IMG/VR virus record: IMGVR_UViG_3300027759_006101 | Span: 186,001 to 250,000 of that record | Length of the DNA: 64,000 bases | Strand: one strand, 5' to 3' | In this document: positions 1-64,000 of the stretch, one piece after another | Position numbering within the stretch: the first letter of the stretch is position 1 | How the letters are laid out: each line of letters opens with the position of its first letter | Notes under the pieces: model-generated | The model's input: the letters and a program-made list of their open reading frames with translations, nothing else | What the model was told of the DNA's origin: nothing | The model's database searches: none | Translations under genes and position numbers: made by a program

Positions 1-1
1 T

Positions 2-361
2 TGGTCTTACAGCATCCCACTTAACACCCCAATTATTAAGGTTCCAAGAATACCAGTCATGATAACCTGTTTCCTCGAACGCTTTGATGTTTTGAATAAT
101 CTCTTTAGCACGATGAACAACCCACTCATCATCACAAGTAGCAACTTCCTCTAATGTAAGAAAATTAGTATTCTTGTGCTTATTCACTTCATTGATATAA
201 TCACCTGGAGCAAGATGAGGAGATGATGTTCCCTTTAAAACTTCAGGCATAGGGATGAAGGAGTTGAACAATCCTTCAAGATTGACTTTCTCTTTAAAAA
301 CATTATACTCTTCCTGTGTTTGGAAAATACAGGTGAGTTCGTTCATTACCCAGTTAGGCAT
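2..361 (-). CDS. DUF1281/YubB-like protein, 3'-truncated by window edge (not in ORF track)
   Basis: Hand translation from ATG at 361: MPNWVMNELTC...FNSFIPMPEVL...DWYSWNLNNWGVKWDAVRP. The MPNW start and WY.WN..NWG.KWD motif are typical of this family. Confidence 0.75.
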   Translation of the reverse strand, partial: MPNWVMNELTCIFQTQEEYNVFKEKVNLEGLFNSFIPMPEVLKGTSSPHLAPGDYINEVNKHKNTNFLTLEEVATCDDEWVVHRAKEIIQNIKAFEETGYHDWYSWNLNNWGVKWDAVRP

Positions 362-588
362 CTTTTGGCTTCTTTCTCGTACATCATAAATGTACAGGAT
401 GTTATATCATCTACAACAGTGTATTGCCAGTAATTAAGGGATATATTTCTCTTGTAGAAATTATATCCCTTAAAGCTCTTATGATAGAAATTAAATGTTA
501 CTTGGTCCCACTCTAAGTATTTAATTTCTGCAGCAAGTTGTTTTGCTGCACTAGTCTTCAAAAAATTCTGCATCATCATAGCGCACAT
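346..588 (-). CDS. hypothetical protein
   Basis: ORF in a tightly overlapping - strand run. Confidence 0.5.
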   Translation of the reverse strand: MCAMMMQNFLKTSAAKQLAAEIKYLEWDQVTFNFYHKSFKGYNFYKRNISLNYWQYTVVDDITSCTFMMYEKEAKRCLTG

Positions 589-790
589 TAGTTATGCTAT
601 GATTTTCCATTTCCTCGAATTGATGAACAATATCATATCCACCAGCACCAGCTTCAGCAACAATACACATTTGCAGCATATACATTATGTCATTGAATTC
701 TAATGCATATAATTTACCAGCAACATCATAGTGCTTTATTACGTCATCAGGTATTTCCATTGTACCTGTAATTTTAAAATTGATTTTCAT
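551..790 (-). CDS. hypothetical protein
   Basis: Acidic 79-aa ORF, 4-nt overlap with the upstream ORF. Confidence 0.6.
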   Translation of the reverse strand: MKINFKITGTMEIPDDVIKHYDVAGKLYALEFNDIMYMLQMCIVAEAGAGGYDIVHQFEEMENHSITNVRYDDAEFFED

Positions 791-1041
791 TTGGCTTCCT
801 CAAAATCAATATACTCTACATTTGATTCCATACTAATATTTTTTATCTCGAATTCCTCAATGCTAGAAATATCATTAGGAAATCTTAATAAGTCTTCTGG
901 AAAGGATGGGTCAATTTCTATGCAATCAAAAGAAATTTCTGGATGAAAGAATACACCCTCTGCCTCGAAAACTGTATCGTGCAAAATAACACCATCAGGA
1001 ACAGTGAATTCTGCGACAACTGTAACACGCATCTTTTTCAT
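787..1041 (-). CDS. hypothetical protein
   Basis: 84-aa ORF with GA-rich RBS; N-terminus resembles 551..790 (alternating hydrophobic residues, then IPD/VPD). Confidence 0.6.
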   Translation of the reverse strand: MKKMRVTVVAEFTVPDGVILHDTVFEAEGVFFHPEISFDCIEIDPSFPEDLLRFPNDISSIEEFEIKNISMESNVEYIDFEEAK

Positions 1042-1182
1042 ATTGGCTCTCTCTAATGTAATATATCATAAGAGACATAATAACGCAAACAATAAAAGCT
1101 TCTTTATTGGGAGGGAGAACGACATTGTTCTCCCTCTAATCGCTACAGGACAAGAAGCCAAAATCATCCTGTAGCAATCTTT

Positions 1183-1857
1183 TTAAAAATCAAAGTGCAA
1201 TTGATTCTCTAAACAAGAAGACCAATACCTCGAATTTTTATAACCTTGTTTGACATCCCAATAAATACATCTGGCTATATAATTGGGTGCTTTCATTTTC
1301 TCTGCTCGATAATGCCATTTTCTTTCGCCTTGTTCATACTCGGCAACATCTTTAGAGTTATCTTTCTTATATCCCTGTTCATTCATTCCAAGTAAACGGA
1401 GCATATGAACATCAAGACATACCGCTTGACATTTTTCTGGATAACATAATTCAAGAGCAAAACTTGTTTTTGCTAATCCAATTCCCCACAATTCAAGAGA
1501 GAGACGATTGCGAAACTTAAACCAGTTCTCTCTATTAGTCTTTTTAAACTTTTCTGGATTCGCCCAAAACTTACTCGAAAAGTCCCAAATATACTTTGTG
1601 CGCTGATTATGACAACCTGCTCTACCTATATATAATAAATGAGCAAGTTGGTCTTTATCACTAATCCAAGACTCGAAATTCTTGATATGATTGTATGCAC
1701 GAACATTACTTTCCCACGTAGTATGAATTGATGTATATGCGAACAACCATCTTTGGAAAAATTCTCCATCTGTCTGTGGAGCAATGTTATTCCAATACTC
1801 TTTATATCCATTCACCTTATGGCTATCAACACTCTCTAAAACACTCTGGAAGGTCAT
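1183..1857 (-). CDS. HhH-GPD superfamily DNA glycosylase-like protein (Ogg-like)
   Basis: HhH motif LWGIGLAKTSFAL followed by VCLDVHMLRLLG (candidate catalytic Lys and Asp). Confidence 0.65.
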   Translation of the reverse strand: MTFQSVLESVDSHKVNGYKEYWNNIAPQTDGEFFQRWLFAYTSIHTTWESNVRAYNHIKNFESWISDKDQLAHLLYIGRAGCHNQRTKYIWDFSSKFWANPEKFKKTNRENWFKFRNRLSLELWGIGLAKTSFALELCYPEKCQAVCLDVHMLRLLGMNEQGYKKDNSKDVAEYEQGERKWHYRAEKMKAPNYIARCIYWDVKQGYKNSRYWSSCLENQLHFDF

Positions 1858-1912
1858 TTTGGCTTCGACCCTTTCGTTTGATGTCTTATAGTATCAGATG
1901 TTTAAGGGTGTG

Positions 1913-2215
1913 TCAAAAGATTTTTTTCTTAATCTCGAAATAATGGTCATGAATTTTATTATATAATCGTTTTGAGATTGTTCTTGCATCGATACAAGAT
2001 TTATCTTTTATATTATAATATGATATAATGCATGTAGGGCTATTAAAATGATTAGATATATGTATTTGGGTTTTCTTATCTTTTAAATATATTACTCGAA
2101 AGTTTGGTGCCTCTAATTTGCCGCAACGTTCATCAAGCTTATATAATTTAAAAAGATTGCTCGAAAAGGTGGCTTCATCATCTTCTTCTATTAGTTCTGG
2201 ATATAAGGTACTCAT
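1913..2215 (-). CDS. hypothetical protein
   Basis: 100-aa ORF in coupled operon. Confidence 0.55.
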   Translation of the reverse strand: MSTLYPELIEEDDEATFSSNLFKLYKLDERCGKLEAPNFRVIYLKDKKTQIHISNHFNSPTCIISYYNIKDKSCIDARTISKRLYNKIHDHYFEIKKKIF

Positions 2216-2433
2216 TTTAAAAGTCCTAGTAATCTTTCTATTACTCTTGCAGGCACGTTTTTTAAATCTAACTCAACGTTTACCATTAAAGACTGTTCTC
2301 CAATTAAATCTTTATTTTGATATTCTACTTTTTGATAATTAGCTGTCTCAAAACTCTTTAATAATAATTGAAATAATAACGCAGCTTCATCGTCATTAAG
2401 AATTTGCGCTAGCGCTTGAATCTTCTCTTTCAT
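2212..2433 (-). CDS. hypothetical protein
   Basis: 73-aa ORF, coupled overlap. Confidence 0.55.
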   Translation of the reverse strand: MKEKIQALAQILNDDEAALLFQLLLKSFETANYQKVEYQNKDLIGEQSLMVNVELDLKNVPARVIERLLGLLK

Positions 2434-2608
2434 CTGTAAATAAATTTAATACCTTATAAATAGTGCTGAGCTCAAAATCCTGAATTGAAGTGTGTAAATT
2501 GATCTTATCATCTTCCCAGGACTCAAGCAAATTTGTTAGCAGTGTGATAATATTATCTGATTCAATTTCATTTAAGGAATCAGACAGTTGTAAGAATTTC
2601 TCTTTCAT
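2396..2608 (-). CDS. hypothetical protein
   Basis: 70-aa ORF; begins MKEK like its neighbour. Confidence 0.5.
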   Translation of the reverse strand: MKEKFLQLSDSLNEIESDNIITLLTNLLESWEDDKINLHTSIQDFELSTIYKVLNLFTDEREDSSASANS

Positions 2609-3497
2609 TGTATCTCTTTAATATATCTAATATTGCGTAGTCTTTATTCTTTAATTCTACATCAAACAATACATCTTTATCATAATGTACTGGAAGATTC
2701 TCGGCCATATCACTGTGAGCTCTAGTTCCATTCTTGCCTTCAGAGTAATGGAATATAGGAGCACAATTCCAGGTAGAAAATGCATCGAAAAACGCATCCT
2801 TATGAGAAGTTCCGTGATTCAACATTTCGTGATGCAAATTATCAAATGTAACGGGAATTTCACACCTATTATAAAAATATTTTTTAAGATTAGATACAGT
2901 CCAAGTATTGCCAGTATCGTTGTTCTCTAATACTAGTCTACTCTTTACACTTTCAGATAAGCGCTCGAAATTTTTAATAAACGTTCCTGATAAATCTTCT
3001 GCATCTCCTTCTTTACGTATATGTATATTTAAAGGATTGTAATGGGACCTACTTAAATCTAATCTATCAAATATTTCCCCGTGCATTTCTAAATCAATTA
3101 AGGAATGTTTTATTTTAACGTCGTCATCAGAGGTAAGAGTTATATATTCACTAGGATGTGCGCTTACTCTAATACCTGTTTCTTTAATCGTATGGGATAA
3201 ATCTTCTATTGATTTATTAATAAGATTATAATTTGGCAGATCTTCCAGGGCCAACATTACTTCAGGATGTTTTATTACTGGAGTTAAATCGCTCGAAAGT
3301 CTATATCCCTGAATATTATTAGCAGCACAATGACGAACGATTTTCTCAGACACAGTAAAATTATTAATTATTATCTCTGACAGCTTCTCTAATGATTCGG
3401 ATCTTTCTTTACTCGAAAAAGATTTATAAGTCATTGTTCGAAATTTATGGCCCTGTTCTGCCAAAATGTTCGAAATGCAGCATAAGGAAAGATTCAT
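2580..3497 (-). CDS. uvsE: UV DNA damage endonuclease (UvsE/UvdE)
   Basis: YRLSSDL, SAHPSEY, LVLENND, PVTFDNLHH, HYSEG, AHSD and VELKNKD motifs. Confidence 0.92.
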   Translation of the reverse strand: MNLSLCCISNILAEQGHKFRTMTYKSFSSKERSESLEKLSEIIINNFTVSEKIVRHCAANNIQGYRLSSDLTPVIKHPEVMLALEDLPNYNLINKSIEDLSHTIKETGIRVSAHPSEYITLTSDDDVKIKHSLIDLEMHGEIFDRLDLSRSHYNPLNIHIRKEGDAEDLSGTFIKNFERLSESVKSRLVLENNDTGNTWTVSNLKKYFYNRCEIPVTFDNLHHEMLNHGTSHKDAFFDAFSTWNCAPIFHYSEGKNGTRAHSDMAENLPVHYDKDVLFDVELKNKDYAILDILKRYNEREILTTV

Positions 3498-3513
3498 ATA
3501 AAGATGATATCAT

Positions 3514-3927
3514 ATGCAGGAAGAAAACACTAATATTAAGAAGTTATTTCCTATGAACGAAGAGATTTTAAAGAAGCTCGGTTATAATAGTATTGCTCTC
3601 GAAATGCTTTTAAAAAGAGAAGCTCAAATTGATCCTAGAGATATTATAATGCCAGGAGAAGATAGATCTAGTATTCAACAAGATTATAGTAATGTTGAAA
3701 TTGTATTAGAAAATTTAAAATCTCAAATTATTCAAATTTTAAATACAGCTAAATCTCTACCTCAATTCTTAGAAGGTGAAGAAGGTCCTGATGATTCTGC
3801 ATTCTATGATTACAGAAGATCACTAGTAGATAGTTTAGAAGAAGCGGGAAATAAAATATCTACATTACTAATAGAAAATAATCAATCTAGTAGTGCTGAT
3901 GAATTAGATAACTTTTTACAGCAATAA
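3514..3927 (+). CDS. hypothetical acidic helical protein
   Basis: 137-aa ORF followed by a terminator. Confidence 0.6.
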   Translation: MQEENTNIKKLFPMNEEILKKLGYNSIALEMLLKREAQIDPRDIIMPGEDRSSIQQDYSNVEIVLENLKSQIIQILNTAKSLPQFLEGEEGPDDSAFYDYRRSLVDSLEEAGNKISTLLIENNQSSSADELDNFLQQ

Positions 3928-3928
3928 T

Positions 3929-3961
3929 AAAAAAGGATTCTTCTAGAAAGAATCCTTTTTT
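3929..3961. terminator. bidirectional intrinsic terminator
   Basis: AAAAAAGGATTCTT-CTAG(A)-AAGAATCCTTTTTT. Confidence 0.85.
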
Positions 3962-4068
3962 ATTTAATTCCACAATTAAAGTGTTTAGGGAAGAGTAGAT
4001 TCAGTACTTCATTGTCTTATTCGTCTCTTCAATTAGATCTTATCAACTCTATCCTGTATAATCCTTTT

Positions 4069-4683
4069 ATGCTAGACAATTATGAAAAAGATTCTAATGG
4101 TGTAATATTTCAAAAAGATAGAGAACCATTCTTATACGATTATTCTTACGCAGACAATTATAATACACTTCCTACAAATGATATTATGTCTCACTTGCGT
4201 TTAGGCTACATCATTGGTTCTTTGGGAAAAATGCCAGAATCAATTTTAGATGTTGGATATGGTAATGGTGCTTTTTTAAATTTAGCAAAAAATTACTCGA
4301 AATGTTATGGACACGATATTTCTCATTATCCAATTCCAGAAGGTGTTGAATTTGTAAAAGATATATCTGAAAAACATTTTGATGTAATAACTTTTTTTGA
4401 TGTATTAGAACATTTTCCCAATCCATACTTCCTCGAAAATTTAAATTGTAATTATATTGTTTGCTCTCTACCACATTGCTATAATTTTTCTGATGAATGG
4501 TTTGAGAATTGGAAACATCGAAAACCAAATGAACATCTTTGGCATTTTAATCAAGAATCTTTAATTAGGTTCTTTGATGCACAAGGATACTCAGAAGTCA
4601 ACACCTCTAATTTTGAAGATGTAGTGAGAAAGAGTAAAGAAGAATACTCTAACATTCTTTCTGGAGTGTTTAAGAAAAGATAA
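4069..4683 (+). CDS. class I SAM-dependent methyltransferase
   Basis: ILDVGYGNGAFL and FDVITFFDVLEH motifs; start moved to ATG 4069, 6 nt after TATAAT. Confidence 0.8.
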   Translation: MLDNYEKDSNGVIFQKDREPFLYDYSYADNYNTLPTNDIMSHLRLGYIIGSLGKMPESILDVGYGNGAFLNLAKNYSKCYGHDISHYPIPEGVEFVKDISEKHFDVITFFDVLEHFPNPYFLENLNCNYIVCSLPHCYNFSDEWFENWKHRKPNEHLWHFNQESLIRFFDAQGYSEVNTSNFEDVVRKSKEEYSNILSGVFKKR

Positions 4684-4709
4684 AAAAGAGGAGCAAAGCT
4701 CCTCTTTTT
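4683..4709. terminator. bidirectional intrinsic terminator
   Basis: AAAAAGAGGAGC-AAA-GCTCCTCTTTTT between convergent genes. Confidence 0.9.
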
Positions 4710-4711
4710 CT

Positions 4712-4939
4712 TTACGCTGCTAGTAAATCTAAACTGAATTGTATTTGTCTCATTACAGGGATAAAATCATTAACATCGATTTTCTCATCTTGTAATACCT
4801 CGAAAATCTTTAGCGCATTATATTTAGCACTATCTGGCATATCTGAGCAATTGTAAAAATAAGAAACATAGTCTATCAAAGCATCATATAACATTTTATT
4901 TTTCTTTGTCATCTCCCACACCTCAAGATATATTTTCAT
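4712..4939 (-). CDS. hypothetical protein
   Basis: 75-aa ORF ending at a terminator. Confidence 0.55.
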   Translation of the reverse strand: MKIYLEVWEMTKKNKMLYDALIDYVSYFYNCSDMPDSAKYNALKIFEVLQDEKIDVNDFIPVMRQIQFSLDLLAA

Positions 4940-4983
4940 TAATATCTTTTACTCGAAATCCTATCCTAATAACTCTTTTATTC

Positions 4984-5559
4984 TTATTTCAAAATTACAC
5001 CTAAATCTTTTAAAACTTTCCTCGAAATGTTAGGAAAACCAGTCATAACTATTTTATCACTCTCTAAAGAAAGTTCTATCTCTTGATCGAAAAATAACTC
5101 TTCCTTGGAAATCTTATTAGAGAAGAAATAAAACTCTTGATTAAGGCTACCTCTAAGAGAATCTTCTGTCTTATACTCTTCCTCATACCGTCCATCAATT
5201 AAAACATCTATATACTCTAAACATTTTTCTCTAAGAGGATTTTCTCGGATTTCATTACGAGAAAATCCAGTAAACAATATAATTCCTTTAGGGAGTTTTA
5301 TTTCTTTTAAGAGAAATAAAAGCTCTAACAATTCTCTCTCTTGCTCTAAAGGATCTCCGCCAGATATTGTTATTCCATCTACCTCGAAATTTTTTATTAG
5401 CTCGAAAATTTGTCTAGGAGAAAGTTCTTTATAAACTTCATAGCTCCAAGTCTCAGGATTAAAACAATTCTTACATCCTTTAGAACAACCTTGAGTCCAT
5501 AATACAAATCTTAATCCTGGGCCATTTACTTTACTTAAACAATAACCTCGAATATTCAT
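4984..5559 (-). CDS. radical SAM 4Fe-4S protein, NrdG-like (anaerobic RNR activase family)
   Basis: NGPGLRFVLWTQGCSKGCKNCFN (CxxxCxxC), ISGGDPLEQ, IDGRY and LRGSLNQ motifs. Confidence 0.8.
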   Translation of the reverse strand: MNIRGYCLSKVNGPGLRFVLWTQGCSKGCKNCFNPETWSYEVYKELSPRQIFELIKNFEVDGITISGGDPLEQERELLELLFLLKEIKLPKGIILFTGFSRNEIRENPLREKCLEYIDVLIDGRYEEEYKTEDSLRGSLNQEFYFFSNKISKEELFFDQEIELSLESDKIVMTGFPNISRKVLKDLGVILK

Positions 5560-6767
5560 AGGCTCGAAATCTGTCTCCCCTCTAATGATAAAATGTTGAA
5601 GCTAAATAAGAAAGATATTCTTATGCACTAACATAAGAATATTCTAAAAGAAATAGGCTCGAAAATTTGGCCTCTCTAATTGTTTGGGAGATGAAGGTAA
5701 AGATTTATCTTACATAGAATAATACTTATTACGTCCCAAAATTTATAGTTCAATTTAGATTGTTCTCGCTTTTTCTTAAGAGCCCCGATAACTGAGACCA
5801 ATCTTTCTTCTAGTGTGAACAATCTTTATCTATATTAGACCATTCTTTAATCTAATATTTCTTTTTTTTCTCTATGGTAATAATTATTTTTCTCCCTTAT
5901 TAAAAAGCTCGAAATATATTTTCTTTCTTATATAACAAAAAATAGATCCCTCGAATTTGAAGGATCTATTTCTTTTTTAATAATGGTGTTTTAGGATATG
6001 TATTGTTCTATAATGTGTTAATATATTCCTTCTCTAATAATGTAATAAAAATATTATTCTCCATATAGTCTCCACCCTGTCTCCACTCAACCTCCACTAG
6101 TATTATAATTTTGTAATTATAATATGTGAATAATGTTATAAGGTCTCCACTGTTTTTATATTTTCTTTTTTCTGTAAATTTTTATGCTCAAAAGGTATCA
6201 AAAACTTATATTTGAGGATAAGTCTGTATTAATGCAAGGTAGCTGATTCATTAAAGGAATATGTTTCTTATATGTAGAAGAGACAAAGTCTTTATATAAT
6301 TTTAATAGTGTTTGATATGCTCGAAAATTGTTTTACTCTAATGGTGTTTATAAAAGCTCGAAATATATTGTTGTTTAGTGGTGTATTGTTTTAGTTTGTA
6401 ATATTTCATCTTGGTATAGTAGATTATTAATTATTTTGATTGTTGTTTGTTTTTCTTTAATGGCGAAAAATAATATAATGATGAGAAAGATTAATGTTAT
6501 GTATGGTTTTATGTTTTTCATTATTTGCTCGAAAATGTTTGTTTCTCTAATAGTGTTTTTGAAATTTATATTGTTCATCTATATTGTCTATGATAAATCT
6601 TTCTATATGGAATTTTAAAGATGTTTGTTCTATGTAGTCTAACATTTCTTTTGTTCTCTCTAATGGGTTTTTTAAATTGCTCAGAATATTATATAAGCTT
6701 TTCTACTAATGGGCAAAAAAGAAATGCTCGAAAAGTAGATGGATAATTTAAGTAGAATATATATTGT
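5560..6767. other. ~1.2-kb AT-rich, essentially non-coding region with iterated motifs (candidate origin or packaging control region)
   Basis: Longest gene-poor stretch in the window. Contains 9 CTCGAA and 6 CTCTAA, an 18-bp direct repeat AAAAGCTCGAAATATATT (5903 and 6352), clustered CTCCAC repeats (~6070-6150) and a hairpin AATAGATCC/GGATCTATT (~5941-5970). Confidence 0.55.
6733..6759 (+). promoter_or_regulatory. putative phage late promoter AAG(G/T)-N16/17-TAGAATA
   Basis: AAGT-N16-TAGAATA here and at 46202 (+); AAGG-N17-TAGAATA at 23011-22984 (-); AAGG-N16-TAGAATA at 50390-50364 (-). Confidence 0.5.
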
Positions 6768-7352
6768 ATGGATAAATTATTAAAGGTTGCAAGTTTATTA
6801 GATAATCTTGGTAGTTATGTTTTATCTGATAAGTTATATAAGATTGCTGAATTGTATATTCCTCCTGTTGAATTTTATGAGGGTGTTGACAAGAGGCATT
6901 ATAATGATTACAGGGCTCCGGGAAGTAAATCTTATGATGAGATGATGATTTCTCGAATGAAGAATATGCCTAAGAATTTATCAGGTACAGCCGTTATGGA
7001 TGGCAGTATGTATCGTGACAATCCATATACTCCGAAAGAAATATTAGATATTAGAAAAAAATTAATCCCTACTAATTTCAGGAATGAGATTAGTCGTTAT
7101 GAGAGTGGGGATAGTGTAAGTAACAGTAGTAATCCGAGAAGTTTTGTTACTAGTTTATTTGAGTTTGGTAGAAAGAATGGGATGAATAATTTGACAGCTG
7201 CTTTTGATGCTTATGCTGATAGTGGTGCAACATATAATAATCAGAGTATAAAGAATATCCCTCAATTAAAGAAATTATATATGCAGATAAAATCTAATCC
7301 TCGAATGTTTAGTGAGACAGAAATTGGAGATATGTTGGAAGTTTTGTTTTAA
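6768..7352 (+). CDS. hypothetical putative virion-internal protein with shared helical leader
   Basis: N-terminus MDKLLKVASLLDNLGSYVLSDKLYKIAE. Confidence 0.7.
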   Translation: MDKLLKVASLLDNLGSYVLSDKLYKIAELYIPPVEFYEGVDKRHYNDYRAPGSKSYDEMMISRMKNMPKNLSGTAVMDGSMYRDNPYTPKEILDIRKKLIPTNFRNEISRYESGDSVSNSSNPRSFVTSLFEFGRKNGMNNLTAAFDAYADSGATYNNQSIKNIPQLKKLYMQIKSNPRMFSETEIGDMLEVLF

Positions 7353-7354
7353 AG

Positions 7355-7391
7355 AAAAAAATCCCTCGAATCTTTAATCGGGGGATTTTTT
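7355..7391. terminator. bidirectional terminator with CTCGAA in the stem/loop
   Basis: AAAAAAATCCC...GGGATTTTTT between convergent genes. Confidence 0.75.
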
Positions 7392-9150
7392 ATTTAATTA
7401 TTTGTTTTATTTTATATGCTGCTTTTGTATATATGCCTGGGTTTACAGTTTCAGGAGTGGATGTGTAATTTGGCACGTATTGTTCTGAGAGTAATCTTAA
7501 AACAAAATCCTGAAATTGTTCTTCAAAATCAGCTGCCTTACGTCTTGCAAAAAAGGGAATTCTTTTAATTGGTATTGAGAAATAATTTGCAAAGTTGTTT
7601 TTAATTTGATCAGAAACAATTTTATTTGTAATATCCATCTCTGTGTTTGGTCTTGCGTAATAATGATCACTTCCATCAAATTCTAAAATATATTGAATTC
7701 TTTTACTACTGTCTAAAACAACAGCATCAAAAGAATATGATAGTGGATCAAAATTATTATTATTCAAAAAGATAGAATAAGAATCTGCAAAACCATCTTT
7801 ATTAGGTGTGTAAGTTGTACATTTCCATTTAGTGCAGGATCTCATTTCATCATTTGCAGTTTCTGCACACTCTAGCTCAAACTCATATAATTTTTTATCT
7901 TCGAAATCTGGATCTTCAGGTGTAAGATTTTTTCTATACGACCAGCCATCTTTTACTTCTGGGATTTTTTCAAATTCAGTGTTAGATAAATTGAAGCAAT
8001 GGATAGTTTTTCCATTTCTTTCGATTACTGTTTTATGTGATTTTATGCTACTAAAGAGATAAGTAAAAATGTCTTTGTTTCTATCTTTTTTGATTTGTGT
8101 TTCAACAAACTCTTCGAATCTGGGATCGAGTTTACATAGAAATCCTTGCTTAAAAAATAAATTTTGTGGAAGTATATTTTGAGTAAGATTGGTTTGTTGA
8201 ATGTTAAAAAAAACTTTATCACCAAGACTTGATGTTGGCTCTCTTTTATCAATGATCAATTCTTCGTAAACAGTTTTTAAATCACTATTAAATGGATCTC
8301 TTAATTGTCTGAGTGATAATATATGATAATTTTCATTGTTGAAATTATATATTGATATTTCTTTATTATTGATATCTATAATTTTATCATATTTTTGTTC
8401 TACAGATATTTTATATGTTCTTTCAGTAATGTCTTTTGGTAGTGTTCTTAGGAAACTTTCCCAAGCAATAGGATTTTCTCTGAATGATAAAACTTTTGGA
8501 TTCATTTCATTCCTAAAGATATTTAATTGTTGTTTGTCTAGAGCATTAAGATTGCTTTTAGATTTTAATTGATACCACACATCATTAAAATAATATTGTT
8601 TTGGCAAACCTTCATATACTGTTTCAGAAAATCTATTTGATATTATATTTTTATTTTTCATATCTCTTAAAATATTTAAGAATGTTTGAGCATCAGGAGT
8701 TATAAAGTCAATTCTGTATTTATTATTTATTTCATAATCAGGATAACGTATATTTTTATTGTTTTTTCTAATAAAAGGTATAGGTTGCACTCCGAGTTGT
8801 GCATATGCATTTTGTATTATATCTAAATTTGGAAGATCTTTTAATAAGGGTTTTCCAATTCTTAGTATTAAAGTATTATTTTGTCCAGGTTCTGTGTTTA
8901 TATCAGCAAAATAATGTGGTGAAGAAGAATAAAATTGTGTAAGTTGAGTTGCTTTTTCTTGAGATAATCTTTCAATAAAAATTTGTTTACTTGCAAATTT
9001 AGTTTTTGATAGTAAAGTTATGTGATCTTTTGTATCTTTTAATAAATTGTTAAATTCTTCTGGGGATAGATCATTGACTGAAATAGGAGCTGGCATATCG
9101 TATTGAACGATTTTGCTTTTTGGCATTCTTATCTTGATTCTATAATACAT
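7390..9150 (-). CDS. large hypothetical protein with C-terminal Vsr/DUF559-like PD-(D/E)XK nuclease domain
   Basis: C-terminal SFDAVVLD...ILEFDGSDHY...DQIKNNFA...IPIKRIPF pattern. Confidence 0.6.
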   Translation of the reverse strand: MYYRIKIRMPKSKIVQYDMPAPISVNDLSPEEFNNLLKDTKDHITLLSKTKFASKQIFIERLSQEKATQLTQFYSSSPHYFADINTEPGQNNTLILRIGKPLLKDLPNLDIIQNAYAQLGVQPIPFIRKNNKNIRYPDYEINNKYRIDFITPDAQTFLNILRDMKNKNIISNRFSETVYEGLPKQYYFNDVWYQLKSKSNLNALDKQQLNIFRNEMNPKVLSFRENPIAWESFLRTLPKDITERTYKISVEQKYDKIIDINNKEISIYNFNNENYHILSLRQLRDPFNSDLKTVYEELIIDKREPTSSLGDKVFFNIQQTNLTQNILPQNLFFKQGFLCKLDPRFEEFVETQIKKDRNKDIFTYLFSSIKSHKTVIERNGKTIHCFNLSNTEFEKIPEVKDGWSYRKNLTPEDPDFEDKKLYEFELECAETANDEMRSCTKWKCTTYTPNKDGFADSYSIFLNNNNFDPLSYSFDAVVLDSSKRIQYILEFDGSDHYYARPNTEMDITNKIVSDQIKNNFANYFSIPIKRIPFFARRKAADFEEQFQDFVLRLLSEQYVPNYTSTPETVNPGIYTKAAYKIKQIIK

Positions 9151-9232
9151 TTCATAAGTTTTATACGTTATGATGTACTGCTATCCCTCGAAAAAGTGGG
9201 AGATTTTTCTTTTTAAGTAGAATAAATATAGT

Positions 9233-10294
9233 ATGGAAAACTTTATTTATTTAGCTGAACATTTTGACAATTGTGGTGATTACGAGCTTTCAGACAAACT
9301 ATTTAAAATAGCGCAATTAAGTACAGTCCTTCCAAATAATTCCAAAGGAATTCCAAAATATTTAAAAGCCTTAAATCCTATGATGGGAATAGCTTTATCT
9401 CCCGAAGGTTTAGCTATTGAAAAAAAAGTTATAGATGAAGCTCAAGCTAATCCAGTTTATCAGGGAGCTAGTAAAGTTCAAGAATTATCAGAACAAGTTA
9501 AATCTCCTGTAAGTAATGCAAAAACAATTGCTTCAATTGGAAACTTAACAGGTTGGTTTACTAAAAATATTCCCTCAATGATAAAAACATTAGATGCTGC
9601 TGAACAAAAGCTTGATGTGTTTAGTAAGTATCCACTTGCACAAAAAGTTTTTCAAACTTTAGACATTGTAAATCTTATCAAAGATTCAGTTGAATTTTTA
9701 ACAAATATTTATAAGTCGGGATTTAATGCAATGTATAAAAATGACCCAGGCGGAGTAACAAAATATTTAGCTAGGATCGTTAGTACTTTTACAAATCCAA
9801 ACTTGACAAAATATTTTCCTCCTATATTGCCATTACAACCACAATTGATGGCTTTAAATACATTAAGTTCGGGAATGGGTTTAATGGTTAGTGGAGCAGA
9901 ATCCCTTGGAACATTTTATGGAAATATGGAAAATAAAGGTAGTAATAGAATAGAACAAATTCCACAAGCACAAGCATATACTAGCCAAGGAATGAAAGCT
10001 AAAGGTGCCACGATGCCATTAGATGAATTAGCGCTAAAGTATGGTGAAGTTTATAATGTTTTGTTAGATTATGTAAATAAAAAAGCCACAGTTCCAGAAA
10101 TGATTACAAAACTTGGCAATGAGCCTGGAAGAATGGCTTTGATGAGTGCTCACATTGCTCAAGGTATTCTTCCGCCAGCAAATGGACAGTATCAAATTTC
10201 CAGCTACAAGAGAGCCCGTGATCAAGCTCAAAAACAAAATCAAAAGAATTATGTTTACAGTCCTGGATCTGGAGGAATGGGATATTCAAGATAA
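9233..10294 (+). CDS. hypothetical putative virion-internal protein with shared helical leader
   Basis: N-terminus MENFIYLAEHFDNCGDYELSDKLFKIAQ; GTAGAATA upstream. Confidence 0.7.
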   Translation: MENFIYLAEHFDNCGDYELSDKLFKIAQLSTVLPNNSKGIPKYLKALNPMMGIALSPEGLAIEKKVIDEAQANPVYQGASKVQELSEQVKSPVSNAKTIASIGNLTGWFTKNIPSMIKTLDAAEQKLDVFSKYPLAQKVFQTLDIVNLIKDSVEFLTNIYKSGFNAMYKNDPGGVTKYLARIVSTFTNPNLTKYFPPILPLQPQLMALNTLSSGMGLMVSGAESLGTFYGNMENKGSNRIEQIPQAQAYTSQGMKAKGATMPLDELALKYGEVYNVLLDYVNKKATVPEMITKLGNEPGRMALMSAHIAQGILPPANGQYQISSYKRARDQAQKQNQKNYVYSPGSGGMGYSR

Positions 10295-10912
10295 TTAGTT
10301 GTCTTGTAGTCTTTTTCTTCGATTAGTCAGTGTCTCATCTTCATAGCACCAGTATTTAGGGCCTTGAATTTCTTTTTGAGAAATAAGTCCTGTTTTTCTT
10401 GCAGCTTCTGTTAGGGTAAGTACTTGAGAATTAAATAAAACTGTATTTTCTGAAAATACAGTGCAAGTAATTTCTTCATTTTTACAAAAGTAAAGTACAG
10501 AGCCTAGTGGGATATAAGCTTTCGAAAAAGTAAAATTAGCTTCTCTTTTCCTTGCAACTTTTTCTATTTCTTTAAGTTCATCTGGTTCAATGTATGTATT
10601 TTCTTCTGGAGTAACATCTACAGGATTTGCCAAAGAAAGTGCTGTTTTAACTTGTTCTGGATCCACGTTAAAAAATTCACGTCTAGGATTGACTCTACTC
10701 GAATTAAATAATTTGTGAATAGTATCTTCAACTTTTTGTGCATTTTGGACTTTGCAAGCGTAATAAATTCCAAATGGATATGGAACTGATGTTGATGAGG
10801 ATAGTTCTTTGACTCTTTCCTTAACATCATTCTTTTCAGTAAATCCAATCTTATAAATATCTGGCATACCAATATTGCTTAAAATATAAACTATTCCTAA
10901 ATTTTCATTCAT
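10295..10912 (-). CDS. T5orf172/MUG113 (GIY-YIG) domain protein
   Basis: GIVYILSN.GMPDIYKIGFT...ERVKELSSSTSVPYPF...REFF. Confidence 0.85.
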   Translation of the reverse strand: MNENLGIVYILSNIGMPDIYKIGFTEKNDVKERVKELSSSTSVPYPFGIYYACKVQNAQKVEDTIHKLFNSSRVNPRREFFNVDPEQVKTALSLANPVDVTPEENTYIEPDELKEIEKVARKREANFTFSKAYIPLGSVLYFCKNEEITCTVFSENTVLFNSQVLTLTEAARKTGLISQKEIQGPKYWCYEDETLTNRRKRLQDN

Positions 10913-10947
10913 AAAAAGATTATACGTTTAGGTAATAATATTTGAAT

Positions 10948-11424
10948 TTACATTTCAGATAAATGTTTCATTCCGTATCCCACCCAGTTTACAAAGTCTT
11001 CAATAGTAAATACTTTGATAATCTTTTTGCTATTGGGGTCAAGATACTTTTTATTATTTGCAGCTGTCCTAATCCACTCGAAAGCTTTAGGTTTATATCC
11101 TCCGCCATCTAGTATGATTATGATTTCGTCTTCTGCCCATACTTCTGCAGCATTTTGTAGTAAGTATGGGAATTTTTCATCTACACTTCCAGATACACTT
11201 TGCCATTTACATTCAATTCTTATTTTTCTGTCATCAAAGCAGATTAAAAATTCTGTACGGCATTTGCTTCCATAGATTGAGATGTATGGAATGTGTTTAA
11301 TGATAGTGCGTTCTGTATCATTGTTTTTGATATAATCTGCGTAAGAAATTTCTCGAAACTTGTTGCTGATAAAGAAATCATAAACAAATCTTTCTAATTG
11401 TTTTCCGCTTTTTGTATCTGGCAT
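10948..11424 (-). CDS. PD-(D/E)XK restriction-endonuclease-like protein
   Basis: TEF...RIECKWQSVSGSVDEKFPYLL...IIILDGGGY motif; start moved to ATG 11424 (AAGG RBS, just after the dam stop). Confidence 0.7.
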   Translation of the reverse strand: MPDTKSGKQLERFVYDFFISNKFREISYADYIKNNDTERTIIKHIPYISIYGSKCRTEFLICFDDRKIRIECKWQSVSGSVDEKFPYLLQNAAEVWAEDEIIIILDGGGYKPKAFEWIRTAANNKKYLDPNSKKIIKVFTIEDFVNWVGYGMKHLSEM

Positions 11425-11425
11425 A

Positions 11426-12235
11426 TTATTTACCTTTATATATTGCAAGCAATTCAGGAGCGTTCTTCCTATTTTCTGCTTTACTTGCTATAGTTCTCTT
11501 AACGTCAAAAGAAATTATATCATCTGCGTCTTTATATATATCTCGAATATCTTTTGTATCGTGATTTGATATTACAACAGTGCAAGAACGTTCTTTAGAA
11601 TATTGTATTGCTAAATCTCTTAATTGCAAGTGTTCTTTGATAGAAAAATCGTTTGTAGAGTATTTACTAAAATCAGCAGTATCAGTAAGTGGTAAGTATG
11701 GTGGGTCGCAATAAATTACTGTATTTTCATCTGCTTGTTTGAAAAGTTCAGAAAAATCTTCATTAAGGAATACAAAATTATTTTTAGTATAATCATGGAA
11801 TTCAATAATTTCTTTCTCTGGAAAATAAGGTGCTTTAAATTTGCCAAAAGGCACGTTAAACTTACCTTTACTATTGTATCTACATAATCCATTGAAGCAG
11901 TGTCTATTTAGATATAAAAACAGTGCAGATTTGAGATTTTTATCAGGGGTGTTATTATATAGTTCACGTAATTCATAAAATCTTGTTTCTTCATTACCAT
12001 TTAGGAAAAAGTCTTGCGCTAATTTTATAAACTCTGTGGGATTTTTTTGAATTAGCTGATACATATTAATCATATCAGCATTAATGTCATTACAAATATA
12101 TTTTTTAAAATTTGTATTTAGTGAAACAGCGCAACTTCCAGCAAAAGGTTCAATTAATGTTTCGCCAACAAGGCAAGGAGCAATTTTCTCAATGATGGAA
12201 GATTTATTTCCAGCCCATTTCATAAACGTTTTCAT
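11426..12235 (-). CDS. dam: DNA adenine methyltransferase (Dam, D12 class)
   Basis: FMKWAGNK, IEPFAGS, CNDIN, LYLNRHCFNGLCRYN...FNVPFG and YCDPPY motifs. Confidence 0.93.
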   Translation of the reverse strand: MKTFMKWAGNKSSIIEKIAPCLVGETLIEPFAGSCAVSLNTNFKKYICNDINADMINMYQLIQKNPTEFIKLAQDFFLNGNEETRFYELRELYNNTPDKNLKSALFLYLNRHCFNGLCRYNSKGKFNVPFGKFKAPYFPEKEIIEFHDYTKNNFVFLNEDFSELFKQADENTVIYCDPPYLPLTDTADFSKYSTNDFSIKEHLQLRDLAIQYSKERSCTVVISNHDTKDIRDIYKDADDIISFDVKRTIASKAENRKNAPELLAIYKGK

Positions 12236-12251
12236 AGGGCTATTATATCAC

Positions 12252-12282
12252 AAAAAAATCCCCTCATTTCTGGGGGGATTTT
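12252..12282. terminator. intrinsic terminator
   Basis: AAAAAAATCCCC(C)...GGGGGATTTT downstream of - strand gene 12288..12746. Confidence 0.8.
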
Positions 12283-12287
12283 ATTAT

Positions 12288-12746
12288 CTAGAAATCTGAG
12301 TCTTTATCAAAGTATCCTTTCTTGTCATCACCATACATATCTTCATCGTCTTCTGGTGATTCATAGTCGAATTCATCTTCTTCAGGTCCCATATCGAAAT
12401 CATCTTCCATATCTTCGGCATATTCATCATCTTCATCAAATGACATTTCTGATGCTCTGCCAGATTCTTGATTTAGGATATTCATAATAGAAGAAATATC
12501 CTCGTCATTAAGATCGCCTTCAGAATGTGCCTTCATAAGAGAATCAATAAGTGTGTCAAATTCATCTGTTTTAGCATCCAAATCATCTGAAGCTTCGTCA
12601 TCTGGATTGTATACCATAGGATCGAATTTATCGTCCATCATATCTTCGGCTATTTTTGTCAAAGAGTTTGCTTCGCCGTGAAGTTTAGAATTGTCAAGAA
12701 GGTTTGCAATCTTGATTAATTCTTTAGTAATTATCAATCTGTTCAT
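12288..12746 (-). CDS. very acidic hypothetical protein with shared helical leader (scaffold/internal-protein-like)
   Basis: MNRLIITKELIKIANLLDNSKLHGEANSLTKIAE, then D/E-rich. Confidence 0.7.
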   Translation of the reverse strand: MNRLIITKELIKIANLLDNSKLHGEANSLTKIAEDMMDDKFDPMVYNPDDEASDDLDAKTDEFDTLIDSLMKAHSEGDLNDEDISSIMNILNQESGRASEMSFDEDDEYAEDMEDDFDMGPEEDEFDYESPEDDEDMYGDDKKGYFDKDSDF

Positions 12747-12845
12747 AAAAACTTTTTCCTTATTCGGATTTATAATTTATTTTTACAAGTAAGAAATGTT
12801 TTTTCCTGGCATTCAAAATAAAATACAAACTTGTATAATAAGAAT

Positions 12846-13595
12846 ATGAAATTCAATACTAATCTTTCTGCTCCTGTGGCAAGTCCTGTAATTGGTGCGC
12901 CTGTAAGAAAACCAGTAGTAGTTTGTTGTATTCCCGGAAAAGAATTTACCCCTGGTTTTTTTGATTCTTGGACAAAGCTTACACTTGCTACTTCTCGTGG
13001 TCTTCCTTTTGACATCATTGTTTCACGACATTATTCTCCTGTAATTTTTCACTGTAGAGCAAACTTACTAGGTGCTGACAACAGAGCAGGTGTTCATCAA
13101 ATTCCATTCCAAGGAAAAATTGATTACGATTACATTATGTGGTTTGACTCAGATATCGTTTTTGAGCCTGAGCAAGTATTACAGCTTTTCACAAAAATGC
13201 AAAGAGATCGTTCGTTGGAAGTTCTTTGTGGAATTTATCTTACTACTTCTGGCACTCACTCTACCATTGTCAAGGATTGGGATTTGGATTTCTTCTTAAA
13301 GACGGGTATGTTCCCATTCTTAAGTCCAGCAGATTTAAAGAACATTGCAAGCGAATCACCAAAGAAGCTTGCTGAAGTATTCTACGCAGGTATGGGCTTT
13401 ATGATGTGTCGAAAAGGCGCATTGGAGAAAGTTACATATCCTTGGTTCGAGCCAGCAATGCACGAAATTGATATCAGTCGTGATTTTTCATCAGAAGACG
13501 TTTCATTATGTTGGAAGTGGAAGGATGCTGGAGTCAAGGTTTGGGTTGATCCTGAAGTTATTGTCGGACACGAAAAACAAATTATCATCAGATAG
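12846..13595 (+). CDS. GT-A fold (GT2-like) glycosyltransferase
   Basis: YIMWFDSDIVF (DxD), GMGFMMCRK and SEDVSLCWK...GVKVWVDP...VGHEK; start moved to ATG 12846. Confidence 0.8.
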   Translation: MKFNTNLSAPVASPVIGAPVRKPVVVCCIPGKEFTPGFFDSWTKLTLATSRGLPFDIIVSRHYSPVIFHCRANLLGADNRAGVHQIPFQGKIDYDYIMWFDSDIVFEPEQVLQLFTKMQRDRSLEVLCGIYLTTSGTHSTIVKDWDLDFFLKTGMFPFLSPADLKNIASESPKKLAEVFYAGMGFMMCRKGALEKVTYPWFEPAMHEIDISRDFSSEDVSLCWKWKDAGVKVWVDPEVIVGHEKQIIIR

Positions 13596-13596
13596 T

Positions 13597-13625
13597 AAAA
13601 AAGGTCTCTTTCGAGACCTTTTTTT
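13597..13625. terminator. bidirectional terminator
   Basis: AAAAAAGGTCTC-TTTC-GAGACCTTTTTTT. Confidence 0.9.
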
Positions 13626-13893
13626 ATTTGTAAAACTTTTCCAATTTATTTTCTAACTGAGCAAACTTTATAAAATATGGAACAAGTGAAGATAGTAATT
13701 CTGTTATCTCATTGATATTTTCTAATTTATCTTTTGATTCATTGTCTGTGTCAATCAAATTTTCAGAAACAACGTGCATCTTGAATTCTTCTGCTTTAGA
13801 TAATACAGGAGAGAAATGCTCGATAAAACTAATGAAAGAGCCTAATAATTCTTGATGTAAAACTTTATCTATTTCAATGCCAACATTTTTCAT
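13624..13893 (-). CDS. hypothetical protein
   Basis: Last ORF of a coupled - strand operon. Confidence 0.6.
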   Translation of the reverse strand: MKNVGIEIDKVLHQELLGSFISFIEHFSPVLSKAEEFKMHVVSENLIDTDNESKDKLENINEITELLSSLVPYFIKFAQLENKLEKFYK

Positions 13894-14348
13894 AACTTTG
13901 CCTCTAATATTTTAAAACTCATATCGTAGAAATCAGATAATAATTTTTTGTGCTGATTTTCATCTTCTAAAAAATTATGAGCCCAATGAACTGAAATAAT
14001 AGCATATTTATCATCAGTAAATCCCCAAGATACATTGATTCCATTAGTGTTGCATAATGGCAATGGGGTTATTTCGTCAATTTTGGGGTCTAAAGTATTA
14101 AATAACAATCCTAATAAGACAGGAATGCATTTTTTCTTAACAATAAATACAAAATAAGGCAGTGATTGTGAATTATCATCATGGTTATGTCCTTCACAAC
14201 TAAACAAAGTCCAGCACCAGGAAGATTTATTGATGTTTTTGATAGTTTCTTTGATGCTTGTATCTATAGAGCTGTCAGCATCAAAGTCGTATTCGCTTGG
14301 ATCATCAAATTTAATTTTGTTTAGAAAATCTTTAAGACTTGATTTCAT
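13890..14348 (-). CDS. hypothetical protein with ID..I...IN.....T..SCEGH motif (TYW3 N-terminus-like)
   Basis: IDTSIKETIKNINKSSWCWTLFSCEGH. Confidence 0.5.
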   Translation of the reverse strand: MKSSLKDFLNKIKFDDPSEYDFDADSSIDTSIKETIKNINKSSWCWTLFSCEGHNHDDNSQSLPYFVFIVKKKCIPVLLGLLFNTLDPKIDEITPLPLCNTNGINVSWGFTDDKYAIISVHWAHNFLEDENQHKKLLSDFYDMSFKILEAKL

Positions 14349-14590
14349 AGGTTGATTGTATCGTCTTTTCTAAAATCTTGTTGTTTGTTAATTGCAACAA
14401 TCAATGAATCTTTAAAATAAATACCTGAGGTAGTAATTTCATGAACATCGATAGAGCATTCTCTATTATTATCTACAAAATCATCACGAAGATCATATAA
14501 TAGGAATTCCTTACCATTATAAATTACTGATAAATTTTCAAAATAAAGATCAATGAGTTTATCGATTGCAGAAACATCACATACTAACAT
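14345..14590 (-). CDS. hypothetical protein
   Basis: Coupled ORF. Confidence 0.55.
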   Translation of the reverse strand: MLVCDVSAIDKLIDLYFENLSVIYNGKEFLLYDLRDDFVDNNRECSIDVHEITTSGIYFKDSLIVAINKQQDFRKDDTINL

Positions 14591-15177
14591 TATTGAGTGT
14601 ATCCTATATTTAATCTACGAATAAGATGGGTGAAATTATAATTGCGAACAAGATGGTAAAGAAAATAAGCCCGTCTACCAAAAGAAAACGCACGAAATTC
14701 GGATTCTGTTTTAAATACTTGTGTACCATCATCATATTGGCTTGGAGTTCTGATGCCGACTTTTGCCCATTCTTTTTGTTTGGTAAATCTACTCTCTATA
14801 ACAGACAAAAGAAAATCCCATTCTTCTTGGTTATATCTGTCATTTTCTGGCTCTAAAAACTCATCAAATTCAATCTTTTTATGAGAGAATGAGCTTTTAT
14901 GAATAACGACATAAATCTCTTGTTTATTAGCTTTTTCAACTGGTGGTAATTCTAGAGACCAGCCTATATATTTTGAAACACAATATTCAGGAGCAGAATG
15001 ATTTTTGACTCGCATTTGTCCTGTCTCTAAATTAATCATATGATCAATGCAATAATGATCGTGGAATTCAGGGACTGTATCAGAATCTGTCTCAAACGAT
15101 TCAACAAATTTGAATTCAGATTTGTATTTTTCTGTGCTTGGTACGTATCGCCAAAAAGAATGTTTGTATTTAGCCAT
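14590..15177 (-). CDS. hypothetical protein
   Basis: 195-aa coupled ORF. Confidence 0.65.
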   Translation of the reverse strand: MAKYKHSFWRYVPSTEKYKSEFKFVESFETDSDTVPEFHDHYCIDHMINLETGQMRVKNHSAPEYCVSKYIGWSLELPPVEKANKQEIYVVIHKSSFSHKKIEFDEFLEPENDRYNQEEWDFLLSVIESRFTKQKEWAKVGIRTPSQYDDGTQVFKTESEFRAFSFGRRAYFLYHLVRNYNFTHLIRRLNIGYTQ

Positions 15178-15841
15178 TTTTTATAATCTTAAGTCTAGGT
15201 AGTGTTCCTATATTCTTGATTATATCATCATTATCAATACTGTCAATGCACTTACAAATGTCATAAGCCCATTTCGCTTTACGATTAATAAATTTATCTT
15301 CAATTGAAAAATAATAATTACTTTCAACTAAATTTCTTGCTAACAAACCAGCTGCAAATAAATCTGTTTCAAAATCATCTAAAGTGTTGTATTTTTTAAA
15401 AGATATTATATAAGAAAAATCTCCAACTAAGATTTTCCAATACAAAGTGCAAGCTATATTTATAATACGTAATTCATTTTCTGATAATTTGACATTAATA
15501 TTATTAATTCTTTTATTTTTCATAATTATGCCAGTATCAATAAATTTTTGCTTTACATCTACTAATAAAAAACCAAAATCTCCCAGTTGTAAAACATTTA
15601 ATAATTTGTTATTATAATGTTTTACTTGCATATCTGCTAAAAAATGATGAAGCTTAATCATTCTTGAGTCAAATATTTCTGGGAGATCGATTTTGTTTTC
15701 TAAATAAGTTTTTTTATTTTCTATGAATAATGATTCTATTCGGGTAAGTTCGCCTTTACTAATTGATTTCAAAATATCCAAAGATTTGGAAATAAGTTTG
15801 ATGTGAGCAATCTCAAATCTTATTTTGAAATCATACAACAT
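15170..15841 (-). CDS. hypothetical protein
   Basis: 223-aa coupled ORF. Confidence 0.6.
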   Translation of the reverse strand: MLYDFKIRFEIAHIKLISKSLDILKSISKGELTRIESLFIENKKTYLENKIDLPEIFDSRMIKLHHFLADMQVKHYNNKLLNVLQLGDFGFLLVDVKQKFIDTGIIMKNKRINNINVKLSENELRIINIACTLYWKILVGDFSYIISFKKYNTLDDFETDLFAAGLLARNLVESNYYFSIEDKFINRKAKWAYDICKCIDSIDNDDIIKNIGTLPRLKIIKNG

Positions 15842-15842
15842 A

Positions 15843-16391
15843 CTAATCTAAAATTTCAAAACTAAAGTCCAAAGGACCAAAAACTGTTATTGCAATTTCT
15901 TCTTCTGTTGAGAGTGGGTATTTAAATTTATAATATGACAACCAATCACTAATTACTGGTGGCTTTGGAGCTAAACCATTTTGAACATAGTACTGAGTTA
16001 AGTTTTTATAAGTGCGATTGTCAAAAGGATTTACGTTAAAAAGAACTAAATCTTCTTCGTTAGTTGTAGGTTGGCTAAGGGTAACTATATAGTTTTCCAA
16101 TTGTAGTTTATTTTTAAGCAAATATTCTTCAAGCTTTTTTGAGTTATCTGGAAGTTCTTCCAATAAAGTTCCTTTTTCGTAAACTTTATATTTTCGTGTG
16201 GATTCAACTTCTGCAACGTTTGATTGTTCAACAGGCTCTGGCATTTCTTCAGCAATAGCTTCTACAATTGAATCAAATTCTTTCTTAGCTTCCAAATCTG
16301 ATATAAGCTCAGAAGAAATTTCGTTATTATCAACTACAAAAGGTTCGTCAATTTCAATATGTGGAATATCAACTTTTTTAGGTCTTGGCAT
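15843..16391 (-). CDS. hypothetical acidic protein
   Basis: 182-aa ORF with AGGA RBS. Confidence 0.65.
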   Translation of the reverse strand: MPRPKKVDIPHIEIDEPFVVDNNEISSELISDLEAKKEFDSIVEAIAEEMPEPVEQSNVAEVESTRKYKVYEKGTLLEELPDNSKKLEEYLLKNKLQLENYIVTLSQPTTNEEDLVLFNVNPFDNRTYKNLTQYYVQNGLAPKPPVISDWLSYYKFKYPLSTEEEIAITVFGPLDFSFEILD

Positions 16392-16422
16392 TTTTGTTTT
16401 TCCTTACCGCTAGTAAAAGAGA

Positions 16423-16764
16423 TTAATTACTTATTTTTTTTACTGCTCTCCATAAACTTATACCTATTATTACATTTAGCATCAATAATATCAGAGCTAA
16501 ATGGTAATTATTTTGAATATATTTATATAAGAATGGTCCAAAAGCAGAGGATGCAATAATACTGGCCATTGTGAAAAAAATAAATTTGAGCATTATTTTA
16601 GAAGAAAACTCATCTTTATATTTTTCAAAGTGCTTACATCTTTGGCAAGTTTTGTCAAATGTGTCAGTAGTAAATGGCTGTTTGCAAAATGTACAAATTT
16701 CCCACCACGGCTTATACGTGTGGGAACTTTTACGAGATATGAGTGTTTTATCAATTAAACTCAT
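16423..16764 (-). CDS. membrane protein with CxxC...CxxC motif
   Basis: ICTFC/TCQRC plus two hydrophobic segments; TATAAT 6 nt upstream of ATG. Confidence 0.65.
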   Translation of the reverse strand: MSLIDKTLISRKSSHTYKPWWEICTFCKQPFTTDTFDKTCQRCKHFEKYKDEFSSKIMLKFIFFTMASIIASSAFGPFLYKYIQNNYHLALILLMLNVIIGISLWRAVKKISN

Positions 16765-16775
16765 ACTTATATTAT

Positions 16776-16806
16776 AAAGGGGAAGATAAAATTTATCTTC
16801 CCCTTT
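16776..16806. terminator. intrinsic terminator
   Basis: AAAGGGGAAGATAAA-A-TTTATCTTCCCCTTT. Confidence 0.85.
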
Positions 16807-16815
16807 AGTCTTAAG

Positions 16816-17337
16816 TTAGAATACTTGCTTTACGAAATTACGTACAGTTTTCTCAGCTTTCGCCGGAGTACTCATAACGTTGCGAACAAGAGTCATAGGA
16901 TCAACAGCCACTGCAACTGTTGGGTAGTAAGAATTGTTGACATTGAAACCACGTTGCAATTCAACGCCACGTACAGTGACACCAGCAGCAACTGAAAGAC
17001 CTGGAGCAACTGGCCCAAATTCAACCATTGCAGAAGCACCAGCATATGCCTTGTCTACATTCTTATTAGTTGAAAGTGTTGCAGTTGTATAGAATTTCAG
17101 TCCTTGAAAGCTGAATGATTGCAAAGTCTTTTGTACTGCACCATTACCATTCTTATTATCATAGATGCCAACAAACTTTACATCATTGACGCTCTTAACT
17201 TCAACGCCATATGACTTAGCATGAAAAGTGCCAGTGCCTTCCTTGACTGGAGGCTTTGCTGGTCCAAAGATTGGATCTGCAGCAAATGCTGATGTTGCAA
17301 CACAAAGTGCAACTAATGAAAGTAAAATATTCTTCAT
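16816..17337 (-). CDS. exported beta-strand-rich protein (signal peptide)
   Basis: MKNILLSLVALCVATSAFA signal peptide; alternating beta pattern. Confidence 0.7.
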   Translation of the reverse strand: MKNILLSLVALCVATSAFAADPIFGPAKPPVKEGTGTFHAKSYGVEVKSVNDVKFVGIYDNKNGNGAVQKTLQSFSFQGLKFYTTATLSTNKNVDKAYAGASAMVEFGPVAPGLSVAAGVTVRGVELQRGFNVNNSYYPTVAVAVDPMTLVRNVMSTPAKAEKTVRNFVKQVF

Positions 17338-17371
17338 TTTATTTTTCCTTTTTCAAATGAAACTTTAACCA

Positions 17372-17947
17372 TTATACCGTTGTTTCTTCATATCTATGAG
17401 AAATTTCACGGTATTTTTCTTGCAACAACTTCTTAGCCCTAAAGACACGAGATTTAACAGTGCCAATTGGAATTTTTTGTTGAATTGCAATATCTTTGTA
17501 GTCTACATCGTGAACTACATTCAATTTAAAAGTATTTACGTGAATATTATCTTCAAAATGAGACAATAATTCTTTGACTAAATTAGTTTGACTATCAAAA
17601 TTACACAAAGTTTCAGAAAAGTCATCCACCGAAATTTGCTCAAATAGAAATAAATCTTCAGAAGAATCTAAAGTATATTCATTTTTATTGTATGTTTTTC
17701 TAAATGTATCAAGATACATATTAACAGCAATTACAGTAAGCCAAGTTTTTAGCGAGGAATCACCTTGCCATTTATCAACAAATTTTACTGCTTTAATAAT
17801 TGCATTTTGCACTGCATCTTCAACATCTTCTCTTCTGGCTTTGGGAAATTTTCTAAACAAGTAATTATGTAAGAATTCTCTATAACTACAAATTTGTAAT
17901 TCTTTTGTCATTGCATTTCTAATGAATAATCGCACAAAGGTTTCCAA
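17372..17947 (-). CDS. ECF-type RNA polymerase sigma factor
   Basis: VEDAVQNAIIKA, SSLKTWLTVIAVNMYLD and YKDIA...IPIGTVKSRVFRAKKLL. Confidence 0.88.
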   Translation of the reverse strand: METFVRLFIRNAMTKELQICSYREFLHNYLFRKFPKARREDVEDAVQNAIIKAVKFVDKWQGDSSLKTWLTVIAVNMYLDTFRKTYNKNEYTLDSSEDLFLFEQISVDDFSETLCNFDSQTNLVKELLSHFEDNIHVNTFKLNVVHDVDYKDIAIQQKIPIGTVKSRVFRAKKLLQEKYREISHRYEETTV

Positions 17948-18438
17948 TAACTCAATGCTTTTTCAAGAAACACCAAACCATTTTCAGTATCATTGTTTTT
18001 CCATAACATTGCCTGAAAAACACAATAATAAGAAAGACTTACTAGATTTTCTTGAGCACGATTAGATAAATTCTCATAAAAGTTTGAATGTGGTTTTTTA
18101 ATTTCCTGAATGAGACAAGACATCAAAATAGCATAGTTAGCAAGATCAATTACTGTATCTTCAGCTTTTTCAGAAAGAACAAGATATTCTTTTTCTTTGA
18201 GAAAGTTTTCAAGACGAGACATTTTATCGCCAATTCTTACTAAACAACCTCGCCAAGCATCAATCCCAGCATCCTCACACTTGCGCAGATTGCCCATAGG
18301 AAGACCAGTAGCAGAATAATCATTATCCTTTGCTTCGTAGACTGCTTGCATATTATCAAGAATATCTAAAGCTGTTTCGTCTTTAAACATACTTTTGATT
18401 TCGAAAATAGTTTTATCGTAAAATTTATTTCTTGACAT
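17908..18438 (-). CDS. DUF1599 (nucleotide modification-associated domain 1) protein
   Basis: KDNDYS...LVRIGDKMSRL...EDTVIDLANYAIL. Confidence 0.75.
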   Translation of the reverse strand: MSRNKFYDKTIFEIKSMFKDETALDILDNMQAVYEAKDNDYSATGLPMGNLRKCEDAGIDAWRGCLVRIGDKMSRLENFLKEKEYLVLSEKAEDTVIDLANYAILMSCLIQEIKKPHSNFYENLSNRAQENLVSLSYYCVFQAMLWKNNDTENGLVFLEKALSYWKPLCDYSLEMQ

Positions 18439-18727
18439 AATTCATAGTCCATCCATAGTTTTCTGAGTTTCTTGGACTCCATTCTACGGTAACTTTATAT
18501 GGCTTTTCAACTCTGACTAACCACCCAGCCGAAGAAGCCTCAAATTTATCTTGAGGTAAATCATAATTTCTCAAGATAGCTCGATATAAATCTTCTACGA
18601 TAGTTAAATGAGATTTTTGTGAATCAAAGCGACTTTTACATCCTCTTTCCAAAATCATAAAATCAAAATTGACTAATGCCTTATTTAAAGCATCGTATTG
18701 TTCTTCGGTAAAAAATCTTTTAATCAT
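18425..18727 (-). CDS. hypothetical protein
   Basis: Coupled ORF. Confidence 0.6.
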   Translation of the reverse strand: MIKRFFTEEQYDALNKALVNFDFMILERGCKSRFDSQKSHLTIVEDLYRAILRNYDLPQDKFEASSAGWLVRVEKPYKVTVEWSPRNSENYGWTMNYVKK

Positions 18728-18729
18728 AT

Positions 18730-19731
18730 TTATCTCCTTGGTGGTAATGAGTTTTGTTTAATTTCAAAAACACCATTGCCGATGAAGTTAGTAAGTGTAT
18801 CATAACCGCCATAAGAAACAGCAGAAGATATACCACCCCACAGTTCATCGACAAGTGTTTCAAGGGGGCTTAATTCATCAAGAATTGTTACTTCTTTCCC
18901 TTCTGAATGTCGATATGCTTTGCCAGTGGAAAGAATCTGCTGTTTATGAGATGCACCACCCCAATAAGTACCATCGCCTATTTGATGAGTCTCTGCTTCA
19001 AATGCTTTAGCAAAATATCCACCCATCATTACATAATCAGCGCCAGCACCAAAAGCTTTAGCAGCATAGCCAGAATTCTTTATTCCACCATCAGCAATAA
19101 TAAATGGTTTATGCCTATGATCTAAAAAAGGATCCCAAGGATTAGACTGGTCAATTTCCATAATTTCAGTAATTGGCCCACGATTGTATCCAGTAGAATC
19201 ATTGGTTGCACAAGGACTACCACCAGCAATACCTACACGGACATATCTCATAAATGTTTTATCAGTTCTGATTGCTGACAACATCTGAAAACCACGTTCA
19301 GAGTGTACGTTGCCCATCATCAAATTGTGAATTCTTGCTCTGTCGGAAAGCTTAATGACACAATCGTTAATTTCTTGATGCATATAGCCATTTGCCATAT
19401 CAATCAACCAAGACGTTGCTCCTGCTTCGGCTAACGCATCAACTCTGTCCCAATCATTTAAGCCTATGGAAACAAAAACATTTCTGCTGTTAGGTAAAGA
19501 ATTATAAAGCTCTACTTGCTCTTGGATAGAACAGAAGCGATGTAGACAGACAGTGAGACCAAGTTCGTTAGCTTTAAGAGCAAATGTCTTTCCTACAATT
19601 GCTTCCATAGGAGATACAATAATCCTATTTAATTCAACAGGAATATCTTTGCGTGACTTAACTTTACAAGGTTGAGCTACAAGATTTACATCATTGTAGT
19701 AAATAGATTTTGTCTTAAGTATTTGTGCCAT
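18730..19731 (-). CDS. guaC: GMP reductase/IMPDH-family oxidoreductase (no CBS domains)
   Basis: IDMANGY, VGIAGGSPCAT (catalytic Cys), IADGGIKNSG..AKAFGAGADYVMMGG and SEGK motifs. Confidence 0.7.
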   Translation of the reverse strand: MAQILKTKSIYYNDVNLVAQPCKVKSRKDIPVELNRIIVSPMEAIVGKTFALKANELGLTVCLHRFCSIQEQVELYNSLPNSRNVFVSIGLNDWDRVDALAEAGATSWLIDMANGYMHQEINDCVIKLSDRARIHNLMMGNVHSERGFQMLSAIRTDKTFMRYVRVGIAGGSPCATNDSTGYNRGPITEIMEIDQSNPWDPFLDHRHKPFIIADGGIKNSGYAAKAFGAGADYVMMGGYFAKAFEAETHQIGDGTYWGGASHKQQILSTGKAYRHSEGKEVTILDELSPLETLVDELWGGISSAVSYGGYDTLTNFIGNGVFEIKQNSLPPRR

Positions 19732-19837
19732 ATGGTACCCTTCAAAATAATATTATAGCTTACAAACAAACAATGCAAGAGGAACTATGAAAAAAAAGTA
19801 AGAAGAAAACTTTATAAATCCTAAAAAGGAATTCACT

Positions 19838-20344
19838 ATGAAAAGACAAATTATAGCAAAAATTAATAATATTGCTAATCAATTAGACAGTAGCGGGTTT
19901 TACGTTGAAGCAAATGCTCTTACAAGCGTAATGAAGAAATTGGCTTTTGACCGTGATTTTGACGAAGAAGGCACATACGACGAAATGTTTGGGGAAATGG
20001 ATGATGATCGTGAGCCAAACCTTCCTGATCCACCTGGAAATAACTCAAATGTTGCAGTGCGCAAAGGTGATAGAGGTTTTTACGTAAGTGCAACCTTATC
20101 AACAGATAAAGATAATATTTATCTTGGCGAAAAACATGGAAGAGAATCAGCTGGAGGATACATGGCCAAGTTTGAAAATAATAAAATGGATGCTATTGTA
20201 TATGCACAAGAATGGGCAGATGAACTTGGAGAAAAATACGATATTTTATTCACAGTTAAAGATAGAACAAAGCCAAGACCTTTTATGCCTGATACTGGTG
20301 CTATGGCGTATGAAAGAGAAAGAGACGAAAAATCTAGTTATTAA
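19838..20344 (+). CDS. hypothetical putative virion-internal protein with shared helical leader
   Basis: MKRQIIAKINNIANQLDSSGFYVEANALTSVMKKLA. Confidence 0.7.
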   Translation: MKRQIIAKINNIANQLDSSGFYVEANALTSVMKKLAFDRDFDEEGTYDEMFGEMDDDREPNLPDPPGNNSNVAVRKGDRGFYVSATLSTDKDNIYLGEKHGRESAGGYMAKFENNKMDAIVYAQEWADELGEKYDILFTVKDRTKPRPFMPDTGAMAYERERDEKSSY

Positions 20345-20346
20345 AC

Positions 20347-20378
20347 AAAAAAGGGGAGATTTATTCTCCCCTTTTTTT
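20347..20378. terminator. bidirectional terminator
   Basis: AAAAAAGGGGAGA-TTTAT-TCTCCCCTTTTTT. Confidence 0.9.
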
Positions 20379-20976
20379 ATTTTGTCTTCTTGCTTTCAAT
20401 CACAGTGTCGATGATTCCATATGCCTTTGCTTCATCTGCGCTCATATAGTAATCACGGTCACAATCATTTCGAAGCTTCTTTACTGTTTGTCCTGACTTT
20501 ACAGAAAGAATTTCAAGCAACTGGTCATAAAGCTTATTAGTCTCTTTTACTTGAATGTTGATGTCAGCAGCTGTTCCACGATATCCAGATGATACTTGGT
20601 GAATCATAATACGAGAGTGTGGAAGTGCAGAACGAGTACCAGTTCCTCCACATAATAGGATTGCTCCCATACTAGCAGCAGTTCCAACACAGGTAGTATT
20701 AATTGGTGCAGAAATGGTGTGCATAACGTCATATAATGCTAAACCATCTACTACACTTCCTCCTGGGCTATTAATGTAAAATTCAATAGCCATATGAGGA
20801 TCTTCACGATCAAGAAACAACATCTGCATAATACAGAGGTTCATAGAATGTTCGTTGACTTCTTCGCCAAGGAAAATGATGCGATCCTTGAGCAAACGTG
20901 AATACAGATCATAAGCACGTTCGCCTGTAGCAGATTTTTCGAGAACTGTTGGAATAATCATATATTGATTATCCAC
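20377..20976 (-). CDS. clpP: ATP-dependent Clp protease proteolytic subunit
   Basis: DLYSRLLKDRIIFL, YINSPGGSV, AASMG (Ser), IMIHQ (His) and RDYYMSA.EA..YGIID. Confidence 0.96.
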   Translation of the reverse strand: MDNQYMIIPTVLEKSATGERAYDLYSRLLKDRIIFLGEEVNEHSMNLCIMQMLFLDREDPHMAIEFYINSPGGSVVDGLALYDVMHTISAPINTTCVGTAASMGAILLCGGTGTRSALPHSRIMIHQVSSGYRGTAADINIQVKETNKLYDQLLEILSVKSGQTVKKLRNDCDRDYYMSADEAKAYGIIDTVIESKKTK

Positions 20977-20987
20977 TATATTTTCGA

Positions 20988-21755
20988 TTATGTCAAGCTT
21001 AATATTTTTGGATTTGGTGAAAGTATTTCAAATTCATCAAAAAATTCAACATTGTCATAAAACAAATGATCTGAGCCATATAGTGTATTTATCCATTTAC
21101 CTAATTCACCGATTCTAGGAGCATTTAACACAGATGCCATTGTAATTGGAGCTGTAGCATTAAATAAATTCATTTTAGCGCTGTTGATTATAGTAAGTTG
21201 TTCTTCTAAATTCTTGCAAACTAATAAATCTATTTTTTTCTTAAGTGGGAAATCATCATAGAGCTTTTCATCATAAGTAATAAATAATTTTTTATCATAT
21301 TGTTCAAACAACTGCAGGTATTGTTTTTCAACAAAACTATTAAAATCAAAAAGTGGTTTTCTATGAACAATCAAGTGATCTTTGTATTGATCATTTTTCT
21401 TCCAATTTAAAACTTTAAAATTTTTTGGAATAGTTGGACAATTTGGAAAAGCTGTATGCAAAAATATTGCCCAGAAAGGACGAGTACACCACATTCCATT
21501 AGTGCGGAATAAATTTAAATCATAATCAATTTTTTCGCCATTGTAAATTTGAAATGATTGGGTAAAAGATTGCGAAATAATAATTTGATACAAGCTATGA
21601 TAAGTATCTTCTAATCCAGTGCTAAATTTATCAAACTTTTCAGTTATATATATGTTAGATTTTACTCCATAAAAATAATACAAATATTTGGGGACAGTAA
21701 GCATATGGAATAAATCACCAAGCTTAGGGCCTATTAAAATATTTTTTGTTTGCAT
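20988..21755 (-). CDS. hypothetical protein, possibly GT9-like glycosyltransferase
   Basis: GPKLGD near N-terminus; LEEQLTIINSAK...ITMASVLNAPRI resembles the GT9 C-terminal pattern (weak). Confidence 0.45.
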   Translation of the reverse strand: MQTKNILIGPKLGDLFHMLTVPKYLYYFYGVKSNIYITEKFDKFSTGLEDTYHSLYQIIISQSFTQSFQIYNGEKIDYDLNLFRTNGMWCTRPFWAIFLHTAFPNCPTIPKNFKVLNWKKNDQYKDHLIVHRKPLFDFNSFVEKQYLQLFEQYDKKLFITYDEKLYDDFPLKKKIDLLVCKNLEEQLTIINSAKMNLFNATAPITMASVLNAPRIGELGKWINTLYGSDHLFYDNVEFFDEFEILSPNPKILSLT

Positions 21756-21773
21756 AAATTTATGATACAGAAT

Positions 21774-21806
21774 AAAAAAGGGGAAGAATTGCTTCTTCCC
21801 CTTTTT
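21774..21806. terminator. intrinsic terminator
   Basis: AAAAAAGGGGAAGAA-TTGC-TTCTTCCCCTTTTT. Confidence 0.9.
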
Positions 21807-21808
21807 GT

Positions 21809-22318
21809 TTATGATTTCTTGATTGAAATCTTCTTAACTGTTTCTTTTGGTTCTTCAGCTTTCAGAATAATCTTTTTGAAAGCTAATTTCAAGACACCAT
21901 CTTCTAAATGACAAACTTCAGGTTCAAGTTCAAGATCATCTGGTAATTGAATTGTTCTTGTAAAAGCAGATTGTTTTAATTCCTTAAGATGATAGAAATA
22001 ACTTTTCTCTCTTAAAATTCTTGAACTTCCAGTAATTGTAAGAAGTTTTGTTTCCTTGACAACTTCAATGTCAAGATCTTTTTCTACAACACCTGGTACA
22101 GCAAAATCCAAGCAGAAATAAAAATCGTCTTCAAAGATATCCATTTTTGGATAAGAAGTGTTGGAATGAATAAAGTTTTTACGATTACCTAAAAAATCGT
22201 CAAAAAACTTATTAATAATCTGTTCATGTTGAGCCATGATCATATTACGTTGTGGCATTAAAATTCTACGCTGAGGTAGATTTAATACATCATCTATACT
22301 AGCCATATATTTCTCCAT
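21809..22318 (-). CDS. Hsp20/alpha-crystallin small heat shock protein
   Basis: YPKMDIFE, FAVPGV, LTITG, FTRTIQLP and LEDGVLKL motifs; may start at the second ATG (22303, GGAG RBS). Confidence 0.9.
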   Translation of the reverse strand: MEKYMASIDDVLNLPQRRILMPQRNMIMAQHEQIINKFFDDFLGNRKNFIHSNTSYPKMDIFEDDFYFCLDFAVPGVVEKDLDIEVVKETKLLTITGSSRILREKSYFYHLKELKQSAFTRTIQLPDDLELEPEVCHLEDGVLKLAFKKIILKAEEPKETVKKISIKKS

Positions 22319-22395
22319 TTGCGCCCATTAGGTACGCTTGATAATAGGTGTCTGAAAGATCACCTGAGTGAATGCACTCAGTAAATATTATACCA
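22319..22395 (-). promoter_or_regulatory. extended -10 promoter and three-hairpin 5' UTR of Hsp20
   Basis: TGGTATAAT at 22395-22387; hairpins at 22364-22381, 22347-22364 and 22321-22337. Confidence 0.55.
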
Positions 22396-22423
22396 AGTTT
22401 AGAGAAAAATATTCCTTTTAAAT

Positions 22424-22448
22424 AAAAAATCCCCCGAAGGGGATTTTT
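22424..22448. terminator. intrinsic terminator
   Basis: AAAAAATCCCC-CGAA-GGGGATTTTT. Confidence 0.9.
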
Positions 22449-22449
22449 A

Positions 22450-22947
22450 TTACATTTCTGGCATTTCAGGCATTTCTTCTGCCATAAAATCCATTGGACT
22501 TTCTTCTAATGAGCTTTTCATTGCTGGAACTTTAAGTTTAGTTCCAGGTTGCAAAACATTTTTAGGGTTGATTTGAGGATTTAATTTTAATAACATTTGT
22601 AAGCTTATTCCCTTACGTGATGCGATTGAACTTAATGAATCGCCTTGGGAAACTGTATACACCCCAGGAGCATCTTTCCTTGGTGCTGGACCTAAATTTA
22701 TTGTTTGACCTTCATAAAGTACATTTTTAACTCCAGGATTGTATCCTTTTAATTGCATGACTGATACGCCAGTTTTTTCAGCAATGTCTCTTAAAAATTC
22801 TCTAAAATCTGTAACTTTATATGTTCTCTTTTCCTGTGCAACTTTCATAAATTCATTGTGAAATTTTGACGCTAAAACAAAATCACCATCTTGTGCGCAT
22901 TCATTTGCAATTTTATTAATTTGAGCTAATTTTTGAAACTTTGACAT
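22450..22947 (-). CDS. LysM-domain protein (two LysM-like repeats) with shared helical leader
   Basis: YTVSQGDSLSSIASRKGISLQMLLKLNP...LQPGTKLKVP; leader ends FMKVAQ. Confidence 0.8.
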   Translation of the reverse strand: MSKFQKLAQINKIANECAQDGDFVLASKFHNEFMKVAQEKRTYKVTDFREFLRDIAEKTGVSVMQLKGYNPGVKNVLYEGQTINLGPAPRKDAPGVYTVSQGDSLSSIASRKGISLQMLLKLNPQINPKNVLQPGTKLKVPAMKSSLEESPMDFMAEEMPEMPEM

Positions 22948-23067
22948 TATAAAATCCTTATCTAATGTAGATATTTACTAATTTATTCTACTGGTTAAAA
23001 ATAAAAACCTTTAAAAAATTATTTCTATTTTCTTAAAATAAAAATTTATCGCAGTATAATCTTTTGT

Positions 23068-23613
23068 ATGAATTATGATTTATGTGATTTGTTAAATAGA
23101 AAAATGGAAAATGCATTTAGCTATATTGCTAATGATTTGCCAAGAAATTCTATGCTTAAAAATACCAATATCATAGATGAATTTTTTGAATATGTCTCTC
23201 CAGATGAATATATCGAAACTATGGAATCTGAAGATTGTGAACACGAGTGTTATGGGTTTTGGATATACAGAAATGGAAAAATTTCAAATCAAATTGAAGA
23301 TTTTGACAAATCTGCTAGAAAAATTACCAGAGAACTTGCTAACATGAGCTTTTCAAACAGTCCAGCTCTTGATATAATGTATTTTTCTGGTTGTATGAAA
23401 GTTTTTATTTCCAAGAATAAAGCGATTTATGTAGAAACTTGCATTAGACCAACTCTCGACCAAATGTTTGCAATTAAAGATTTAGAAGCAAAATTTTTAG
23501 TAAAATCAGGTAAATTTTTGTGGAGAATCATCGAACGCAAAAAGAAATCATTGTGTCACGATGGCATTGGAAGTAACGCACTTCACGATTTTAAATGGGG
23601 GAAGATTAAGTAA
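23068..23613 (+). CDS. hypothetical protein (GFWI...G...VE...PT..Q pattern)
   Basis: 181-aa ORF; TATAAT 7 nt upstream. Confidence 0.65.
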   Translation: MNYDLCDLLNRKMENAFSYIANDLPRNSMLKNTNIIDEFFEYVSPDEYIETMESEDCEHECYGFWIYRNGKISNQIEDFDKSARKITRELANMSFSNSPALDIMYFSGCMKVFISKNKAIYVETCIRPTLDQMFAIKDLEAKFLVKSGKFLWRIIERKKKSLCHDGIGSNALHDFKWGKIK

Positions 23614-23948
23614 TGAAAAGTAATTATGTTCTTATGAGTGAGCAAGAAATCAATTTAATCAAGAATAGATTGAAAAATGACAAAGATATTGACGTGAATA
23701 ATTTCATTCACAAGCTTGACTATTACAAGAATTTGTGCACCAAAGAAAATATTAAAAAGAATTTAGAATACAAGACAACTGCAATTAGCAAGCTCAAATC
23801 TTATGATGTTGATTCTATTGATAATGAAGATTTTATTGTTGATGATGATGCAATGATTTCCACTATGAAGGATGGAGCATATGTACAAGTCTGGATGTGG
23901 GTGGAAAATGCTACTAAGCCTAAAAGAACGAGGAAGAAAACAGTCTAA
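23613..23948 (+). CDS. hypothetical protein
   Basis: Coupled ORF; ends DGAYVQVWMWV. Confidence 0.65.
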   Translation: MKSNYVLMSEQEINLIKNRLKNDKDIDVNNFIHKLDYYKNLCTKENIKKNLEYKTTAISKLKSYDVDSIDNEDFIVDDDAMISTMKDGAYVQVWMWVENATKPKRTRKKTV

Positions 23949-24481
23949 TGGTCAAAGAAAATTGGTATGCTGTTCACGTTCTTTCTCAATATGAAAATAA
24001 AGTAAAGAGCTATATTGAAAAAGTCAAGAAAGAACGTGGATTTGAAGATAAAGTTACAGAAATTATAGTTCCTGTTGACACAGAAGTTAAGAGAGTTCAA
24101 GGAAAAAAAATTGAAAAACAAAATAAAGTTTTTCCTGGATACGTTCTTGTCAAAATGAAATTAGATGATGAAACTTTTAACTTTATAAGAAGAGTTCCGG
24201 GAGTTACAAATTTTGTTTCATCTAGTGCAAAAAAACCAGTAGCACTTAAGGACTCTGAAATTAAAGCTATCTTAGATTCCCTTGACCCAAACAAAGGATT
24301 CACTCCTAAAAAGAAGTTTTCAAAAGATATGCTTGTAAGAATTATTGAAGGCCCGTTTTCAGAGTTTACTGGTAAAATTGAAACTGTTTACGAAGATAAA
24401 GAAATACTCAAGGTAATGATTTCCTTATTTGGCCGAGATACACCAATCGAAATTGAATACGCTCAAGTTGAAAGGATATAA
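23948..24481 (+). CDS. nusG: transcription termination/antitermination factor NusG
   Basis: WYAVHV...ENKVK, VFPGYVLVKM, PGVTNFV; KOW domain VRIIEGPFSEFTG...SLFGRDTPIE. Confidence 0.93.
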   Translation: MVKENWYAVHVLSQYENKVKSYIEKVKKERGFEDKVTEIIVPVDTEVKRVQGKKIEKQNKVFPGYVLVKMKLDDETFNFIRRVPGVTNFVSSSAKKPVALKDSEIKAILDSLDPNKGFTPKKKFSKDMLVRIIEGPFSEFTGKIETVYEDKEILKVMISLFGRDTPIEIEYAQVERI

Positions 24482-24509
24482 AAAAAGCTCCCTTTTGGGA
24501 GCTTTTTTT
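24481..24509. terminator. bidirectional terminator
   Basis: AAAAAAGCTCCC-TTTT-GGGAGCTTTTTT. Confidence 0.9.
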
Positions 24510-24511
24510 AT

Positions 24512-25534
24512 TTAGTATGTTTCGTAAGTTTCTGATACTGGAAGTATTTTATTGAATGTTACTAATCCATCAGCTGCTACAGCTGAAAGATTGAATCTTA
24601 CCCAATATCTTTCAGGATTAGGCGGAAGAACAACAATTGGATATCCACCAGCAATTATTCTATTTTGTTGAACTGTTAATGGATCGTTAGGAAGTAAAGT
24701 GTTAGCGGAAAAATCAGCTTTTACTGGAACCCATGTTGAACTACCAAGACCAGAGCCTTCTACAATGCCAGAGAATTTCATAGTATCTGAATTACCTGTA
24801 GAAGTATCATCAATTACTGTAAAGGAAGACCAAGCGGTCCCACTCCAAACTTGTCCTAGTAAATTAGCAGGAGCAGTAAGGCCAGTACCAACTTGGAATT
24901 CCCAGTGATCAATTTTCTTTCTTGACCCAATATAGATATAGTCTGTTGTAGCATTAAGGTTAAATTGAGAAGCATTTTCTCCACCATTACCTTTTGCAAT
25001 ACCTGTCACATCGTATATTGTTCCAGCAGTACCGCCAGTTCCAGTTTGTGCTTTTCCAACCAAAACTCTATAATCATCAATACTTTCTATACCTTGAGTA
25101 TCAGATCTAGGATAATCTAAAGGTAACGCTTTCTTACCAATCGCTGATATTCTTAAGGCAATATTGCTTCTAGACTCAGTAAATGTAAAAGCAACATTTA
25201 AGAAAGGTCTATTATATAATTGTTCGTGGTAAATTGCAGGATTAAAACCCCATCTGGCAATGAAAGATTCTGCAGCGGTAGCATTTACATCTGTGCCATC
25301 TCTGTAAATTAAATGAGCTTTACCATCTGTAGTACTATTTCTGTAATGAGCTCCCGTATTTAAAATACTAAATGCAGATACTGTAAATGCTGTGCCTGAT
25401 ACATTTGTAATTCTTAATTCATCTATTGTTGATTGGGGATACCAAGGTATAGTTGCATATACAGATGTGCCTGAAACTGTAAATCCAACTGATGACTTTA
25501 ATATTTGATTATATAAACCATTGACGACACTCAT
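24512..25534 (-). CDS. putative virion structural protein (beta-rich, G/T/S-rich)
   Basis: Composition like the tail proteins; YWVRF motif. Confidence 0.6.
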   Translation of the reverse strand: MSVVNGLYNQILKSSVGFTVSGTSVYATIPWYPQSTIDELRITNVSGTAFTVSAFSILNTGAHYRNSTTDGKAHLIYRDGTDVNATAAESFIARWGFNPAIYHEQLYNRPFLNVAFTFTESRSNIALRISAIGKKALPLDYPRSDTQGIESIDDYRVLVGKAQTGTGGTAGTIYDVTGIAKGNGGENASQFNLNATTDYIYIGSRKKIDHWEFQVGTGLTAPANLLGQVWSGTAWSSFTVIDDTSTGNSDTMKFSGIVEGSGLGSSTWVPVKADFSANTLLPNDPLTVQQNRIIAGGYPIVVLPPNPERYWVRFNLSAVAADGLVTFNKILPVSETYETY

Positions 25535-25607
25535 AAATGATGCTCCGTTTTAGCAGACTTCTTATTGATTATTTTTCTTGCGAGAGCTTTTTATTTCCTT
25601 TTATCCA

Positions 25608-25705
25608 TTGACTTTCAGCAATGGTTTCTGTAAAATAAGATTGTTCAAGAGTATCGTCTATGTAAAAAGGGAAAGGCGCTCTGCTCTTGAACAAAGGTAT
25701 AAATT
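25608..25705 (+). promoter_or_regulatory. sigma70-type promoter and structured 5' UTR of thyX
   Basis: TTGACT-N17-TAAAAT (25608-25636); 11-bp inverted repeat TTGTTCAAGAG/CTCTTGAACAA (25641-25694). Confidence 0.65.
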
Positions 25706-27088
25706 ATGAAAATACAATACGTTTCAATATGCCCAACTGAATCTGCTAAACAAAATGATTGCTATGCATTAACTCCCGAATTACTTGCAGCCACAGGAGC
25801 TCGTTATTCTAGGAATAATGAAGGGCTTGATGCTATTGTATCAAAGATTGATTTCTCAAATACAGACAAATCAGTTGATGGTATTTTCAAGATGGTAGAT
25901 TACGGACACGCTTCTATTGCGGATATGGCTCCAGTCGCCTTATTTATTGATGATATCTCTTTGTTTGCAGCATATTTTCTTTGGACATTAGCTCCTACTG
26001 CTGGTGGACAAGAATGTTCAACAAGATACATTAAGTTAGATGCTAATAGTGTAGTTGATGATGACACTTTAGGCATTCCTGAACATTTAAAATTAGATTA
26101 TTGGAAATATGTTGAAAAATCATTTCAATCTTATGAATTAGCACTTGAATATTGGACTGATCTAGGCAATTTACATCCAGAATTAACCAAAATATCATCT
26201 CTTTTGCTCAATTCGTCATCTGATAAAGATAAGAAACAAGTATCCAGAATGATGCGTAATTTTGCATTTGACAGAGCTAGAGTTTATCTTCCTGTTTCTG
26301 CAATGACTGGCGTGATGATGATTCAATCTGCTCGTGCTTGGGCAAATATGTCAGCACATCTACAGTCTCATTCTTTACGTGAATTGAACCTTATTGGTAA
26401 AGAAATTGAAGAAAAACTAAAGATTGGTGCATCACGACTTGTAAAACATTGTCGTCCAACACAAGCAATAAAAGATTTTTATTCTTTTGAAAATAACTTT
26501 GAGAAAAAGTATTGCAAAATGAAGAATAAGTTCTTGCCTTCTTCAAATCAATGTGATACTTCACTGAAAGTACATACAAATAAAAAACTTGACATTGAAG
26601 CTTTATCTTTCAGAACTAATAGATATTCTCCATTTGGTCATACAATATCTCAAATTCCAGTAACATTTAGCTGGGAAGGTATTACATTTGGAGAAATAAG
26701 AGACCTAAATCGTCATAGAACTGGCTCTAAGTATTGTTCTCTAGTTCCAATAGGCTTTTATGGTGCAACAGATCAGATTCCAAACGAACAGTCTGCAGTT
26801 TCCGAAAAAATAAATCTGTTGCATAGTAATTTCAGCCAATCATCTGAAGCTGCAAGAAAACTTATGAACTCAATTCCAGAATATATTTATTTTACTTCTT
26901 TAGGTCATAAATATTTCTTTGAGCATACAACTACTGCAAATAATTTTATTTACGAAATGGAATTAAGGACTGGAGTTGGTTCTCATTATAAATATGCAGA
27001 ACATTGCCATAAAGCTTTAGAACTCTGGTATCAAAAATATCCTCAAACAAATGGGTTAATATTTGAAGGCAGCGCAGAACCAGAATAG
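25706..27088 (+). CDS. thyX: FAD-dependent thymidylate synthase, tandem-domain ThyX-like
   Basis: HASIAD, ECSTRY, FDRARVYLP and EIRDLNRHR motifs; 460 aa is consistent with two Thy1 domains. Confidence 0.75.
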   Translation: MKIQYVSICPTESAKQNDCYALTPELLAATGARYSRNNEGLDAIVSKIDFSNTDKSVDGIFKMVDYGHASIADMAPVALFIDDISLFAAYFLWTLAPTAGGQECSTRYIKLDANSVVDDDTLGIPEHLKLDYWKYVEKSFQSYELALEYWTDLGNLHPELTKISSLLLNSSSDKDKKQVSRMMRNFAFDRARVYLPVSAMTGVMMIQSARAWANMSAHLQSHSLRELNLIGKEIEEKLKIGASRLVKHCRPTQAIKDFYSFENNFEKKYCKMKNKFLPSSNQCDTSLKVHTNKKLDIEALSFRTNRYSPFGHTISQIPVTFSWEGITFGEIRDLNRHRTGSKYCSLVPIGFYGATDQIPNEQSAVSEKINLLHSNFSQSSEAARKLMNSIPEYIYFTSLGHKYFFEHTTTANNFIYEMELRTGVGSHYKYAEHCHKALELWYQKYPQTNGLIFEGSAEPE

Positions 27089-27808
27089 TTAGATTCTGTA
27101 GTAAAGCTCAAAACCTTCTATGGATTTTATTTGCATAGAGTAATTAGAAACAGTAGTAGGTAAATCAAATAACATAATGCAGTCATCGTGTTCTTTGATT
27201 CTATTGTAATAAAAATTGATTTTTGTCAAATAATTATTTTTATTATGTTCAATTATTATATTTTGCAACTCAAATGGCATAAACTCACAACTAGCATCCA
27301 TAATTAGATTTTTTTCAGGTAAAAGTTCTTTCATTGCTATTTTGAAATCTCCATATGAAATTAGCTCACCATTCATAGCTTGCGAAATGATGTCTGAATA
27401 ATTAGTTATGGATTGTTTTATGTCCAAAGGTTCTAGAACACTATTGAACACAAAATCTGCTCGTGAAATTGAAAATAAATAATCTTTATTTGTATGTTCT
27501 CCATTCAATAAAGAATGAAAACATTGCTGTAAATCATTTAAGCTTAAAACATTATTTGATAAATATACAGCAATGTTTTCATAATTAGGTAAAGAGTAAC
27601 ACAGAATTAATCTTTTCAGTAAATTTGTGTCATCATCATAACTTTTTATTTCCAAAAAAGAATCAGTATCAATTGTAAATCTTGAGGTTTTGGAAGCTTC
27701 AAAACCTACCAGAATAAAATATCTGTGGTAGTTAATTTGACTGGTCTGATAAGCTACTTTTTCAAGCTCTTCCTGCGATTTTATTAAGAAACACACTAGA
27801 TTGTTCAC
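27089..27808 (-). CDS. hypothetical protein
   Basis: 239-aa ORF, GTG start with TATAAA 6 nt upstream. Confidence 0.6.
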   Translation of the reverse strand: MNNLVCFLIKSQEELEKVAYQTSQINYHRYFILVGFEASKTSRFTIDTDSFLEIKSYDDDTNLLKRLILCYSLPNYENIAVYLSNNVLSLNDLQQCFHSLLNGEHTNKDYLFSISRADFVFNSVLEPLDIKQSITNYSDIISQAMNGELISYGDFKIAMKELLPEKNLIMDASCEFMPFELQNIIIEHNKNNYLTKINFYYNRIKEHDDCIMLFDLPTTVSNYSMQIKSIEGFELYYRI

Positions 27809-27890
27809 GACTGTTTTATACAGGCTGAAGTTTGCAATTTGGTCAGCTTATGATATTATCGTTATATCGAATCCGAAGGTTTATTACTAA

Positions 27891-28973
27891 ATGACTACAC
27901 AAGTGAATAATATGGACACTGACTTTAGGCCAAAAACATTTGATCAAGTTATTGGTCAAGAAGAAATTAAAGAGAATCTTAGACTTAAAATTACTGCTTT
28001 CAAGAAGACACAAAAAAGCGTTGTTCATATGCTTTTCCTTGGATTTTCTGGTGCGGGAAAGACAACTCTTGCAAATGTAGTGGCAAATGAAATGGGTGTT
28101 ACTTTTCATCAAGTTATGGCTACCAGAATTAAAAACTGGAATGATTTTTACGCAATTCTTCGCAACGTAGAAGAAAACGATGTCCTGTTTATTGATGAAA
28201 TTCACGCATTGTCTAGTGATGTGCAAGAAAATCTTTACGGTGTAATGGAAGATTTTAAATGTACTATCGAAGACAAGAATCTCCAGCGCCAAAGAATTAT
28301 CAATCTACCAAAGTTCACTCTTATTGGTGCAACTACGCACACTGGCGACTTAAAGACCGCCTTGCTGTCACGTTTTCAATATAAAGGACAGCTTGTTCCT
28401 TACACTGTTGACGAGCTTACAAATATGGCAATAACTGCTGGAGAAAGAGTTTACAATCTTGACATTCCTGAAGATATTGCTCGTAGAATCGCCCAGCTTT
28501 CACGTAAAACTGCCAGAATCTGCTACACTCTTCTTCGCCACTTTGTAGATATCGCTGAGGCATCTACTCCTGGTAGAGTTACTAGAGATATGCTTACCAA
28601 AACATTATTGTATAAAATGCTTAGACTGCACCAAATAGACCCTATTGTAGGTCTTGACTATGCAAGCCGAAATTACATTACAAAAATGTTACGTGAGAGT
28701 CGGCCTTTAGGTAGTCGCTCCATCGCAAATATGTGTCAGGAACAAGAAAGTACCGTCATATCAATGATTGAACCATTTCTTCTTTCTGATATAACTCTTG
28801 AATACATAAACCCATCAAATGGACAAACTGTTGTTATAATTTCACCATTTGTTCGTATAACAAGTAAGGGGAGAATTGCGTTGGAAGCTGCTTACAAATA
28901 CATTAAGCTCTGCCAGTCTCTTCAGAAGCAAGGTTGGTTTAATAATGAAGCCTTGAGTGTCAAACCGGAGTAA
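27891..28973 (+). CDS. ruvB: Holliday junction branch migration ATPase RuvB-like
   Basis: FRPKTF..VIGQ, GFSGAGKTTLA (variant Walker A), VLFIDEIH, LPKFTLIGATT and SRF. Confidence 0.88.
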   Translation: MTTQVNNMDTDFRPKTFDQVIGQEEIKENLRLKITAFKKTQKSVVHMLFLGFSGAGKTTLANVVANEMGVTFHQVMATRIKNWNDFYAILRNVEENDVLFIDEIHALSSDVQENLYGVMEDFKCTIEDKNLQRQRIINLPKFTLIGATTHTGDLKTALLSRFQYKGQLVPYTVDELTNMAITAGERVYNLDIPEDIARRIAQLSRKTARICYTLLRHFVDIAEASTPGRVTRDMLTKTLLYKMLRLHQIDPIVGLDYASRNYITKMLRESRPLGSRSIANMCQEQESTVISMIEPFLLSDITLEYINPSNGQTVVIISPFVRITSKGRIALEAAYKYIKLCQSLQKQGWFNNEALSVKPE

Positions 28974-28975
28974 AT

Positions 28976-30589
28976 ATGCCAGCAAAACAATTATCTTTCA
29001 ATGATGATGCACGACAAGCTATGGGTCGTGGAGTTGATATCGTAAGTAACGCAGTAAAAACCACATTAGGCCCTAAAGGTCGCAATGTAGTCATCCAATC
29101 ACCTTCAGGGCCAATTGTTACTAAAGATGGCGTAACAGTAGCTAAACACGTAGAACTTGAAGACCCTTATGAAGATTTGGGTGCACAATTATGTAAGCAA
29201 GTTTCCAGCAAGACTAATGATGTAGCTGGTGACGGAACTACTACCGCTACGGTTCTTGCGCAAGCTTTAGTTAATGGTGGCCTTAAATATATTTCTTCTG
29301 GTGGCAATCCAATCAGCGTTAAGGTTGGTATGGAATATGCTGCAAATAAAGCAGTTGAAATTATTGAAAGTCTTGCAAAACCTATCGAAAGCAAAGAACA
29401 AATTACATTTGTTGCAACTATCTCAGGCAATGAAGCTGAAGTTGGACAAATTGTTGCTGATGCTATGGAAGCTGTTGGCAAAGATGGTGTCATTACCATT
29501 GAAGAATCTAGAGGTCGAGAAACATGCTTATCACTTGTTGAAGGTATGAAATTTGACAAGGGTTATGTTTCTGCATTCTTTGTAAATAATGCAGAAAAGA
29601 TGCAGTGTCGTCATTCAGAACCATTTATTCTTCTTTATGATGGCAAAATTTCAGACCCAGCAGAAATTCTACCAATTCTCACTAAGGTAAACGAGCAAAA
29701 GAAACCCATCGTAATCGTTGCTGACAATGTTGACGGTCCAGCTCTTCAAATGCTCGTTATCAATGTCCATAAGGGTGCTATGCCTTGGGTTGCTGTAAAG
29801 ACTCCTGGATTTGCTGGACAAAAGAAAGAATATCTTTATGACATTGCTGCTTTAACTGGCGCCGATGTTATTTCCTCAGAGATGGGAACTACTCTTGAAA
29901 ATTGTACTATTGAAAATTTAGGTAAAGCAAAAAGTGTTATCATCAACAAAGAAACTACTACTATTATTGGTGGAGAAGGTGATGACGTTAAGATTGAAGA
30001 TCGTATTTCTCAATTAAAAGTTACTCTTTCACAAGTAGAGAGTGATTATGAAGCTAGAATGCTCAATGAAAGAATTGCAAAGCTTTCGGGTGGTGTTGCA
30101 ATCATTAAGGTCGGCGCCAGTACTGAAGCAGAATTAGTTGAGAAGAAGTATCGATATGAAGATGCTTTGGCTGCTACTCGTGCTGCTGTTGAAGAAGGTA
30201 TCGTTCCTGGTGGTGGTACAACTCTCTTACGTATTTCTCAACAATTAGAAACTATGAATGTTCTCACTGAAGAAGATGAGAAAGTTGGTTTTGAAATTGT
30301 TAGAAAAGCACTTATGGAACCTATCAGACAAATTGCTTTCAACGCTGGTATTAGTCCTGATGTTGTTGTTGATACAGTGTGTTCAAGAGACAACGGAATT
30401 GGACTTAATGCAAGGTCAGGTAAGTATGTTGATATGATACAAGAAGGCATTATCGATCCTGCTAAAGTCACTCGTTCAGCTGTCCAAAATGCAGTATCAA
30501 TTGCTGTTTTAGTATTGACTACAGAAGCCTTAATTGTAGACAAGCCAGTAACAAATGAAAAGGTCTTAATTCAAGAAGGAAGTTTCTAA
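28976..30589 (+). CDS. groL: chaperonin GroEL
   Basis: TLGPKGRNV, TKDGVTVA, AGDGTTTATVLA, GMKFDKGY, GIVPGGG and GIIDPAKV. Confidence 0.97.
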   Translation: MPAKQLSFNDDARQAMGRGVDIVSNAVKTTLGPKGRNVVIQSPSGPIVTKDGVTVAKHVELEDPYEDLGAQLCKQVSSKTNDVAGDGTTTATVLAQALVNGGLKYISSGGNPISVKVGMEYAANKAVEIIESLAKPIESKEQITFVATISGNEAEVGQIVADAMEAVGKDGVITIEESRGRETCLSLVEGMKFDKGYVSAFFVNNAEKMQCRHSEPFILLYDGKISDPAEILPILTKVNEQKKPIVIVADNVDGPALQMLVINVHKGAMPWVAVKTPGFAGQKKEYLYDIAALTGADVISSEMGTTLENCTIENLGKAKSVIINKETTTIIGGEGDDVKIEDRISQLKVTLSQVESDYEARMLNERIAKLSGGVAIIKVGASTEAELVEKKYRYEDALAATRAAVEEGIVPGGGTTLLRISQQLETMNVLTEEDEKVGFEIVRKALMEPIRQIAFNAGISPDVVVDTVCSRDNGIGLNARSGKYVDMIQEGIIDPAKVTRSAVQNAVSIAVLVLTTEALIVDKPVTNEKVLIQEGSF

Positions 30590-30639
30590 TTTTTCATAAT
30601 ATATTTCATACACCAGATTATAAATTAAGTATAATATCT

Positions 30640-30825
30640 ATGAGTGTGTGGAGGGTTATTATGGAGATCAGAAATCTTAGAATCAAGCTTTCAAAAGGGC
30701 AATTATTTACAGTCAGCGCAATACTTCTTGTGCTGACTTCTGTTTCATATCAGCTTTATTTATTGCGCAAGCATAATAAAAAAGAGGAGATGGGAGAAGC
30801 ATATTTTGTTTATCCCGAAAACTAA
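30640..30825 (+). CDS. small membrane protein
   Basis: One hydrophobic segment; coupled to the next gene. Confidence 0.45.
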   Translation: MSVWRVIMEIRNLRIKLSKGQLFTVSAILLVLTSVSYQLYLLRKHNKKEEMGEAYFVYPEN

Positions 30826-31182
30826 ATGACAGAATTTTTATATCATTACAAAATGACAGTAACCAGAGTTGTTGATGGAGATACAATTTATGGTGATGTT
30901 GATCTTGGTTTCAATTTTGGTGCAAGAAAAATGGAGTTTAGACTTGCTGAAATAAACACACCTGAAATCAGAGGTGAAAATAGAACGGCAGGATTAGCTT
31001 CAAAAGAATATGTTGAGAGTAAAATCTTAAATAAAGAAGTTTGTATCTTGACCAAAAAAGATACTAAAGAAAAGTATGGTAGATATTTAGCTTGGGTATA
31101 TTACAAAGAAGCAGAAAATCTTTGGGTTTGTTTAAATCAAAAATTAGTTGAGTTGAATCTAGCTGTGCCATTTATGGTATAG
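30826..31182 (+). CDS. thermonuclease (SNase-like) family protein
   Basis: RVVDGDTI, FRLAEINTPE, EKYGRYLAWVY and LNQKLVE...A. Confidence 0.88.
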   Translation: MTEFLYHYKMTVTRVVDGDTIYGDVDLGFNFGARKMEFRLAEINTPEIRGENRTAGLASKEYVESKILNKEVCILTKKDTKEKYGRYLAWVYYKEAENLWVCLNQKLVELNLAVPFMV

Positions 31183-31189
31183 TGTATGT

Positions 31190-32374
31190 ATGGCATTTTA
31201 TAGGCGATTATTTATTGATTTTAATTCATTCTATGCTAGTGTGGAACAGCAAGATAATGAACAGTATCGTGGGAAGCCTGTAATTGTAGTTCCTGTTGTT
31301 TCTGACTATACGTGTGCAATTGCTGCATCATATCAGGCTAAAAGACTTGGGGTAAAGACTGGAACCCGTGTAAAAACGGCGAAGGAAAAAATCCCAGGTC
31401 TTTTTGTTTGTGGGGCTAGACCTCATCGATATGTAGAAGTGCATAATAAAATAGTTGAAATTTTATATCGTCATTTTGAAAAAGTACAAGTTCTAAGTAT
31501 TGATGAAATGGCTTGTGAAATTGATGAGGACGATGAGTTTGAGTGTGAAATGATAGCAGCCTTATTGAAGCTTGATTTGATGGACGAGTTGGGAGAGCAT
31601 ATGACTTGTTCAATAGGTGTTGCTAGAAATGTATTTTTGTCTAAAGTAGCTGCTGATATGGAAAAGCCTAATGGATTCACTGCCCTGGGCCAAAAAGCCC
31701 AGGAGCAGTTGGAGACTTTAGGCTTGACAGATCTTCCAGGAATAGCAGAAAGAATGGAGGCTCGTCTAAATAAATCTAAAATAAAAACTGTTAATGATTT
31801 ATTTAGTATGGAAGAGTTGAAATTGAAAAAAGCTTGGGGGAGTATAATTGGTGCTCGTTGGTATCATATGATTCGTGGGTCTTTGCAATGTGATTACGGT
31901 TTATCTGGAAATGACATACCTAAATCATTTGGGCATACTCACGTTTTACCCCCTAATAAACGAGATGATTCTGGTGCTTACGAAGTTTTTGAGGCATTAC
32001 TCTATAAAGGCTTAGAAAGGCTAAATAAGAACAGAATTGGGGCTAAAAGAATATCTGTTTATTTATCTTGGCGCAATACTGAAACTAAACGAAGAGGTAC
32101 TTATAAAAAAGTAAGTCCTATTGCTATTGCTTCAATGGATTATACTTATTGGTCTGTCATTGCTAATTCTTTATGGAAAAAGATGCCAGAATTAGATTTG
32201 AGAGCGATTCCTTTAATTGTTGGCATTAGATTTACAAGAACAATCAAACAAGAAGATATAAACTTACAGCTATTTGATTTGGATTTTTTTCCAACATTTG
32301 AAGCTAAAGAATTATATGAAGTTCCTGATAGAATTTCTTTTGGGGATCCTGGAAGACTGTTTGATGATGTATAA
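31190..32374 (+). CDS. dinB: Y-family DNA polymerase (Pol IV/DinB-like)
   Basis: FIDFNSFYASVEQ, CAIAASYQAK..GV, LSIDE, SIGVA.N.FLSKVA.D..KPNG and LPGI. Confidence 0.88.
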   Translation: MAFYRRLFIDFNSFYASVEQQDNEQYRGKPVIVVPVVSDYTCAIAASYQAKRLGVKTGTRVKTAKEKIPGLFVCGARPHRYVEVHNKIVEILYRHFEKVQVLSIDEMACEIDEDDEFECEMIAALLKLDLMDELGEHMTCSIGVARNVFLSKVAADMEKPNGFTALGQKAQEQLETLGLTDLPGIAERMEARLNKSKIKTVNDLFSMEELKLKKAWGSIIGARWYHMIRGSLQCDYGLSGNDIPKSFGHTHVLPPNKRDDSGAYEVFEALLYKGLERLNKNRIGAKRISVYLSWRNTETKRRGTYKKVSPIAIASMDYTYWSVIANSLWKKMPELDLRAIPLIVGIRFTRTIKQEDINLQLFDLDFFPTFEAKELYEVPDRISFGDPGRLFDDV

Positions 32375-32392
32375 GTTGATTGAGGTAATGTT

Positions 32393-32707
32393 ATGAAAAT
32401 TAATGTTGAATTTGACAATTTGACTGAAGCTCAAGCTGTGGCATTAGAAGAATATTTTGCAGTTTGGATGTTTTTAAAAGAAAAACAAATGAGTATGTGG
32501 ACTGCATTTTTTGCTGATACTGCAATTGACTTCAAGCCTGTTGTTAAAGTAAATGGTGAAGATCCCAAGCGATTTATGAAAGACATTGGACTCAGAGTTG
32601 GCAAAGTAAAGTTTGTAACTGACAGTGGTGATATTCAAGACGATATGTATTTGCTTGATTATGAAAGAGTAGAAAAAGCAATAAATGAAGACAGTACAGA
32701 AGGATAA
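32393..32707 (+). CDS. hypothetical protein
   Basis: GAGG RBS, 104 aa. Confidence 0.65.
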   Translation: MKINVEFDNLTEAQAVALEEYFAVWMFLKEKQMSMWTAFFADTAIDFKPVVKVNGEDPKRFMKDIGLRVGKVKFVTDSGDIQDDMYLLDYERVEKAINEDSTEG

Positions 32708-33338
32708 GTACCTTCCAGAGAGTGTCAAAATTAAGATTGGCAAGAATATTTTTGACGCTGATGTAGATGTTCTTATTGCGTCTATGACTCATCAAGTAAT
32801 CCATAAAAATAACAGTCTTTATAATTCTGAAGATTTTGGCTTAGTTTTTGATATAACAAGAGCAGAAGTTACAAGTTTTCTTGAAAGCAATTATGATGAA
32901 GGTGCAGAATATTTTGATTTATTTGAAGATTGGGTAAGTCTTTTTGATGAATATCAAAAGAATAAAAACAAATTGTTCTGCAAAGACTTAATTATAACTT
33001 TCCCGGACAAAACAAAATGGCAAGTTAGGATTTTAGATGTTTTATCTTTAAGAAATAAACTGTCGGGTGATGAAAACTCTGAAGTTGATTTAGGCGATGA
33101 ACTGCTATTGGATGATCAAAAACTTTTAGCTTGGATTGATGAAAATCTCTCTTGGGAAGAATTATCTGAATATGCTGAATTCCTCAAAGAAACAAGACAA
33201 GAAAATACAAGAAAAAAGAATTTTCAGAAAGCAAAAAAAGAAATTAAACAATGGTCTAAGCAATTATCGATATTTGATTTTATCCAAGTTGGTGATATGA
33301 TAATTAGTGAAGATGAAGATGATGACGACGAAGATTGA
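32685..33338 (+). CDS. hypothetical acidic protein
   Basis: Coupled ORF. Confidence 0.65.
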   Translation: MKTVQKDKYLPESVKIKIGKNIFDADVDVLIASMTHQVIHKNNSLYNSEDFGLVFDITRAEVTSFLESNYDEGAEYFDLFEDWVSLFDEYQKNKNKLFCKDLIITFPDKTKWQVRILDVLSLRNKLSGDENSEVDLGDELLLDDQKLLAWIDENLSWEELSEYAEFLKETRQENTRKKNFQKAKKEIKQWSKQLSIFDFIQVGDMIISEDEDDDDED

Positions 33339-33948
33339 CCCTTACAAGATAACTAATTATAACAGGACAGAGGAAGAGCTTCAGCTTTTCCTCTTGTTTT
33401 GCATTGTAGTGGCTGGAAAAACTGCATATATACAAGCAGAGAAACTTGAACAATTTTTAATTTCTGTAAACAAAAGATTGTTAATGCCAGAAAATGTAAA
33501 GCCATTTCAAACAATTAAAAGCGCAGAACAACACGGTATTTTGTTTGAAGAAATTAAATTAGCAAAACTAGGTCAATACAAAAAAATCTTTTCTGGATTC
33601 AAATATATTTCTGAACGTGAATATAACTTGAACAGAATGACACCAAAAATACTAGAAGAAATTCCTGGTGTTGGAATGAAAACAAGTAGATTTTTCCTAT
33701 TGCATTCAGACACATTTTATAAGGACAAAATTGCAATATTAGATACTCATATTTTAAAGTTTATAAAAGAAAACATTGATGATAGAGCGCCTAAATCTAC
33801 TCCTGTAATCCCATTGACCTATAGATACTGGGAAGATATGTTTTTAAATTGGTGTGCAAAGAATAATAAAAATGTTGCAGATTTTGATTTAGAAGTTTGG
33901 AAGAGTTTTGCGAGAACAAAAAAAGAAGTTGTTGCATCTAATAGCTGA
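33307..33948 (+). CDS. HhH-GPD superfamily DNA glycosylase-like protein (Ogg-like)
   Basis: LEEIPGVGMKTSRFFLLH...AILDTHILKFI. Confidence 0.7.
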   Translation: MKMKMMTTKIDPYKITNYNRTEEELQLFLLFCIVVAGKTAYIQAEKLEQFLISVNKRLLMPENVKPFQTIKSAEQHGILFEEIKLAKLGQYKKIFSGFKYISEREYNLNRMTPKILEEIPGVGMKTSRFFLLHSDTFYKDKIAILDTHILKFIKENIDDRAPKSTPVIPLTYRYWEDMFLNWCAKNNKNVADFDLEVWKSFARTKKEVVASNS

Positions 33949-33957
33949 GGGCAAACA

Positions 33958-34527
33958 ATGATAGCTATTGATAAGCGGAAAGAAGAAAAAGTTTTACGTG
34001 ATTTTGAAAAGTTGATATTCAAATTAGCTAACAAACAATATCTTCGCTACAACAAGAAATATCCTTTAGAAGATGTTTTGCAAGAAGCTAAAATAAGTGC
34101 AATAAGAGCCTTTAGGAATTATGATCCTAGCAAAAACACAAAGCTCATTACTCATCTTTACAATTATATCAATTTTTACTTAAGCCACTATTTTAGAAGC
34201 GACACTGGATTGATCAAAATTCCATCAAGAGTTTTAGACAATAAAGAAAAGATTAAGCCAGAAATAGTTCAAAATGATTTTCTTTATGACAATTCCACAG
34301 AAAATCATCCTTTTGAAGATATTAGTTCTTATGAAAATAAAATATTATTAGACAATATGCTTTGTCAATTAAATAAAAAAGAAAAAGAAATTTTGAGCTT
34401 AATTTATTTGCAAGGTTTTACTTACGATGAAGTAGCTATTATGTACAATGTAAGTAGACAGGCAATTAACAACACTGCAAATAAAAGTTTAAAAAAATTA
34501 CGAGAAAAAATGTCTGTGTCAAATTAG
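33958..34527 (+). CDS. sigma-70 family RNA polymerase sigma factor
   Basis: EDVLQEAKISAIRAFRNYDPSKNTKLITH (region 2); LNKKEKEIL..IY.QGFTYDEVA...VSRQAI (region 4). Confidence 0.85.
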   Translation: MIAIDKRKEEKVLRDFEKLIFKLANKQYLRYNKKYPLEDVLQEAKISAIRAFRNYDPSKNTKLITHLYNYINFYLSHYFRSDTGLIKIPSRVLDNKEKIKPEIVQNDFLYDNSTENHPFEDISSYENKILLDNMLCQLNKKEKEILSLIYLQGFTYDEVAIMYNVSRQAINNTANKSLKKLREKMSVSN

Positions 34528-34534
34528 GCTTGAA

Positions 34535-34951
34535 ATGTTAAAAAATAGCTATCTTTATCAATCTTTTATAAATGCATACGGATATGAAGTTCAGGCAAAA
34601 TATTGTTTTGAATCTGAGCTAGTTGAAATTCCAAACACTGAAATGTATTTGGAAGTAGATTCTGGGATGTGGGTAATTTATTCAGAAGATACAGACAGTA
34701 TTGATATGATATTGCACGAAGATTTTATAGTTAATTATAATCCAGTTGACAAAATTGCAACAAATTATTTAGAATTTGTAGTAGATTCAATTAGTTCTGA
34801 TTATTCTCCGGTTACAAGTAATCTTGACGAAGTACTTATAGAAACTGTTGAAGAGTTTGTAGAAAAAGAAATCAGCTTAAGTTTCTTAGAGAGACTTAAG
34901 CTGATTTGGAAGATTATTTTGGGAAAGAAAATTTATATTTCTAAATATTAA
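34535..34951 (+). CDS. hypothetical protein
   Basis: 138-aa ORF ending the operon. Confidence 0.6.
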   Translation: MLKNSYLYQSFINAYGYEVQAKYCFESELVEIPNTEMYLEVDSGMWVIYSEDTDSIDMILHEDFIVNYNPVDKIATNYLEFVVDSISSDYSPVTSNLDEVLIETVEEFVEKEISLSFLERLKLIWKIILGKKIYISKY

Positions 34952-35550
34952 ATTTCGCTTGGTTCTTCTTCCATATCTTCTGGCATTTCTTCATCTTGAG
35001 CACTCATCATTTGGCTTAAGATTTCGTAAGCTGCAGTAATAACATCTTTATCCTTTTGTTTTTCTTCTTCTGGCAATTCAGAATAAGGTACGCCTAAAGG
35101 ACCATCTTTTGCCCAAGAGTTTCTTGACAACCATTGCTCGTGAACTTCAGAAGCAAGACCATCAATATTGCCCATTGCATTATCCATATTTTCAGCTACT
35201 AAACTAATAGCTGATTCTGCTTGAGCTTTATTTTCTGCTTGCCATTTTGGTGGTAAGTCAGTGTAAGATGTATTCAAGATATCAACTTGCCCACCCATAC
35301 CGTCATCTTTCATTCTGGTTGGATTTTCATTACCTTTGGCTGATTCTCCAGCTCTGTAGCCTGATGCCCAATTCTCGTGTAATTTTGAAGCTAACATACT
35401 TACAGCTTTTTCTAAACCACCCGAAAGCATAGACAAACCAATGCCCATAGAGACCTTAACGAATCTTTGTCTCTTCTCAGCTTTTGGAAAAAGTTTTTTT
35501 ACTTCGATGACATTTCCAGCAAATCTAATCATTTTTTTATTCCTTTTCAA
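34948..35550 (-). CDS. RyR-domain-like protein (two repeats)
   Basis: LASKLHENW...SYTDLPPKWQAEN and LASEVHEQW...VPYSELPEEEKQKD. Confidence 0.65.
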   Translation of the reverse strand: MKRNKKMIRFAGNVIEVKKLFPKAEKRQRFVKVSMGIGLSMLSGGLEKAVSMLASKLHENWASGYRAGESAKGNENPTRMKDDGMGGQVDILNTSYTDLPPKWQAENKAQAESAISLVAENMDNAMGNIDGLASEVHEQWLSRNSWAKDGPLGVPYSELPEEEKQKDKDVITAAYEILSQMMSAQDEEMPEDMEEEPSEI

Positions 35551-35843
35551 AAAGATAAATTTTTTATATCTTCAACTCTTAAATTTTTCAAGTCTAAAGA
35601 GCCATATACCAAACCATTTTTTTGCCAAAATTGAGTATTGTGTAAATGCATAAAAACATAATACAAATATCCAGGATCCAAAACATTTAGTGAATCTTCT
35701 TTAACTTTTATTCCTATTTTTTTAGCTATATTTTCAGAATCTTTTGTAGGTTGGCCCAAACTTTTTTCTGAACCTCTTGCGTAAATCCAAAAATCTGCTT
35801 CAGACAAACCATATTTTACAATACAATAATCATCTAATTTCAT
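35547..35843 (-). CDS. small protein resembling a type I R-M specificity (TRD) half-domain
   Basis: ADFWI..RGS...IGIKVK...LDPGYLYYVF. Confidence 0.45.
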   Translation of the reverse strand: MKLDDYCIVKYGLSEADFWIYARGSEKSLGQPTKDSENIAKKIGIKVKEDSLNVLDPGYLYYVFMHLHNTQFWQKNGLVYGSLDLKNLRVEDIKNLSF

Positions 35844-36631
35844 TTCATTCTTTTTTCTAAAACTTCTCTGACTACGCCAGATACATCACCAGAATTGAAT
35901 GGATTGATATTGTTTTTACGTAACAATAATGCAATTTCTGCCATTTTTGCGTCTTGGCTTTTGACTGCTTTTTCATATAGATTATTTCTTGCTTTAACTG
36001 CAAATCTGATATACCTAAGATATTCTCTTTCAGTCATTTCATCTTGATTTGCATCTGGAAGTTTTTGCAAAATCTCAGGTGCTGAAGTGTCTTTGCCAGT
36101 AAATGGATCTCCTGGACCTGTTAAGCCTGGTTCTATCGAATCTGTTACAGACATTAAAGAGCCAACTGTTATAGCTCTAGTCATTTCCTGAACAATCGTA
36201 TCAATATCATTAAAGTATTTGCTGAGATCAGATGTTCTTTCTTCATCCTCTTCGCCCATCAATGCAACTTTTACAAATCTCGGGCTTTCATTGCTTGTAA
36301 CAATTCTAAACCTAGATGTATTAGAAACATTAGATTTTCCGCCAGCTTGTTCTGTATACTTTGTTACATTAGGCTTTTTATCTGGGTTTGGATCTCTTTC
36401 TTTCTTTCTCTTTTGACGAATTCTATTTTTTCTTTGTCTGTCAGATAAATTTTTAGCTTTGTTGGCAGGAGTACATACAGGCTTCTTACCTTTTGAAGTA
36501 TCTCCTCTTCCACAAGGTTCAAATCCCTTACCCTTTTTCTTTGGTCTTGATACATCCACCCACTTTTCTTTCTTAAACCAATCATCAAGTCCGCCGTGAT
36601 TTTTACATTCAACAATTCGCTTAATTTCCAT
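35840..36631 (-). CDS. basic virion-associated protein with cyanophage-type WFK.EKWVD/PCGR module
   Basis: GGLDDWFKKEKWVDVSR...EPCGR...KPVCTPA; internal RFVKVA motif. Confidence 0.65.
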   Translation of the reverse strand: MEIKRIVECKNHGGLDDWFKKEKWVDVSRPKKKGKGFEPCGRGDTSKGKKPVCTPANKAKNLSDRQRKNRIRQKRKKERDPNPDKKPNVTKYTEQAGGKSNVSNTSRFRIVTSNESPRFVKVALMGEEDEERTSDLSKYFNDIDTIVQEMTRAITVGSLMSVTDSIEPGLTGPGDPFTGKDTSAPEILQKLPDANQDEMTEREYLRYIRFAVKARNNLYEKAVKSQDAKMAEIALLLRKNNINPFNSGDVSGVVREVLEKRMK

Positions 36632-36632
36632 T

Positions 36633-37055
36633 TTAATCGTCAGCTCTTTTAATAAATCTTGTTTTCTTACTTGGATTATTATGTAAAGTTTCTAAGTGAT
36701 GTTTTGGAATCATATTCATAACTTCGACATGATTTTTGTCTTCATTATAAAAAATTAAGTGATCGTCATCTACTGCAGCTGGACTGTGCATCATATCGTC
36801 AGAAGTTTCTTCTCTAAAATCACTTATAGTTTCAGTATCTTCCCAATGTCCATCTTTATCCACTTCATAAGAATCAGCGTCAAATTCATCTAGAGCTTGA
36901 TTAAGATTCATAGGAAATTTCACATTATAATCTTTATCAAACTCTGAGGCTTGTTTCATAAAAAGATTATGAACTACGTTTGCTTCAATTATGTTGCCTT
37001 CGTTTTCTAACTTCTCAACTAATGATGATAAAAATCTTAATTTATTCGTATCCAT
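36633..37055 (-). CDS. hypothetical protein with shared helical leader
   Basis: MDTNKLRFLSSLVEKLENEGNIIEANVVHNLFMKQAS. Confidence 0.7.
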   Translation of the reverse strand: MDTNKLRFLSSLVEKLENEGNIIEANVVHNLFMKQASEFDKDYNVKFPMNLNQALDEFDADSYEVDKDGHWEDTETISDFREETSDDMMHSPAAVDDDHLIFYNEDKNHVEVMNMIPKHHLETLHNNPSKKTRFIKRADD

Positions 37056-37222
37056 TATTTGCTCTTATAGATTGCTTTTGATACTTTGATAAAAACTTTA
37101 TGCAATGCTTCAACTTCTTTGGTCATTTCTGGATCTTTTTCAAGTTCAGCAATGACATCGTTGATTGCTTTAAGTGGATTTGATTGTGCTTTTTTATCTT
37201 CAACAATATTTTTTTCTTCCAT
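37055..37222 (-). CDS. 55-aa protein consisting almost entirely of the shared helical leader (not in ORF track)
   Basis: Hand translation MEEKNIVEDKKAQSNPLKAINDVIAELEKDPEMTKEVEALHKVFIKVSKAIYKSK; AGGA RBS; TAATG coupling to the next gene. Confidence 0.75.
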   Translation of the reverse strand: MEEKNIVEDKKAQSNPLKAINDVIAELEKDPEMTKEVEALHKVFIKVSKAIYKSK

Positions 37223-37226
37223 ATAT

Positions 37227-38087
37227 TTATCCTATATTGATATTAATATTTGCAGCTTTACTCTCAAAAGAACCATTAGAAGCTTTATATGTAAATGAGT
37301 CAGTGCCAATTACATCTTGATTAGGAGTGTATGTAAATACATCTCCAGACTGACTTACAGAACCATTAGCTGGATTACTTGAAACAGAATATGTCAATGC
37401 TAAATCATTAGGGTCTGTTGCGCTAAATGGTAAAACTACTGCAACGTTCATTCCAGTTGTTAATGAAAAAGACGATGCGCTTGGAATTTGAGTAGGAACT
37501 GCAATTGTAACAATCGCTGTATTACCCACAATTCCATTGTCGTTTGTAGCAGTGTAAGAAAATGAATCTTGACCGGCGAAACCAGCATCAGGAGTGTATG
37601 TAAAAACTGGGCTTGATAATGTTCCAGCTCCAAAATCAACATTTGCCATTTCGATAGTGACTGAACCATTTGCTGGTTGGTCTACAATTGAAAACGTAAA
37701 AGGAACATTGTATGGGTCATATGCACCGATTGTAATTGCTACAGGAGTTTCCATTTCAGTTGTTACAGAAGCATCTTGACATTTTGGGTTTTGCACTGGA
37801 TCATCATAAATCATCACAGCGTTTGCCCATTCTGACCTTTGCATCAATGCACTGTAAATACAAACTCTAAAATCATATGAAACAGATGCATCAATATCAT
37901 AAAGAGACATTCTAGTAGTTCTTCTCTCCATAATTGATTTACCATCAAGTTTGGCTTGTCTGTCTAAATACAAATCCATAGAGGCGTTGACAAATGGATT
38001 TTCGTTACAGATAACTTCAACGTAGCCTAAATACCAATAATTTCCTGACACACCTGTTGATAGAGATGTGTTGAGTTCAAATGCCAT
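37227..38087 (-). CDS. Ig-like (Big_9/cadherin-like) tandem-domain protein, likely virion decoration
   Basis: Two repeats of P.NGSV...FTYTP...G.DSF.Y.A. Confidence 0.8.
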   Translation of the reverse strand: MAFELNTSLSTGVSGNYWYLGYVEVICNENPFVNASMDLYLDRQAKLDGKSIMERRTTRMSLYDIDASVSYDFRVCIYSALMQRSEWANAVMIYDDPVQNPKCQDASVTTEMETPVAITIGAYDPYNVPFTFSIVDQPANGSVTIEMANVDFGAGTLSSPVFTYTPDAGFAGQDSFSYTATNDNGIVGNTAIVTIAVPTQIPSASSFSLTTGMNVAVVLPFSATDPNDLALTYSVSSNPANGSVSQSGDVFTYTPNQDVIGTDSFTYKASNGSFESKAANININIG

Positions 38088-38369
38088 TTACTTTTCCTTT
38101 CTCCAAGTTCCACCTTTTGATTTATACTGTTTAGCAGCCCAGCCATTTGCATAAGCTGAAGGATATACATCAAATTTAGCTTTTGCTTGTGCTTTACAAC
38201 TTGACCATAAAGATGGATTGTTAGGAACGTTTTTTCCTGAACTTTTTTTCTTTTTCTTAGCAGAAACTTTCACAAAAACATCGTGAATTTCCGCTGCTAA
38301 ATCCTCTTTGCCATTATTTTCAAAAAAAGAAGCAATCTTGTGCAAACTATCGAGAATATTATTGTTCAT
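38088..38369 (-). CDS. small basic protein: shared helical leader plus cyanophage-type module (KFDVYPSAYANGW...YK.KGG.W)
   Basis: Leader LDSLHKIASFFENNGKEDLAAEIHDVFVKVSA. Confidence 0.75.
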   Translation of the reverse strand: MNNNILDSLHKIASFFENNGKEDLAAEIHDVFVKVSAKKKKKSSGKNVPNNPSLWSSCKAQAKAKFDVYPSAYANGWAAKQYKSKGGTWRKEK

Positions 38370-38436
38370 TTTTTTATCCCAAGAAAAAATTAATCTTACT
38401 TAGAATATTATAAATAATAGTTGTGAGTACCTGGAA

Positions 38437-38691
38437 ATGAATAACGAGAAAAATACAAACTGGCCTATTTTGATTGGCAATATTTTAATTTGGATGAACT
38501 TTGCAACTTGTGCTTGGGAGTTAAAAAAAACATTATTTGAAAAGGGAAATAATTCTTCTTATCAAATTCAATCAAGCAAAATTAAGATTGGTGGTTTAGA
38601 AAATAAAAATTCTAAAATAACTGTAGTAGAAGATAAAGAAAAAGTATATTTTTCTTACGATCCTTGTGAAAACCTAAAGAAGGAAAAATAA
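38437..38691 (+). CDS. small membrane-anchored protein
   Basis: N-terminal hydrophobic segment. Confidence 0.5.
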   Translation: MNNEKNTNWPILIGNILIWMNFATCAWELKKTLFEKGNNSSYQIQSSKIKIGGLENKNSKITVVEDKEKVYFSYDPCENLKKEK

Positions 38692-38693
38692 TT

Positions 38694-38861
38694 ATGGATA
38701 TTTTATTTTTTTCAATAAATATAATTGGCTGCTTAGTATATTTTTTATTTTCATTCAAGTCTCATCAAAATAAACGTCAGGTTGAACAATTTTCAAATGA
38801 TGAGACTGAACTGCAAAAAATAGATAATAGATTATCTCAATTAGAAAAACAACTTAAGTAA
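38694..38861 (+). CDS. small TM + coiled-coil protein (not in ORF track)
   Basis: Hand translation MDILFFSINIIGCLVYFLFSFKSHQNKRQVEQFSNDETELQKIDNRLSQLEKQLK. Confidence 0.5.
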   Translation: MDILFFSINIIGCLVYFLFSFKSHQNKRQVEQFSNDETELQKIDNRLSQLEKQLK

Positions 38862-38862
38862 A

Positions 38863-39165
38863 TTAAAAATCTTGATCAATAAAATCTAGTAATTGATCTT
38901 TTGTCAACTTGCCAGGTTTTCTTGCGATCATTTCTCCATTGTTGAAGAGAATTGTTACTGGAATACTCTTGACATCAAAATCTTCAGCAATTTCAGGAGC
39001 AACTTGACAATCTACAGAAAAACATTTTACTTTGTCATTCTCTTCTGAAAACTCTTTATAGATTGGAGCATAAGCTTTGCAAGGTCCGCACCAAGATGCT
39101 TCGAACTTTACTAAGCATTTTCCATCACTGATACTGTCGTAAAAATTTGTTGAATCTAACTTCAT
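38863..39165 (-). CDS. trxA: thioredoxin
   Basis: ASWCGPCK active site; VKSIPVT. Confidence 0.92.
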   Translation of the reverse strand: MKLDSTNFYDSISDGKCLVKFEASWCGPCKAYAPIYKEFSEENDKVKCFSVDCQVAPEIAEDFDVKSIPVTILFNNGEMIARKPGKLTKDQLLDFIDQDF

Positions 39166-39210
39166 TTTTCTTTCCTAATATTTTTTCAATATGGTATAAT
39201 TTCATTTGAA

Positions 39211-39723
39211 ATGAACAGAATTTTACTGCTTAATTTAAACTACGAGCCATTATACGTTTGTTCCTTATCTAGAGCGATGAAATTGTTGATAATGGGCAAA
39301 GCTGAGACACTTCATTTCAAAGATGACACGTATTTTTTTACAGGAGCTGGACAACAATATCAAGTTCCTTCTGTTATTAGACTAAAATATAACATCAAGA
39401 AAAAAGGCAACCCAGTTTACAAAGTTAGTAGAATGGGAATTTTCAGTAGAGATAATTTCACTTGCCAATACTGCGGAATAAGAAAACAGAACTTAACTCT
39501 TGATCACGTACATCCTAGACACTTAGGAGGACAACACGTATGGGAGAATCTAGTTACTTGTTGTTCGGATTGTAATCATAAAAAAGGCGGAAAGAAGTTA
39601 GATCTTACTGGAATGAAATTGCTCTCCAAACCCAAAGTGCCCAGATATACCTTTAATTACTTGCTTAACAGGCCAATTGATAGAGAAGATGAGTATTGGT
39701 CTTATTACTTGACTGCATACTAA
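39211..39723 (+). CDS. HNH endonuclease (McrA-like)
   Basis: LLLNLNYEPL, VPSVIRL, RDNFTCQYCG, LTLDHVHP...GG...WENLVTCC..CN.KKG. Confidence 0.9.
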   Translation: MNRILLLNLNYEPLYVCSLSRAMKLLIMGKAETLHFKDDTYFFTGAGQQYQVPSVIRLKYNIKKKGNPVYKVSRMGIFSRDNFTCQYCGIRKQNLTLDHVHPRHLGGQHVWENLVTCCSDCNHKKGGKKLDLTGMKLLSKPKVPRYTFNYLLNRPIDREDEYWSYYLTAY

Positions 39724-39749
39724 AAACGGAGGGTTTATCCCTCCGTTTT
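39722..39749. terminator. bidirectional terminator
   Basis: AAAACGGAGGG-TTTAT-CCCTCCGTTTT. Confidence 0.9.
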
Positions 39750-40895
39750 GTATTTTCCACCACTTCTTTTTCTTTTGCAATATTGTTTCTGAGAAAAGCC
39801 TTTTGGATTACTGCAATTAATGCTTCCTTTGTACTTTGTTGACCATCTCTTTTTCATTTTGCCAGTACGAGGAGCATTGTAATCTTTTTTTGCTTCTTTG
39901 AATTGATCAGATGTTTCTACTGGCTCTTTCATAAACTCTTCAAGAAATTTTTGAAAATTATCATAAATAATTTTGTATACATTTCTTCTCATTTGTTCAT
40001 TTTCAGTATGTTGCAAAATTTGTGATATTAAGTATTCACCTTGCCAACTTATATCCTTGAGTACATTAGATGCATTTAAACTCATCGGATCTTGAATAAC
40101 AAATTTTAAAGCTTTTATTATGGATTGCTTATCTAAGAAAGAATATTTTTCAGCAAACTTACTAAATACGGCTGGACTGAAAAAGTCATTTATGTCAGAA
40201 AGAAGTGTGCTGTATTCTTGAGGATGATTGACATTGTAATAAGATATAACGCTCTTTTCATCTTCACCAGTGGCCAATCTTTGGAACACTTCGTAAACTT
40301 GGTCTGGTCGCTTAATTAATGTATCAACAAATTTTGCTACTTGTTGTGCCTTTCTATCTGGAGGCAATCTCATAAATAAATCTTTTTCTTTAGTTGATAA
40401 AAAATCATATACCATCATAAGCATTAATTTATCTGGGCTATCTTTTAGTTTTTTAGTGTCAGGATCTACCAATTGTTCTTTGTATTTACTAAAATAATCA
40501 GCAGCCATATCAAGTATTAGATTGCTTATATAAGGTTTTCTAAAAGTGCGGCCTTTGTCTACTGAGTGTCTTAATTCGTGTTTGATTGATTGAGCCATAT
40601 CATCAATAGTGTCACCACGTTGCAAATCTCTTAATCCAACTTCTTTTGTTTTTGGATCAAATGTTGCTAAAGCTTTATCAGTTCTAATTGGTACAAATGA
40701 AGAAATGTAGTTTTGTAATTTTGATTTTGCTAAATTTTCATTTAATGTATGAAAATATATAATTCCAAAATTAGGACTTACACCAGATTGTAACAACGCT
40801 TCAAGTTCAGCGTCAAAGTCATAATCTTTGCCTTCATTTTCAGATATATACTTTTGTAAATCTATAGTGCCATAAGCAGCAAATTTATACCACAT
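39735..40895 (-). CDS. MWY-tagged protein with HExxH metalloprotease-like motif and C-terminal cyanophage-type basic module
   Basis: MWYKFA; IKHELRHSVD; YY...PQEY; WSTKYKGSINCSNPKGFSQKQYC. Confidence 0.65.
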   Translation of the reverse strand: MWYKFAAYGTIDLQKYISENEGKDYDFDAELEALLQSGVSPNFGIIYFHTLNENLAKSKLQNYISSFVPIRTDKALATFDPKTKEVGLRDLQRGDTIDDMAQSIKHELRHSVDKGRTFRKPYISNLILDMAADYFSKYKEQLVDPDTKKLKDSPDKLMLMMVYDFLSTKEKDLFMRLPPDRKAQQVAKFVDTLIKRPDQVYEVFQRLATGEDEKSVISYYNVNHPQEYSTLLSDINDFFSPAVFSKFAEKYSFLDKQSIIKALKFVIQDPMSLNASNVLKDISWQGEYLISQILQHTENEQMRRNVYKIIYDNFQKFLEEFMKEPVETSDQFKEAKKDYNAPRTGKMKKRWSTKYKGSINCSNPKGFSQKQYCKRKRSGGKYKTEG

Positions 40896-41664
40896 CTGTA
40901 TCTGTCTCCAATGAACTAGTACTATAAGTTTGAGGTATTTTCACAGAATCCTTATATTTCTGCGTTTTATTATATGGAAGTCTCTTTAATCTGTGCTTGA
41001 CCATAAAACTATCGGGAGGAATATCGCCACTACCCATCGCATCAAATCTTGCTGGTACAAGTTCATTTGGCATCTTTTTTGATAATTCTTCTCTTTCACT
41101 TCTCGGAGTTTTTTCGTCAATTTTATAGCCGAAAGATTCAGAAGGATCATAAGATTCAACAGGTAAACCAAAGACTGAATTTCTTACTTCGAAAGCATCT
41201 TTGGAATGAACATCTCCAGAAATATACTGTATTTGAGGTTTATGATTTTGAAGAAACTTTTTCATTTCTTGATATAATTTTCTTCCCAAACCCCATTTTG
41301 CTCTTGTAATAGAAGATTCATCAACATCATATCCAGCATTTCTAAGTTCATCAGTCAAATCCATTTTATTTCTATCTGCTGGATTGATTGGTTTTTCCCA
41401 TTCTTCTCTTCCTGGTCTTAATGGATACTCATTCAAAGATACTAACTGAACAAAAGCAGTGTCTGAATAATCTTTGGCTTTAAAATCTATATAACCTAAA
41501 ACTCTACCGTAAAGATTTGCTTTTATAGAGTAAAGGTATTCATTATAGACTTCGATATCAAATTGAATATTTTTTAAGTCAAACGGCTTAGGTTTAATAT
41601 CAGGAAAATCCATATTTATTTGACCAGAAGGATCAACTCTTGTAACTGCTTCCCTGTACCACAT
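40885..41664 (-). CDS. MWY-tagged protein, GNAT-fold-like
   Basis: MWYREA; LGYIDF...RAKWGLGRKLYQEM...ISGDVHSKDA. Confidence 0.55.
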   Translation of the reverse strand: MWYREAVTRVDPSGQINMDFPDIKPKPFDLKNIQFDIEVYNEYLYSIKANLYGRVLGYIDFKAKDYSDTAFVQLVSLNEYPLRPGREEWEKPINPADRNKMDLTDELRNAGYDVDESSITRAKWGLGRKLYQEMKKFLQNHKPQIQYISGDVHSKDAFEVRNSVFGLPVESYDPSESFGYKIDEKTPRSEREELSKKMPNELVPARFDAMGSGDIPPDSFMVKHRLKRLPYNKTQKYKDSVKIPQTYSTSSLETDTDVV

Positions 41665-41888
41665 TAGCGCTTATCCTCGTATCTTGGAAATAAATGACCA
41701 ACTGCTGCTTCATATAATACTCTGGAAACATCATCGTCATTAAGCGCCATTTTTCTCACTCTATCTGCCATATAAAAAATATCTACACTATTAGCATAAG
41801 GGAATATATCTTGTAAATGATCTTTCAATGGTTTAGATTCTCCATTGAAAAAATAATACTTAACTTTTCCAGATTCTCTGTACCACAT
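41664..41888 (-). CDS. MWY-tagged small protein
   Basis: MWYRES; coupled. Confidence 0.7.
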   Translation of the reverse strand: MWYRESGKVKYYFFNGESKPLKDHLQDIFPYANSVDIFYMADRVRKMALNDDDVSRVLYEAAVGHLFPRYEDKR

Positions 41889-42529
41889 TATTTATTTTTT
41901 GCCTCTAGATAAAGCTTGATAAATGTGATTTCAATTTTATTTCTTATATCTTCATCATTAGAATATGTTTCTGACAAAAGCATTTCTTCAAGTTTATCTC
42001 TGTCAATTTTTTGACCAGATATAGAACTTAATTCATAAGTAAGATTTGGTATTTTATAAACAATGAAATTTTTAAAATGATCATCTACTGGCTGAGACAT
42101 TTCATTTTCATAAGTTTCAAACCAGTCGCTGTCTATTTGATTAGCAACTTTTCTAAATAAAGGAATAAGTTCTCTTTCTTTAGCATCCAAGTTAATTCCA
42201 TTGTCTACCAATCTTCCTTGCACTTCATCAATTTCGATTGGATGCATATAAGTACTACCTCTTTCCAAAAGGTCAGACAAGAAATCAGCTGGTTTGGTTG
42301 ATTGATTTAAAATTCCCAAAACTGTTTGTTTCAATGGAGGTGAAACACTATCTAAAATTTCAGGATAGTCTCTTGCCATAGCTACTAATGTTGGAAAAAA
42401 CTCAACCTCACTTATCTCTCCGGATTCAATTCTCTGATGTAAATTTGCAAGAAGCGGATGCATTTTTACTTTTGGTTCTTCTATTTCAAAAGGAGGCTTA
42501 GAAGTGTCAATGGCTTTTCTGTACCACAT
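41888..42529 (-). CDS. MWY-tagged hypothetical protein
   Basis: MWYRKAID; coupled. Confidence 0.7.
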   Translation of the reverse strand: MWYRKAIDTSKPPFEIEEPKVKMHPLLANLHQRIESGEISEVEFFPTLVAMARDYPEILDSVSPPLKQTVLGILNQSTKPADFLSDLLERGSTYMHPIEIDEVQGRLVDNGINLDAKERELIPLFRKVANQIDSDWFETYENEMSQPVDDHFKNFIVYKIPNLTYELSSISGQKIDRDKLEEMLLSETYSNDEDIRNKIEITFIKLYLEAKNK

Positions 42530-43228
42530 TTAATAATCTCTCCATTGTCTCATAGTAGATGGTTTCTTTTTTCCGTGCATTTCAAATTGCTTGATATCAT
42601 TTTTAAAATCAGCAGCAGCATCAATGTCGTAAACTTCGTCAAATACACCTTTGCCAGTTCTTACTTTAAATCTTATATTTTGAGGTTGCAACAAATGGAC
42701 AATTTCAAATAATTTTTGCATTTGTGTAAATGTTGGAACGTGTACAGCATTTACAGTCATCACCGAACCCATATTGCTTATTCTGATACCTTTGTCAAAA
42801 TAATCGTGAAGAATTTCAGTTACAGCGTCCTCTTGTTCCATAAAAGGTTGTTCAGGTCCAGAATCAAAATTTATTCTTTCTGCATAATCCATTGGGCCAT
42901 AAGCTTTATCTGGCAAGTTTCTGATATTATACTTTTCTGATATTTCTGGATTGTCACGAAGACTTTTACGAGTTTGTTCTAATACTTTATCGATATAATT
43001 GCTATGACTTGAACCTTGATGAATACCTCCAGAACCAGTAAGAATTAAGTGATGATCTCCTTTGGAATGGTCTATTTGATCAACTGGCTGAGGAATATTT
43101 GCTCTGACTAAATCTTTAAAAACATCATCTGGAACACCCGGTTTTTCAACTGGTGTAGGAGCATTTGGTTGTTCTGGTTCCTTTAGCCCAAACAATTCTG
43201 CAAGATCAATAGCAGTTCTATACCACAT
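42530..43228 (-). CDS. MWY-tagged hypothetical protein (H..Y...GIRI...PT..Q pattern)
   Basis: MWYRTAID; coupled. Confidence 0.7.
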   Translation of the reverse strand: MWYRTAIDLAELFGLKEPEQPNAPTPVEKPGVPDDVFKDLVRANIPQPVDQIDHSKGDHHLILTGSGGIHQGSSHSNYIDKVLEQTRKSLRDNPEISEKYNIRNLPDKAYGPMDYAERINFDSGPEQPFMEQEDAVTEILHDYFDKGIRISNMGSVMTVNAVHVPTFTQMQKLFEIVHLLQPQNIRFKVRTGKGVFDEVYDIDAAADFKNDIKQFEMHGKKKPSTMRQWRDY

Positions 43229-43989
43229 TATCTGACCTTAGAAACAAGAATTTTAACAAGAACATTTTCCAGCGCTGTATTTACGTTTCTTTGATTAACA
43301 TTGGCCTCTTCTAATGCTGTAAGAACTTCTTGTTCCGTCACTTGAATATCTTTATTGTAAGGTGAGCGTGAAGCTGCTTCTTCAATCATATCTACCATTT
43401 CAGGCACTCTTGATTTTAAATAATCATCAAAGTAATCATAGAAATCTTGGAATGGAGTTATTGCTCTAATTGCATCATTTATGGTTAAGTTATTGATTGG
43501 ATTTGCTTGAGCAAGATCTAGCAACATATCTCCTGCTTGTCCTGGGTAATTTACATCAACACCATTTTCTCTAAAAAAATCTTCTGCATCATCTTCAAGA
43601 TCTGAAATCCACATAACAGAAGTATCATCTGCGAATTCAGTTGCTTGTTCTAAAAAAGCTCTATCTTGTCCGAAAGTTTGAACACCAGATTCTTGCAATC
43701 GAGTTTGGAAATTATCAATATCTGCAGCATTAGCGACAGGAGTTGCTTCTACCATCTCAATAAAAAGATTGTTGAATTCATCCTCTGATATTTCGCCTCT
43801 TTCAAGTTTTGCCCTTAGATCAGCAAATTTATCTTTTCTTTCGTTTGGGACACTCATACCTAAAGGATCTTGTGAAAAATCAAAATCATCTGTTTGAGCT
43901 TGAACAAATTTAAAAATAGAATCTGAAGTACTATATTTGCCTTGTTTATCTAATTTGTTTGCAAGCTTAAGTAAATTGAAAATATTCAT
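43228..43989 (-). CDS. acidic hypothetical protein with shared helical leader
   Basis: MNIFNLLKLANKLDKQGKYSTSDSIFKFVQAQ. Confidence 0.7.
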   Translation of the reverse strand: MNIFNLLKLANKLDKQGKYSTSDSIFKFVQAQTDDFDFSQDPLGMSVPNERKDKFADLRAKLERGEISEDEFNNLFIEMVEATPVANAADIDNFQTRLQESGVQTFGQDRAFLEQATEFADDTSVMWISDLEDDAEDFFRENGVDVNYPGQAGDMLLDLAQANPINNLTINDAIRAITPFQDFYDYFDDYLKSRVPEMVDMIEEAASRSPYNKDIQVTEQEVLTALEEANVNQRNVNTALENVLVKILVSKVR

Positions 43990-44558
43990 TATTTGCCTTT
44001 CAAGTTATCAGATACAGACCTGCCAGCTTCCCAATTTCTGCACGACCAGTAACGAGCTTTAGTTTTTGGCCCTGGATTATCGCAATTATGTCTAGCTCTA
44101 AAATTCTTTCTTCTATTTGGGTTGTTTCTTTTTATGCTGAGGCCTGGATCGCCGAAGTTAACTTTGATGATATTTCCCTTGTCATTCTTTACATAAACAG
44201 AAAATTTCTTTGGACCACCTGGAGTACGAAAAGGCTTATTAAGTTTCTTGCCTTTGTTCTTATCCGATGCTGTTTTATGTTCACTTTTTAAGTAATCAGA
44301 CACTCCATCAAGCATTTCTACAGCATTAGTAATCTTTGACTGAACCCAAGCCATAAGATTGCCTTCGCCTTCTTCACCTACGACATCTTCAATGTTTTCG
44401 ATTGCTCTTTCTGCTGTTTCCATTTGATTTCTGACCATATCGTATTCGTGATCATAATCATTGGAAGCAGTCTTTATCAAAGATGTAATTTTATCTGCTA
44501 ATCTATGTGCTTGATTGTTGTCAAGTTCGTTAGCTAAATCGGCTAATATTTCTAACAT
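43989..44558 (-). CDS. shared helical leader plus two cyanophage-type head modules
   Basis: Start at ATG 44558 (AGGA RBS); DHEYDM...AWVQSKIT and KLNKPFRTPGGPKKFSVYV...RARHNCD...ARYWSC. Confidence 0.75.
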   Translation of the reverse strand: MLEILADLANELDNNQAHRLADKITSLIKTASNDYDHEYDMVRNQMETAERAIENIEDVVGEEGEGNLMAWVQSKITNAVEMLDGVSDYLKSEHKTASDKNKGKKLNKPFRTPGGPKKFSVYVKNDKGNIIKVNFGDPGLSIKRNNPNRRKNFRARHNCDNPGPKTKARYWSCRNWEAGRSVSDNLKGK

Positions 44559-44559
44559 A

Positions 44560-44958
44560 TTATATTCCTGCCTTGAAAGTAAAATCATAAGTAAAAGGCG
44601 TAAGTCCAACAGAAACAATTGGATTGTTTAATAGTCCAAATGTCACAACGCCTGTAACTGCTGTCCCTGCAGTTGATCCAATAGAGTTTAAGATTATAAG
44701 TCTTGCTGTATCTGCAAATGTTGACATTGTAGTATAAGCTAAACCACTAAAATTAGTTTCTACATAATCAACTGCATCTGAATAACTTGTAGTAGAACCA
44801 ATGCCCTCATAAAATGTAGTTAAATCAAAAATATTAAGGTATTTTTTAGTAAGGGGTGCGACTGAATTGGTCAATGTATAAAAAACTTCAACAATACTTC
44901 CAGATTTTGTGATTGAATTGATTGTGTAGTTTACAGAAACAGTTATTCCGATTGCCAT
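44560..44958 (-). CDS. putative structural protein
   Basis: T/S/G-rich 132-aa ORF, GGAG RBS. Confidence 0.6.
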   Translation of the reverse strand: MAIGITVSVNYTINSITKSGSIVEVFYTLTNSVAPLTKKYLNIFDLTTFYEGIGSTTSYSDAVDYVETNFSGLAYTTMSTFADTARLIILNSIGSTAGTAVTGVVTFGLLNNPIVSVGLTPFTYDFTFKAGI

Positions 44959-45008
44959 AATAAACTCCTATACAAGTTATTTGTTCTTAAATCGAGAATA
45001 AAAATCCT

Positions 45009-45425
45009 ATGAAACGCTTTCTTAAATTTTGTTCAGATTTGGATGAATTAGGTTATATTGAGGAGTCTGATAAACTTTTTAACAAATATGCCTACACTCA
45101 TAATGAATTGTTGAAAAAGCAAATATTAATTCCATCTAATGTAAAATCAACTGCTACTAAAGCATATGGTTACAGAAATAAAGACATAAAATTTGGAACT
45201 ATAGAAGACATTGAAGTTGCAAGGCAGCTTACACAAAGAAGTTATCTTGAGCTTGATACTGTTTTGAAAATTCATAAAATTACAGCAAAAAAATGGCATT
45301 CTCGTAGTAAAAAAGATGACAATCCTACTTATTGGGAATATCTTTGTTATGGCGGGGATGATGGGAAAAGCTGGGCTGAAAATATAATAAAAATCTACTT
45401 ACAAAAGGAATGGAAAATTAATTAG
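45009..45425 (+). CDS. helical-leader protein with ARQL...YGGD.G..WA module
   Basis: MKRFLKFCSDLDELGYIEESDKLFNKYA. Confidence 0.7.
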   Translation: MKRFLKFCSDLDELGYIEESDKLFNKYAYTHNELLKKQILIPSNVKSTATKAYGYRNKDIKFGTIEDIEVARQLTQRSYLELDTVLKIHKITAKKWHSRSKKDDNPTYWEYLCYGGDDGKSWAENIIKIYLQKEWKIN

Positions 45426-45444
45426 TTTGTAGTATAATAATCTT

Positions 45445-46200
45445 GTAAGCAATTTGACAAAAGAATATGGAAATCGGTGGCTTGACGTCGTAAGATAATA
45501 ATAAAGGGATAAAGTAATTCTCTACTGCTCCCGCCAAATAAAATTGGTCAGTCAAGCAAGCTCAATCTTTGTGAGTTTCAAGCACAGAACTTGGAAATAT
45601 GGAATAAGATGAAAGCGGACTTATATACGCTGAATATAAGCCAAGCACAGCATCATCGAAGCCTAAAAGATGAAGAGTAATTATAAGGTTCGAGAAGTCA
45701 CGATTAAGAGCTTTATAGTATGATGAGAGGTTTTGCGGAAGATACAATTTAATTCCTTCCGTTATAGTCTCAAAATCAGGTCTAAATACTTTGTGGAGTA
45801 TTAGGCATTGAAGTGAGTTGTATTCCTTATCCAGGAGCAACAAGATACGCACACTTCTGTAGAGAGCGGGTATAGAATTATTAAAGAGATCGCAATCCGT
45901 TGATAAGATAACAATAATTCACTCAAGAAATAGACGTATCTCGTGTTAGTTGTAAACAATCAAAAAATAAAAAGTGTAATGCAACAAACACTTAAAACAT
46001 AGTGCAGATGCTTAAACATCTAAAATTTCACTTATGTTTAAAAGACTAACATTAGACTAGAAATGCCACTAGTTTAAAAAGGCGATTGTGTAGTTTGACT
46101 GTAAAGTGGATAAGCAAGCAATCTATAAGTTGCGAGTAGAGTAATCTTGCAAACGAAACTACAGGGCTAGAAATAATCTCATTCTAGCCCTTTACTTTTT
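45445..46200 (+). ncRNA. putative large structured ncRNA (~750 nt; GOLLD/ROOL-class candidate)
   Basis: TATAAT at 45433-45438; no credible ORF; at least 9 helices (e.g. GCTTGAC 45480/GTCAAGC 45551 and TGTAGTTT 46089/AAACTACA 46156); 3' terminator. Confidence 0.65.
46163..46200 (+). terminator. intrinsic terminator closing the ncRNA
   Basis: AGGGCTAGAA...TTCTAGCCCT followed by TTACTTTTT. Confidence 0.85.
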
Positions 46201-46245
46201 TAAGTGTCTATGATAAAAACATAGAATATTAATTTGAGGAATATT

Positions 46246-46701
46246 ATGAAAACACAATTTTTATTATTAACATTATCTTTATCTTCTTTGTGTTTTGGCC
46301 AACAATTTGGAAATAATTTTTCACAAAATCCATATTCAGAATCATATTTTGTAAAGCCTAATCAAACTTTATTAAATGCAAATGTAAAACTTAAAAAACT
46401 TCCAGGTTTTGAAGTAAACATTGATAGCTTGCATAAAGGCACAGATTTATCTGCATCAGAAAAACACAAATTGCTGATGGGTTACAATTATAAGTCACCT
46501 ATAGGTACGTTCAATTTTTCTGCCGGGAACACAAAAATGCCAGGATTTGTTGAAGATAAGAAATCACTTTCTGCATCTTATGTACTCAAAAATAAATGGA
46601 GTGATTTTAAATTTTCTTATGAAAATAATAATAATTTATTACCAAACTCTAATAAATTCAGTGACCCTAGATTAGTTGTTTCCGGTTCTTTCATTTTATA
46701 A
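46246..46701 (+). CDS. exported beta-rich protein (signal peptide)
   Basis: MKTQFLLLTLSLSSLCFG; GAGGA RBS; late-type promoter upstream. Confidence 0.65.
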   Translation: MKTQFLLLTLSLSSLCFGQQFGNNFSQNPYSESYFVKPNQTLLNANVKLKKLPGFEVNIDSLHKGTDLSASEKHKLLMGYNYKSPIGTFNFSAGNTKMPGFVEDKKSLSASYVLKNKWSDFKFSYENNNNLLPNSNKFSDPRLVVSGSFIL

Positions 46702-46718
46702 GGTACAATGAACGTATT

Positions 46719-47612
46719 ATGGAAAAAACACCAGAATACGCATTAGAAGCTGGAATTGCTGTTTGGACTGCTGATAATCAAGATATTGTCAAGTGCGCTC
46801 TTGAATTAGCTACAGTATCAACTAACTTAGGATTAGTTGATACAAATCAAAACTCTTTTATGGGAATTGTTCCTACTGAAGTTTTTGGTCCAGATGGCAA
46901 TTTGATTCACGAATGTTTTTTAAACATCAATCATATGGCTTGGGGATATTTTAAGATTATCATCAAGTCAATTTCTCATTTTGAAGTAATTGCTCCAAGA
47001 CTTACTACTTTCAAGAATCAAATCTTGCTTTCACAACAAGAAGCTTTAGATTTCATTAAAGATCTTGCTACGTCTCTTGATGATTTATATCTGCTTGAGT
47101 CATTCCTTGAAAAAGAAGAAATTCGTGATGCTGAAAAATTACTTGAAAATATGCTTATTGGATATCACGAAGCAGTAAAGCACGAACTTATTTCAATCAA
47201 AGAATATATTTCTAGTTTTCCAGGCAAGATGTATATTCAAAGCACAAATAGTGATGACAAGCAATATATTGATGATATTCCTAATCGTTATGATTTAGCC
47301 TTACAACACCCTGAAAACTGGCATATCGAGTTCTTTGATGGCATCGGTACTACAGAGCAAGAAGATAAGGAATTTCGTAAGAGACTTTCAGAATTTCAGA
47401 AGCTTGAAAATCATTATGCTTGTAGGTTATATCTAGCACAGAAAATTGTGTTAGAATCTAAGCGTAGGTTGACTGTTTTGACAGATAGTGAAGTTCCTGA
47501 GCCTGATACTAGCGGTGAAGTCTTGTATGATAAAGGATTGGGACTTGCTCTTGTTCGACCTGTAATTCACTGTATTGGAATGAGAATAGATTATGAATTC
47601 TTATGTTCGTAA
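46719..47612 (+). CDS. hypothetical protein
   Basis: 297-aa ORF. Confidence 0.7.
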   Translation: MEKTPEYALEAGIAVWTADNQDIVKCALELATVSTNLGLVDTNQNSFMGIVPTEVFGPDGNLIHECFLNINHMAWGYFKIIIKSISHFEVIAPRLTTFKNQILLSQQEALDFIKDLATSLDDLYLLESFLEKEEIRDAEKLLENMLIGYHEAVKHELISIKEYISSFPGKMYIQSTNSDDKQYIDDIPNRYDLALQHPENWHIEFFDGIGTTEQEDKEFRKRLSEFQKLENHYACRLYLAQKIVLESKRRLTVLTDSEVPEPDTSGEVLYDKGLGLALVRPVIHCIGMRIDYEFLCS

Positions 47613-48300
47613 AGATTATGCCAGAAAAACCAGCAACAAATACTCTCAGGCTCAACTTGATGTAGCAGGTAAATATTGCACAAAAATTATTTGCCTGTAT
47701 TTATTTAAAGAAATTGCGCCTGAATACACACTTGACTTGACTGAAAAATATATTTTTGGTGACATTATAACTCGTACAAATGATAAGTTTGTCCGAGCAA
47801 GTGAGAGTGAATGCAAGGGTACTAAGTTGTTTGATATGGTTTGGAATCTCAAATGGGAGCCAAACCTATTGAAAAAGAAAGGCTTAGAACAATTTAGCTC
47901 TATTTTTAAGACTGATGTTACAGGAAGTGTGGAAGTTTTAGATTATTCAAAAATAACTCAAACTTCAATATACACTGGACATAGACTTTCAAAACCAGAA
48001 GATATATTTGAATTTTATCATTTCCTCTTTCCTTTAGAAGAAGCAATGGAATGTATGAATAATAAAACTTTTCCCTCAAGGTTTATTTATTGGAAGTTGA
48101 ATCCTGAAATTTACGGACTTCAATATAAAGAAGAAATTTCATCTGATGCTGATGGAAATAAATTTAAGGAACTCAAATCCAAAGTTCCATTGAAGTATAT
48201 TGAAAGAATTACATTTAATTCTGACACAGGTAAATTTACAAGATTAGAAAAATATAAGACATACACTAAGAATGATGGAAACTTAACATATGAATATTAA
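47593..48300 (+). CDS. hypothetical protein (possible PD-(D/E)XK: GD...ESECK)
   Basis: 235-aa coupled ORF; motif weak. Confidence 0.55.
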   Translation: MNSYVRKDYARKTSNKYSQAQLDVAGKYCTKIICLYLFKEIAPEYTLDLTEKYIFGDIITRTNDKFVRASESECKGTKLFDMVWNLKWEPNLLKKKGLEQFSSIFKTDVTGSVEVLDYSKITQTSIYTGHRLSKPEDIFEFYHFLFPLEEAMECMNNKTFPSRFIYWKLNPEIYGLQYKEEISSDADGNKFKELKSKVPLKYIERITFNSDTGKFTRLEKYKTYTKNDGNLTYEY

Positions 48301-48661
48301 AATTACAGACAAAGCAGCCGAATTAGTGAAAGATTCTATATCTCAAATTGAAACAGATGATCCACATCTCTACTTTTATGTAGCTGGAGGAGGTTGCTCT
48401 GGGCTTCAATACGGATTGGCTGTCTCTGAAGGTGAGCCGGAAATTGACGACATTATTGTTTATGACAATGATATCAAAATTGTAGTTGATGCAAAATCAG
48501 CAAAATATCTTGATGGTGCAATTATATGCTACAAAGAAGATGGATTGATGTCAGGATTCAAGATTGAAAATCCTAATGCTGAAAAGAGTTGTGGTTGTGG
48601 CAGTTCTTTTTCAGTTGACGGAGAAACTTATGACTCTTGTGGTGGCTGTGGATATAAGTAA
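48290..48661 (+). CDS. HesB/IscA/ErpA iron-sulfur cluster assembly accessory protein
   Basis: ITDKAA, GGGCSGLQY and NPNA..SCGCGSSF. Confidence 0.92.
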   Translation: MNIKITDKAAELVKDSISQIETDDPHLYFYVAGGGCSGLQYGLAVSEGEPEIDDIIVYDNDIKIVVDAKSAKYLDGAIICYKEDGLMSGFKIENPNAEKSCGCGSSFSVDGETYDSCGGCGYK

Positions 48662-48873
48662 TCTTTCTTTATCCCAATAATCATATTGATAGCCTTTCCA
48701 AATTTAGTTTTACGCTGTTTTTTGGAAAGGTTTTCTTCTATTTTTTCAAGCTGTTCAACGCTCATCAACAAACAGATATCTAAACTCTTCACCATATCTT
48801 TTCTAGATAATTCTAATTCAGTGAGTTTTCTAGCCACCATTGCTTTGTAGCCGTCTGAGTCTGAATAATCCAT
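48628..48873 (-). CDS. hypothetical protein
   Basis: Coupled ORF. Confidence 0.5.
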   Translation of the reverse strand: MDYSDSDGYKAMVARKLTELELSRKDMVKSLDICLLMSVEQLEKIEENLSKKQRKTKFGKAINMIIGIKKDYLYPQPPQES

Positions 48874-49247
48874 TACATCATTTTCAAACGATATTTTGTC
48901 TGATTTAAGATAGCAAGCATTTCATCTTTGATATTTAATAAATCAGTATCAGAATTTGAGTCTAATGATTGAGGAAGATAATTTATAAAATATTCAACTG
49001 CTTCATCGATAAATACATTGTAATCATCAGATAAATTTTCAAGATTTACAACAAAACCATTCTTGCCCATCAAAGCGCCATTCTTACCTTGAAAAACTTC
49101 TATGAAATCATCAATAAGTGGGTCAAGTGCTTCATAAGCTTTTCCGAATGCCTCGTGTTGAGCAAAAGAACCTGGCTTCTTTTGTGTTTGCCAATGATAA
49201 ACTCTAAACTGATTCTGTATTGTTAAAAGATTTGTAATTATATTCAT
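48873..49247 (-). CDS. ferritin/Dps-like four-helix protein (DUF5856-type)
   Basis: YHWQT...FAQHEAFGKAYE.L..LID.FIEVFQG...IKDEML. Confidence 0.75.
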   Translation of the reverse strand: MNIITNLLTIQNQFRVYHWQTQKKPGSFAQHEAFGKAYEALDPLIDDFIEVFQGKNGALMGKNGFVVNLENLSDDYNVFIDEAVEYFINYLPQSLDSNSDTDLLNIKDEMLAILNQTKYRLKMM

Positions 49248-49909
49248 TTGTAACTCTCCAAGGTTTCATTGACAAAATCCCAATTAATTAAGTTAACCCA
49301 TTTTTTTAAATATTTTTCTCTATCATTTTGATATTTTAAATAGTAAGCGTGTTCCCATAAATCACATCCGATTAATGGTTTGCCGCATTCTTCTATATAT
49401 GGATTGTTTTGATTTGCCATTGAAGACAGTTTTAGATTTCTACCATCTTCAGTGCATAACCAAACCCAACCAGAACCAAAATGATCCATTCCTGTTTTGA
49501 TAAATTCTATTTTAAACTTATCAAGTGACCCAAACTTCTTGTCAATAAGATTTTTTATAGCGCCAGAGTAGACAGGCTTTTCAGTAGTCATTACATTCCA
49601 GAAGAAAGAATGATTGAAATATCCACCAGCATTATTCTTAAACTTTTCTCTATCTTTTGCTGGAATCTTATTTAAATCTGACATTAATTCGACTAATGAA
49701 TTCTTTTGTAATTTTGAGTTTTCATCAACAATGCTCATCATATTATCAAAATATTTTTTCTGATGCTTTGTGTGATGAATTTTCATTGTTTCTGCGTCAA
49801 TTACAGGTTCTAGAAAAGAATATTCGTATGGTAATTTTTGGAATTCAAAACCGTTTGATTCTACTTTTTCTTTTTTTGATGAAAGTATTACAGTATTAGT
49901 TATAAACAT
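49244..49909 (-). CDS. sod: Fe/Mn superoxide dismutase
   Basis: LPY...LEP...MKIHHTKH, NHSFFW, FGSGWVWL and DLWEHAYY. Confidence 0.93.
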   Translation of the reverse strand: MFITNTVILSSKKEKVESNGFEFQKLPYEYSFLEPVIDAETMKIHHTKHQKKYFDNMMSIVDENSKLQKNSLVELMSDLNKIPAKDREKFKNNAGGYFNHSFFWNVMTTEKPVYSGAIKNLIDKKFGSLDKFKIEFIKTGMDHFGSGWVWLCTEDGRNLKLSSMANQNNPYIEECGKPLIGCDLWEHAYYLKYQNDREKYLKKWVNLINWDFVNETLESYK

Positions 49910-50355
49910 TATCCACCCTGGACAAACACATTGTAATTACCTCTTTCATTTGGTTGATTACTCCATTGTAATTGTAAAACACCCTGATAAGAAGTTAAGT
50001 TATTAAATGCGCTTGTATTTGCTGCGCCTTGTTTGCACGATAGAATAAAGTTGCCCGGATTTACACCATTTCTAGCAGCCCACTCATTAAAGTTTTCTTC
50101 TGTGCCCATATCATTATTCTGCCCACTTAGAAAAAACTTTCCATTTTGGTCAACATTTCCGTGAACTATACTGACCATTTTCCCAGTAGTAACATCACGA
50201 ACAGTTACAGGCGCACCAGTTGTTTTGAACTGCTGAAGCTTTGGTAAATCTGCTTGAGAAATTTCTATACCCTGTCCACCACCTGAAATGGTTGATGGAT
50301 TAGAAGTAGTTGTCAAATTTTGTAAAGGCTGAGCTTGAGAATATCTGTACCACAT
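49909..50355 (-). CDS. MWY-tagged protein with HG...LSC dyad-like motif
   Basis: MWYRYSQA; IVHGN...FILSCKQG; late-type promoter upstream. Confidence 0.6.
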   Translation of the reverse strand: MWYRYSQAQPLQNLTTTSNPSTISGGGQGIEISQADLPKLQQFKTTGAPVTVRDVTTGKMVSIVHGNVDQNGKFFLSGQNNDMGTEENFNEWAARNGVNPGNFILSCKQGAANTSAFNNLTSYQGVLQLQWSNQPNERGNYNVFVQGG

Positions 50356-50378
50356 AATATTTTTATTCTATGAAAAGA

Positions 50379-50918
50379 CTAACTAACCTTCCATTCAATA
50401 AAACTTTCATAAGAGATACATTCAGTACAAAGATCCTCTAATTCAGTTAATGCTTCAAATATATTTTCAACAAGAGCTGTATCATTTTGTGACAAATCTA
50501 TAAACTGCACTAACTTTTTATGAAACTTTTCTGGATGCATTTTTCCAAACATTGGGAGTTTCATTTCGTTTAAAATATCTCTAGCAATATTTTTTGGAAT
50601 TATAATTTGATTAAAATTTGTATTGAGATCTTTTGCTTGGATTGTGATCCTTACTGCATCAGGCAATATAAAATCCCAAGCATATTCTTTACAAAAAGGA
50701 AAATCCATATCCAGAACAAACCCAAGATTAGTGAACTCTTTTTGCCAATATGCCAAAGGATAATTTATAGAGTTTTTATTTTTGACAAGAGCCAACATTT
50801 CTTCTGGAAGTGTTGGCTCAATATCTGGATGAATATGAAAAGTAGCAGACCAAAGGACAGTATCTTTTACCTCGTCATCTCCTAAATCCACAGGCTGAAA
50901 AACTACGTGTTTTGACAT
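50379..50918 (-). CDS. hypothetical protein
   Basis: 179-aa coupled ORF. Confidence 0.65.
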   Translation of the reverse strand: MSKHVVFQPVDLGDDEVKDTVLWSATFHIHPDIEPTLPEEMLALVKNKNSINYPLAYWQKEFTNLGFVLDMDFPFCKEYAWDFILPDAVRITIQAKDLNTNFNQIIIPKNIARDILNEMKLPMFGKMHPEKFHKKLVQFIDLSQNDTALVENIFEALTELEDLCTECISYESFIEWKVS

Positions 50919-51196
50919 TATATTGTAGGTTCTTCAACTTCAGTTTTTTTGATATGTTCGTTTACATAAGTTCTCAAGAAATAGATTTCTTTTCTTAAAT
51001 CAGCTAACTCTCTATGTAAAGCTCCTACTTCTTCATTCATTCTATAGGGTGCTGGATCAACTATTGCATTTCTTCTATTTATAATGAGTTCAGCTTCTTC
51101 TTTAGTGAGATAATTTGACATTTCTTTTTTGATTTGTGTTATCATTTCATCAGTTTCAAGAAAAGAATAACTTTTTTGCCTATAAAAATGAGACAT
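50918..51196 (-). CDS. hypothetical protein
   Basis: 92-aa coupled ORF. Confidence 0.6.
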   Translation of the reverse strand: MSHFYRQKSYSFLETDEMITQIKKEMSNYLTKEEAELIINRRNAIVDPAPYRMNEEVGALHRELADLRKEIYFLRTYVNEHIKKTEVEEPTI

Positions 51197-51852
51197 TAGA
51201 AATTTCTTCCTCCGCCAAATCCACCATTACCAGAGAATCCACCTTGACTTCCCATCATACCGCCAAAGCCCCCCATTGCTCCTCCGCCCATTCCGTTACC
51301 AGCGCCCATTCCAAAGCCTCCATTGCCTCCCATAGCGCCGTTCCCAAAACCGCCAGCCCCACCAAAGCCACCTGTGCCCATTCCATTCATTCCACCTGTA
51401 TATCTACTAAATTGATTAATAAATAATATATTACCCAAAACTGCTTGTAAATCAAATGGATCTATATAATTTAAATGAATTTTTTCCCAAGCTCTAGAAG
51501 TTTTTGTTTCTATAATTAAGTCAGAATAATTAGTAGGCTCTGGGTTTGGTCCTATTACTATTTTTCTACTCTTTACAATATAAACATCATTTTCTTTAGT
51601 ATATGTAAGGGGAATTGTATTTGCTCTCATAACTAATTTGAGAGCATTTTCAAATGGTTGTTCTGAAAGATTCATTGAAATTACACCAGACACAGAGTTT
51701 TCAATGACATAACTTTTGATTCCAGCTTGTTTAAAAATCATTTCCAAGCTTGTTCTTACTGGCGCATCTTTTAACTCCATTGTTATATTAGATTGCGCAA
51801 AAGAGACTGAACAAATCACTAAAAGGACTAAGAGAGCAAATAACTTTTTCAT
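51196..51852 (-). CDS. exported secretin/TonB short N-terminal (STN) domain protein with Gly/Met-rich tail
   Basis: Signal peptide; ITMELKDAPVRTSLEMIFKQAG..YVI..SVSGVISMNL.E.PFENAL; WEKIHLNYIDP; GGFGG tail. Confidence 0.75.
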   Translation of the reverse strand: MKKLFALLVLLVICSVSFAQSNITMELKDAPVRTSLEMIFKQAGIKSYVIENSVSGVISMNLSEQPFENALKLVMRANTIPLTYTKENDVYIVKSRKIVIGPNPEPTNYSDLIIETKTSRAWEKIHLNYIDPFDLQAVLGNILFINQFSRYTGGMNGMGTGGFGGAGGFGNGAMGGNGGFGMGAGNGMGGGAMGGFGGMMGSQGGFSGNGGFGGGRNF

Positions 51853-52214
51853 TTTTTCTTAGGCTCCACGTTATATATTTTTTTCTTGCCAATTGTTTCG
51901 ACAGTAAATGTTACATTGTATTTTGATGATAAGTACCCTATTGCTTCGTCAAGAGTAAAATCAACAAAACTGAAATTCTTCTTATCTAGCTTATCCAATG
52001 AACTGTCAATATATTTATTTCTTATATTAGCTTGCTTGAAAAAACCTTCAATAACTTCCTTGGCATTTCTGTAATATGTTGAATTTAAACTAATCAAAAT
52101 TTCTTTTTTTGGTTTTTCGTCAACTTGAAAGATTGGCTGAGCAGGCCGAGAAAAAGATTCTACTGGCGATAAAACAATACACAAACAGCCTAAGATAGCA
52201 AAAACATTATTCAT
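51849..52214 (-). CDS. exported STN-like domain protein
   Basis: Signal peptide; EVIEGFFKQANI...FVDFTLDEAIGYL...VTFTVE. Confidence 0.55.
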   Translation of the reverse strand: MNNVFAILGCLCIVLSPVESFSRPAQPIFQVDEKPKKEILISLNSTYYRNAKEVIEGFFKQANIRNKYIDSSLDKLDKKNFSFVDFTLDEAIGYLSSKYNVTFTVETIGKKKIYNVEPKKK

Positions 52215-52252
52215 TCTATTATCCTCTATATCATAAATTGTACAATCCTAAT

Positions 52253-52540
52253 ATGAACTACGAAGATTTAGACGAAGAACAGCAATTAGAACTTCAAAAA
52301 CAATTTGAAGAAAATAGAAAAATTATTCTTGCTATGGATCCAGAAACATTTTTGGAGAGATTGGTAAAGATGCACGATTCTACTGATGTTATTTTAGAAG
52401 GCTATGATTTAGTGACTAACATTAATGAAGGACACGGAATTGCAGTAGCCGGATTAATTAGATTGAGAAATGCACTTATGGATAGCATTGAGTGGATTAC
52501 TACAAATCTAATTGCTGGTGATGAAGAAGAAGAACTATAA
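52253..52540 (+). CDS. hypothetical acidic protein
   Basis: Start moved to ATG 52253, 6 nt after TACAAT. Confidence 0.65.
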   Translation: MNYEDLDEEQQLELQKQFEENRKIILAMDPETFLERLVKMHDSTDVILEGYDLVTNINEGHGIAVAGLIRLRNALMDSIEWITTNLIAGDEEEEL

Positions 52541-52965
52541 TGTCTGCATATAAGAAGATTGAATGTGAAATTGTTGATAAAGAATGTTTATTAGAAGCAT
52601 TAAGTCTTCTTGGTTTTTATCCTGATGTTTTGAATGAGCCAAAAAACTTAAAAGGTTATAGGGGTGATGATCGGAAAGAAGTTGCCCATATTATTATCCC
52701 AAGAGACCAAGTCAATAAGTTCACTGGTGCATCTAACGACATTGGATTTTTCTGGAATGAAAAAGAGCAGAAATATGACTTTATTCTTTCAGATTATGAT
52801 AAAGCAAAAATTATGGATCAAAGAATTATTCAAGCATATGTAAAAGTTGCTCTGGAAAAAGCATTAGCCAAAAATGGATTCAAGATTAAAGTAAATATAA
52901 ATGATGAGGAATTCTTGAAACGAACTATGTCTGAAATGGAAATAGTTGCAAGAAAAATAATCTAA
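52540..52965 (+). CDS. DUF1257 (Ycf35-like) protein
   Basis: MSAY..IECEI.DKE.L.EAL..LG, GYRG, SNDIGF and YDFI.SDYD. Confidence 0.8.
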   Translation: MSAYKKIECEIVDKECLLEALSLLGFYPDVLNEPKNLKGYRGDDRKEVAHIIIPRDQVNKFTGASNDIGFFWNEKEQKYDFILSDYDKAKIMDQRIIQAYVKVALEKALAKNGFKIKVNINDEEFLKRTMSEMEIVARKII

Positions 52966-53171
52966 TGGCAAAAGAAGTAGAACTTAATATCAAGATTGGT
53001 AAAGATGGAAAAGTTGAAGTTGAGCCTAAAGGTACATCTGGAAAAGAATGTTTAGAACTTATGAAATTTCTTGACAAAATTCCTGGATTTGTTGTGAAAG
53101 AAACAACCCCAAACAAAGATATGCAGGACGATTATAAAGAAATTGTTAATCAGGAGAATAAAACAAAATGA
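52965..53171 (+). CDS. DUF2997 protein
   Basis: IKIGKDGKVEVE.KG.SG.EC; follows DUF1257. Confidence 0.8.
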   Translation: MAKEVELNIKIGKDGKVEVEPKGTSGKECLELMKFLDKIPGFVVKETTPNKDMQDDYKEIVNQENKTK

Positions 53172-53779
53172 ATCAAGTTAAACAATTTTTTTGGAAGTTA
53201 TTATCAACAGACAAATTTAATGATTTTTCAAGCTTAGCAGTAAAGACACCAGGCCCTATTAGCAAGAAAGCTGCTGTTGATGCTTGTGCGAAAGAAGTAT
53301 TAAGTGTAAGAGAAGATGGTGCTAATTCAGGAACTTTTGTAGAACGATATCTTTCTGCTGTTGGTCTTGGGGCTGGCAATCCTTGGTGTATGGCTTTTGT
53401 AGTTTTAAGATTAATTAAAGCTGCTCATTCATTAGCACTTACAATTCCAAATGAAATGCCAAGAACAGGAAGCACAGTAGTTTTTTCTAATTTTGGTAAG
53501 AAGAAAAGTTTGTGGATTAAAAGAGCTGATCTTGAGTTAGGTAGAGCAAGAATTCAAGAAGGCGATATTGTATTTTATTTCTTCGCTGCAAAAGGAAGAA
53601 TTGCTCACACTGGAATTGTTGTTGATGCTACTTCTAATAATGATTTTAAAACTGTTGAAGGTAATACATCTTCTGGTTTGAGAGATGTTGTTGATAGAGA
53701 TGGGCAAGGTGTTTATATGAAACAAAGAAGCATCTCATCTCTTGGTTTATTTGGTGGTGTAGTGAGATTACCTTACTAA
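53168..53779 (+). CDS. CHAP-domain peptidoglycan hydrolase (endolysin candidate)
   Basis: PWCMAFV (Cys), HTGIV (His) and TVEGNTS. Confidence 0.85.
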   Translation: MNQVKQFFWKLLSTDKFNDFSSLAVKTPGPISKKAAVDACAKEVLSVREDGANSGTFVERYLSAVGLGAGNPWCMAFVVLRLIKAAHSLALTIPNEMPRTGSTVVFSNFGKKKSLWIKRADLELGRARIQEGDIVFYFFAAKGRIAHTGIVVDATSNNDFKTVEGNTSSGLRDVVDRDGQGVYMKQRSISSLGLFGGVVRLPY

Positions 53780-54592
53780 CTCTGCAATCAATACTTCTGT
53801 TTTATTCTTAGTCAACGAAGCAGCAATAACTCTTCCTGTAGCATCAACAATTTGAGAATGTCCTTGAAAATATAGGGGAAACATCCATCCAGCACAATAT
53901 GGCCTGACTATTGTAAAACCATTTTCTTTAGCCCTTTGTATCTGAGGAGTTTCTTTATTGTAATCAAAAGGATATCCTGGGAAAGGGCGCCATCCATTAG
54001 AAGGAGCAAATAAAATTACTGCTCCTTCTTTTTTAAATTTACTAATATAATAAGCATCATTTAAGTCGTAACAAACACATAGCCCTACTTCACCAAATCT
54101 TGTCTCTAAAACAATAGGCTCGTATTGTGTTTGTAATCTAAGAGCTTTTTCAAATCCAACAAGATATTTTTTTGAAGCTTTGCCTACAACATCTCCATTA
54201 GAATCTATTAGTGTCTGAGAGTTATAAATACCATCATATCTTTTTTCATAATATGTTCCTGAAACTATATGAACATTATATTTTTTTGCAAGATTTGACA
54301 TAGTTTGCAAAATAATTTTTTCTTGATTTTTGATATTAAACAATCTTAAAATAAAAGATAAATCTAACTTTGAAATAACTTTATCAAATAAAGATTCAAA
54401 ATTATTTTTGATGTTTAGTGATGATATTTTTTCTTGCTTTGCAAACAATAAACAATAATTTATATTTTCTGGGAAGCATATAATATCAGGTTTTATAAGC
54501 AAATTTTCAAAAACTTGTTTTTCTATGTAATATTGAAAAGATTTTTGAGAAAAACAATATTTAAGATTAAGTTGAACAGAAGCAACTTTCAT
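53768..54592 (-). CDS. nitrilase/carbon-nitrogen hydrolase family protein
   Basis: E-K-C triad: ICFPEN, ASKKYL and GLCVCYDL; GHSQIVDATG. Confidence 0.85.
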   Translation of the reverse strand: MKVASVQLNLKYCFSQKSFQYYIEKQVFENLLIKPDIICFPENINYCLLFAKQEKISSLNIKNNFESLFDKVISKLDLSFILRLFNIKNQEKIILQTMSNLAKKYNVHIVSGTYYEKRYDGIYNSQTLIDSNGDVVGKASKKYLVGFEKALRLQTQYEPIVLETRFGEVGLCVCYDLNDAYYISKFKKEGAVILFAPSNGWRPFPGYPFDYNKETPQIQRAKENGFTIVRPYCAGWMFPLYFQGHSQIVDATGRVIAASLTKNKTEVLIAELVR

Positions 54593-56115
54593 TAGGTGTT
54601 TATAACTCTTCGTCTAAAGTAAAAGTCTTCGTCTCTTATGGCTAAAAACCAACCGTATCTAGCGCCATTAGCAAGAGTTGTATAGGTTACTGTAAAACCA
54701 TTTTCTCCAGTAAAGTTTTGTATATCACCTACTGCTTGAAGCGTTGGAGTTGTAGCAGTAAAACTCACAATACCATTAGTAGAAACTCTTCCTCTCATTG
54801 CATCATTTCCGTTAGTGTTGTTGTCAACGTTTCCATAAGATAAAGAAAATTGTTGCGATTTTTGAAATTCATACGTTGCACTTGTTACAGTCGTAGTAGC
54901 ATTAGATTGTAAAAGAAGTGCTGTATTAGAAGTAATTGAACTAACAACTCCAACAAGACGAAAATTGCTATCATACAAAGTGTCTGTGGCACCTAACTCT
55001 GAAAGAAAAGATGTGCCTGTACCACTTACAGAAGTATTAGCCGTGTTAGATGTAATAGTACCTGTTCCTGTAATGTTTTTTCCACCCAAACCATTTGCTG
55101 TAAAAAATGACATCACTTCACAACCATTATTAGCTGCTGTGTTTGTAGTGTTGAGAGTATTGGAGTGAGAAAAACAACCCAATACATGACAGGGCTTGAA
55201 TCCAACACCATAAGAGCTTGATGTTGTAGCAGTGCCCGTTGGAGATTGGAATGTTCCAGCTGCAAAAGATGGATCCAAAGTACGACCAAAACCAGCAGTC
55301 ATAGCTAAAAAAATTATTGAGTGTCCAGTATTCGCTGAACTTTGTGTCACTGCAAAACCAGTATCAAACATTGTTTGAAATTTAACACTTGATGTTGAAG
55401 CTAAAGTCAAGCTGCCATCGTCAGAGATTCTTGTTGTTACTGCGCTATTACCACCACCATCGTCTACATTCCTCCAGATAGCACCTACTTGAGATGTAAC
55501 AAAAGAACCGCCCGTAGAAGCTATTCTTACAGCTGCTCCAAAATGTAATTGCCCATCTGTTGTTTGAGCAGGACGTATATGAGAATATAAAATAGCATCT
55601 GGCTGAAATGTTGTTCCCACGACCGTTCTTGTATTTGCTGGAGGTGGAACTACGGTTTGTCCAACTGCACAAGTGAAGTCATCTCCTGCAAAAACTGTAA
55701 ATACTGCATCTAATGGTGTTTGCTGAGTGCCAACACCTTGATATGTGCCTAAAATAGTATCTTGAGCAAATCCTGTTAGCTGCCACTGTCTTCTGATAGT
55801 CTGTGCAGTATTTGTTGTAAATATTGAAACTGTATTACCGAAACTTGCTCTACTTACTACAGGGTCTGCAGCTTCCTCATTGCTTGTCCAAACGCAAGCA
55901 TTTGTAAGACCTGTACCTGCTATATTACTACCACCAAAACCAACTGAAAAACAAGGAAAGTCAGTAGTAGAATCAAAGTTATCAGGTTGTACAAAATTAT
56001 CTTGAGCGTAAACTAAGTAACCTTTAGGAACTCCAAATCCTGTTGGCAAACTAATGTTAAATGTACCACTTGCTTGAGCTGCAGGTATTCTGACAGATAC
56101 AATTCGAGTTTTCAT
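54592..56115 (-). CDS. putative tail/baseplate structural protein
   Basis: T/G/S-rich beta protein; SGTGTSFLSELG segment; coupled upstream of the nitrilase. Confidence 0.65.
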   Translation of the reverse strand: MKTRIVSVRIPAAQASGTFNISLPTGFGVPKGYLVYAQDNFVQPDNFDSTTDFPCFSVGFGGSNIAGTGLTNACVWTSNEEAADPVVSRASFGNTVSIFTTNTAQTIRRQWQLTGFAQDTILGTYQGVGTQQTPLDAVFTVFAGDDFTCAVGQTVVPPPANTRTVVGTTFQPDAILYSHIRPAQTTDGQLHFGAAVRIASTGGSFVTSQVGAIWRNVDDGGGNSAVTTRISDDGSLTLASTSSVKFQTMFDTGFAVTQSSANTGHSIIFLAMTAGFGRTLDPSFAAGTFQSPTGTATTSSSYGVGFKPCHVLGCFSHSNTLNTTNTAANNGCEVMSFFTANGLGGKNITGTGTITSNTANTSVSGTGTSFLSELGATDTLYDSNFRLVGVVSSITSNTALLLQSNATTTVTSATYEFQKSQQFSLSYGNVDNNTNGNDAMRGRVSTNGIVSFTATTPTLQAVGDIQNFTGENGFTVTYTTLANGARYGWFLAIRDEDFYFRRRVINT

Positions 56116-56132
56116 AATATTATTATAAAAAA

Positions 56133-59100
56133 TTAAACTTCGTTTAATGTAAATGACACTGAGAAGTTGGCGTGAGTAGCATTCAATAAATTAAAGTTCA
56201 ATCTCAAAAGATTTCCTGAAGTTACAAAAGTGCCTGCTACAAATGTGTTAGTTGTAGTCACATAAATGCCTGCACCAGAAAGGGTCAAACCTGAACCTCC
56301 AATTAAACTTGACCCTGTAGCAGCAAGAGTAAATGCTCCAGTGTCGGTCGAAGATCTTTCAAGTTGAATTCTTGAAGAGCCAGCAGATGGTGTTTCTACC
56401 CTTACATTAAATTCAGTAAGTATGAAAGTTTGCTTCGTAGCACCATCTTCAGAAGAGTCAGGTATTAGGTAAATTATGTTATCTGGACCGGCTGCCAAAG
56501 GTGTATATCCTGCTGCCATCCAAACATGGTGCTCCATTTTATTTCTTAGAACAACACGATTGCCTGTAACAGATGTAGTTGCTAATCCACCCTCCAGAGG
56601 GGCAAAGAACATATTTCCAGATGTATCAACTAATATTGTTGAATATCCATTACCGACAGGAGCTGTAGGTAAAGATAATGTATAGTTTGTAGCAACATTC
56701 GAAGCTTGAATAGCAGCGTATCGTGAGTTGTCAGCATTAAAAAATCTTACATCATTCTGCGCTCTCAAATCAAAGTTTGTAAATACAGAAATTGCAGTGC
56801 CAGCTTCGTGAATGTATATAGTGTCTGTAGCACCATTATTGACGGCAAATCTTATTGGGTGAGATGTTGTAGTACCCAAAACTAATGGCCCACTTGTAGC
56901 AGCCAAATAAGTTGCATTTGGCGCAAATAAGGCTCCTGAACCAGTAAAGGTACTAGAGTTCATACCAATTTCACCATAATTTGCAGCGTCTGTGCTTATA
57001 TCATTATTGACAACTAAATTGGCTGATGCACTAGTACCATTAGATTTATTTTGAATGACAAGTTGATTATATGAGTTGACAGTAGAAACAAATGAAGCTA
57101 GATTATTAGGAATGTTATAGCTTGGGGTTGTTCCTACAGATAAAGTAGTACCAACAAATAAACTCTTTGCAATTCCAGCCCCACCGTCAACTTGAAATGC
57201 GCCTGTTGTTGTAGATGTAGACTCTGTAGTATGAGTAATTTCTACTACTCCAGTTGAAGTATTGTTTGTAAATGTATTAGAACCAGAAACTGAAGCACCA
57301 GTTCCTGCATAATATGCTACTGAATATTGAGCATTAGGAATTGCTACTGTTCCTGAACCTGCTCCAGAAGAGCCACCTGATGGTGCAGCCACCCAAGCCA
57401 TAACTCCAGTGGTACTTGCAGACAAAAAGGATGTTCCAGTTCCAGAAGGGTAAGCAAGCGGAAGAGTATACGTCAAATTGGCTGCTTGTGAAGCGCTTGT
57501 TGTCAGTGTGTTGTTATTTGTTCGTGTTGCATATGAAGAGCTAGTAATGGTAAGGTCTGCAACTGTGGTTTTGCCAACATAATCCACTTTGAAAACTGAA
57601 AGATTAGATGGAGGTGAACCATTATCAAATTTTGCATCAATAAAGTTATATTGAGCTCCATTCAATGATGTATTACTCAGGGCTAAAAGTGTTCCAGTTG
57701 CAGAACCTGTAAAGTTTACAGAGTTATTTTCTCCTATCAATAATGCAAAATTTGTTGAACTGCCAGTGTTATAATTTATGGTTTTCAACATTCCAGTAGC
57801 GTTTGCATAATTGAAAGTCGATGACGCAGCAAAATTTCCAGTGCCAGAATTATATTGAACATCGCCAACAGACCCTGAAGGGGATCCACCACCACCACCA
57901 GCAGGAGCAGCCACCCAAGCCATAACACCAGCTTGTGTAGATGTCAAGAATGAAGCTCCAGCACTAGAAGGGGATGTTGGTGGAAGTATATATGTAGTGT
58001 TAACTCCAGACTGAGCGCTTGCAAATGCAGTATATAAACTACCGTTGAACATTTGTAATCTGCCACCAATGCTGACAGACAATCCAATTCCAACTCCACC
58101 TGTCGCTATTAAACCACCTACTCCAGGAGTTGTGGAATTGATATTTGACTCAAAGCGAGAAGCATCACCAACGTAAAGACTTCCACCAATCCCAGCTCCT
58201 CCTGTGACAGTTAAAGCCCCAGTTCCATTTGATATTGCTGCAATTGAAGAAGAAAATCTTGAAGCACCCGCAACATACAAACTCCCACCTATGCCAACTC
58301 CACCAATTGCTTGCAGAGCTCCAGTAGTAGTATTAATTGCTGCTGCCGTTCCAACTACTGTTATTGCTGTCCCTGCAGAAATTCCTACTGCAGCAAATGT
58401 TCCTCTTGCTGGATTTATTTGGATGGTATTTACAGTTGATAATCCTAAGCCTGTACCTGATGCTGCAGATATTACTGTTGGATAAAAGACTGCATCAACA
58501 ACGGTACTGCTAACTGCTACTGAGGATGCTGCTGAAGGAGGGACTGCAGCCCATATAGGTGCTGTACCCGGACCTTGGGCAGTCAGAACTTGATTTGTTG
58601 AACCAGAGGGAAGTTTACCTAATGATGTCGCAGTTGCAGCATATAATATATCCCCAACTGCATATGTATTAAATCCAGTACCACCGTAGAATGATGTGAT
58701 AGTGGAACCAGACCAAGTTCCTACAGTTACTAATCCATTATTTAGAACTACACCTGAAATGCTTGATGGAACTGATGTGCTAGTAAATACTGAACCACCA
58801 ATACCAACACCACCAGTTACTGTCAATGCTCCAGTTCCTGAACTTATGGATGAAGCGCTAGAGGTAAATCTTGAAGCTCCTCCAGCAAATACGGACCCAC
58901 CAATGCCTACTCCCCCAGTTACAACTAGAGCTCCACTGCCCACATCTATGGCAGCTGTAGTGGCTTCAAACTCGGATGGTAATGCTACATTTAAACTTCC
59001 GCCGATTCCAACGCCACCAGTGACTGTTAGTGCCCCGGTGCCTGAATTTAAAGATGCAATACTAGAAGTAAATCTAGAGGCTTCGCCTACATATAATGAA

Positions 59101-61544
59101 CCAGCAATTCCAGCTCCACCTGTCACGGTCAATGCCCCAGTTCCAATAGAAATTGCTGTGGCAGTTGAGGAGAACCTGGATGCTCCTCCTGCATTTATGC
59201 TTCCCCCAATTCCTACTCCACCAGTTACCACCAATGCGCCAGATCCAACATTTATTGAAGCTACCGATGATTCAAACTGTGAAGCAGATGCTACATACAA
59301 GCTTCCACCGATACCCACACCACCAGACACTGTAAGTGCTCCAGTTCCAGAAGATGATGCAACATTAGTGGCAGAGAATCTCGAAGCACTTCCTACAAAT
59401 AATGAGCCACCAATACCAACTCCTCCTATTACTTGTAGCGCCCCAGTAGTTGTGCTTGATGCTACTGCATTGCCTACTACAGTTATGGCAGTTCCAGCAG
59501 ATATACCAACTGCTGCAAAAGTTCCTCTAGCAGGGTTAATCTGAATAAAAGGAACTGTAGATAAACCTAATCCAGCGCCTGATACAGCGGACACTACGGT
59601 TGGATAAAAAACTTGATCTAATACGGTACTGATGACTGCTACCGATGATGCTGCAGATGCTGGCACTGCTACCCAAGTTACACCAGAAGGCGATGTAGCG
59701 CTGGCTGTTAGGACAAAATTATCTGAGCCAACTCCCTGTCTTATAAATGTATTACCAAAACCTACTAAAATATCGCCTTTTGTGTATGTGTTAAATCCGG
59801 TACCACCGTAAAAGGCCGTTATAGTTGAACCTGCCCAAGTCCCTTGATTCACCACACCCTGTATTACAGACAATCCCGAAATACTTGCACCAATTCCACC
59901 AACATACAAGCTTCCACCAATACCCACACCGCCAGACACTGTAAGTGCTCCTGTAGCAGAAGTTGTTGATACTGTAGCGTGAGATATATTTACTACACCA
60001 GTTGAAGTGTTGTTTGTAAACGTAGCAGAACCTGAAACAGAGGCGCCAGTTCCAGCATAATAAGCTACTGAGTGTTGAGCATTTGGAATTGCTACTGTAC
60101 CCGAACCAGCTCCAGAAGATGAAGATGCCACCATAGGAACCCAAGACATTACACCTTCCGCTGTTGATTGTAAAACTGATGATCCTGTAGCGGGAGTTGT
60201 TGCAGGAAGCGTATAAACTGTATTTCCTGTTCCTGAACTTACAAATGCTGTTACATTTGCTCCATTAAGTAATTGTAATCTGCCTGCCACACTAATTGAT
60301 TTTGCAAATCCAGCTCCGCCTGAAACTACTAAGCCACCTGTCGTAGATGATATAGAATTGTCAGTTGAATTGAACGTAGCTTTTCCTGTTGCTGCACCAA
60401 TATTCATTGCAGTAGCGGCACCAAATGCATTTATGGTTGTTGCATTTGTATTAAAAACAGCAAAAGTTGCGTCACCTGTAGTGACTCCTGTACCAAATGA
60501 AGGTTGAGTATTGAAGACTAAAACGCCTGAACCTGTTTCATCAGTTATTGCACTAAGTATTGCTGACGAGGTGGTTGAGGCAGAAACAGTACCAGAAGAT
60601 ATGGTCAATACACCAGAGGAAGAACCTAAGTTTTGCCCAGTTCCGCCATAAGTAGTAGATATAGCAGTACCGTTCCAAGTCCCTCTAGTTATTGTTGAAT
60701 TTGAAAAAGTGACGCCAGTTATACTTGCGCCAATACCTCCAACATACAAACTTCCGCCAATACCGACACCACCCGTGACTTTGAAGGCTCCGGTACTAGA
60801 ATCTGTTGCAACTGTAGCATGTGTAATACTTACTACACCTGTAACAGTGTTATTAGTAAAGGTATTAGATCCTATAACAGAAAGTCCAGTGCCAGGATAA
60901 TAGGCCATTTCATATTGGCCACCTTGTCCTACTCCAGCAGTGCTTCCTGTGCCTCCAGACCCAGTAGCAGTTGCCCAAGTAAGTGTAGCTGAACCGTTTG
61001 TTTGTAAAAATTGACCTGATGAACCATCTGTTGTTGGAAGCGTATATGTTATGTTTGTCGCAGCGTTAGATTTAAAGCCTGTGTAAAAAGTATTTCCAGA
61101 ATTATAAAGTAGTAAAGAATTTGCTGACCGTATTGATAAACTATTACTTCCTGATACTGCTGAATTACTAAAAATAAAATTATATAAACCATCATTGGAA
61201 GAAGCTAAACCAAAACTTCCCTTAAGATCTAATTTATATATAGGATTTGTTTGTCCAATTCCTACAATACCGCCATAAACTGCAAGGCCAACAGTTCCAC
61301 CAGCACTTGAAGACAATAATGGAACACCAGAAATATCTGACACAGCCCAGATTGTTCCTGAAGATAAGTTAGAGTCAATAGAAAAAACTTGTCCTTCATT
61401 ACTTGTGAAAGAAAGTGTATTATCATCTAAAACTTCAAGAGTAATAACTGATGAGCCAGCAGCAGAACCAGTAAAGACAATATTAGGATAAGTTGTCTTA
61501 TTTTTACTAGTTGTGATTCTTATATTTTTATCGGAGTTTGCCAT
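56133..61544 (-). CDS. giant Gly/Thr/Ser-rich tail fibre protein with GAL.V.GGVGIGGS repeats
   Basis: Tandem 34-aa repeats, duplicated modules and repeated YTLP...G.M.WV hinges. Confidence 0.8.
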   Translation of the reverse strand: MANSDKNIRITTSKNKTTYPNIVFTGSAAGSSVITLEVLDDNTLSFTSNEGQVFSIDSNLSSGTIWAVSDISGVPLLSSSAGGTVGLAVYGGIVGIGQTNPIYKLDLKGSFGLASSNDGLYNFIFSNSAVSGSNSLSIRSANSLLLYNSGNTFYTGFKSNAATNITYTLPTTDGSSGQFLQTNGSATLTWATATGSGGTGSTAGVGQGGQYEMAYYPGTGLSVIGSNTFTNNTVTGVVSITHATVATDSSTGAFKVTGGVGIGGSLYVGGIGASITGVTFSNSTITRGTWNGTAISTTYGGTGQNLGSSSGVLTISSGTVSASTTSSAILSAITDETGSGVLVFNTQPSFGTGVTTGDATFAVFNTNATTINAFGAATAMNIGAATGKATFNSTDNSISSTTGGLVVSGGAGFAKSISVAGRLQLLNGANVTAFVSSGTGNTVYTLPATTPATGSSVLQSTAEGVMSWVPMVASSSSGAGSGTVAIPNAQHSVAYYAGTGASVSGSATFTNNTSTGVVNISHATVSTTSATGALTVSGGVGIGGSLYVGGIGASISGLSVIQGVVNQGTWAGSTITAFYGGTGFNTYTKGDILVGFGNTFIRQGVGSDNFVLTASATSPSGVTWVAVPASAASSVAVISTVLDQVFYPTVVSAVSGAGLGLSTVPFIQINPARGTFAAVGISAGTAITVVGNAVASSTTTGALQVIGGVGIGGSLFVGSASRFSATNVASSSGTGALTVSGGVGIGGSLYVASASQFESSVASINVGSGALVVTGGVGIGGSINAGGASRFSSTATAISIGTGALTVTGGAGIAGSLYVGEASRFTSSIASLNSGTGALTVTGGVGIGGSLNVALPSEFEATTAAIDVGSGALVVTGGVGIGGSVFAGGASRFTSSASSISSGTGALTVTGGVGIGGSVFTSTSVPSSISGVVLNNGLVTVGTWSGSTITSFYGGTGFNTYAVGDILYAATATSLGKLPSGSTNQVLTAQGPGTAPIWAAVPPSAASSVAVSSTVVDAVFYPTVISAASGTGLGLSTVNTIQINPARGTFAAVGISAGTAITVVGTAAAINTTTGALQAIGGVGIGGSLYVAGASRFSSSIAAISNGTGALTVTGGAGIGGSLYVGDASRFESNINSTTPGVGGLIATGGVGIGLSVSIGGRLQMFNGSLYTAFASAQSGVNTTYILPPTSPSSAGASFLTSTQAGVMAWVAAPAGGGGGSPSGSVGDVQYNSGTGNFAASSTFNYANATGMLKTINYNTGSSTNFALLIGENNSVNFTGSATGTLLALSNTSLNGAQYNFIDAKFDNGSPPSNLSVFKVDYVGKTTVADLTITSSSYATRTNNNTLTTSASQAANLTYTLPLAYPSGTGTSFLSASTTGVMAWVAAPSGGSSGAGSGTVAIPNAQYSVAYYAGTGASVSGSNTFTNNTSTGVVEITHTTESTSTTTGAFQVDGGAGIAKSLFVGTTLSVGTTPSYNIPNNLASFVSTVNSYNQLVIQNKSNGTSASANLVVNNDISTDAANYGEIGMNSSTFTGSGALFAPNATYLAATSGPLVLGTTTSHPIRFAVNNGATDTIYIHEAGTAISVFTNFDLRAQNDVRFFNADNSRYAAIQASNVATNYTLSLPTAPVGNGYSTILVDTSGNMFFAPLEGGLATTSVTGNRVVLRNKMEHHVWMAAGYTPLAAGPDNIIYLIPDSSEDGATKQTFILTEFNVRVETPSAGSSRIQLERSSTDTGAFTLAATGSSLIGGSGLTLSGAGIYVTTTNTFVAGTFVTSGNLLRLNFNLLNATHANFSVSFTLNEV

Positions 61545-61587
61545 AGGAGTATCTATATATTATTATAAAAAAATGAGCCTTAATCTT

Positions 61588-62256
61588 TTATGGTAATCTG
61601 AATCTACCTTTCATTGCATCGTAATGTTGTTTAACTTGTAAATCGGATAATGCATCACCTATATTCAACCAAATAAAACCAATAGCACCATCACAGCCAA
61701 TATAGTCAAACACTTTAGAGTCTCCAGAACCTGTACCATTAGCGCTTAATCCAGTGAATGTAGTAAAAACAGAACCATTTACATACATAGTAGCAGCGGT
61801 ACCAGAACGTGTATATGCATAGTGTCGCCAAACATCATCTGTCATACCAAGTCCAGAGGTAGTAAAATCAACATTATGATGTCTCATAGTTACCTGGCCA
61901 GCAGCATTATGGCTAAATGTCAAAACATTGGATTGAATCTGCATAATTGTAGAATCAGTCCCTGTCTGTGCTACTTTATAAGAAAAAAATAAAGTATACT
62001 TATCACTAGTCTCGTTTCCAACTTGTTCTATTCTTTGCGAGAATTGTTGCTTGCTTGTTTGCTTGACATATTTTGAAACTCCCGAGCCAGCAATTAAATT
62101 CGTGGTGTTTGTCATAGTCCAATCTGTATATCCTCTGAATCTAAAAGGATTATTAAATGTAAATCCAGTTCCAGGGTACAAAACATTACTAGATGGGTCT
62201 AAAATATTATCAAATGTTTCCCAATATGGAACATTGGGGCCGCCTTTTACTCCCAT
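61588..62256 (-). CDS. LamG/ConA-like domain virion protein
   Basis: WRHYAYTRSG...MYVNG...ALS..QVKQHYDAMKGRF. Confidence 0.75.
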   Translation of the reverse strand: MGVKGGPNVPYWETFDNILDPSSNVLYPGTGFTFNNPFRFRGYTDWTMTNTTNLIAGSGVSKYVKQTSKQQFSQRIEQVGNETSDKYTLFFSYKVAQTGTDSTIMQIQSNVLTFSHNAAGQVTMRHHNVDFTTSGLGMTDDVWRHYAYTRSGTAATMYVNGSVFTTFTGLSANGTGSGDSKVFDYIGCDGAIGFIWLNIGDALSDLQVKQHYDAMKGRFRLP

Positions 62257-63521
62257 TATGGTAATCCAAATCTATTTTTAATAGAATTATATTGTGTAGA
62301 TATTTCTGTTGCCGTAAGCGCTCTGTTATATATTTGACAAAAACCAATATTGGCAGTAATTCCAGCATTGGAGCCGGAATCTGACTTTTCCATAAAAAAT
62401 CTGAATCTGGAAGTAGAATCATAAGTCATATCCGATGTGTCTGTTAAATTAGCACTATTTTCAGCAGATGTTCCAACAGCAGCACCATTAAAATAAATCT
62501 TAAATGCGCTTTCTACTCCTGCAATTGTTGTTGGAGGTGTGCCAGTATAAGTTATAGCGTAATGAAGCCAACGTCTATGATAAAGAGAATATCTTGTAAC
62601 ACCACCGGGATTTGTTCCTTGTGAATATCCAAAATCAAGATTGTCAGACAGATTACCCTTACCAGCATTCCAATGAGTGATGCTTGATCCTGTTGCTGGA
62701 AACCAAGAAGCGCTAAAATTGTATAGGTTATTTCTCCAACCATTATTTCCAATTATAATTGGGCCTGTCAAAACTGTACTGCCTGTAGAAGTTTGTAAAT
62801 CTGCTTTTAACTGCGATATATAAGGAACGAATCTATAAGTAGTAGATTTTTGAAGAGGGAAAATTGTAGCTGATGATGTGAATTCAAAAATATTACTATT
62901 TTGCCAAGTTAATATATATGTTTGCCCAAAACTTGATGTAGCACTTGTAGAAACAAAAGGTCCAGCTTGTCCACTAAAATATGTTTGTCCATAGTCTCCC
63001 CAAGATATAGCAGTTCCAGCATAGACCCTTCTGCCACCAAAAAATAAATCATTAGCAAGAACAAAAGTTAATTTAGTTGAAGATTCAGGATATAAAGCCC
63101 ATCCTTTATTATTGACAAATCCATTGACCATAAATCCAGATCTATATTCATTAGAATTATTCGCCCATTGCAAGACACAAATTACTGTAAACGGAGTGCT
63201 ATTATTCAATTCAAATGTAGAATCTTTAATTTCTCTTTCTGTTGTTTGTTGTGTATATGCTCCAGAAATAAATGATTTTGGAGGGTTTCTAATCAAAGGA
63301 GCAGTCCAAGCATCAGTTGCACCAGACAAATGAAATGACTGCATTAATTGATTGGGATTTATAGTGGATGAATATTTTTGCATACTAACACCTAATCCAC
63401 TTCCTAAATCAACGTATTGAAAAATTCTTTGAGAACTTGCATCAAATTCAAAGGTCAAGTTACTAGAAAAGTCTTGCCCTCTATTTTCACTTAATTTTCT
63501 TTGTCCAACTTTACTTCCCAT
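62256..63521 (-). CDS. LamG/ConA-like domain virion protein
   Basis: LTFEFDAS; WLHYAITY...IYFNG...IYNRALT..EI..QYN.IKNRFG. Confidence 0.75.
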   Translation of the reverse strand: MGSKVGQRKLSENRGQDFSSNLTFEFDASSQRIFQYVDLGSGLGVSMQKYSSTINPNQLMQSFHLSGATDAWTAPLIRNPPKSFISGAYTQQTTEREIKDSTFELNNSTPFTVICVLQWANNSNEYRSGFMVNGFVNNKGWALYPESSTKLTFVLANDLFFGGRRVYAGTAISWGDYGQTYFSGQAGPFVSTSATSSFGQTYILTWQNSNIFEFTSSATIFPLQKSTTYRFVPYISQLKADLQTSTGSTVLTGPIIIGNNGWRNNLYNFSASWFPATGSSITHWNAGKGNLSDNLDFGYSQGTNPGGVTRYSLYHRRWLHYAITYTGTPPTTIAGVESAFKIYFNGAAVGTSAENSANLTDTSDMTYDSTSRFRFFMEKSDSGSNAGITANIGFCQIYNRALTATEISTQYNSIKNRFGLP

Positions 63522-64000
63522 TATGTTAGCCCAAACCTACTTTTTAAGGCATTATAATTTTTAGCGTGTTCAGCAGCAGAAAGTTGTCTATTGTATAAGA
63601 GGCACATAGCAATTCTCCCTTGAAAATCTCTTACTGCCCCACTATACCCTTCTGTCCCTAAAAAATATGTAAATGATGCCGGAAATGTTGTTTGATTAGT
63701 TCTATAAGCACCTAATATATTCCACCCATTTACTAAAGATGCACCATCAGCTACTGCTGAACCATTAACATAATAAGTAGTACCAGGATTTCCCCAGTCA
63801 TCACCATTAAGACCTGCTGACGCTCTAACAGTCCAAGGACCAGTGCCATTTGCATTATTAAATCTCATACTTTTATCTGTATTTGTAGTGTCATTTGAAG
63901 CTGCTATCAGACCTACCAATGCTGCATTACTGTTCAGTGCAAAATCAGGGTAAAATACAATAGTACAATCTAAATATTGTTGAGACAAAGTTGATGAAAT
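63521..64000 (-). CDS. LamG-like domain virion protein, 5'-truncated by window edge
   Basis: Frame is open to base 64000; C-terminus LYNRQLS..EH.KNYNALKSRFG. Confidence 0.7.
   Translation of the reverse strand: MSSTLSQQYLDCTIVFYPDFALNSNAALVGLIAASNDTTNTDKSMRFNNANGTGPWTVRASAGLNGDDWGNPGTTYYVNGSAVADGASLVNGWNILGAYRTNQTTFPASFTYFLGTEGYSGAVRDFQGRIAMCLLYNRQLSAAEHAKNYNALKSRFGLT

Follow-up and report, generated by a model that had tools for sequence, protein, structure and literature searches.

A strand-polar array of the word TTCGAG in an uncultivated freshwater jumbo phage

A stretch of DNA from an uncultivated 358-kb freshwater jumbo phage carries a six-base word that is repeated many times on one strand only, within genes as well as between them. 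The question raised by this locus is whether such an array is kept by selection and, if so, what kind of signal it might be. In the current analysis we have examined the window, a 64,000-nucleotide stretch corresponding to positions 186,001 to 250,000 of the IMG/VR record IMGVR_UViG_3300027759_006101, together with adjoining sequence and related contigs.

Occurrence, polarity and selection of the word

The word CTCGAA occurs 38 times on the + strand within 74-11547, 30 of these before 6733, and no TTCGAG is found on + until 13446, exactly as the original prediction had stated. The only other + strand CTCGAA is at 59380, which had been given as 59389. CTCTAA occurs 24 times on + within 149-6663, and not 22 times as had been counted, with 2 further copies on the - strand. 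The in-frame examples cited earlier, at 5383, 5401 and 3598, are correct. The observation is real, and it is stronger than was first described.

For the 8.4 kb from window -1000 to 7400, with expectations taken from the remaining 65 kb of sequence, CTCGAA is observed 41 times against 0.97 expected (Poisson P 3e-51) with 0 on the other strand, CTCTAA 25 times against 1.74 (P 1e-20) with 2 on the other strand, and CTCGAAA 29 times against 0.58. An unbiased scan of all 6-mers in sliding 6-kb windows ranks CTCGAA, TCGAAA and CTCTAA first, the only other local enrichment being in a repetitive 1803-aa ORF. Read on the strand of most of the genes, the word is W-TTCGAG-S with TTAGAG as a second form. 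In 613 unique contexts the base preceding TTCGAG is T in 70%, A in 28%, C in 0% and G in 2%, and the base following it is C or G in 63%. All other one-mismatch variants are near background.

The word lies in all reading frames, in non-coding DNA and in genes of both directions, and is not a protein repeat or an RNA structure. The original prediction had named three outcomes that would count against it, and none of these was obtained. The enrichment survives within-gene synonymous-codon shuffling, with 44 observed against 12.7 ± 2.8 and a maximum of 21 in 1000 shuffles. The word is neither equally frequent across the genome nor on both strands, and the array is conserved in relatives. The selection has also reshaped codon pairs against codon preference, as Phe-Glu is encoded by TTCGAG in 11 of 16 cases inside the domain and in 1 of 69 outside. 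The same polar array is present in 24 of 25 related freshwater contigs with enough flanking sequence (marker protein 68-100% identical). The density of sites is conserved among these while individual sites turn over. Sites are conserved above background, at 61% vs 39.5% and 39% vs 12%, while total numbers are kept.

Organisation of the array-bearing region

Sequence obtained beyond the window start (identical over 10,790 bases) reveals that the array ends abruptly 949 bases to the left of position 1, and its densest part is at window 5.0-6.7 kb. The array, of about 65 copies in about 8 kb, is associated with the following features.

1-7370, - strand: dense polar array, TTCGAG or TTAGAG on - (CTCGAA or CTCTAA on +), about one site per 125 bp, continuing to 949 bases left of window position 1.
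9187-11547, - strand: sparse tail of five TTCGAG in the same orientation, about 0.3 being expected by chance. One is in a hairpin loop 36 nt upstream of the 586-aa gene and four are in the sense strand of three accessory genes (T5orf172, PD-(D/E)XK nuclease and D12 adenine methyltransferase).
5560-6767, - strand: 1.2-kb mostly non-coding head region with 12 sites per kb and four composite units, TTAGAG-N10/11-TTCGAGC, at 5563-5585, 5658-5679, 6320-6341 and 6528-6550.
6068-6150, - strand: cluster of GTGGAGAC-type repeats, three exact copies plus degenerate ones, found nowhere else in the window.
4984-5559, - strand: NrdG-like radical-SAM activase gene, the first gene of the block and the richest in sites, with 10 in 576 bp or 17 per kb.
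3514-4683, + strand: cassette of two genes in the reverse direction, a 137-aa gene (3514-3927) and a SAM methyltransferase (4069-4683), one side being closed by a bidirectional terminator at 4682-4710.
1183-3497, - strand: repair genes inside the array with 6.5-7.4 sites per kb, UvdE (2580-3497) and an Ogg-like glycosylase (1183-1857). Small ORFs of unknown function fill the rest of the domain.
6751-7352, + strand: 194-aa gene preceded by AGTAGAATATATAT-N3-ATG, with 2 array sites antisense to itself.
7356-7391, strand not assigned: bidirectional terminator hairpin with TTCGAG in its loop. A second such hairpin lies at 5928-5983.

The first of the composite units ends 3 nt before the NrdG start codon and is the site best conserved across lineages. 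In the whole 358-kb genome the composite occurs only in this region, and among IMG/VR contigs only in this clade. The GTGGAGAC-type repeats are conserved in five lineages and flank a sigma-70-like promoter (TTCACA-17-TATAAT, window 6102-6130). They could serve as operators, as an origin or terminase site, or as the GGA-rich 5' end of a short RNA.

The reverse-oriented cassette carries 5 sites in the domain orientation, antisense to its own mRNA, and none in its own sense. Across the clade, 12 families of reverse-oriented genes carry 21.8 sites in domain orientation and 4.5 reversed in 5 kb. The motif preceding the 194-aa gene also stands before its paralog at 9216-10294. This is a late-promoter-like element, so that the + strand genes here are probably late genes.

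A possible polar roadblock to early transcription

The interpretation offered in the original prediction, a polar cis-signal domain, is partly supported. A strand-polar signal under selection at the nucleotide level, independent of gene direction and reading frame, is present. The Chi-like, first-entering-end and protein-coating readings proposed for it all remain possible, the last of these resembling the model preferred here. A KOPS-like reading is not supported, as the array is limited to one domain and shows no orientation switch. A centromere or pac array is not supported either, as those are compact clusters of up to about 0.5 kb of longer repeats. The suggestion that the centre lies at or left of the window start is likewise not supported, in view of the abrupt left end and the position of the peak.

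We tentatively suggest that the array is a distributed, one-directional DNA tag on a hyperplastic block of accessory early genes, running from the repeat-bearing non-coding region at 5.6-6.8 kb through NrdG, UvdE, Ogg and about 15 small ORFs. In this view a phage-encoded protein would bind W-TTCGAG-S / TTAGAG sites, in duplexes such as TTTCGAGC, as an asymmetric monomer and would stop RNA polymerase moving in the early direction, leftward in the window. Composite sites between the promoter and the NrdG start would act as the operator, and two to three sites per small gene would act as roadblocks. Every cassette in this fast-changing region, each with its own promoter, would therefore be shut off together after the early phase, and late genes on the other strand would be spared from antisense transcription. 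What the data establish is the polarity, the sequence specificity and the selection at the nucleotide level, the independence from reading frame, gene direction and gene starts, the limits of the domain, the conservation of density with turnover of sites, and the absence from neighbouring core genes. That the reader is a DNA-binding protein, that its effect is a block to elongation and that the block is immediate-early are inferences, the temporal class resting on gene order and promoter-like motifs only.

This model draws on the co-orientation of the copies with nearly all genes of the block. The precedent is the stoperators of cluster A mycobacteriophages (L5 gp71-type repressor sites), more than 20 asymmetric sites whose orientation follows transcription and which fail when reversed, with one copy at the early promoter and the others inside transcription units (PMC9283540). 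Sites are also found at operator-like places, namely a composite between a conserved -10-like element and the NrdG ATG in all seven lineages, two copies 12 and 34 nt before rIIB, and TTAGAG abutting a TGATATAAT element. The density follows position or transcription unit and not gene family. An rIIA-like paralog inserted in the block has TTCGAG 7 plus TTAGAG 3 = 10 sites, while the rIIA gene outside the block in the same lineage has no TTCGAG, and the core genes rIIA, rIIB, DUF932 and the 586-aa gene have none. A polar roadblock against early-direction transcription would be placed exactly as the sites are in the reverse-oriented, probably late, genes. Neither single strand shows selection for accessibility of the word, which fits recognition of duplex DNA. 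In the reference lineage close pairs at 14-26 bp are in excess (14 vs 5.6, P 0.0004) and no spacing is below 14 bp, although the excess is not significant in four more distant lineages.

Other observations weigh against the model. Pfam and PHROG scans of about 50 neighbouring proteins gave no HTH or RHH hit, a model of a conserved 103-aa neighbour matched nothing, and no candidate binding protein was found. A word carrying about 12 bits of information is short for a specific repressor, and sites continue at high density for about 700 bp upstream of the strong promoter. Stoperators are 13-mers, number about 25-30 per 50-kb genome, lie mostly in short intergenic spaces and serve lysogenic immunity, whereas here a word of 6-7 bp is confined to one block of a presumably lytic jumbo phage, with about 80% of copies inside genes, and in reverse-oriented genes the copies follow the block and not the gene. 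A purely positional DNA signal, such as a Chi-like one, explains the indifference to gene direction at least as simply.

Alternative readings and related systems

Such a Chi-like array at a genome end is possible though doubtful. The word, read as 5'-CTCGAAW-3' / CTCTAA on the window + strand, would be recognised as single-stranded DNA by a RecBCD/AddAB-type helicase-nuclease of the phage or of its host, the latter not being identified here. The enzyme would enter at a DNA end in the non-coding region and move leftward, each copy switching it from degradation to RecA loading, so that the leading end of a slowly entering, terminally redundant genome would erode by only about 125 bp per attack and be channelled into recombination between terminal repeats. 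Chi sites are likewise short, asymmetric words, typically of 6-7 nt with one tolerated variant, active in one orientation only, scattered without regard to genes and kept in density while sites turn over. The polarity regardless of gene direction, reading frame or coding status, the near-random scatter without helical phasing, the lack of need for strand accessibility and the highest density next to the non-coding region are in agreement with this. The geometry also fits, since the word lies on the strand that would end 3' at a right-hand end and would be met from its 3' side. In Xanthomonas phage XacN1 (rIIB about 40% identical) the inner boundary of the 65,875-bp direct terminal repeat (PMC5852040) falls inside the divergent gap at 65,391-66,126, which heads the equivalent block of small ORFs, rIIA, rIIB and tRNAs, and a cluster of short repeats lies just inside that boundary. 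However, XacN1 and Xoo-sp13 have no comparable array, and no evidence of a physical end was found here, as the three ~358-kb contigs look like rotations of one circle and contig breaks in the region do not share one position. Eight copies lie beyond the proposed end on the other side of the non-coding region, and the array ends abruptly 5.7-11.2 kb inward depending on lineage. Chi is moreover G-rich, set by the host, spread genome-wide at about one per 0.4-5 kb and switched in strand with replication direction, whereas the present word is confined to 8-12 kb and is not enriched elsewhere in the phage. The same XacN1 synteny could suggest a loading strip for a directional DNA motor or a first-step-transfer signal, in which the first 6-11 kb to enter the cell would carry oriented sites that load a translocase or polymerase pointing at the DNA still in the capsid, which would then pull in the rest of the genome, or in which the sites would define where entry pauses. 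The polarity points from the head region inward, in the direction of early transcription, the inner boundary is abrupt and conserved in synteny, and T7, T5 and SPO1 place their earliest genes at an entering end or in terminal repeats (SPO1 is mentioned in PMC5852040). This reading is unlikely, as no terminus and no motor candidate was found, the domain length varies two-fold between lineages, the sites are scattered rather than concentrated at the end, and no system is known to use such sites.

Tags at the level of RNA are about as possible, and as doubtful, as the Chi-like reading. UUCGAG / UUAGAG in early transcripts would be cleaved or bound by a sequence-specific endoribonuclease or RNA-binding protein, comparable to T4 RegB (GGAG) or MazF-type enzymes, clearing immediate-early mRNAs and antisense read-through RNA over late genes at the early-to-middle switch. 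Endoribonucleases specific for 5-7 nt, with target words over-represented in particular mRNAs, are known, and RegB and MazF-type cleavage also involves a short word in the sense strand of early mRNAs and a role in temporal shut-off. The presence of the word in the mRNA sense of nearly all genes of the block in any reading frame, its scarcity or absence in the sense strand of the reverse-oriented genes, and the several intergenic copies in hairpin loops agree with this. RegB targets, however, lie mainly in Shine-Dalgarno regions, while the present word is not more exposed than with shuffled flanks (mean ranks 0.42-0.50), is less unpaired in the sense RNA than composition-matched words, and also lies antisense to reverse-oriented genes. 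The five copies in the reverse-oriented cassette are behind a strong bidirectional terminator and would require read-through, the word is not avoided in the sense strand of other genes (4 observed against 5.8 expected), and no nuclease candidate was found. A defence-related word is very unlikely. TTMGAG has the form of a Type III, Type ISP or BREX recognition site (asymmetric, 6 bp, A at position 5), whose co-orientation would avoid cleavage and whose dense cluster would act as a decoy or sink. T7 carries 36 EcoP15I (CAGCAG) sites, all in one orientation, and escapes restriction (PMC3874151), and the present phage clearly responds to restriction words, CATG being 12-fold depleted. Yet the T7 sites occur genome-wide at roughly chance frequency, strand bias explains tolerance of sites and not a 40-fold local enrichment maintained by selection, oppositely oriented copies exist elsewhere in the genome, and no decoy of this kind is known. 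An array of minimal promoters or translation signals for early genes is largely refuted. Some copies lie 1-40 nt before start codons, and in one lineage there is an excess within 20 nt of starts (7 observed against 1.6 expected), but in the other two lineages tested there is no enrichment near starts. Only about one site in five to six lies within 60 nt upstream of a forward-gene start, the distances to start codons are not fixed, and the genes have their own sigma-70-like and SD-like signals.

The finding is novel, and the block itself resembles the PeSL cassettes of hyperplastic regions in T4-type phages. In both, small, fast-changing early genes are each flanked by a stem-loop and an early promoter, and assemblies break there. 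PeSLs are 50-70-bp intergenic repeats that mediate shuffling and do not include a hexamer written through coding DNA.

Sequence setting and anatomy of the array

The window is positions 186,001-250,000 of the IMG/VR contig UViG_3300027759_006101 of 358,269 bp, and near-identical contigs of 358,344 bp occur in two other lake metagenomes. The gene content marks a jumbo phage. GroEL, a RuvB-like ATPase, a Y-family polymerase, ThyX, NrdG, UvdE, a Dam-like methylase and an ORF of 1803 residues are encoded inside the window, while rIIA/rIIB and tRNAs are situated just left of it. No isolated phage is close at the DNA level, and the best matches of rIIB, with about 40% identity, are from the Xanthomonas jumbo phages Xoo-sp13 and XacN1.

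The strand-polarised array of CTCGAA and CTCTAA described in the original prediction has been confirmed. CTCGAA occurs 38 times on the + strand in 74-11547 and never on the other strand there, and CTCTAA occurs 24 times on the + strand in 149-6663. Sequence to the left of the window, obtained from an identical contig, shows eight more copies down to position -949, followed by an abrupt stop. For the region -1000 to 7400, CTCGAA is observed 41 times against 0.97 expected (P 3e-51), CTCTAA 25 times against 1.74 and CTCGAAA 29 times against 0.58. A blind scan of every 6-mer in sliding windows also places these words first, and an origin by chance or base composition is therefore rejected.

Most of the genes of the region are on the - strand, where the word reads TTCGAG or TTAGAG. 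Of all the one-mismatch variants only TTAGAG is clearly enriched, ATCGAG and TTTGAG being marginal. In 613 unique contexts from the clade the base before TTCGAG is T (70%) or A (28%) and almost never C or G, and the base after it is C or G in 63%, giving W-TTCGAG-S. The flanks of TTAGAG are weaker and different. The sites lie in coding DNA in all three reading frames, in non-coding DNA and in the loops of several terminator hairpins. Spacing is close to exponential at one site per 124-183 bp, with no helical period and no fixed repeat unit, and an excess of close pairs appears only in the reference and one close lineage. The density of sites in the individual genes and regions is as follows.

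Density of array sites (sites per kb) in the genes and regions of the domain and its neighbourhood
NrdG: 17
815-bp intergenic stretch of the head region: 12
Most genes of the block (two ORFs of 73 residues have none): 2-16
Core genes rIIA, rIIB, DUF932, and the genes of 586 and 353 residues: 0

The mostly non-coding head region holds four composites of the form TTAGAG-N10/11-TTCGAGC, which are unique in the 358-kb genome and, among IMG/VR contigs, unique to this clade. Features of this region and of its surroundings that bear on the interpretation are the following.

6068-6150 and 5928-5983, - strand: a strong sigma-70-like promoter flanked by a cluster of GTGGAGAC repeats (five GGA/GGAG in about 50 nt), followed about 110 nt later by a terminator hairpin. 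This is a candidate small RNA of ~165 nt with GGA repeats, or the repeats could be operator, origin or terminase repeats. They are conserved in five lineages.
6751-6764 and 9216-9229, + strand: AGTAGAATAWATAT, 3 nt before the ATG of two paralogous proteins (194 and 353 residues) that share an N-terminus of ~30 residues. This looks like a late promoter giving near-leaderless mRNAs, and the shared N-terminus could be a targeting signal.
7390-9150, - strand: the gene of the 586-residue protein, which has no family hit and lies in the sparse zone of the array. On reading of the sequence alone its C-terminus has a Vsr/DUF559-like endonuclease signature.
About -10.0 to -13.8 kb (16041-19581 of L085, a sequence that extends left of the window): four tRNA genes, Leu-taa, Lys-ttt, Met-cat and Ser-tga.

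Selection on the nucleotides and conservation in relatives

Shuffling of synonymous codons within each of 15 genes of the domain gives 12.7 ± 2.8 sites (maximum 21 in 1000 shuffles) against 44 observed, whereas the opposite orientation is at its shuffled level, with 2 observed against 3.0. Phe-Glu is written TTCGAG in 11 of 16 cases inside the domain and in 1 of 69 outside, and Leu-Glu is written TTAGAG in 11 of 18 against 6 of 110. Both the dipeptides are themselves about twice as frequent inside. The use of all three frames, the outcome of the shuffling and the distortion of these codon pairs only inside the domain rule out codon usage or a protein repeat. Reverse-oriented genes inside the domain carry the word in the orientation of the domain, at 21.8 sites against 4.5 reversed over 12 gene families and 5 kb, and one such cassette lies behind a strong bidirectional terminator.

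A contig whose NrdG is 63% identical has 31 TTCGAG forward and none reversed, and a lineage whose Ogg protein is 57% identical has 43 and none. A metagenome scan with the neighbouring DUF932 protein returned 80 freshwater loci at 68-100% identity. Of the 25 loci with at least 3.4 kb upstream, 24 carry the array, and in 18 of them TTCGAG is among the three most strand-asymmetric 6-mers. The exception has different synteny. The inner boundary is conserved in synteny, about 2.8 kb before DUF932 and about 0.6 kb in some lineages. Individual sites are conserved above background (61% vs 39.5%, P 0.003; and 39% vs 12%, P 2e-6), although more than half differ in position while the totals stay similar (63/51 and 56/63).

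An rIIA-like paralog inserted in the block in one lineage has 7 TTCGAG and 3 TTAGAG, a total of 10 sites, while the rIIA gene outside the block in that lineage has no TTCGAG. Gene content differs between the lineages and assemblies tend to break at the edges of the domain, and this is therefore a hyperplastic, strain-variable block. The contig ends pile up at these edges but at different positions, which fits strain variability better than a terminus. More distant phages show no comparable array, as seen for a 211-kb phage contig with a related glycosylase and for XacN1 and Xoo-sp13. GGAGTTC in XacN1 is at chance.

Comparison with known polar signals and possible mechanisms

The interpretation of the array in the original prediction as a polar cis-signal is partly supported, and only some of the kinds of signal it had suggested remain possible. 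The array resembles Chi sites in being a short asymmetric word with all copies co-oriented (41/0, 31/0 and 43/0 in domain orientation and reversed in three lineages), placed without relation to genes, reading frames or gene direction. It is however domain-limited and ultra-dense and has no known cognate enzyme, unlike Chi, and it is not enriched in the rest of the phage. Chi sites are oriented towards a DNA end or break from which the nuclease enters, and are recognised by the host RecBCD/AddAB and over-represented and skewed in the host genome; for an end near the array there is only a synteny lead, to the terminal-repeat boundary of XacN1. The genome-wide skew with a strand switch at the terminus that characterises KOPS / SRS translocase-orienting words is not observed, as enrichment is confined to about 8-12 kb and the rest of the window is at or below chance. 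Iteron arrays of pac, centromere or origin type are compact clusters (up to about 0.5 kb) of longer repeats in non-coding DNA, whereas the hexamer array spans 8 kb that is mostly coding. Only the separate GTGGAGAC cluster at 6068-6150 has this form. With stoperators the array shares polarity and multiplicity. Its sites are co-oriented with nearly all genes of the block but keep the orientation of the block in reverse-oriented genes, and a composite lies between a -10-like element, recognised from sequence only, and the NrdG ATG in seven lineages. Unlike stoperators, which are located in promoters and short intergenic spaces, about 80% of the copies lie inside coding sequence and the word is of 6-7 bp. 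In the stoperator system a copy overlapping the early promoter acts as operator, and the sites are bound by a phage-encoded monomeric repressor. The strand bias of Type III / ISP / BREX recognition sites likewise involves an asymmetric 5-7-bp word with all copies in one orientation, but such sites are at or below chance frequency, being tolerated or avoided and not accumulated, in contrast to the 40-fold local enrichment seen here, which survives codon shuffling. The array has hence not been assigned to any of these families of polar oligomer signals. Full-text literature searches for the word or for a comparable array found nothing relevant.

A general role as promoters or ribosome-binding sites is rejected. 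Within 60 nt upstream of a forward-gene start TTCGAG is found 7 times vs 4.5 expected and 6 vs 4.0 in two lineages, which show no excess near starts, and 9 vs 4.9 in a third. Only about one site in five to six lies in this interval and the distances to the ATG vary. A structured RNA, a known RNA family and tRNA are also rejected. No Rfam hit reached its threshold, there are no tRNAs in the window, and the word is not selected for single-strand exposure on either strand. Avoidance of the word elsewhere is not seen beyond a general depletion of TCGA/CpG-containing hexamers. Family scans of about 50 neighbouring proteins, carried out in search of a protein that reads the word, gave only enzymes and no DNA-binding domain. 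An AlphaFold model of a conserved neighbour of 103 residues (pLDDT 80) matched no solved fold, and the conserved reverse-oriented family of 137 residues has an acidic tail and no recognisable DNA-binding motif.

Two families of explanation remain, one linked to transcription and the other to position. The block looks like an early region, with small ORFs that have their own sigma-70-like, partly leaderless-type promoters and stem-loops, while the + strand genes in and beside it carry a shared late-promoter-like element. The word points in the early direction, sits at operator-like places and is missing from neighbouring core genes, and in reverse-oriented genes it lies where it would stop early-direction polymerase but not late transcription. 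The closest precedent is the stoperator system, whose asymmetric sites work in one orientation only (PMC9283540). We take such a block to transcription as the best single mechanism, though only tentatively. A sister hypothesis, in which the word marks sites of sequence-specific mRNA cleavage of the RegB / MazF type, is considered less likely. The word is in the mRNA sense, but this version is weakened by the terminator-enclosed cassette and the lack of exposure bias.

In the positional view the word would be read by a machine moving along DNA, and the indifference to gene direction, the scatter and the turnover of sites are all Chi-like. In XacN1 the inner end of the 65,875-bp terminal repeat (PMC5852040) lies inside the divergent gap that heads the syntenic block, and the order of the block, namely tRNAs, rIIB, rIIA, small ORFs and divergent gap, is the same. 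If the present phage is built the same way, the array abuts a physical genome end, with early transcription pointing inward. A Chi-like guard, which is about as doubtful as RNA cleavage, or a motor-loading or first-step-transfer strip, which is unlikely, would then be natural, although this end is inferred from synteny alone and eight copies lie beyond it. A restriction or BREX decoy is very unlikely, as it explains the polarity, as for EcoP15I sites in T7 (PMC3874151), but not the enrichment. A further possibility, also tentative, is that the array is a strand barcode on the leading end of a terminally redundant jumbo-phage genome. It would either disarm a host helicase-nuclease and turn it into a recombinase loader, as a phage-borne Chi landing strip, or load a motor that imports the remaining 350 kb. 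Either would be the first natural case of a phage writing a dense polar translocase signal through its own genes.

The array itself is thus a real, highly significant and evolutionarily maintained feature, while its recognition by a protein or a moving machine, its effect on transcription, the temporal class of the genes and the nearby genome end are inferred. A six-base word has been written about 65 times into one strand of 8 kb, against codon preference and even at the cost of amino-acid changes, and is kept across a whole clade of abundant freshwater jumbo phages. Some directional process therefore reads that DNA (or its RNA) with a strength of selection normally seen only for Chi, KOPS or operator systems. 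As a silencing tag, it would show how a phage can regulate a constantly reshuffled set of accessory genes with a signal that survives any insertion or deletion. As an end-protection or import signal, it would reveal a new way for giant genomes to survive slow entry. In every case the word is a simple, testable handle, amenable to pull-down with TTTCGAGC-bearing duplex, to reporter assays in both orientations and to read-end mapping, in a group of phages that has no cultured member.

Other features of the genome

The phage encodes an N6/N4 DNA methylase next to an IceA/NlaIII-family endonuclease (17100-18387 of L085, about -10.9 to -12.1 kb, left of the window). Over window 1-64000 CATG is avoided about 12-fold, with 16 observed vs 192 expected outside the array and 4 vs 26 inside. 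This looks like a phage-borne CATG restriction-modification pair combined with self-avoidance of the site. A PD-(D/E)XK nuclease (PDDEXK_11) overlaps a D12-class adenine methyltransferase at 10948-12235 on the - strand, and GATC is about two-fold depleted, which may indicate a second restriction-modification-like pair.

The ORF of 1803 residues (56133-61544, - strand) has no Pfam or PHROG hit and has GC-rich repetitive words (CCACCA, CTCCAG). It is probably a repetitive structural or fibre protein.

Extended -10 elements (TGATATAAT) sit 6-7 nt before start codons in the sequences L003 (11330-11348 and 12810-12831) and L014 (9120-9139 and 10470-10492), which suggests leaderless mRNAs, and many other genes have GGAAGCCAA just before the ATG. 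Intrinsic terminators across the genome use a stem-TTTCGA-stem loop of the UUCG type (window 13598-13620; 18222-18250 of L003; 13565-13600 of the sequence L138). These loops, and in a few cases tRNA T-loops, account for a few isolated copies of TTCGAG outside the domain that are unrelated to the array and should not be counted among its members.

Follow-up and report, generated by a model that had tools for sequence, protein, structure and literature searches.

What is the 1.2-kb gap at positions 5560-6767 of this phage sequence, and why is it so rich in short repeats? The window analysed is a 64,000-nucleotide stretch comprising bases 186,001-250,000 of the IMG/VR virus record IMGVR_UViG_3300027759_006101, a single contig of 358,269 bp with 33.7% GC, which is classed as linear and is rated 89% complete by CheckV. 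Near-identical sequence is present in freshwater and lake metagenome runs and the contig represents an uncultured jumbo phage. Nothing in the public phage records is close to it: blastn of positions 5000-8000 and tblastn of a 586-aa ORF gave no match, and the NrdG-like protein encoded beside the gap hit only relatives with less than 40% identity. The first-pass annotation, made from the sequence alone, described the gap as a non-coding region with bipartite CTCGAA-N10/11-CTCTAA sites and iterons, and proposed a candidate origin or packaging control region where head-to-tail half-sites would be bound cooperatively by an initiator, a terminase small subunit or a partition protein.

We first examined whether the repeats are present and whether they exceed chance. 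The observation holds in full, as every element described was found at its position. The bipartite pattern is located on the + strand at 5563-5585 (N11, directly upstream of the nrdG-like start codon), 5658-5679 (N10), 6320-6341 (CTCGAA-N10-CTCTAA(TGGTGTTT)), 6528-6550 (CTCGAA-N11-CTCTAA(TAGTGTTT)) and, inside a - strand gene, at 2095-2116. These 5 matches compare with 0.02 expected from 100 dinucleotide shuffles, and none is present on the - strand. The annotation had named chance spacing at the local motif density as a possible refutation; with 9 CTCGAA and 6 CTCTAA in 1.2 kb, we estimate that four pairs at this spacing have a chance of about 1e-6. The exact 18-mer AAAAGCTCGAAATATATT is present at 5903-5920 and 6352-6369, and ATAGGCTCGAAA at 5558 and 5653. 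The hairpin is a 28-nt imperfect palindrome at 5928-5983 with CTCGAA at its tip, has a DNA fold with z = -3.1 and looks like a bidirectional terminator. GC skew flips from -0.25 (5801-6200) to +0.43 (6201-6600) and GC content falls to 23-26%.

The gap, which we refer to as the hub, is an AT-rich intergenic region between two divergent genes. The leftward gene (4984-5559, - strand) encodes a radical-SAM activase of the NrdG type (Fer4_12 plus Radical_SAM), carries 4 CTCGAA copies and borders the hub in all relatives, while the rightward gene (6768-7352, + strand) is an unknown ORF of 194 aa. Contrary to the annotation, the region is not wholly non-coding. Positions 6547-6645 on the - strand hold a 32-aa truncated remnant of a small gene, whose stop is overlapped by the CTCTAA of the unit at 6528-6550, and which is intact in strain variants (86-87 aa, 75% identical to each other). 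The right third of the hub is therefore partly decayed coding DNA, and the hub is also the point where co-occurring strains diverge. ORF 6375-6578 has no detectable conservation and no similarity to the small gene of the variants, and was rejected as a real gene. Rfam covariance models gave no match at gathering score in the window and only chance-level hits (E 0.4-0.6) in the hub, and a tRNA scan of the window found nothing.

The hub carries a separate set of repeats. CTCCAC is present at 6070, 6081, 6092 and 6145, the first three forming (G)TCTCCAC iterons with an 11-bp period at 6068-6097 (+), and relatives have 1-5 copies at the same place. The fourth GTCTCCAC iteron, at 6143-6150 (+), lies on the other side of the best sigma-70-like match of the hub (6102-6130, - strand, pointing left; TTCACA-17-TATAAT, 11 of 12, a consensus match only), so that the array brackets this site. 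A second promoter-like sequence, ATGAAG-18-TAGAAT, is located at 5691-5720 (+) and reads TTGCAG-18-TAGAAT in relatives. Four of the five relatives checked have it (the relative labelled L010 does not), and in L009, L002 and L013, as in the window's own genome, it lies 79-92 nt upstream of a CCCCGAT block. In the window this block is the core (at 5783) of AGCCCCGATAA at 5781-5791 (+); it is present in L002, L009, L010 and L013 but not in L012. The GTCTCCAC array looks like an operator, iteron or centromere-type element in its own right, and we regard it, together with the promoter-like sites, as a local control element separate from CTCGAA.

Is CTCGAA then a property of the hub? It is not. In the window it occurs 38 times on the + strand between 74 and 11,547 and never on the - strand there (44 in the window against 15 expected, a count reached in no shuffle). 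In the whole contig, 53 + strand copies lie in 175,020-197,547, against 1.4 expected per strand, with no - strand copy, while the other 335 kb hold only 12 + and 29 - copies. The next base is A or T in 52 of 54 copies, the 7-mer CTCGAAW having 52 copies against about 0.8 expected per strand, and no further flanking consensus exists. An additional copy at genome 173,077 lies in a tRNA T-arm and was not counted. In an unbiased k-mer comparison CTCGAA(W) is by far the most enriched and most asymmetric word of the block; CTCTAA(T) is a weaker second polar word (31:4) and other one-base variants are not enriched. The domain starts at window -10,980, has a dense block from window -949 to 5560, and is interrupted by a 6.5-kb motif-free island at genome 178,552-185,051, which holds a GHKL-ATPase protein, a DUF932 protein and small ORFs. 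No other region of the contig has a comparable single-word cluster; enrichments at 240-280 kb involve many different words in one block, presumed to be repetitive coding sequence. A restriction-site reading was rejected, since TCGA is not avoided genome-wide (observed/expected 0.92) and avoidance cannot explain enrichment.

The orientation of the word does not follow that of the genes. Pooled over six genomes, density is 1.8 per kb in + strand genes, 2.0 per kb in - strand genes and 3.4 per kb in non-coding DNA. All three reading frames are used, and several copies sit in terminator loops, including the bidirectional terminator hairpin at 7356-7391, which carries CTCGAA in its stem and loop. 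A promoter, a terminator or an RNA signal would follow gene orientation, and RNA-level readings (RNase tag, terminator, antisense promoter) were therefore rejected. Chance, or a compositional, codon-usage or recent-duplication artefact, can be effectively excluded. TTC-GAG (Phe-Glu) in frame accounts for half of the copies in - strand genes, and some hub units are 29-31-nt repeats with 72-74% identity, but the orientation is the same in genes of both strands and in non-coding DNA, the word is nearly absent from the other 335 kb, which have the same codon usage, and it is conserved across diverged relatives.

Spacing of the copies was examined across the clade. CTCGAA copies are never closer than 14 bp, and gaps of 14-19 bp are in excess (12 against 5 expected for CTCGAA, 25 against 8.4 when CTCTAA is included), the bipartite sites being the local form of this close pairing. 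Such spacing is expected for a protein footprint and cooperative head-to-tail pairs, and it is conceivable, though unlikely, that the word is a static binding site for a phage partition, silencing or compaction protein or for an activator of the T4 MotA type. The bipartite units, far beyond chance in number, would then be promoters with an activator box about 10-11 bp upstream of a -10-like TCTAAT, a geometry that resembles T4 middle promoters, and two + strand genes (6768 and 9233) have a copy 41-46 nt upstream of the ATG. However, static binding does not need one orientation, yet the reverse orientation is absent in over 200 copies, most of them antisense inside - strand genes. No conserved second element follows the word in general, and the bipartite form is kept only in close strains and is rare or absent in the more distant motif-bearing relatives L009 and L013. 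It is therefore a local variant and not the functional unit.

Relatives were found through the NrdG-like and UvdE proteins. Those labelled G001, G002, G003, L009, L010 and L013/L014 have NrdG identity of 44-63%, and all carry the same word in the same orientation relative to these genes in the syntenic block: G001 36:0, L009 46:0, L010 26:0 and L013 24:0, and over whole contigs G002 43:1 and G003 45:7, with all seven opposite-strand copies of G003 outside the domain. Strain variants have 14-35 copies against 0-1. In G003 the domain reaches 30 kb in patches, and its copies spaced by roughly 100 nt are not tRNAs. About 70 more distant NrdG-bearing phage loci show nothing of the kind. A partial scan of viral contigs for three closely spaced CTCGAA copies returned tandem repeats and chance hits. 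Against G001 (72% nucleotide identity), 20 of 37 sites in the dense part are kept in place, compared with 28-31% for background hexamers, while other sites are lost in one genome and gained in the other with density kept. The word is therefore maintained by selection on both presence and density.

The hub marks the edge of this domain. Where the retrieved DNA reaches well beyond it (L010, L012 and L013/L014; 3.4 kb in L009), the last copies lie 90-930 bp beyond the nrdG start, inside the equivalent AT-rich gap, and nothing follows for the next 6-10 kb (about 3 kb in L009). The window's own genome has a further 16 copies over 6 kb, and its closest relative G001 has 7 in the 1.4 kb before its contig ends. 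Pooled over 6 genomes, density is 5.5 per kb in the kb left of the nrdG start, 3.8 per kb in the first kb of the hub and about 0-1 per kb further right, falling to about zero within 1-2 kb, whereas to the left it declines slowly to 1.4-2.5 per kb at 5-10 kb.

These results bear on the proposed binding proteins and on the origin. The interpretation of the first-pass annotation is partly supported. The hub is a special control region with a layout conserved in relatives and with helically phased iterons around a promoter-like site, and it lies beside a depth step and contig break (described below), so an origin or a packaging or terminus region remains possible. However, CTCGAA is not an iteron of this region, since about 80% of the copies lie outside the gap, inside genes of both orientations over 7-30 kb and strictly on one strand, which a static initiator, terminase small subunit or partition protein does not need. 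In an origin reading, which we consider unlikely, the polar word would serve leftward, unidirectional replication from the hub as preferred priming or helicase-loading sites on one template strand, or would protect a rolling-circle tail. The hub is the most AT-rich stretch of the first 12 kb of the window, the part profiled, and it has phased iterons, promoter-like sites, a skew flip and a conserved layout, beside a one-sided motif domain that decays with distance. Nevertheless, the skew flip coincides with a change in gene orientation, the genome-wide cumulative skew shows no origin signature here, and no initiator, helicase or primase gene adjoins the hub. The GTCTCCAC iterons are clustered in AT-rich DNA as in an iteron origin, but no initiator gene was found. 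Known primase sites are 3-5 nt long and genome-wide, and the hub is strain-variable and partly a decayed gene. A packaging site is not supported, as the motif spans 7-30 kb rather than a few hundred bp, the flanking genes are a radical-SAM activase and unknown ORFs, and Terminase_6N gave no match in the contig. Similarly, none of the 20 flanking ORFs scanned against Pfam matched a partition ATPase or GTPase, and CTCGAA copies are dispersed, not tandem.

Does a DNA end lie at the hub? In assembled contigs of four independent runs, a break is located at 5482-5511 and mean word depth is about two-fold (1.8-2.4x) higher on the left side: 42.9 against 23.5, 33.3 against 14.6, 53 against 29.2 and, in the run labelled X4, 15-19 against 7.6 with the step at 5924-5930. 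These are contig means and not read-level depths. Independent assemblies also end at 5450-5511 or 5894-5930, and five of seven longer public contigs end at window 12-568, positions which bracket the dense block. This is what a collapsed terminal repeat of about 5-6.5 kb would give. However, co-occurring strains that share the left block explain it equally well, because the left contigs are interrupted by bubbles, variant right-hand contexts exist in other samples and the step moves in X4. We consider a repeat possible, but somewhat less likely than not. At the right limit of the motif (window 9.5-15.4 kb) contig depth is flat and long contigs span it, indicating no boundary there.

The motif block might be a long terminal repeat or first-entering segment of the T5, SPO1 or CBB style, where the word would be read by the phage's own packaging or ejection machinery, for example to slow or stop the translocating terminase before the terminal cut, as lambda cosQ does, or to pace DNA entry. 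The depth step, the contig ends on both sides of the dense block, the sharp edge with a rise towards the hub, a polarity that fits a motor moving in one direction, and an identical word across a clade with NrdG identity down to 44%, which fits a co-inherited phage reader, are in favour of this view. On the other hand, no terminase or ejection system is known to use dozens of dispersed 7-mers, the depth step has the strain-mixture explanation, the motif continues 1-6 kb beyond the step in the window's own genome and in G001, block length varies from about 7 to 30 kb between relatives, and depth does not change at the right-hand limit at about 11.5 kb. We regard it as rather unlikely. A target for a phage enzyme that nicks one strand only, as in T5-type virion DNA, is less likely still. 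The word is strictly on one strand, and a GIY-YIG-type (T5orf172) gene and a PD-(D/E)XK nuclease gene lie at the right edge of the domain. But these genes are in the strain-variable part and are not shown to be kept with the motif, T5 nicks are spread over the genome and not confined to a domain, and over-representation inside genes would be costly without a benefit.

Absolute polarity, a one-sided and slowly decaying profile and a sharp edge together point to a DNA-level signal for a machine that starts at the hub, or arrives there, and moves along the DNA reading one strand. Our preferred, though tentative, hypothesis is a Chi-like array beside a DNA end. In this view an end would be made or exposed at the hub (a genome terminus, a packaging cut or the edge of a terminal redundancy), and a helicase-nuclease of the RecBCD/AddAB type would enter there, travel leftwards, meet 5'-CTCGAAW-3' on the 3'-ended (+) strand from its 3' side, stop degrading and hand the end to a recombinase, which would protect the end and promote joining of redundant ends into circles or concatemers. 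The phage encodes a RecA/UvsX-like protein (406 aa, E = 2e-43) but has no PDDEXK_1 or UvrD-helicase match. What our analysis establishes is the strict one-strand polarity, the independence from gene orientation, the conservation, the asymmetric density profile and the boundary at the hub; that a DNA end lies at the hub, which enzyme reads the word, and that a RecBCD/AddAB-type enzyme responds to it are inferred.

Several points count against this hypothesis. The word is not G-rich as known Chi sequences are, its density of up to 5-6 per kb is about ten times that of known phage Chi arrays, this phage has its own recombinase whereas the precedent phages lack recombination genes, and sixteen copies lie right of the depth step in the window's own genome. 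A host Chi would be over-represented and replication-skewed in the host chromosome. A scan of 201 genomes of one bacterial phylum, that of a MAG that carries a phage-like contig and not an established host phylum, showed no clear over-representation of the word in any genome; seeming runs of hits on one strand reflected only the order of listing, and direct counts in the two genomes inspected showed no special skew, with 21:7 (G080), in line with its gene-strand bias, and 35:26 (G039). A UvdE-based search of bacterial genomes returned only short phage-like contigs binned into a Saccharibacteria MAG and a Kapaibacterium MAG, which is not host evidence. It is also possible, although less likely than not by a wide margin, that the word is no borrowed host signal but a phage-specific polar code marking one terminal or first-entering genome domain, read by a machine encoded by this clade such as its terminase or ejection apparatus, or a nuclease or helicase that tells phage DNA ends from host DNA. 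No phage is known to use such a system.

Strictly one-strand words that ignore gene orientation are rare and, where they are understood (Chi, KOPS, SRS), they reveal how a moving enzyme reads a genome. Here a whole clade of uncultured freshwater jumbo phages keeps such a word at up to 5-6 copies per kb in one block with a sharp edge. If it is a Chi-like array, it gives the recognition sequence of a helicase-nuclease of an unknown freshwater host, which would be a handle for host assignment from sequence alone, and it would extend the recently described terminal Chi cluster strategy from small lambdoid phages to jumbo phages. If the reader is phage-encoded, it would be a new kind of genome-end or packaging code. 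In either case the motif is a simple sequence marker for finding the physical ends and the replication or packaging logic of jumbo phages known only from metagenomes.

Among known systems, the closest are the co-oriented host Chi sites clustered at one genome end in phages LLS (20:3) and MD8 (32:0), and the genome of P1, which has 50 Chi sites and needs RecBCD/RecA to recombine its terminal repeats (PMC12315714). They share with our domain a short asymmetric word, nearly all copies in one orientation, concentrated towards one part of the genome, in all frames and with site turnover, and are interpreted as a signal for an enzyme entering from a DNA end, which protects the end and recombines redundant ends. 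In that study the lack of a recombination module and of a RecBCD inhibitor in the phage is a correlate of such arrays. Our word differs in sequence and has no known reading enzyme or host, its density is 2-6 per kb against about 0.5 per kb, and it occupies an internal 7-30-kb block of a contig whose ends are unknown. The long terminal repeats and first-step-transfer region of T5, and the terminal repeats of SPO1 and of the Rak2-like jumbo phage CBB, are likewise blocks covering a few percent of the genome that are treated differently from the rest, with depth possibly 2x here and a complex repeat-rich non-coding region at the inner edge. However, no dispersed one-strand heptamer has been described for those repeats, the repeat status here is unproven, and the gene content here (nucleotide metabolism, DNA repair, methyltransferases, tRNAs) is not a typical host-takeover set. 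KOPS (FtsK) and SRS (SpoIIIE) are 7-8-bp words with extreme, gene-independent orientation bias read by a moving motor, but they span whole replichores at about 1 per 10 kb and flip at the origin and at dif, whereas here there is a single short domain without a flip, and no FtsK-like reader was identified. For the GTCTCCAC array only, and not for CTCGAA, the 11-bp period, the bracketed promoter-like site, the AT-rich setting and the conservation in relatives resemble iteron origins and parC-type centromeres such as R1 parC, with its 11-bp repeats flanking a promoter, although there are only 4 copies and no rep, parM, parA or tubZ gene is adjacent. Finally, the SRL/SRR arrays of T7 are co-oriented 7-bp repeats of unknown function adjacent to a genome terminus, but they comprise about 12 copies within a few hundred bp of non-coding DNA, not dozens embedded in genes over many kb.

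A small gene of 86–87 amino acids in length, starting with MLDYIEQTSLKFHIERF, is intact in strain variants (L090:7011–7271 and L093:2169–2432) while it is cut to 32 aa in the present genome (window 6547–6645, − strand). The stop of the truncated gene lies in the CTCTAA of the bipartite unit at window 6528–6550. Comparison of window 5560–9200 with the loci L090, L092, L093 and L096 revealed that strains sharing the block to the left of the intergenic hub at 88–98% identity carry different genes to the right of it, where the 194-aa and 353-aa ORFs are replaced by ORFs of 232–292 aa. The hub is a recombination or mosaic breakpoint.

Two promoter-like sites in the hub face a shared palindromic terminator (window 5691–5983 on the + strand and 6130–5940 on the − strand). 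As judged from sequence alone, these could give a roughly 250-nt + strand RNA containing the conserved CCCCGAT block and a roughly 150-nt − strand RNA that would start with three or four GUGGAG repeats. No Rfam match was found for these putative transcripts. The sequence TTAAGTAGAATA precedes the ATG of both the + strand genes (6768 and 9233), at window 6746–6767 and 9213–9232, and is kept in the relative G001 as TAAGTAGTATATATATTGTATG. It may be a promoter or a leaderless start signal. Each of these two genes also has a CTCGAA copy 41–46 nt upstream of the ATG. A further promoter-like element is seen genome-wide, upstream of about 34 ORFs, where GTATAA(T/A) is enriched 8-fold within 60 nt upstream of long ORFs, often as GGTATAAT. 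It looks like an extended −10-type or phage-specific promoter element.

Inside the motif domain, a 6.5-kb island (L001:12552–19051, genome 178,552–185,051) has no CTCGAA at all. The island encodes a 718-aa GHKL-ATPase protein, a 438-aa DUF932 protein and small ORFs, and the same gap exists in G001. It is possible that the island is a later insertion or a defence/anti-defence island.

Short contigs (L099, CAZPCB010000006.1, and L100, JALRHN010000086.1; G005:C45) carrying the UvdE gene of this phage clade and the polar motif (16:0 and 6:0) are binned in a Candidatus Saccharibacteria MAG and a Candidatus Kapaibacterium MAG. These are probably phage DNA mis-binned into bacterial bins, and are at best a weak hint of co-abundance.

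Local enrichment of other words is seen elsewhere in the genome. At genome 240–280 kb (window 54,000–64,000 and beyond), many strand-biased 6–7-mers (CCAGAA, ACCAGT, CTGTTAC and others) are locally enriched on a stretch where long − strand ORFs predominate, and we speculate that these are repeat-rich large genes, possibly structural or fibre genes. At genome 145–160 kb, CCCCCC occurs 12 times on one strand within 10 kb against 0.1 expected.

In the whole contig, with the window included, CGCG is completely absent from 358 kb (0 against about 88 expected), while CATG is at 0.16 of expectation and GATC at 0.59, which looks like strong restriction-site avoidance. At the left edge of the motif domain (L001:7852–9139, genome 173,852–175,139), an IceA-family endonuclease gene sits next to an N6/N4 DNA methylase gene. 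In strain variant L094 the same pair sits at another place, after the Ogg-like gene, and therefore appears to be a mobile cassette. IceA1 is a CATG-cutting enzyme of the NlaIII type and, on this basis, the phage would carry a CATG restriction-modification pair, which would match its CATG avoidance.

What the first reader, a model, noticed from the sequence alone, without database searches (positions are those of the whole stretch)
6768..45425. Shared ~30-aa helical N-terminal leader on ten unrelated proteins: candidate capsid-targeting and maturation code ending in K-x-A/S
Seen: 6768, 9233, 12746, 19838, 22947, 37055, 38369, 43989, 44558 and 45009 all begin with h-x-K/x-h-A-x-x-L-D/E-x-x-G-x(3)-A/S-D/N-x-h...K-x-A/S. 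Examples: LLKVASLLDNLGSYVLSDKLYKIA, LIKIANLLDNSKLHGEANSLTKIA, LLKLANKLDKQGKYSTSDSIFKFVQA, LADLANELDNNQAHRLADKITSLIKTAS. What follows is unrelated in each case (LysM, acidic scaffold-like, basic DNA-binding-like or unknown domains), and the genes are scattered over 40 kb on both strands. Established: T4 internal proteins carry a 10-aa capsid-targeting sequence removed by gp21 after Glu, and phiKZ head proteins are cut by gp175 at S/A/G-x-E. Inference: this is a longer, Lys-x-Ala-terminated analogue, a portable tag that docks cargo on the prohead core and is clipped by the prohead protease. It would define a virion-packaged, ejected proteome.
Basis: partly seen in the sequence, partly recalled or inferred. 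Interest (0 to 1): 0.86.

Follow-up and report, generated by a model that had tools for sequence, protein, structure and literature searches.

The report
Shared helical-hairpin address tag, huge phages
Ten unrelated proteins of this uncultured large phage start with the same ~35-residue two-helix hairpin, an unannotated module also found on hundreds of protein families of uncultured huge phages, which most likely docks many different cargo proteins onto one common partner, possibly the assembling capsid.

Summary
All ten ORFs begin with the motif. A profile of it finds only these ten in the six-frame window, and their bodies are unrelated.

A profile search of 1.84 billion proteins gave 706 hits. 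Of the top 150, 91 are small proteins with one copy at residue 1 and diverse bodies. IMG/VR contigs of up to 358 kb carry tandem arrays of 2-8 such genes per 20 kb. No copy was found in cultured phages or cellular genomes, and no Pfam or PHROG family covers it.

AlphaFold models a confident helix-turn-helix, a disordered acidic linker, then the body. The hairpin resembles one TPR repeat. Codon comparisons point to selection on the protein, not the DNA.

The "portable tag" reading is supported. Capsid targeting and cleavage at K-x-A/S are untested:
- K-x-A/S is conserved but lies at the end of helix 2.
- The module also sits at C-termini.
- No capsid or prohead-protease family carries it in what was scanned.
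- The genome encodes a true ClpP, and ClpX just outside the window.

Five genes next to the hairpin genes, and a sixth at 49909-50355, carry a second N-terminal tag, MWY[RK]; this tag also lies beside hairpin genes in distant relatives.

Best reading: a docking tag, with the prohead as favoured but unproven destination.

The parts
6768..7352 (+). Gene 1: hairpin tag (about 6768-6866) plus a basic 160-aa body of unknown fold
   Evidence: E 6e-14; leave-one-out E 2e-9. Orthologs P0001-P0016 and L001. TAGAATA motif at -15.
9233..10294 (+). Gene 2: hairpin tag (about 9233-9331) plus a 320-aa body of unknown function
   Evidence: E 8e-15; E 4e-8. Ortholog L001:10614-11633 has leader identity 0.54 against body 0.33. 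TAGAATA at -15.
12288..12746 (-). Gene 3: hairpin tag (about 12630-12746) plus a very acidic tail (40% D+E)
   Evidence: (E 4e-6).
19838..20344 (+). Gene 4: hairpin tag (19838-19951), a disordered acidic linker, and an alpha/beta body
   Evidence: AlphaFold with alignment: helices 2-18 and 22-38 at pLDDT 92-98, linker 39-69 at about 51-60, body at 80-90. No fold match. Convergent with clpP.
22450..22947 (-). Gene 5: hairpin tag (22831-22947) plus two LysM repeats; first gene of an operon with Hsp20 and ClpP
   Evidence: Pfam LysM E 3e-19, two stretches. HMM E 1e-14. Leave-one-out weak, E 0.013.
36633..37055 (-). Gene 6: hairpin tag (36942-37055) plus an acidic body
   Evidence: (E 0.0018). Ortholog P0146.
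37055..37222 (-). Possible eleventh, stand-alone degenerate hairpin (55 aa)
   Evidence: hhalign to the leader profile is co-linear, residues 15-49 to positions 4-37, P 0.005. HMM E about 1. Weak.
38088..38369 (-). Gene 7: hairpin tag (38256-38369), a lysine run, and a small basic DUF5872-like domain
   Evidence: DUF5872 E 4e-4, below cut-off; phrog_27331 E 2e-7. Leave-one-out weakest, E 0.044.
43228..43989 (-). Gene 8: hairpin tag (43885-43989) plus an acidic 215-aa body
   Evidence: (E 4e-6). Directly upstream of the five MWY[RK]-tagged genes.
43989..44558 (-). Gene 9: hairpin tag (44457-44558), a linker, and a basic DUF5754/phrog_7595 domain
   Evidence: phrog_7595 E 4e-13. Homologs without the leader in HTVC008M and C48C1.
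45009..45425 (+). Gene 10: hairpin tag (45009-45107) plus a basic 105-aa body
   Evidence: E 2e-13; E 0.0024. GAGAATA at -15.

Best explanation
The leader is a self-contained two-helix hairpin of about 35-38 residues that looks like one orphan TPR repeat. A flexible, often acidic linker joins it to many unrelated small proteins. It acts as an address or docking tag: one recognition surface, conserved on both its hydrophobic and polar faces, brings a large and fast-changing set of cargo proteins to one common partner.

The destination I favour is the inside of the assembling prohead. That would make these proteins a packaged and possibly ejected proteome. The tag would work like the T4 capsid-targeting sequence, or like the helix-turn-helix by which the P22 scaffolding protein holds the coat.

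Shown: the module exists, is modular, is under protein-level selection, sits at protein termini, is abundant in uncultured huge phages, and folds as a hairpin in prediction.

Inferred: that it binds a common partner.

Speculative: that the partner is the prohead core, and that the tag is removed. If it is removed, the A-x-E or I-x-E found at the tag end of roughly a quarter to a half of members is as good a candidate site as K-x-A/S.

My confidence that it is a partner-docking tag is about 0.75. My confidence in the whole statement, including the capsid destination, is about 0.4.
For: Modularity:
- Ten unrelated bodies in the window.
- 706 profile hits in 1.84e9 representatives. 91 of the top 150 are small proteins with one copy at residue 1 and diverse bodies.
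- 58 of 172 ORFs of 140 aa or more in 15 IMG/VR loci carry the tag, in tandem arrays on contigs up to 358 kb.

Selection on the protein:
- Paralog leaders share about 0.65 of residues but only 0.53-0.67 identical codons at conserved residues in five of six loci (0.75 in the sixth, L021). Codon usage alone predicts 0.49. The sequence after the leader is at random level.
- Polar columns (N2, K3, Q4, S8, N10, N14, D17, E24, N26, T29, K34) are as conserved as the hydrophobic stripe. This fits a specific receptor better than a simple coiled-coil.

Structure:
- Helices 2-18 and 22-38 at pLDDT 92-98, then a low-confidence linker, then a separate body.
- The best PDB sequence match is a designed TPR (E 1e-5).

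Position: the module sits at N- or C-termini, as targeting and docking peptides do.

Pointers to the virion:
- A cargo made only of LysM repeats has no secretion signal, and its peptidoglycan target is outside the cytoplasm.
- Cargo is acidic (scaffold-like) or small and basic.
- The T-even internal proteins are a precedent: diverse proteins that share only a conserved CTS (PMC3012670; PMC7411985).
- None of the ten leader genes has the sigma-70-like GTATAAT at -13 seen on other genes. Four have a distinct TAGAATA-type motif.

Range: no copy in 185,579 cellular species genomes or in cultured phages at the sensitivity used.
Against: There is no evidence that any tagged protein is in a virion, and no cultured relative exists.

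The head genes (capsid, portal, prohead protease) were not found in the window or in about 60 kb of flanks, so linkage to head assembly could not be tested.

Leader genes sit among non-structural genes (GMP reductase, ClpP, Hsp20) and not in the tail module.

The only protease seen is a cellular-type ClpP, with ClpX nearby.

No recognisable capsid, scaffold or protease family occurs among 85 tagged proteins.

Most leaders are acidic to neutral (pI 4.6-5.9 for seven of ten), whereas, as I recall it, the P22 scaffold hairpin is basic.

Leader-only mini-proteins exist (41-67 aa; 55-aa ORF). A propeptide that is simply discarded would not be expected to occur alone, although some of these may be truncated contig ends.
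Confidence: 0.4

Rival explanations
1. The hairpin is an assembly or oligomerisation module that has nothing to do with the capsid. Lone TPR-like hairpins pair or stack with each other, or bind a short helix such as the co-occurring MWY[RK]-x-A N-termini. The result is a multi-protein hub in the infected cell, for example a host-takeover complex, in the way the N-terminal helix-turn-helix dimerisation/docking domain of PKA RII subunits works.
For: A single amphipathic hairpin has an exposed hydrophobic stripe and needs a partner.

Some proteins carry two or three copies, or one copy at each end: P0035, P0037, P0039, P0043, P0047.

Leader-only mini-proteins exist.

A second tag, MWY[RK], lies next to hairpin genes in the window and in 10 or more distant loci.

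Cargo such as FHA and zinc ribbons suggests work inside the cell.
Against: Conserved polar surface positions across dozens of paralogs suggest one fixed receptor rather than loose self-association.

LysM cargo has no obvious role in a cytoplasmic hub.

No interaction has been modelled or measured.
Confidence: 0.25
2. The tag is a recognition element for the phage's own proteostasis machinery: ClpX/ClpP, or GroEL/Hsp20/DnaJ-like. It marks a set of phage proteins for timed degradation, processing or chaperoning.
For: The genome encodes a canonical ClpP at window 20377-20961 (Pfam CLP_protease, 227 bits). It also encodes a ClpX with a zinc-binding N-terminus and an IGF-like loop just outside the window, at L038:4627-5982 (E 2e-56 to ClpX structures). 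GroEL, Hsp20 and a weak DnaJ hit are also present.

From general knowledge, ClpX reads degrons at either terminus. The module occurs at N- or C-termini.

The clpP operon starts with a tagged gene, and the clpX operon contains one.
Against: From general knowledge, known ClpX degrons are short unstructured peptides, not confident helical hairpins.

With about one tagged gene per 5-10 kb, adjacency to clp genes is expected by chance.

I did not check whether the other tag-bearing phages encode ClpXP.
Confidence: 0.12
3. The tag sorts proteins to another destination in the infected cell, such as a phage-built compartment or the envelope, rather than to the capsid.
For: Two different N-terminal tags in the same gene arrays look like a sorting code.

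LysM cargo must leave the cytoplasm.

Related huge-phage loci carry a prepilin-type gene of the kind I recall as common in Planctomycetota, whose cells are compartmentalised (the host is an inference).
Against: No shell, translocon or secretion genes were identified.

The hairpin has no hydrophobic signal-peptide core.
Confidence: 0.1
4. The shared 5' end is conserved as DNA or RNA (a recombination site, promoter or translation enhancer), or the motif is a compositional or chance artefact of an AT-rich genome.
For: The first codons are A-rich (ATG AAT AAA AGA CAA) and could favour translation initiation.

In one locus, L021, the fraction of identical codons is higher, 0.75.
Against: The window's ten copies have diverged too far for DNA-level conservation (mean column identity 36%).

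Synonymous sites are close to random in most paralog sets (0.53-0.67 against an expected 0.49).

The HMM finds nothing else in six frames of the same AT-rich sequence.

Copies at C-termini cannot be 5' signals.
Confidence: 0.03

Closest known systems
T4 capsid-targeting sequence (CTS) of internal proteins IPI-III and Alt
   Same: A short N-terminal sequence is the only thing shared by otherwise diverse, fast-evolving proteins, and it addresses them to one destination (PMC3012670, PMC7411985).
   Different: The CTS is about 10-20 residues and is cut off by gp21 after Glu. Here the tag is a folded hairpin of about 38 residues. It also occurs at C-termini and on its own. No gp21-type protease was seen, and packaging and cleavage are untested.
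N-terminal propeptides of phiKZ/SPN3US head and ejection proteins (cleavage motif A-X-E)
   Same: These giant phages have many head proteins, including high-copy ejection proteins, whose N-terminal propeptides are thought to target them to the prohead. The hairpin family's frequent ending ...L-A-Q-E matches the A-X-E motif, and AQE is an actual SPN3US site. A-x-E occurs in 20 of 82 members and A-x-[DE] in 39 of 82.
   Different: SPN3US propeptides are 111-130 residues long, and I know of no reported common sequence among them. Here one compact motif is shared by dozens of genes. The A-x-E ending is not universal. No homolog of that protease was found.
C-terminal helix-turn-helix coat-binding domain of the P22 scaffolding protein
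   Same: A terminal helix-turn-helix of about 30-40 residues that is essential for coat binding (10.1101/2022.12.13.520362, PMC9965877). From general knowledge, it also suffices to load foreign cargo into P22 capsids (a P22 nanocage review, PMC9962691, was listed but not read).
   Different: No sequence similarity was detected: the PDB profile search listed TPRs and Nup93 but no scaffolding protein. As I recall it, the P22 hairpin is basic; most leaders here are acidic to neutral.
TPR repeats of the TPR_10/TPR_12 (kinesin-light-chain) type
   Same: The leader profile hits many TPR_10/12 proteins, with one match per repeat. Its best PDB match is a designed TPR. The pattern A-x-x-L-x-x-x-G-x-Y-x-E-A and the predicted hairpin fit one repeat.
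   Different: There is one unit only, at a terminus, not a solenoid. No leader reaches any Pfam TPR model. Homology and convergence cannot be told apart.
Delivery or trafficking domains of polymorphic toxins, and cargo-loading peptides of encapsulins
   Same: The architecture is a conserved terminal address plus a variable payload. Encapsulin peptides load cargo into HK97-fold shells from either terminus (general knowledge).
   Different: No sequence relation. Payloads here are mostly orphan, small and often disordered. No toxin or enzyme domains were seen.

Membership tests
T4-type capsid-targeting sequence / internal proteins | Short N-terminal sequence shared by otherwise unrelated proteins of one phage | tested here: met
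   Ten of ten proteins share the leader and their bodies are unrelated.
T4-type capsid-targeting sequence / internal proteins | Removal by the prohead protease at a defined site (L/I-x-E in T4, A-x-E in SPN3US) | tested here: inconclusive
   An I-A-E, A-Q-E or A-S-E ending occurs in 4 of the 10 window leaders and A-x-E in 20 of 82 family members. Cleavage itself cannot be tested here.
T4-type capsid-targeting sequence / internal proteins | A prohead serine protease (gp21/gp175 type) encoded by the phage | tested here: inconclusive
   All 'head maturation protease' PHROG hits in the window trace to one canonical ClpP. Only the top 25 of 85 PHROG families were visible, and most of the genome was not seen.
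T4-type capsid-targeting sequence / internal proteins | Tagged proteins present in the prohead or virion | not testable with these tools
   No cultured relative and no proteome.
TPR repeat proteins (Pfam clan TPR) | Match to a Pfam TPR model at or above its gathering score | tested here: not met
   No TPR hit for the ten window proteins at E<=0.1. Among 85 family members only one true TPR protein hits.
TPR repeat proteins (Pfam clan TPR) | Tandem array of repeats forming a solenoid | tested here: not met
   A single copy at a terminus in 91 of the top 150 hits; at most two or three well-separated copies.
TPR repeat proteins (Pfam clan TPR) | 34-residue helix-turn-helix with the TPR residue pattern | tested here: met
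   The profile matches TPR_10/12 repeats and a designed TPR (E 1e-5). AlphaFold gives a hairpin.
P22-type scaffolding coat-binding helix-turn-helix | Terminal helix-turn-helix of 30-40 residues | tested here: met
   (prediction) and the terminal positions.
P22-type scaffolding coat-binding helix-turn-helix | Sequence relation or a basic binding face | tested here: not met
   No scaffolding protein among the PDB profile hits at E<=10. Leader pI is 4.6-5.9 in seven of ten.
RiPP precursor leaders (Nif11/NHLP type) | Conserved leader, a short hypervariable core, and a double-glycine type cleavage site | tested here: not met
   Bodies are 55-320 aa and include folded domains (LysM; alpha/beta body). 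The junction is [KR]-h-[AS]-Q-[ED], not GG.
Sec/Tat signal peptides | Hydrophobic h-region after a basic n-region | tested here: not met
   The consensus is amphipathic and polar-rich, with no hydrophobic stretch.

The most novel reading that the evidence does not exclude
An uncultured clade of huge phages uses a two-tag protein-sorting code. The tags are a 38-residue TPR-like hairpin and a short MWY[RK]-x-A N-terminus. Up to a third of the genes in some regions carry the hairpin. The code would send a large, rapidly diversifying arsenal of small effectors to one destination: either the capsid, for co-injection with the DNA, or a phage-built assembly in the cell. If so, it is a general way for phages to add new cargo simply by fusing a tag.
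Probability: 0.3. Interest if true: 0.85.

Novelty: new variant of a known kind. Interest (0 to 1): 0.7.

Why it matters
If the hairpin is an address tag, one short profile would pick out a whole functional class of proteins from metagenomic huge-phage genomes in which almost nothing else can be annotated. That class would probably be packaged or co-delivered effectors.

It would also explain how these phages gain and swap such proteins, namely by fusing a tag to any domain. It would provide a compact, natural handle for loading foreign proteins into large capsids or phage assemblies.

The co-occurring second tag and the phage-encoded ClpXP, GroEL and Hsp20 suggest an organised protein-handling system that has not been described.

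If the hairpin is only an oligomerisation motif, the result is more modest. It would still be a large new domain family specific to viruses.

Tried and rejected
Searches that found nothing or led nowhere:
- Pfam and PHROG on the ten proteins gave no family for the leader. Scanning the leaders alone against PHROGs gave only weak, recurrent hits to phrog_2608 'transcriptional activator' (E 0.15-0.3; 5e-4 once). I treat these as chance similarity between helices.
- Megablast and tblastn against cultured phages found no relative of the window and no copy of the consensus leader.
It worked with the consensus family.
- The scan of cellular genomes found no confirmed copy.
- The ~1000-aa proteins with a C-terminal module have no Pfam, PHROG or PDB match, and the Atlas gave only alpha-solenoid-like leads.
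- The 586-aa gene between two leader genes has no PDB match. It is probably not a capsid protein, because it carries a C-terminal nuclease-like motif.
- Foldseek on the 19838 model found nothing significant in PDB or BFVD.
- A single-sequence AlphaFold run of the LysM protein was poor.
- Walking about 60 kb beyond the window did not reach the head genes.
- A region search for the MWYR tag returned only an ortholog.
- A literature search for a description of this motif found none.
- tRNA and Rfam scans of the window were empty.

Ideas rejected:
- DNA-level conservation, by codon analysis.
- Signal peptide.
- RiPP leader.
- Chance or compositional artefact.

Full report
**1. The observation**

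The ten coordinates are true ORF starts. None of them needs read-through of a stop. For 44558 the start is the ATG that follows the stop of the upstream gene.

Each product opens, within its first ten residues, with h-x-x-h-A-x-x-L-D/E-x-x-G-x-Y-x-x-A/S-D/N-x-h-x-K-h-A/S.

An HMM of the 32 core columns was scored against every stop-to-stop segment of 40 aa or more in six frames. It finds these ten (E 1e-12 to 1e-14) and nothing else below E 0.02.

In leave-one-out tests the omitted copy outranks all unrelated segments in nine of ten cases. Six copies are strong. Four are weak: 22947, 37055, 38369 and 45009. The bodies after residue 40 are unrelated to each other.

A 55-aa ORF at 37055-37222(-) may be an eleventh, stand-alone copy.

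**2. What the genome is**

The window has 29-42% G+C and no close relative among 50,697 phage records.

It encodes ThyX, a RuvB-like ATPase, GroEL, a Y-family polymerase, GMP reductase, ClpP, Hsp20, NusG, sigma factors and DNA methyltransferases.

Identical genes lie on JGI contigs of 161-200 kb and more.
- To the right of the window come an array of Laminin_G_3 paralogs and giant proteins of 1513, 2722, 1048, 997 and 799 aa. This looks like a tail-fibre or baseplate region.
- Beyond that lie ClpX, a weak DnaJ-like hit, PhoH and GyrB.
- To the left lie rIIA/rIIB-like genes.

So this is a large, uncultured tailed phage. Capsid, portal and prohead protease were not found in the sequence I could reach.

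**3. The tag outside the window**

No Pfam or PHROG family covers the leader.

A profile of 13 leaders, searched against 1.84 billion representative proteins, gave 706 hits at E<=1e-3. The top 150 break down as follows:
- 91 are small proteins (40-330 aa) with a single copy that starts at residue 1.
- About 45 are ordinary cellular TPR_10/TPR_12 repeat proteins, matched once per repeat.
- About a dozen carry two or three copies, including copies at the very C-terminus.

The main viral family has a strikingly constant leader, with consensus MNKRQIIASLNKIANELDNSGLYKEANSLTNVMKKLAQE, on bodies that share nothing.

Searching IMG/VR with this consensus returned 25 loci from contigs of up to 358 kb. 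They hold 2-8 tagged genes per 20 kb, often in tandem. 58 of 172 ORFs of 140 aa or more carry the tag.

Tandem paralogs of about 910 and 1000 aa carry the module as their last 30 residues. In the window's own genome, outside the window, there are a 250-aa protein tagged at its N-terminus and a 193-aa protein tagged at its C-terminus.

No copy was confirmed in 185,579 cellular species genomes, and none was found in cultured phages.

**4. Nature of the module**

AlphaFold with a 68-row alignment models the 19838 protein in three parts:
- helix 2-18, a turn, and helix 22-38, at pLDDT 92-98;
- a low-confidence acidic linker, residues 39-69;
- a separate alpha/beta body with no known fold match.

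The profile's best hit among solved structures is a designed TPR (E 1e-5), followed by one hairpin of Nup93. Yet no leader reaches a Pfam TPR model. I therefore describe it as an orphan TPR-like hairpin, and not as a member of that family.

Within one genome, paralog leaders share about 65% of residues. At conserved residues they share only 53-67% identical codons in five of six loci (75% in L021), against 49% expected from codon usage. The next 37 residues share 5-11%. Between orthologs the leader is usually better kept than the body, for example 0.97 against 0.29. The constraint therefore acts on the protein.

Both the hydrophobic stripe and many polar positions are nearly invariant. This fits a fixed binding partner.

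**5. Modularity**

At least three window bodies have homologs elsewhere that lack the leader:
- LysM repeats.
- A DUF5754/phrog_7595 domain. It stands alone in Pelagibacter phage HTVC008M (133 aa) and phage C48C1 (105 aa), each with a different N-terminus.
- A DUF5872-like domain.

Across 85 tagged proteins, the only Pfam domains are FHA (2), zinc ribbon (2) and one true TPR. The cargo is mostly small, hydrophilic and orphan. The first 25 residues after the tag are enriched in D, E and P.

**6. The cleavage idea**

The tag end is conserved. [KR]-h-[AS] occurs in 82 of 85 members, followed by Q in 39 of 82 and by an acidic residue at +2 in 39 of 82. A-x-E occurs in 20 of 82.

If a prohead protease does act here, the A-Q-E or I-A-E ending is at least as good a candidate. 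It matches the A-X-E rule of SPN3US, where AQE is a real site, and the T4 rule of cutting after Glu. It is present in only a quarter to a half of members.

Copies at C-termini and leader-only mini-proteins do not fit an obligatory N-terminal propeptide.

**7. Context**

The ten genes are scattered among non-structural genes. Several are single-gene units. One heads the operon that ends in clpP, and one is convergent with it.

Four leader genes (6768, 9233, 22947, 45009) have a TAGAATA/GAGAATA motif upstream, at -15 in three of them and at -43 for 22947. None of the ten has the GTATAAT at about -13 found on seven other genes. That hints at a different expression class but is weak evidence.

The tail-like region has no clear tags; its only hit is one weak N-terminal match on a 91-aa ORF.

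**8. A second tag**

Six window genes begin with MWY[RK]: five consecutive ones at 39735-43228(-), directly downstream of leader genes 8 and 9, and 49909-50355(-). The five consecutive genes have A, or S in one case, at position 6; 49909-50355 begins MWYRYS.

The same start occurs on about 30 ORFs in 13 other loci that had been fetched only because they contain the hairpin. By chance a given start would read MWY[RK] about once in 20,000.

Two different N-terminal tags that co-occur in divergent lineages strengthen the idea of a sorting or assembly code.

**9. Interpretation**

The best-supported statement is that the hairpin is a portable docking tag for one common partner (about 0.75).

The capsid interior is the destination I favour, at about 0.4 for the whole chain. 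The reasons are the T4 and P22 precedents, the LysM cargo without a secretion signal, and the acidic and basic cargo types. Nothing here shows packaging.

The rivals are:
- a capsid-independent assembly hub, possibly pairing with the MWY[RK] termini (0.25);
- a tag read by the phage's ClpXP or chaperones (0.12);
- sorting to another cellular destination (0.1);
- DNA-level conservation or chance (0.03, largely refuted).

**10. Novelty**

The kind of thing is known from T4: a conserved terminal address on diverse phage proteins. This module is new in form, as a folded TPR-like hairpin that is used at either terminus and also stands alone. It is new in scale and is unannotated in Pfam and PHROGs. 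It comes with a second tag.

I rate it a new variant of a known kind, with interest 0.7.

Noticed in passing
window 39735-40895(-), 40885-41664(-), 41664-41888(-), 41888-42529(-), 42530-43228(-), 49909-50355(-); also L006/L007, L009, L010, L017, L021, L023, L024, L026, L028, L029, L001:7571, L038:2410-2892: A second shared N-terminal tag, MWY[RK]-x-A/S, on otherwise unrelated proteins. Five are consecutive genes directly downstream of two hairpin-tagged genes. The tag co-occurs with hairpin arrays in distant huge-phage contigs.
   Followed up: partly
window 20377-20961(-), 21809-22318(-), 28976-30589(+); L038:4627-5982(+), L038:1382-2374(-): The phage carries a proteostasis kit: canonical ClpP, Hsp20 and GroEL in the window, and ClpX (zinc-binding N-terminus, IGF-like loop; E 2e-56 to ClpX structures) plus a weak DnaJ-like hit just outside it.
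   Followed up: partly
window 39735-39850 (C-terminus of the 386-aa protein), 43989-44250, 38088-38230: Three different small basic domains end tagged proteins here; two of them contain cysteines. In marine cyanophages, pelagiphages and roseophages they occur as stand-alone mini-proteins. They include DUF5754/phrog_7595-like and DUF5872-like domains and a KYK-x-S-I-x-C-x-x-P-K-G-F-S-Q motif.
   Followed up: partly
upstream of window genes 4069, 10912(-), 12846, 23068, 30640, 39211 (GTATAAT at -11 to -17); 6768, 9233, 45009, 49909(-) (TAGAATA/GAGAATA at -15): There are two promoter-like motif classes placed so close to the ATG that the mRNAs would have almost no leader. Hairpin genes use only the TAGAATA type. 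Many hairpin genes in IMG/VR loci, and window gene 12746, share another upstream element, TTGTAAAAATA...ACC...AAGGA.
   Followed up: partly
window 37227-38087(-): This 286-aa protein, between two hairpin genes, has tandem repeats with the pattern FTYTP...G-x-D-S-F-x-Y, which I recall as typical of bacterial Ig-like/cadherin-like domains. It has only a weak PDB hit, to a phage collar sheath protein (E 0.16). It was not scanned against Pfam.
   Followed up: partly
window 7390-9150(-): This 586-aa protein has a very constant length of about 590-600 aa in 87 metagenomic clusters and no Pfam or PDB match. Its C-terminal motif E-F-D-G-x-x-H...K-x-x-x-D...R resembles Vsr/DUF559-type nucleases (from memory). 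It lies between two hairpin genes here and next to them in L001.
   Followed up: partly
window 61588-63521(-) and L033-L037: A tandem array of nine or more Laminin_G_3 paralogs of about 220-250 aa lies next to giant proteins (1803 aa in the window; 1513, 2722, 1048, 997 and 799 aa beyond it). It is probably a diversified tail-fibre or baseplate region. The N-terminus of the 1803-aa protein weakly matches a cyanophage baseplate wedge gene.
   Followed up: partly
L007:1726-2694(-) and homologs in 10 IMG/VR loci: The commonest untagged neighbour of hairpin arrays in the other lineage is a protein with a prepilin-type N-terminal helix and an H-X9-DG-like C-terminus. I recall this type as hugely expanded in Planctomycetota, so it is a possible clue to the host.
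   Followed up: no
L039:17150-20628: rIIA-like (HATPase_c_3) and rIIB-like (Phage_T4_rIIB) genes lie about 7-10 kb to the left of the window.
   Followed up: no
window 53768-54592(-): A carbon-nitrogen hydrolase (nitrilase-superfamily) gene sits at the end of the tail-like operon.
   Followed up: no
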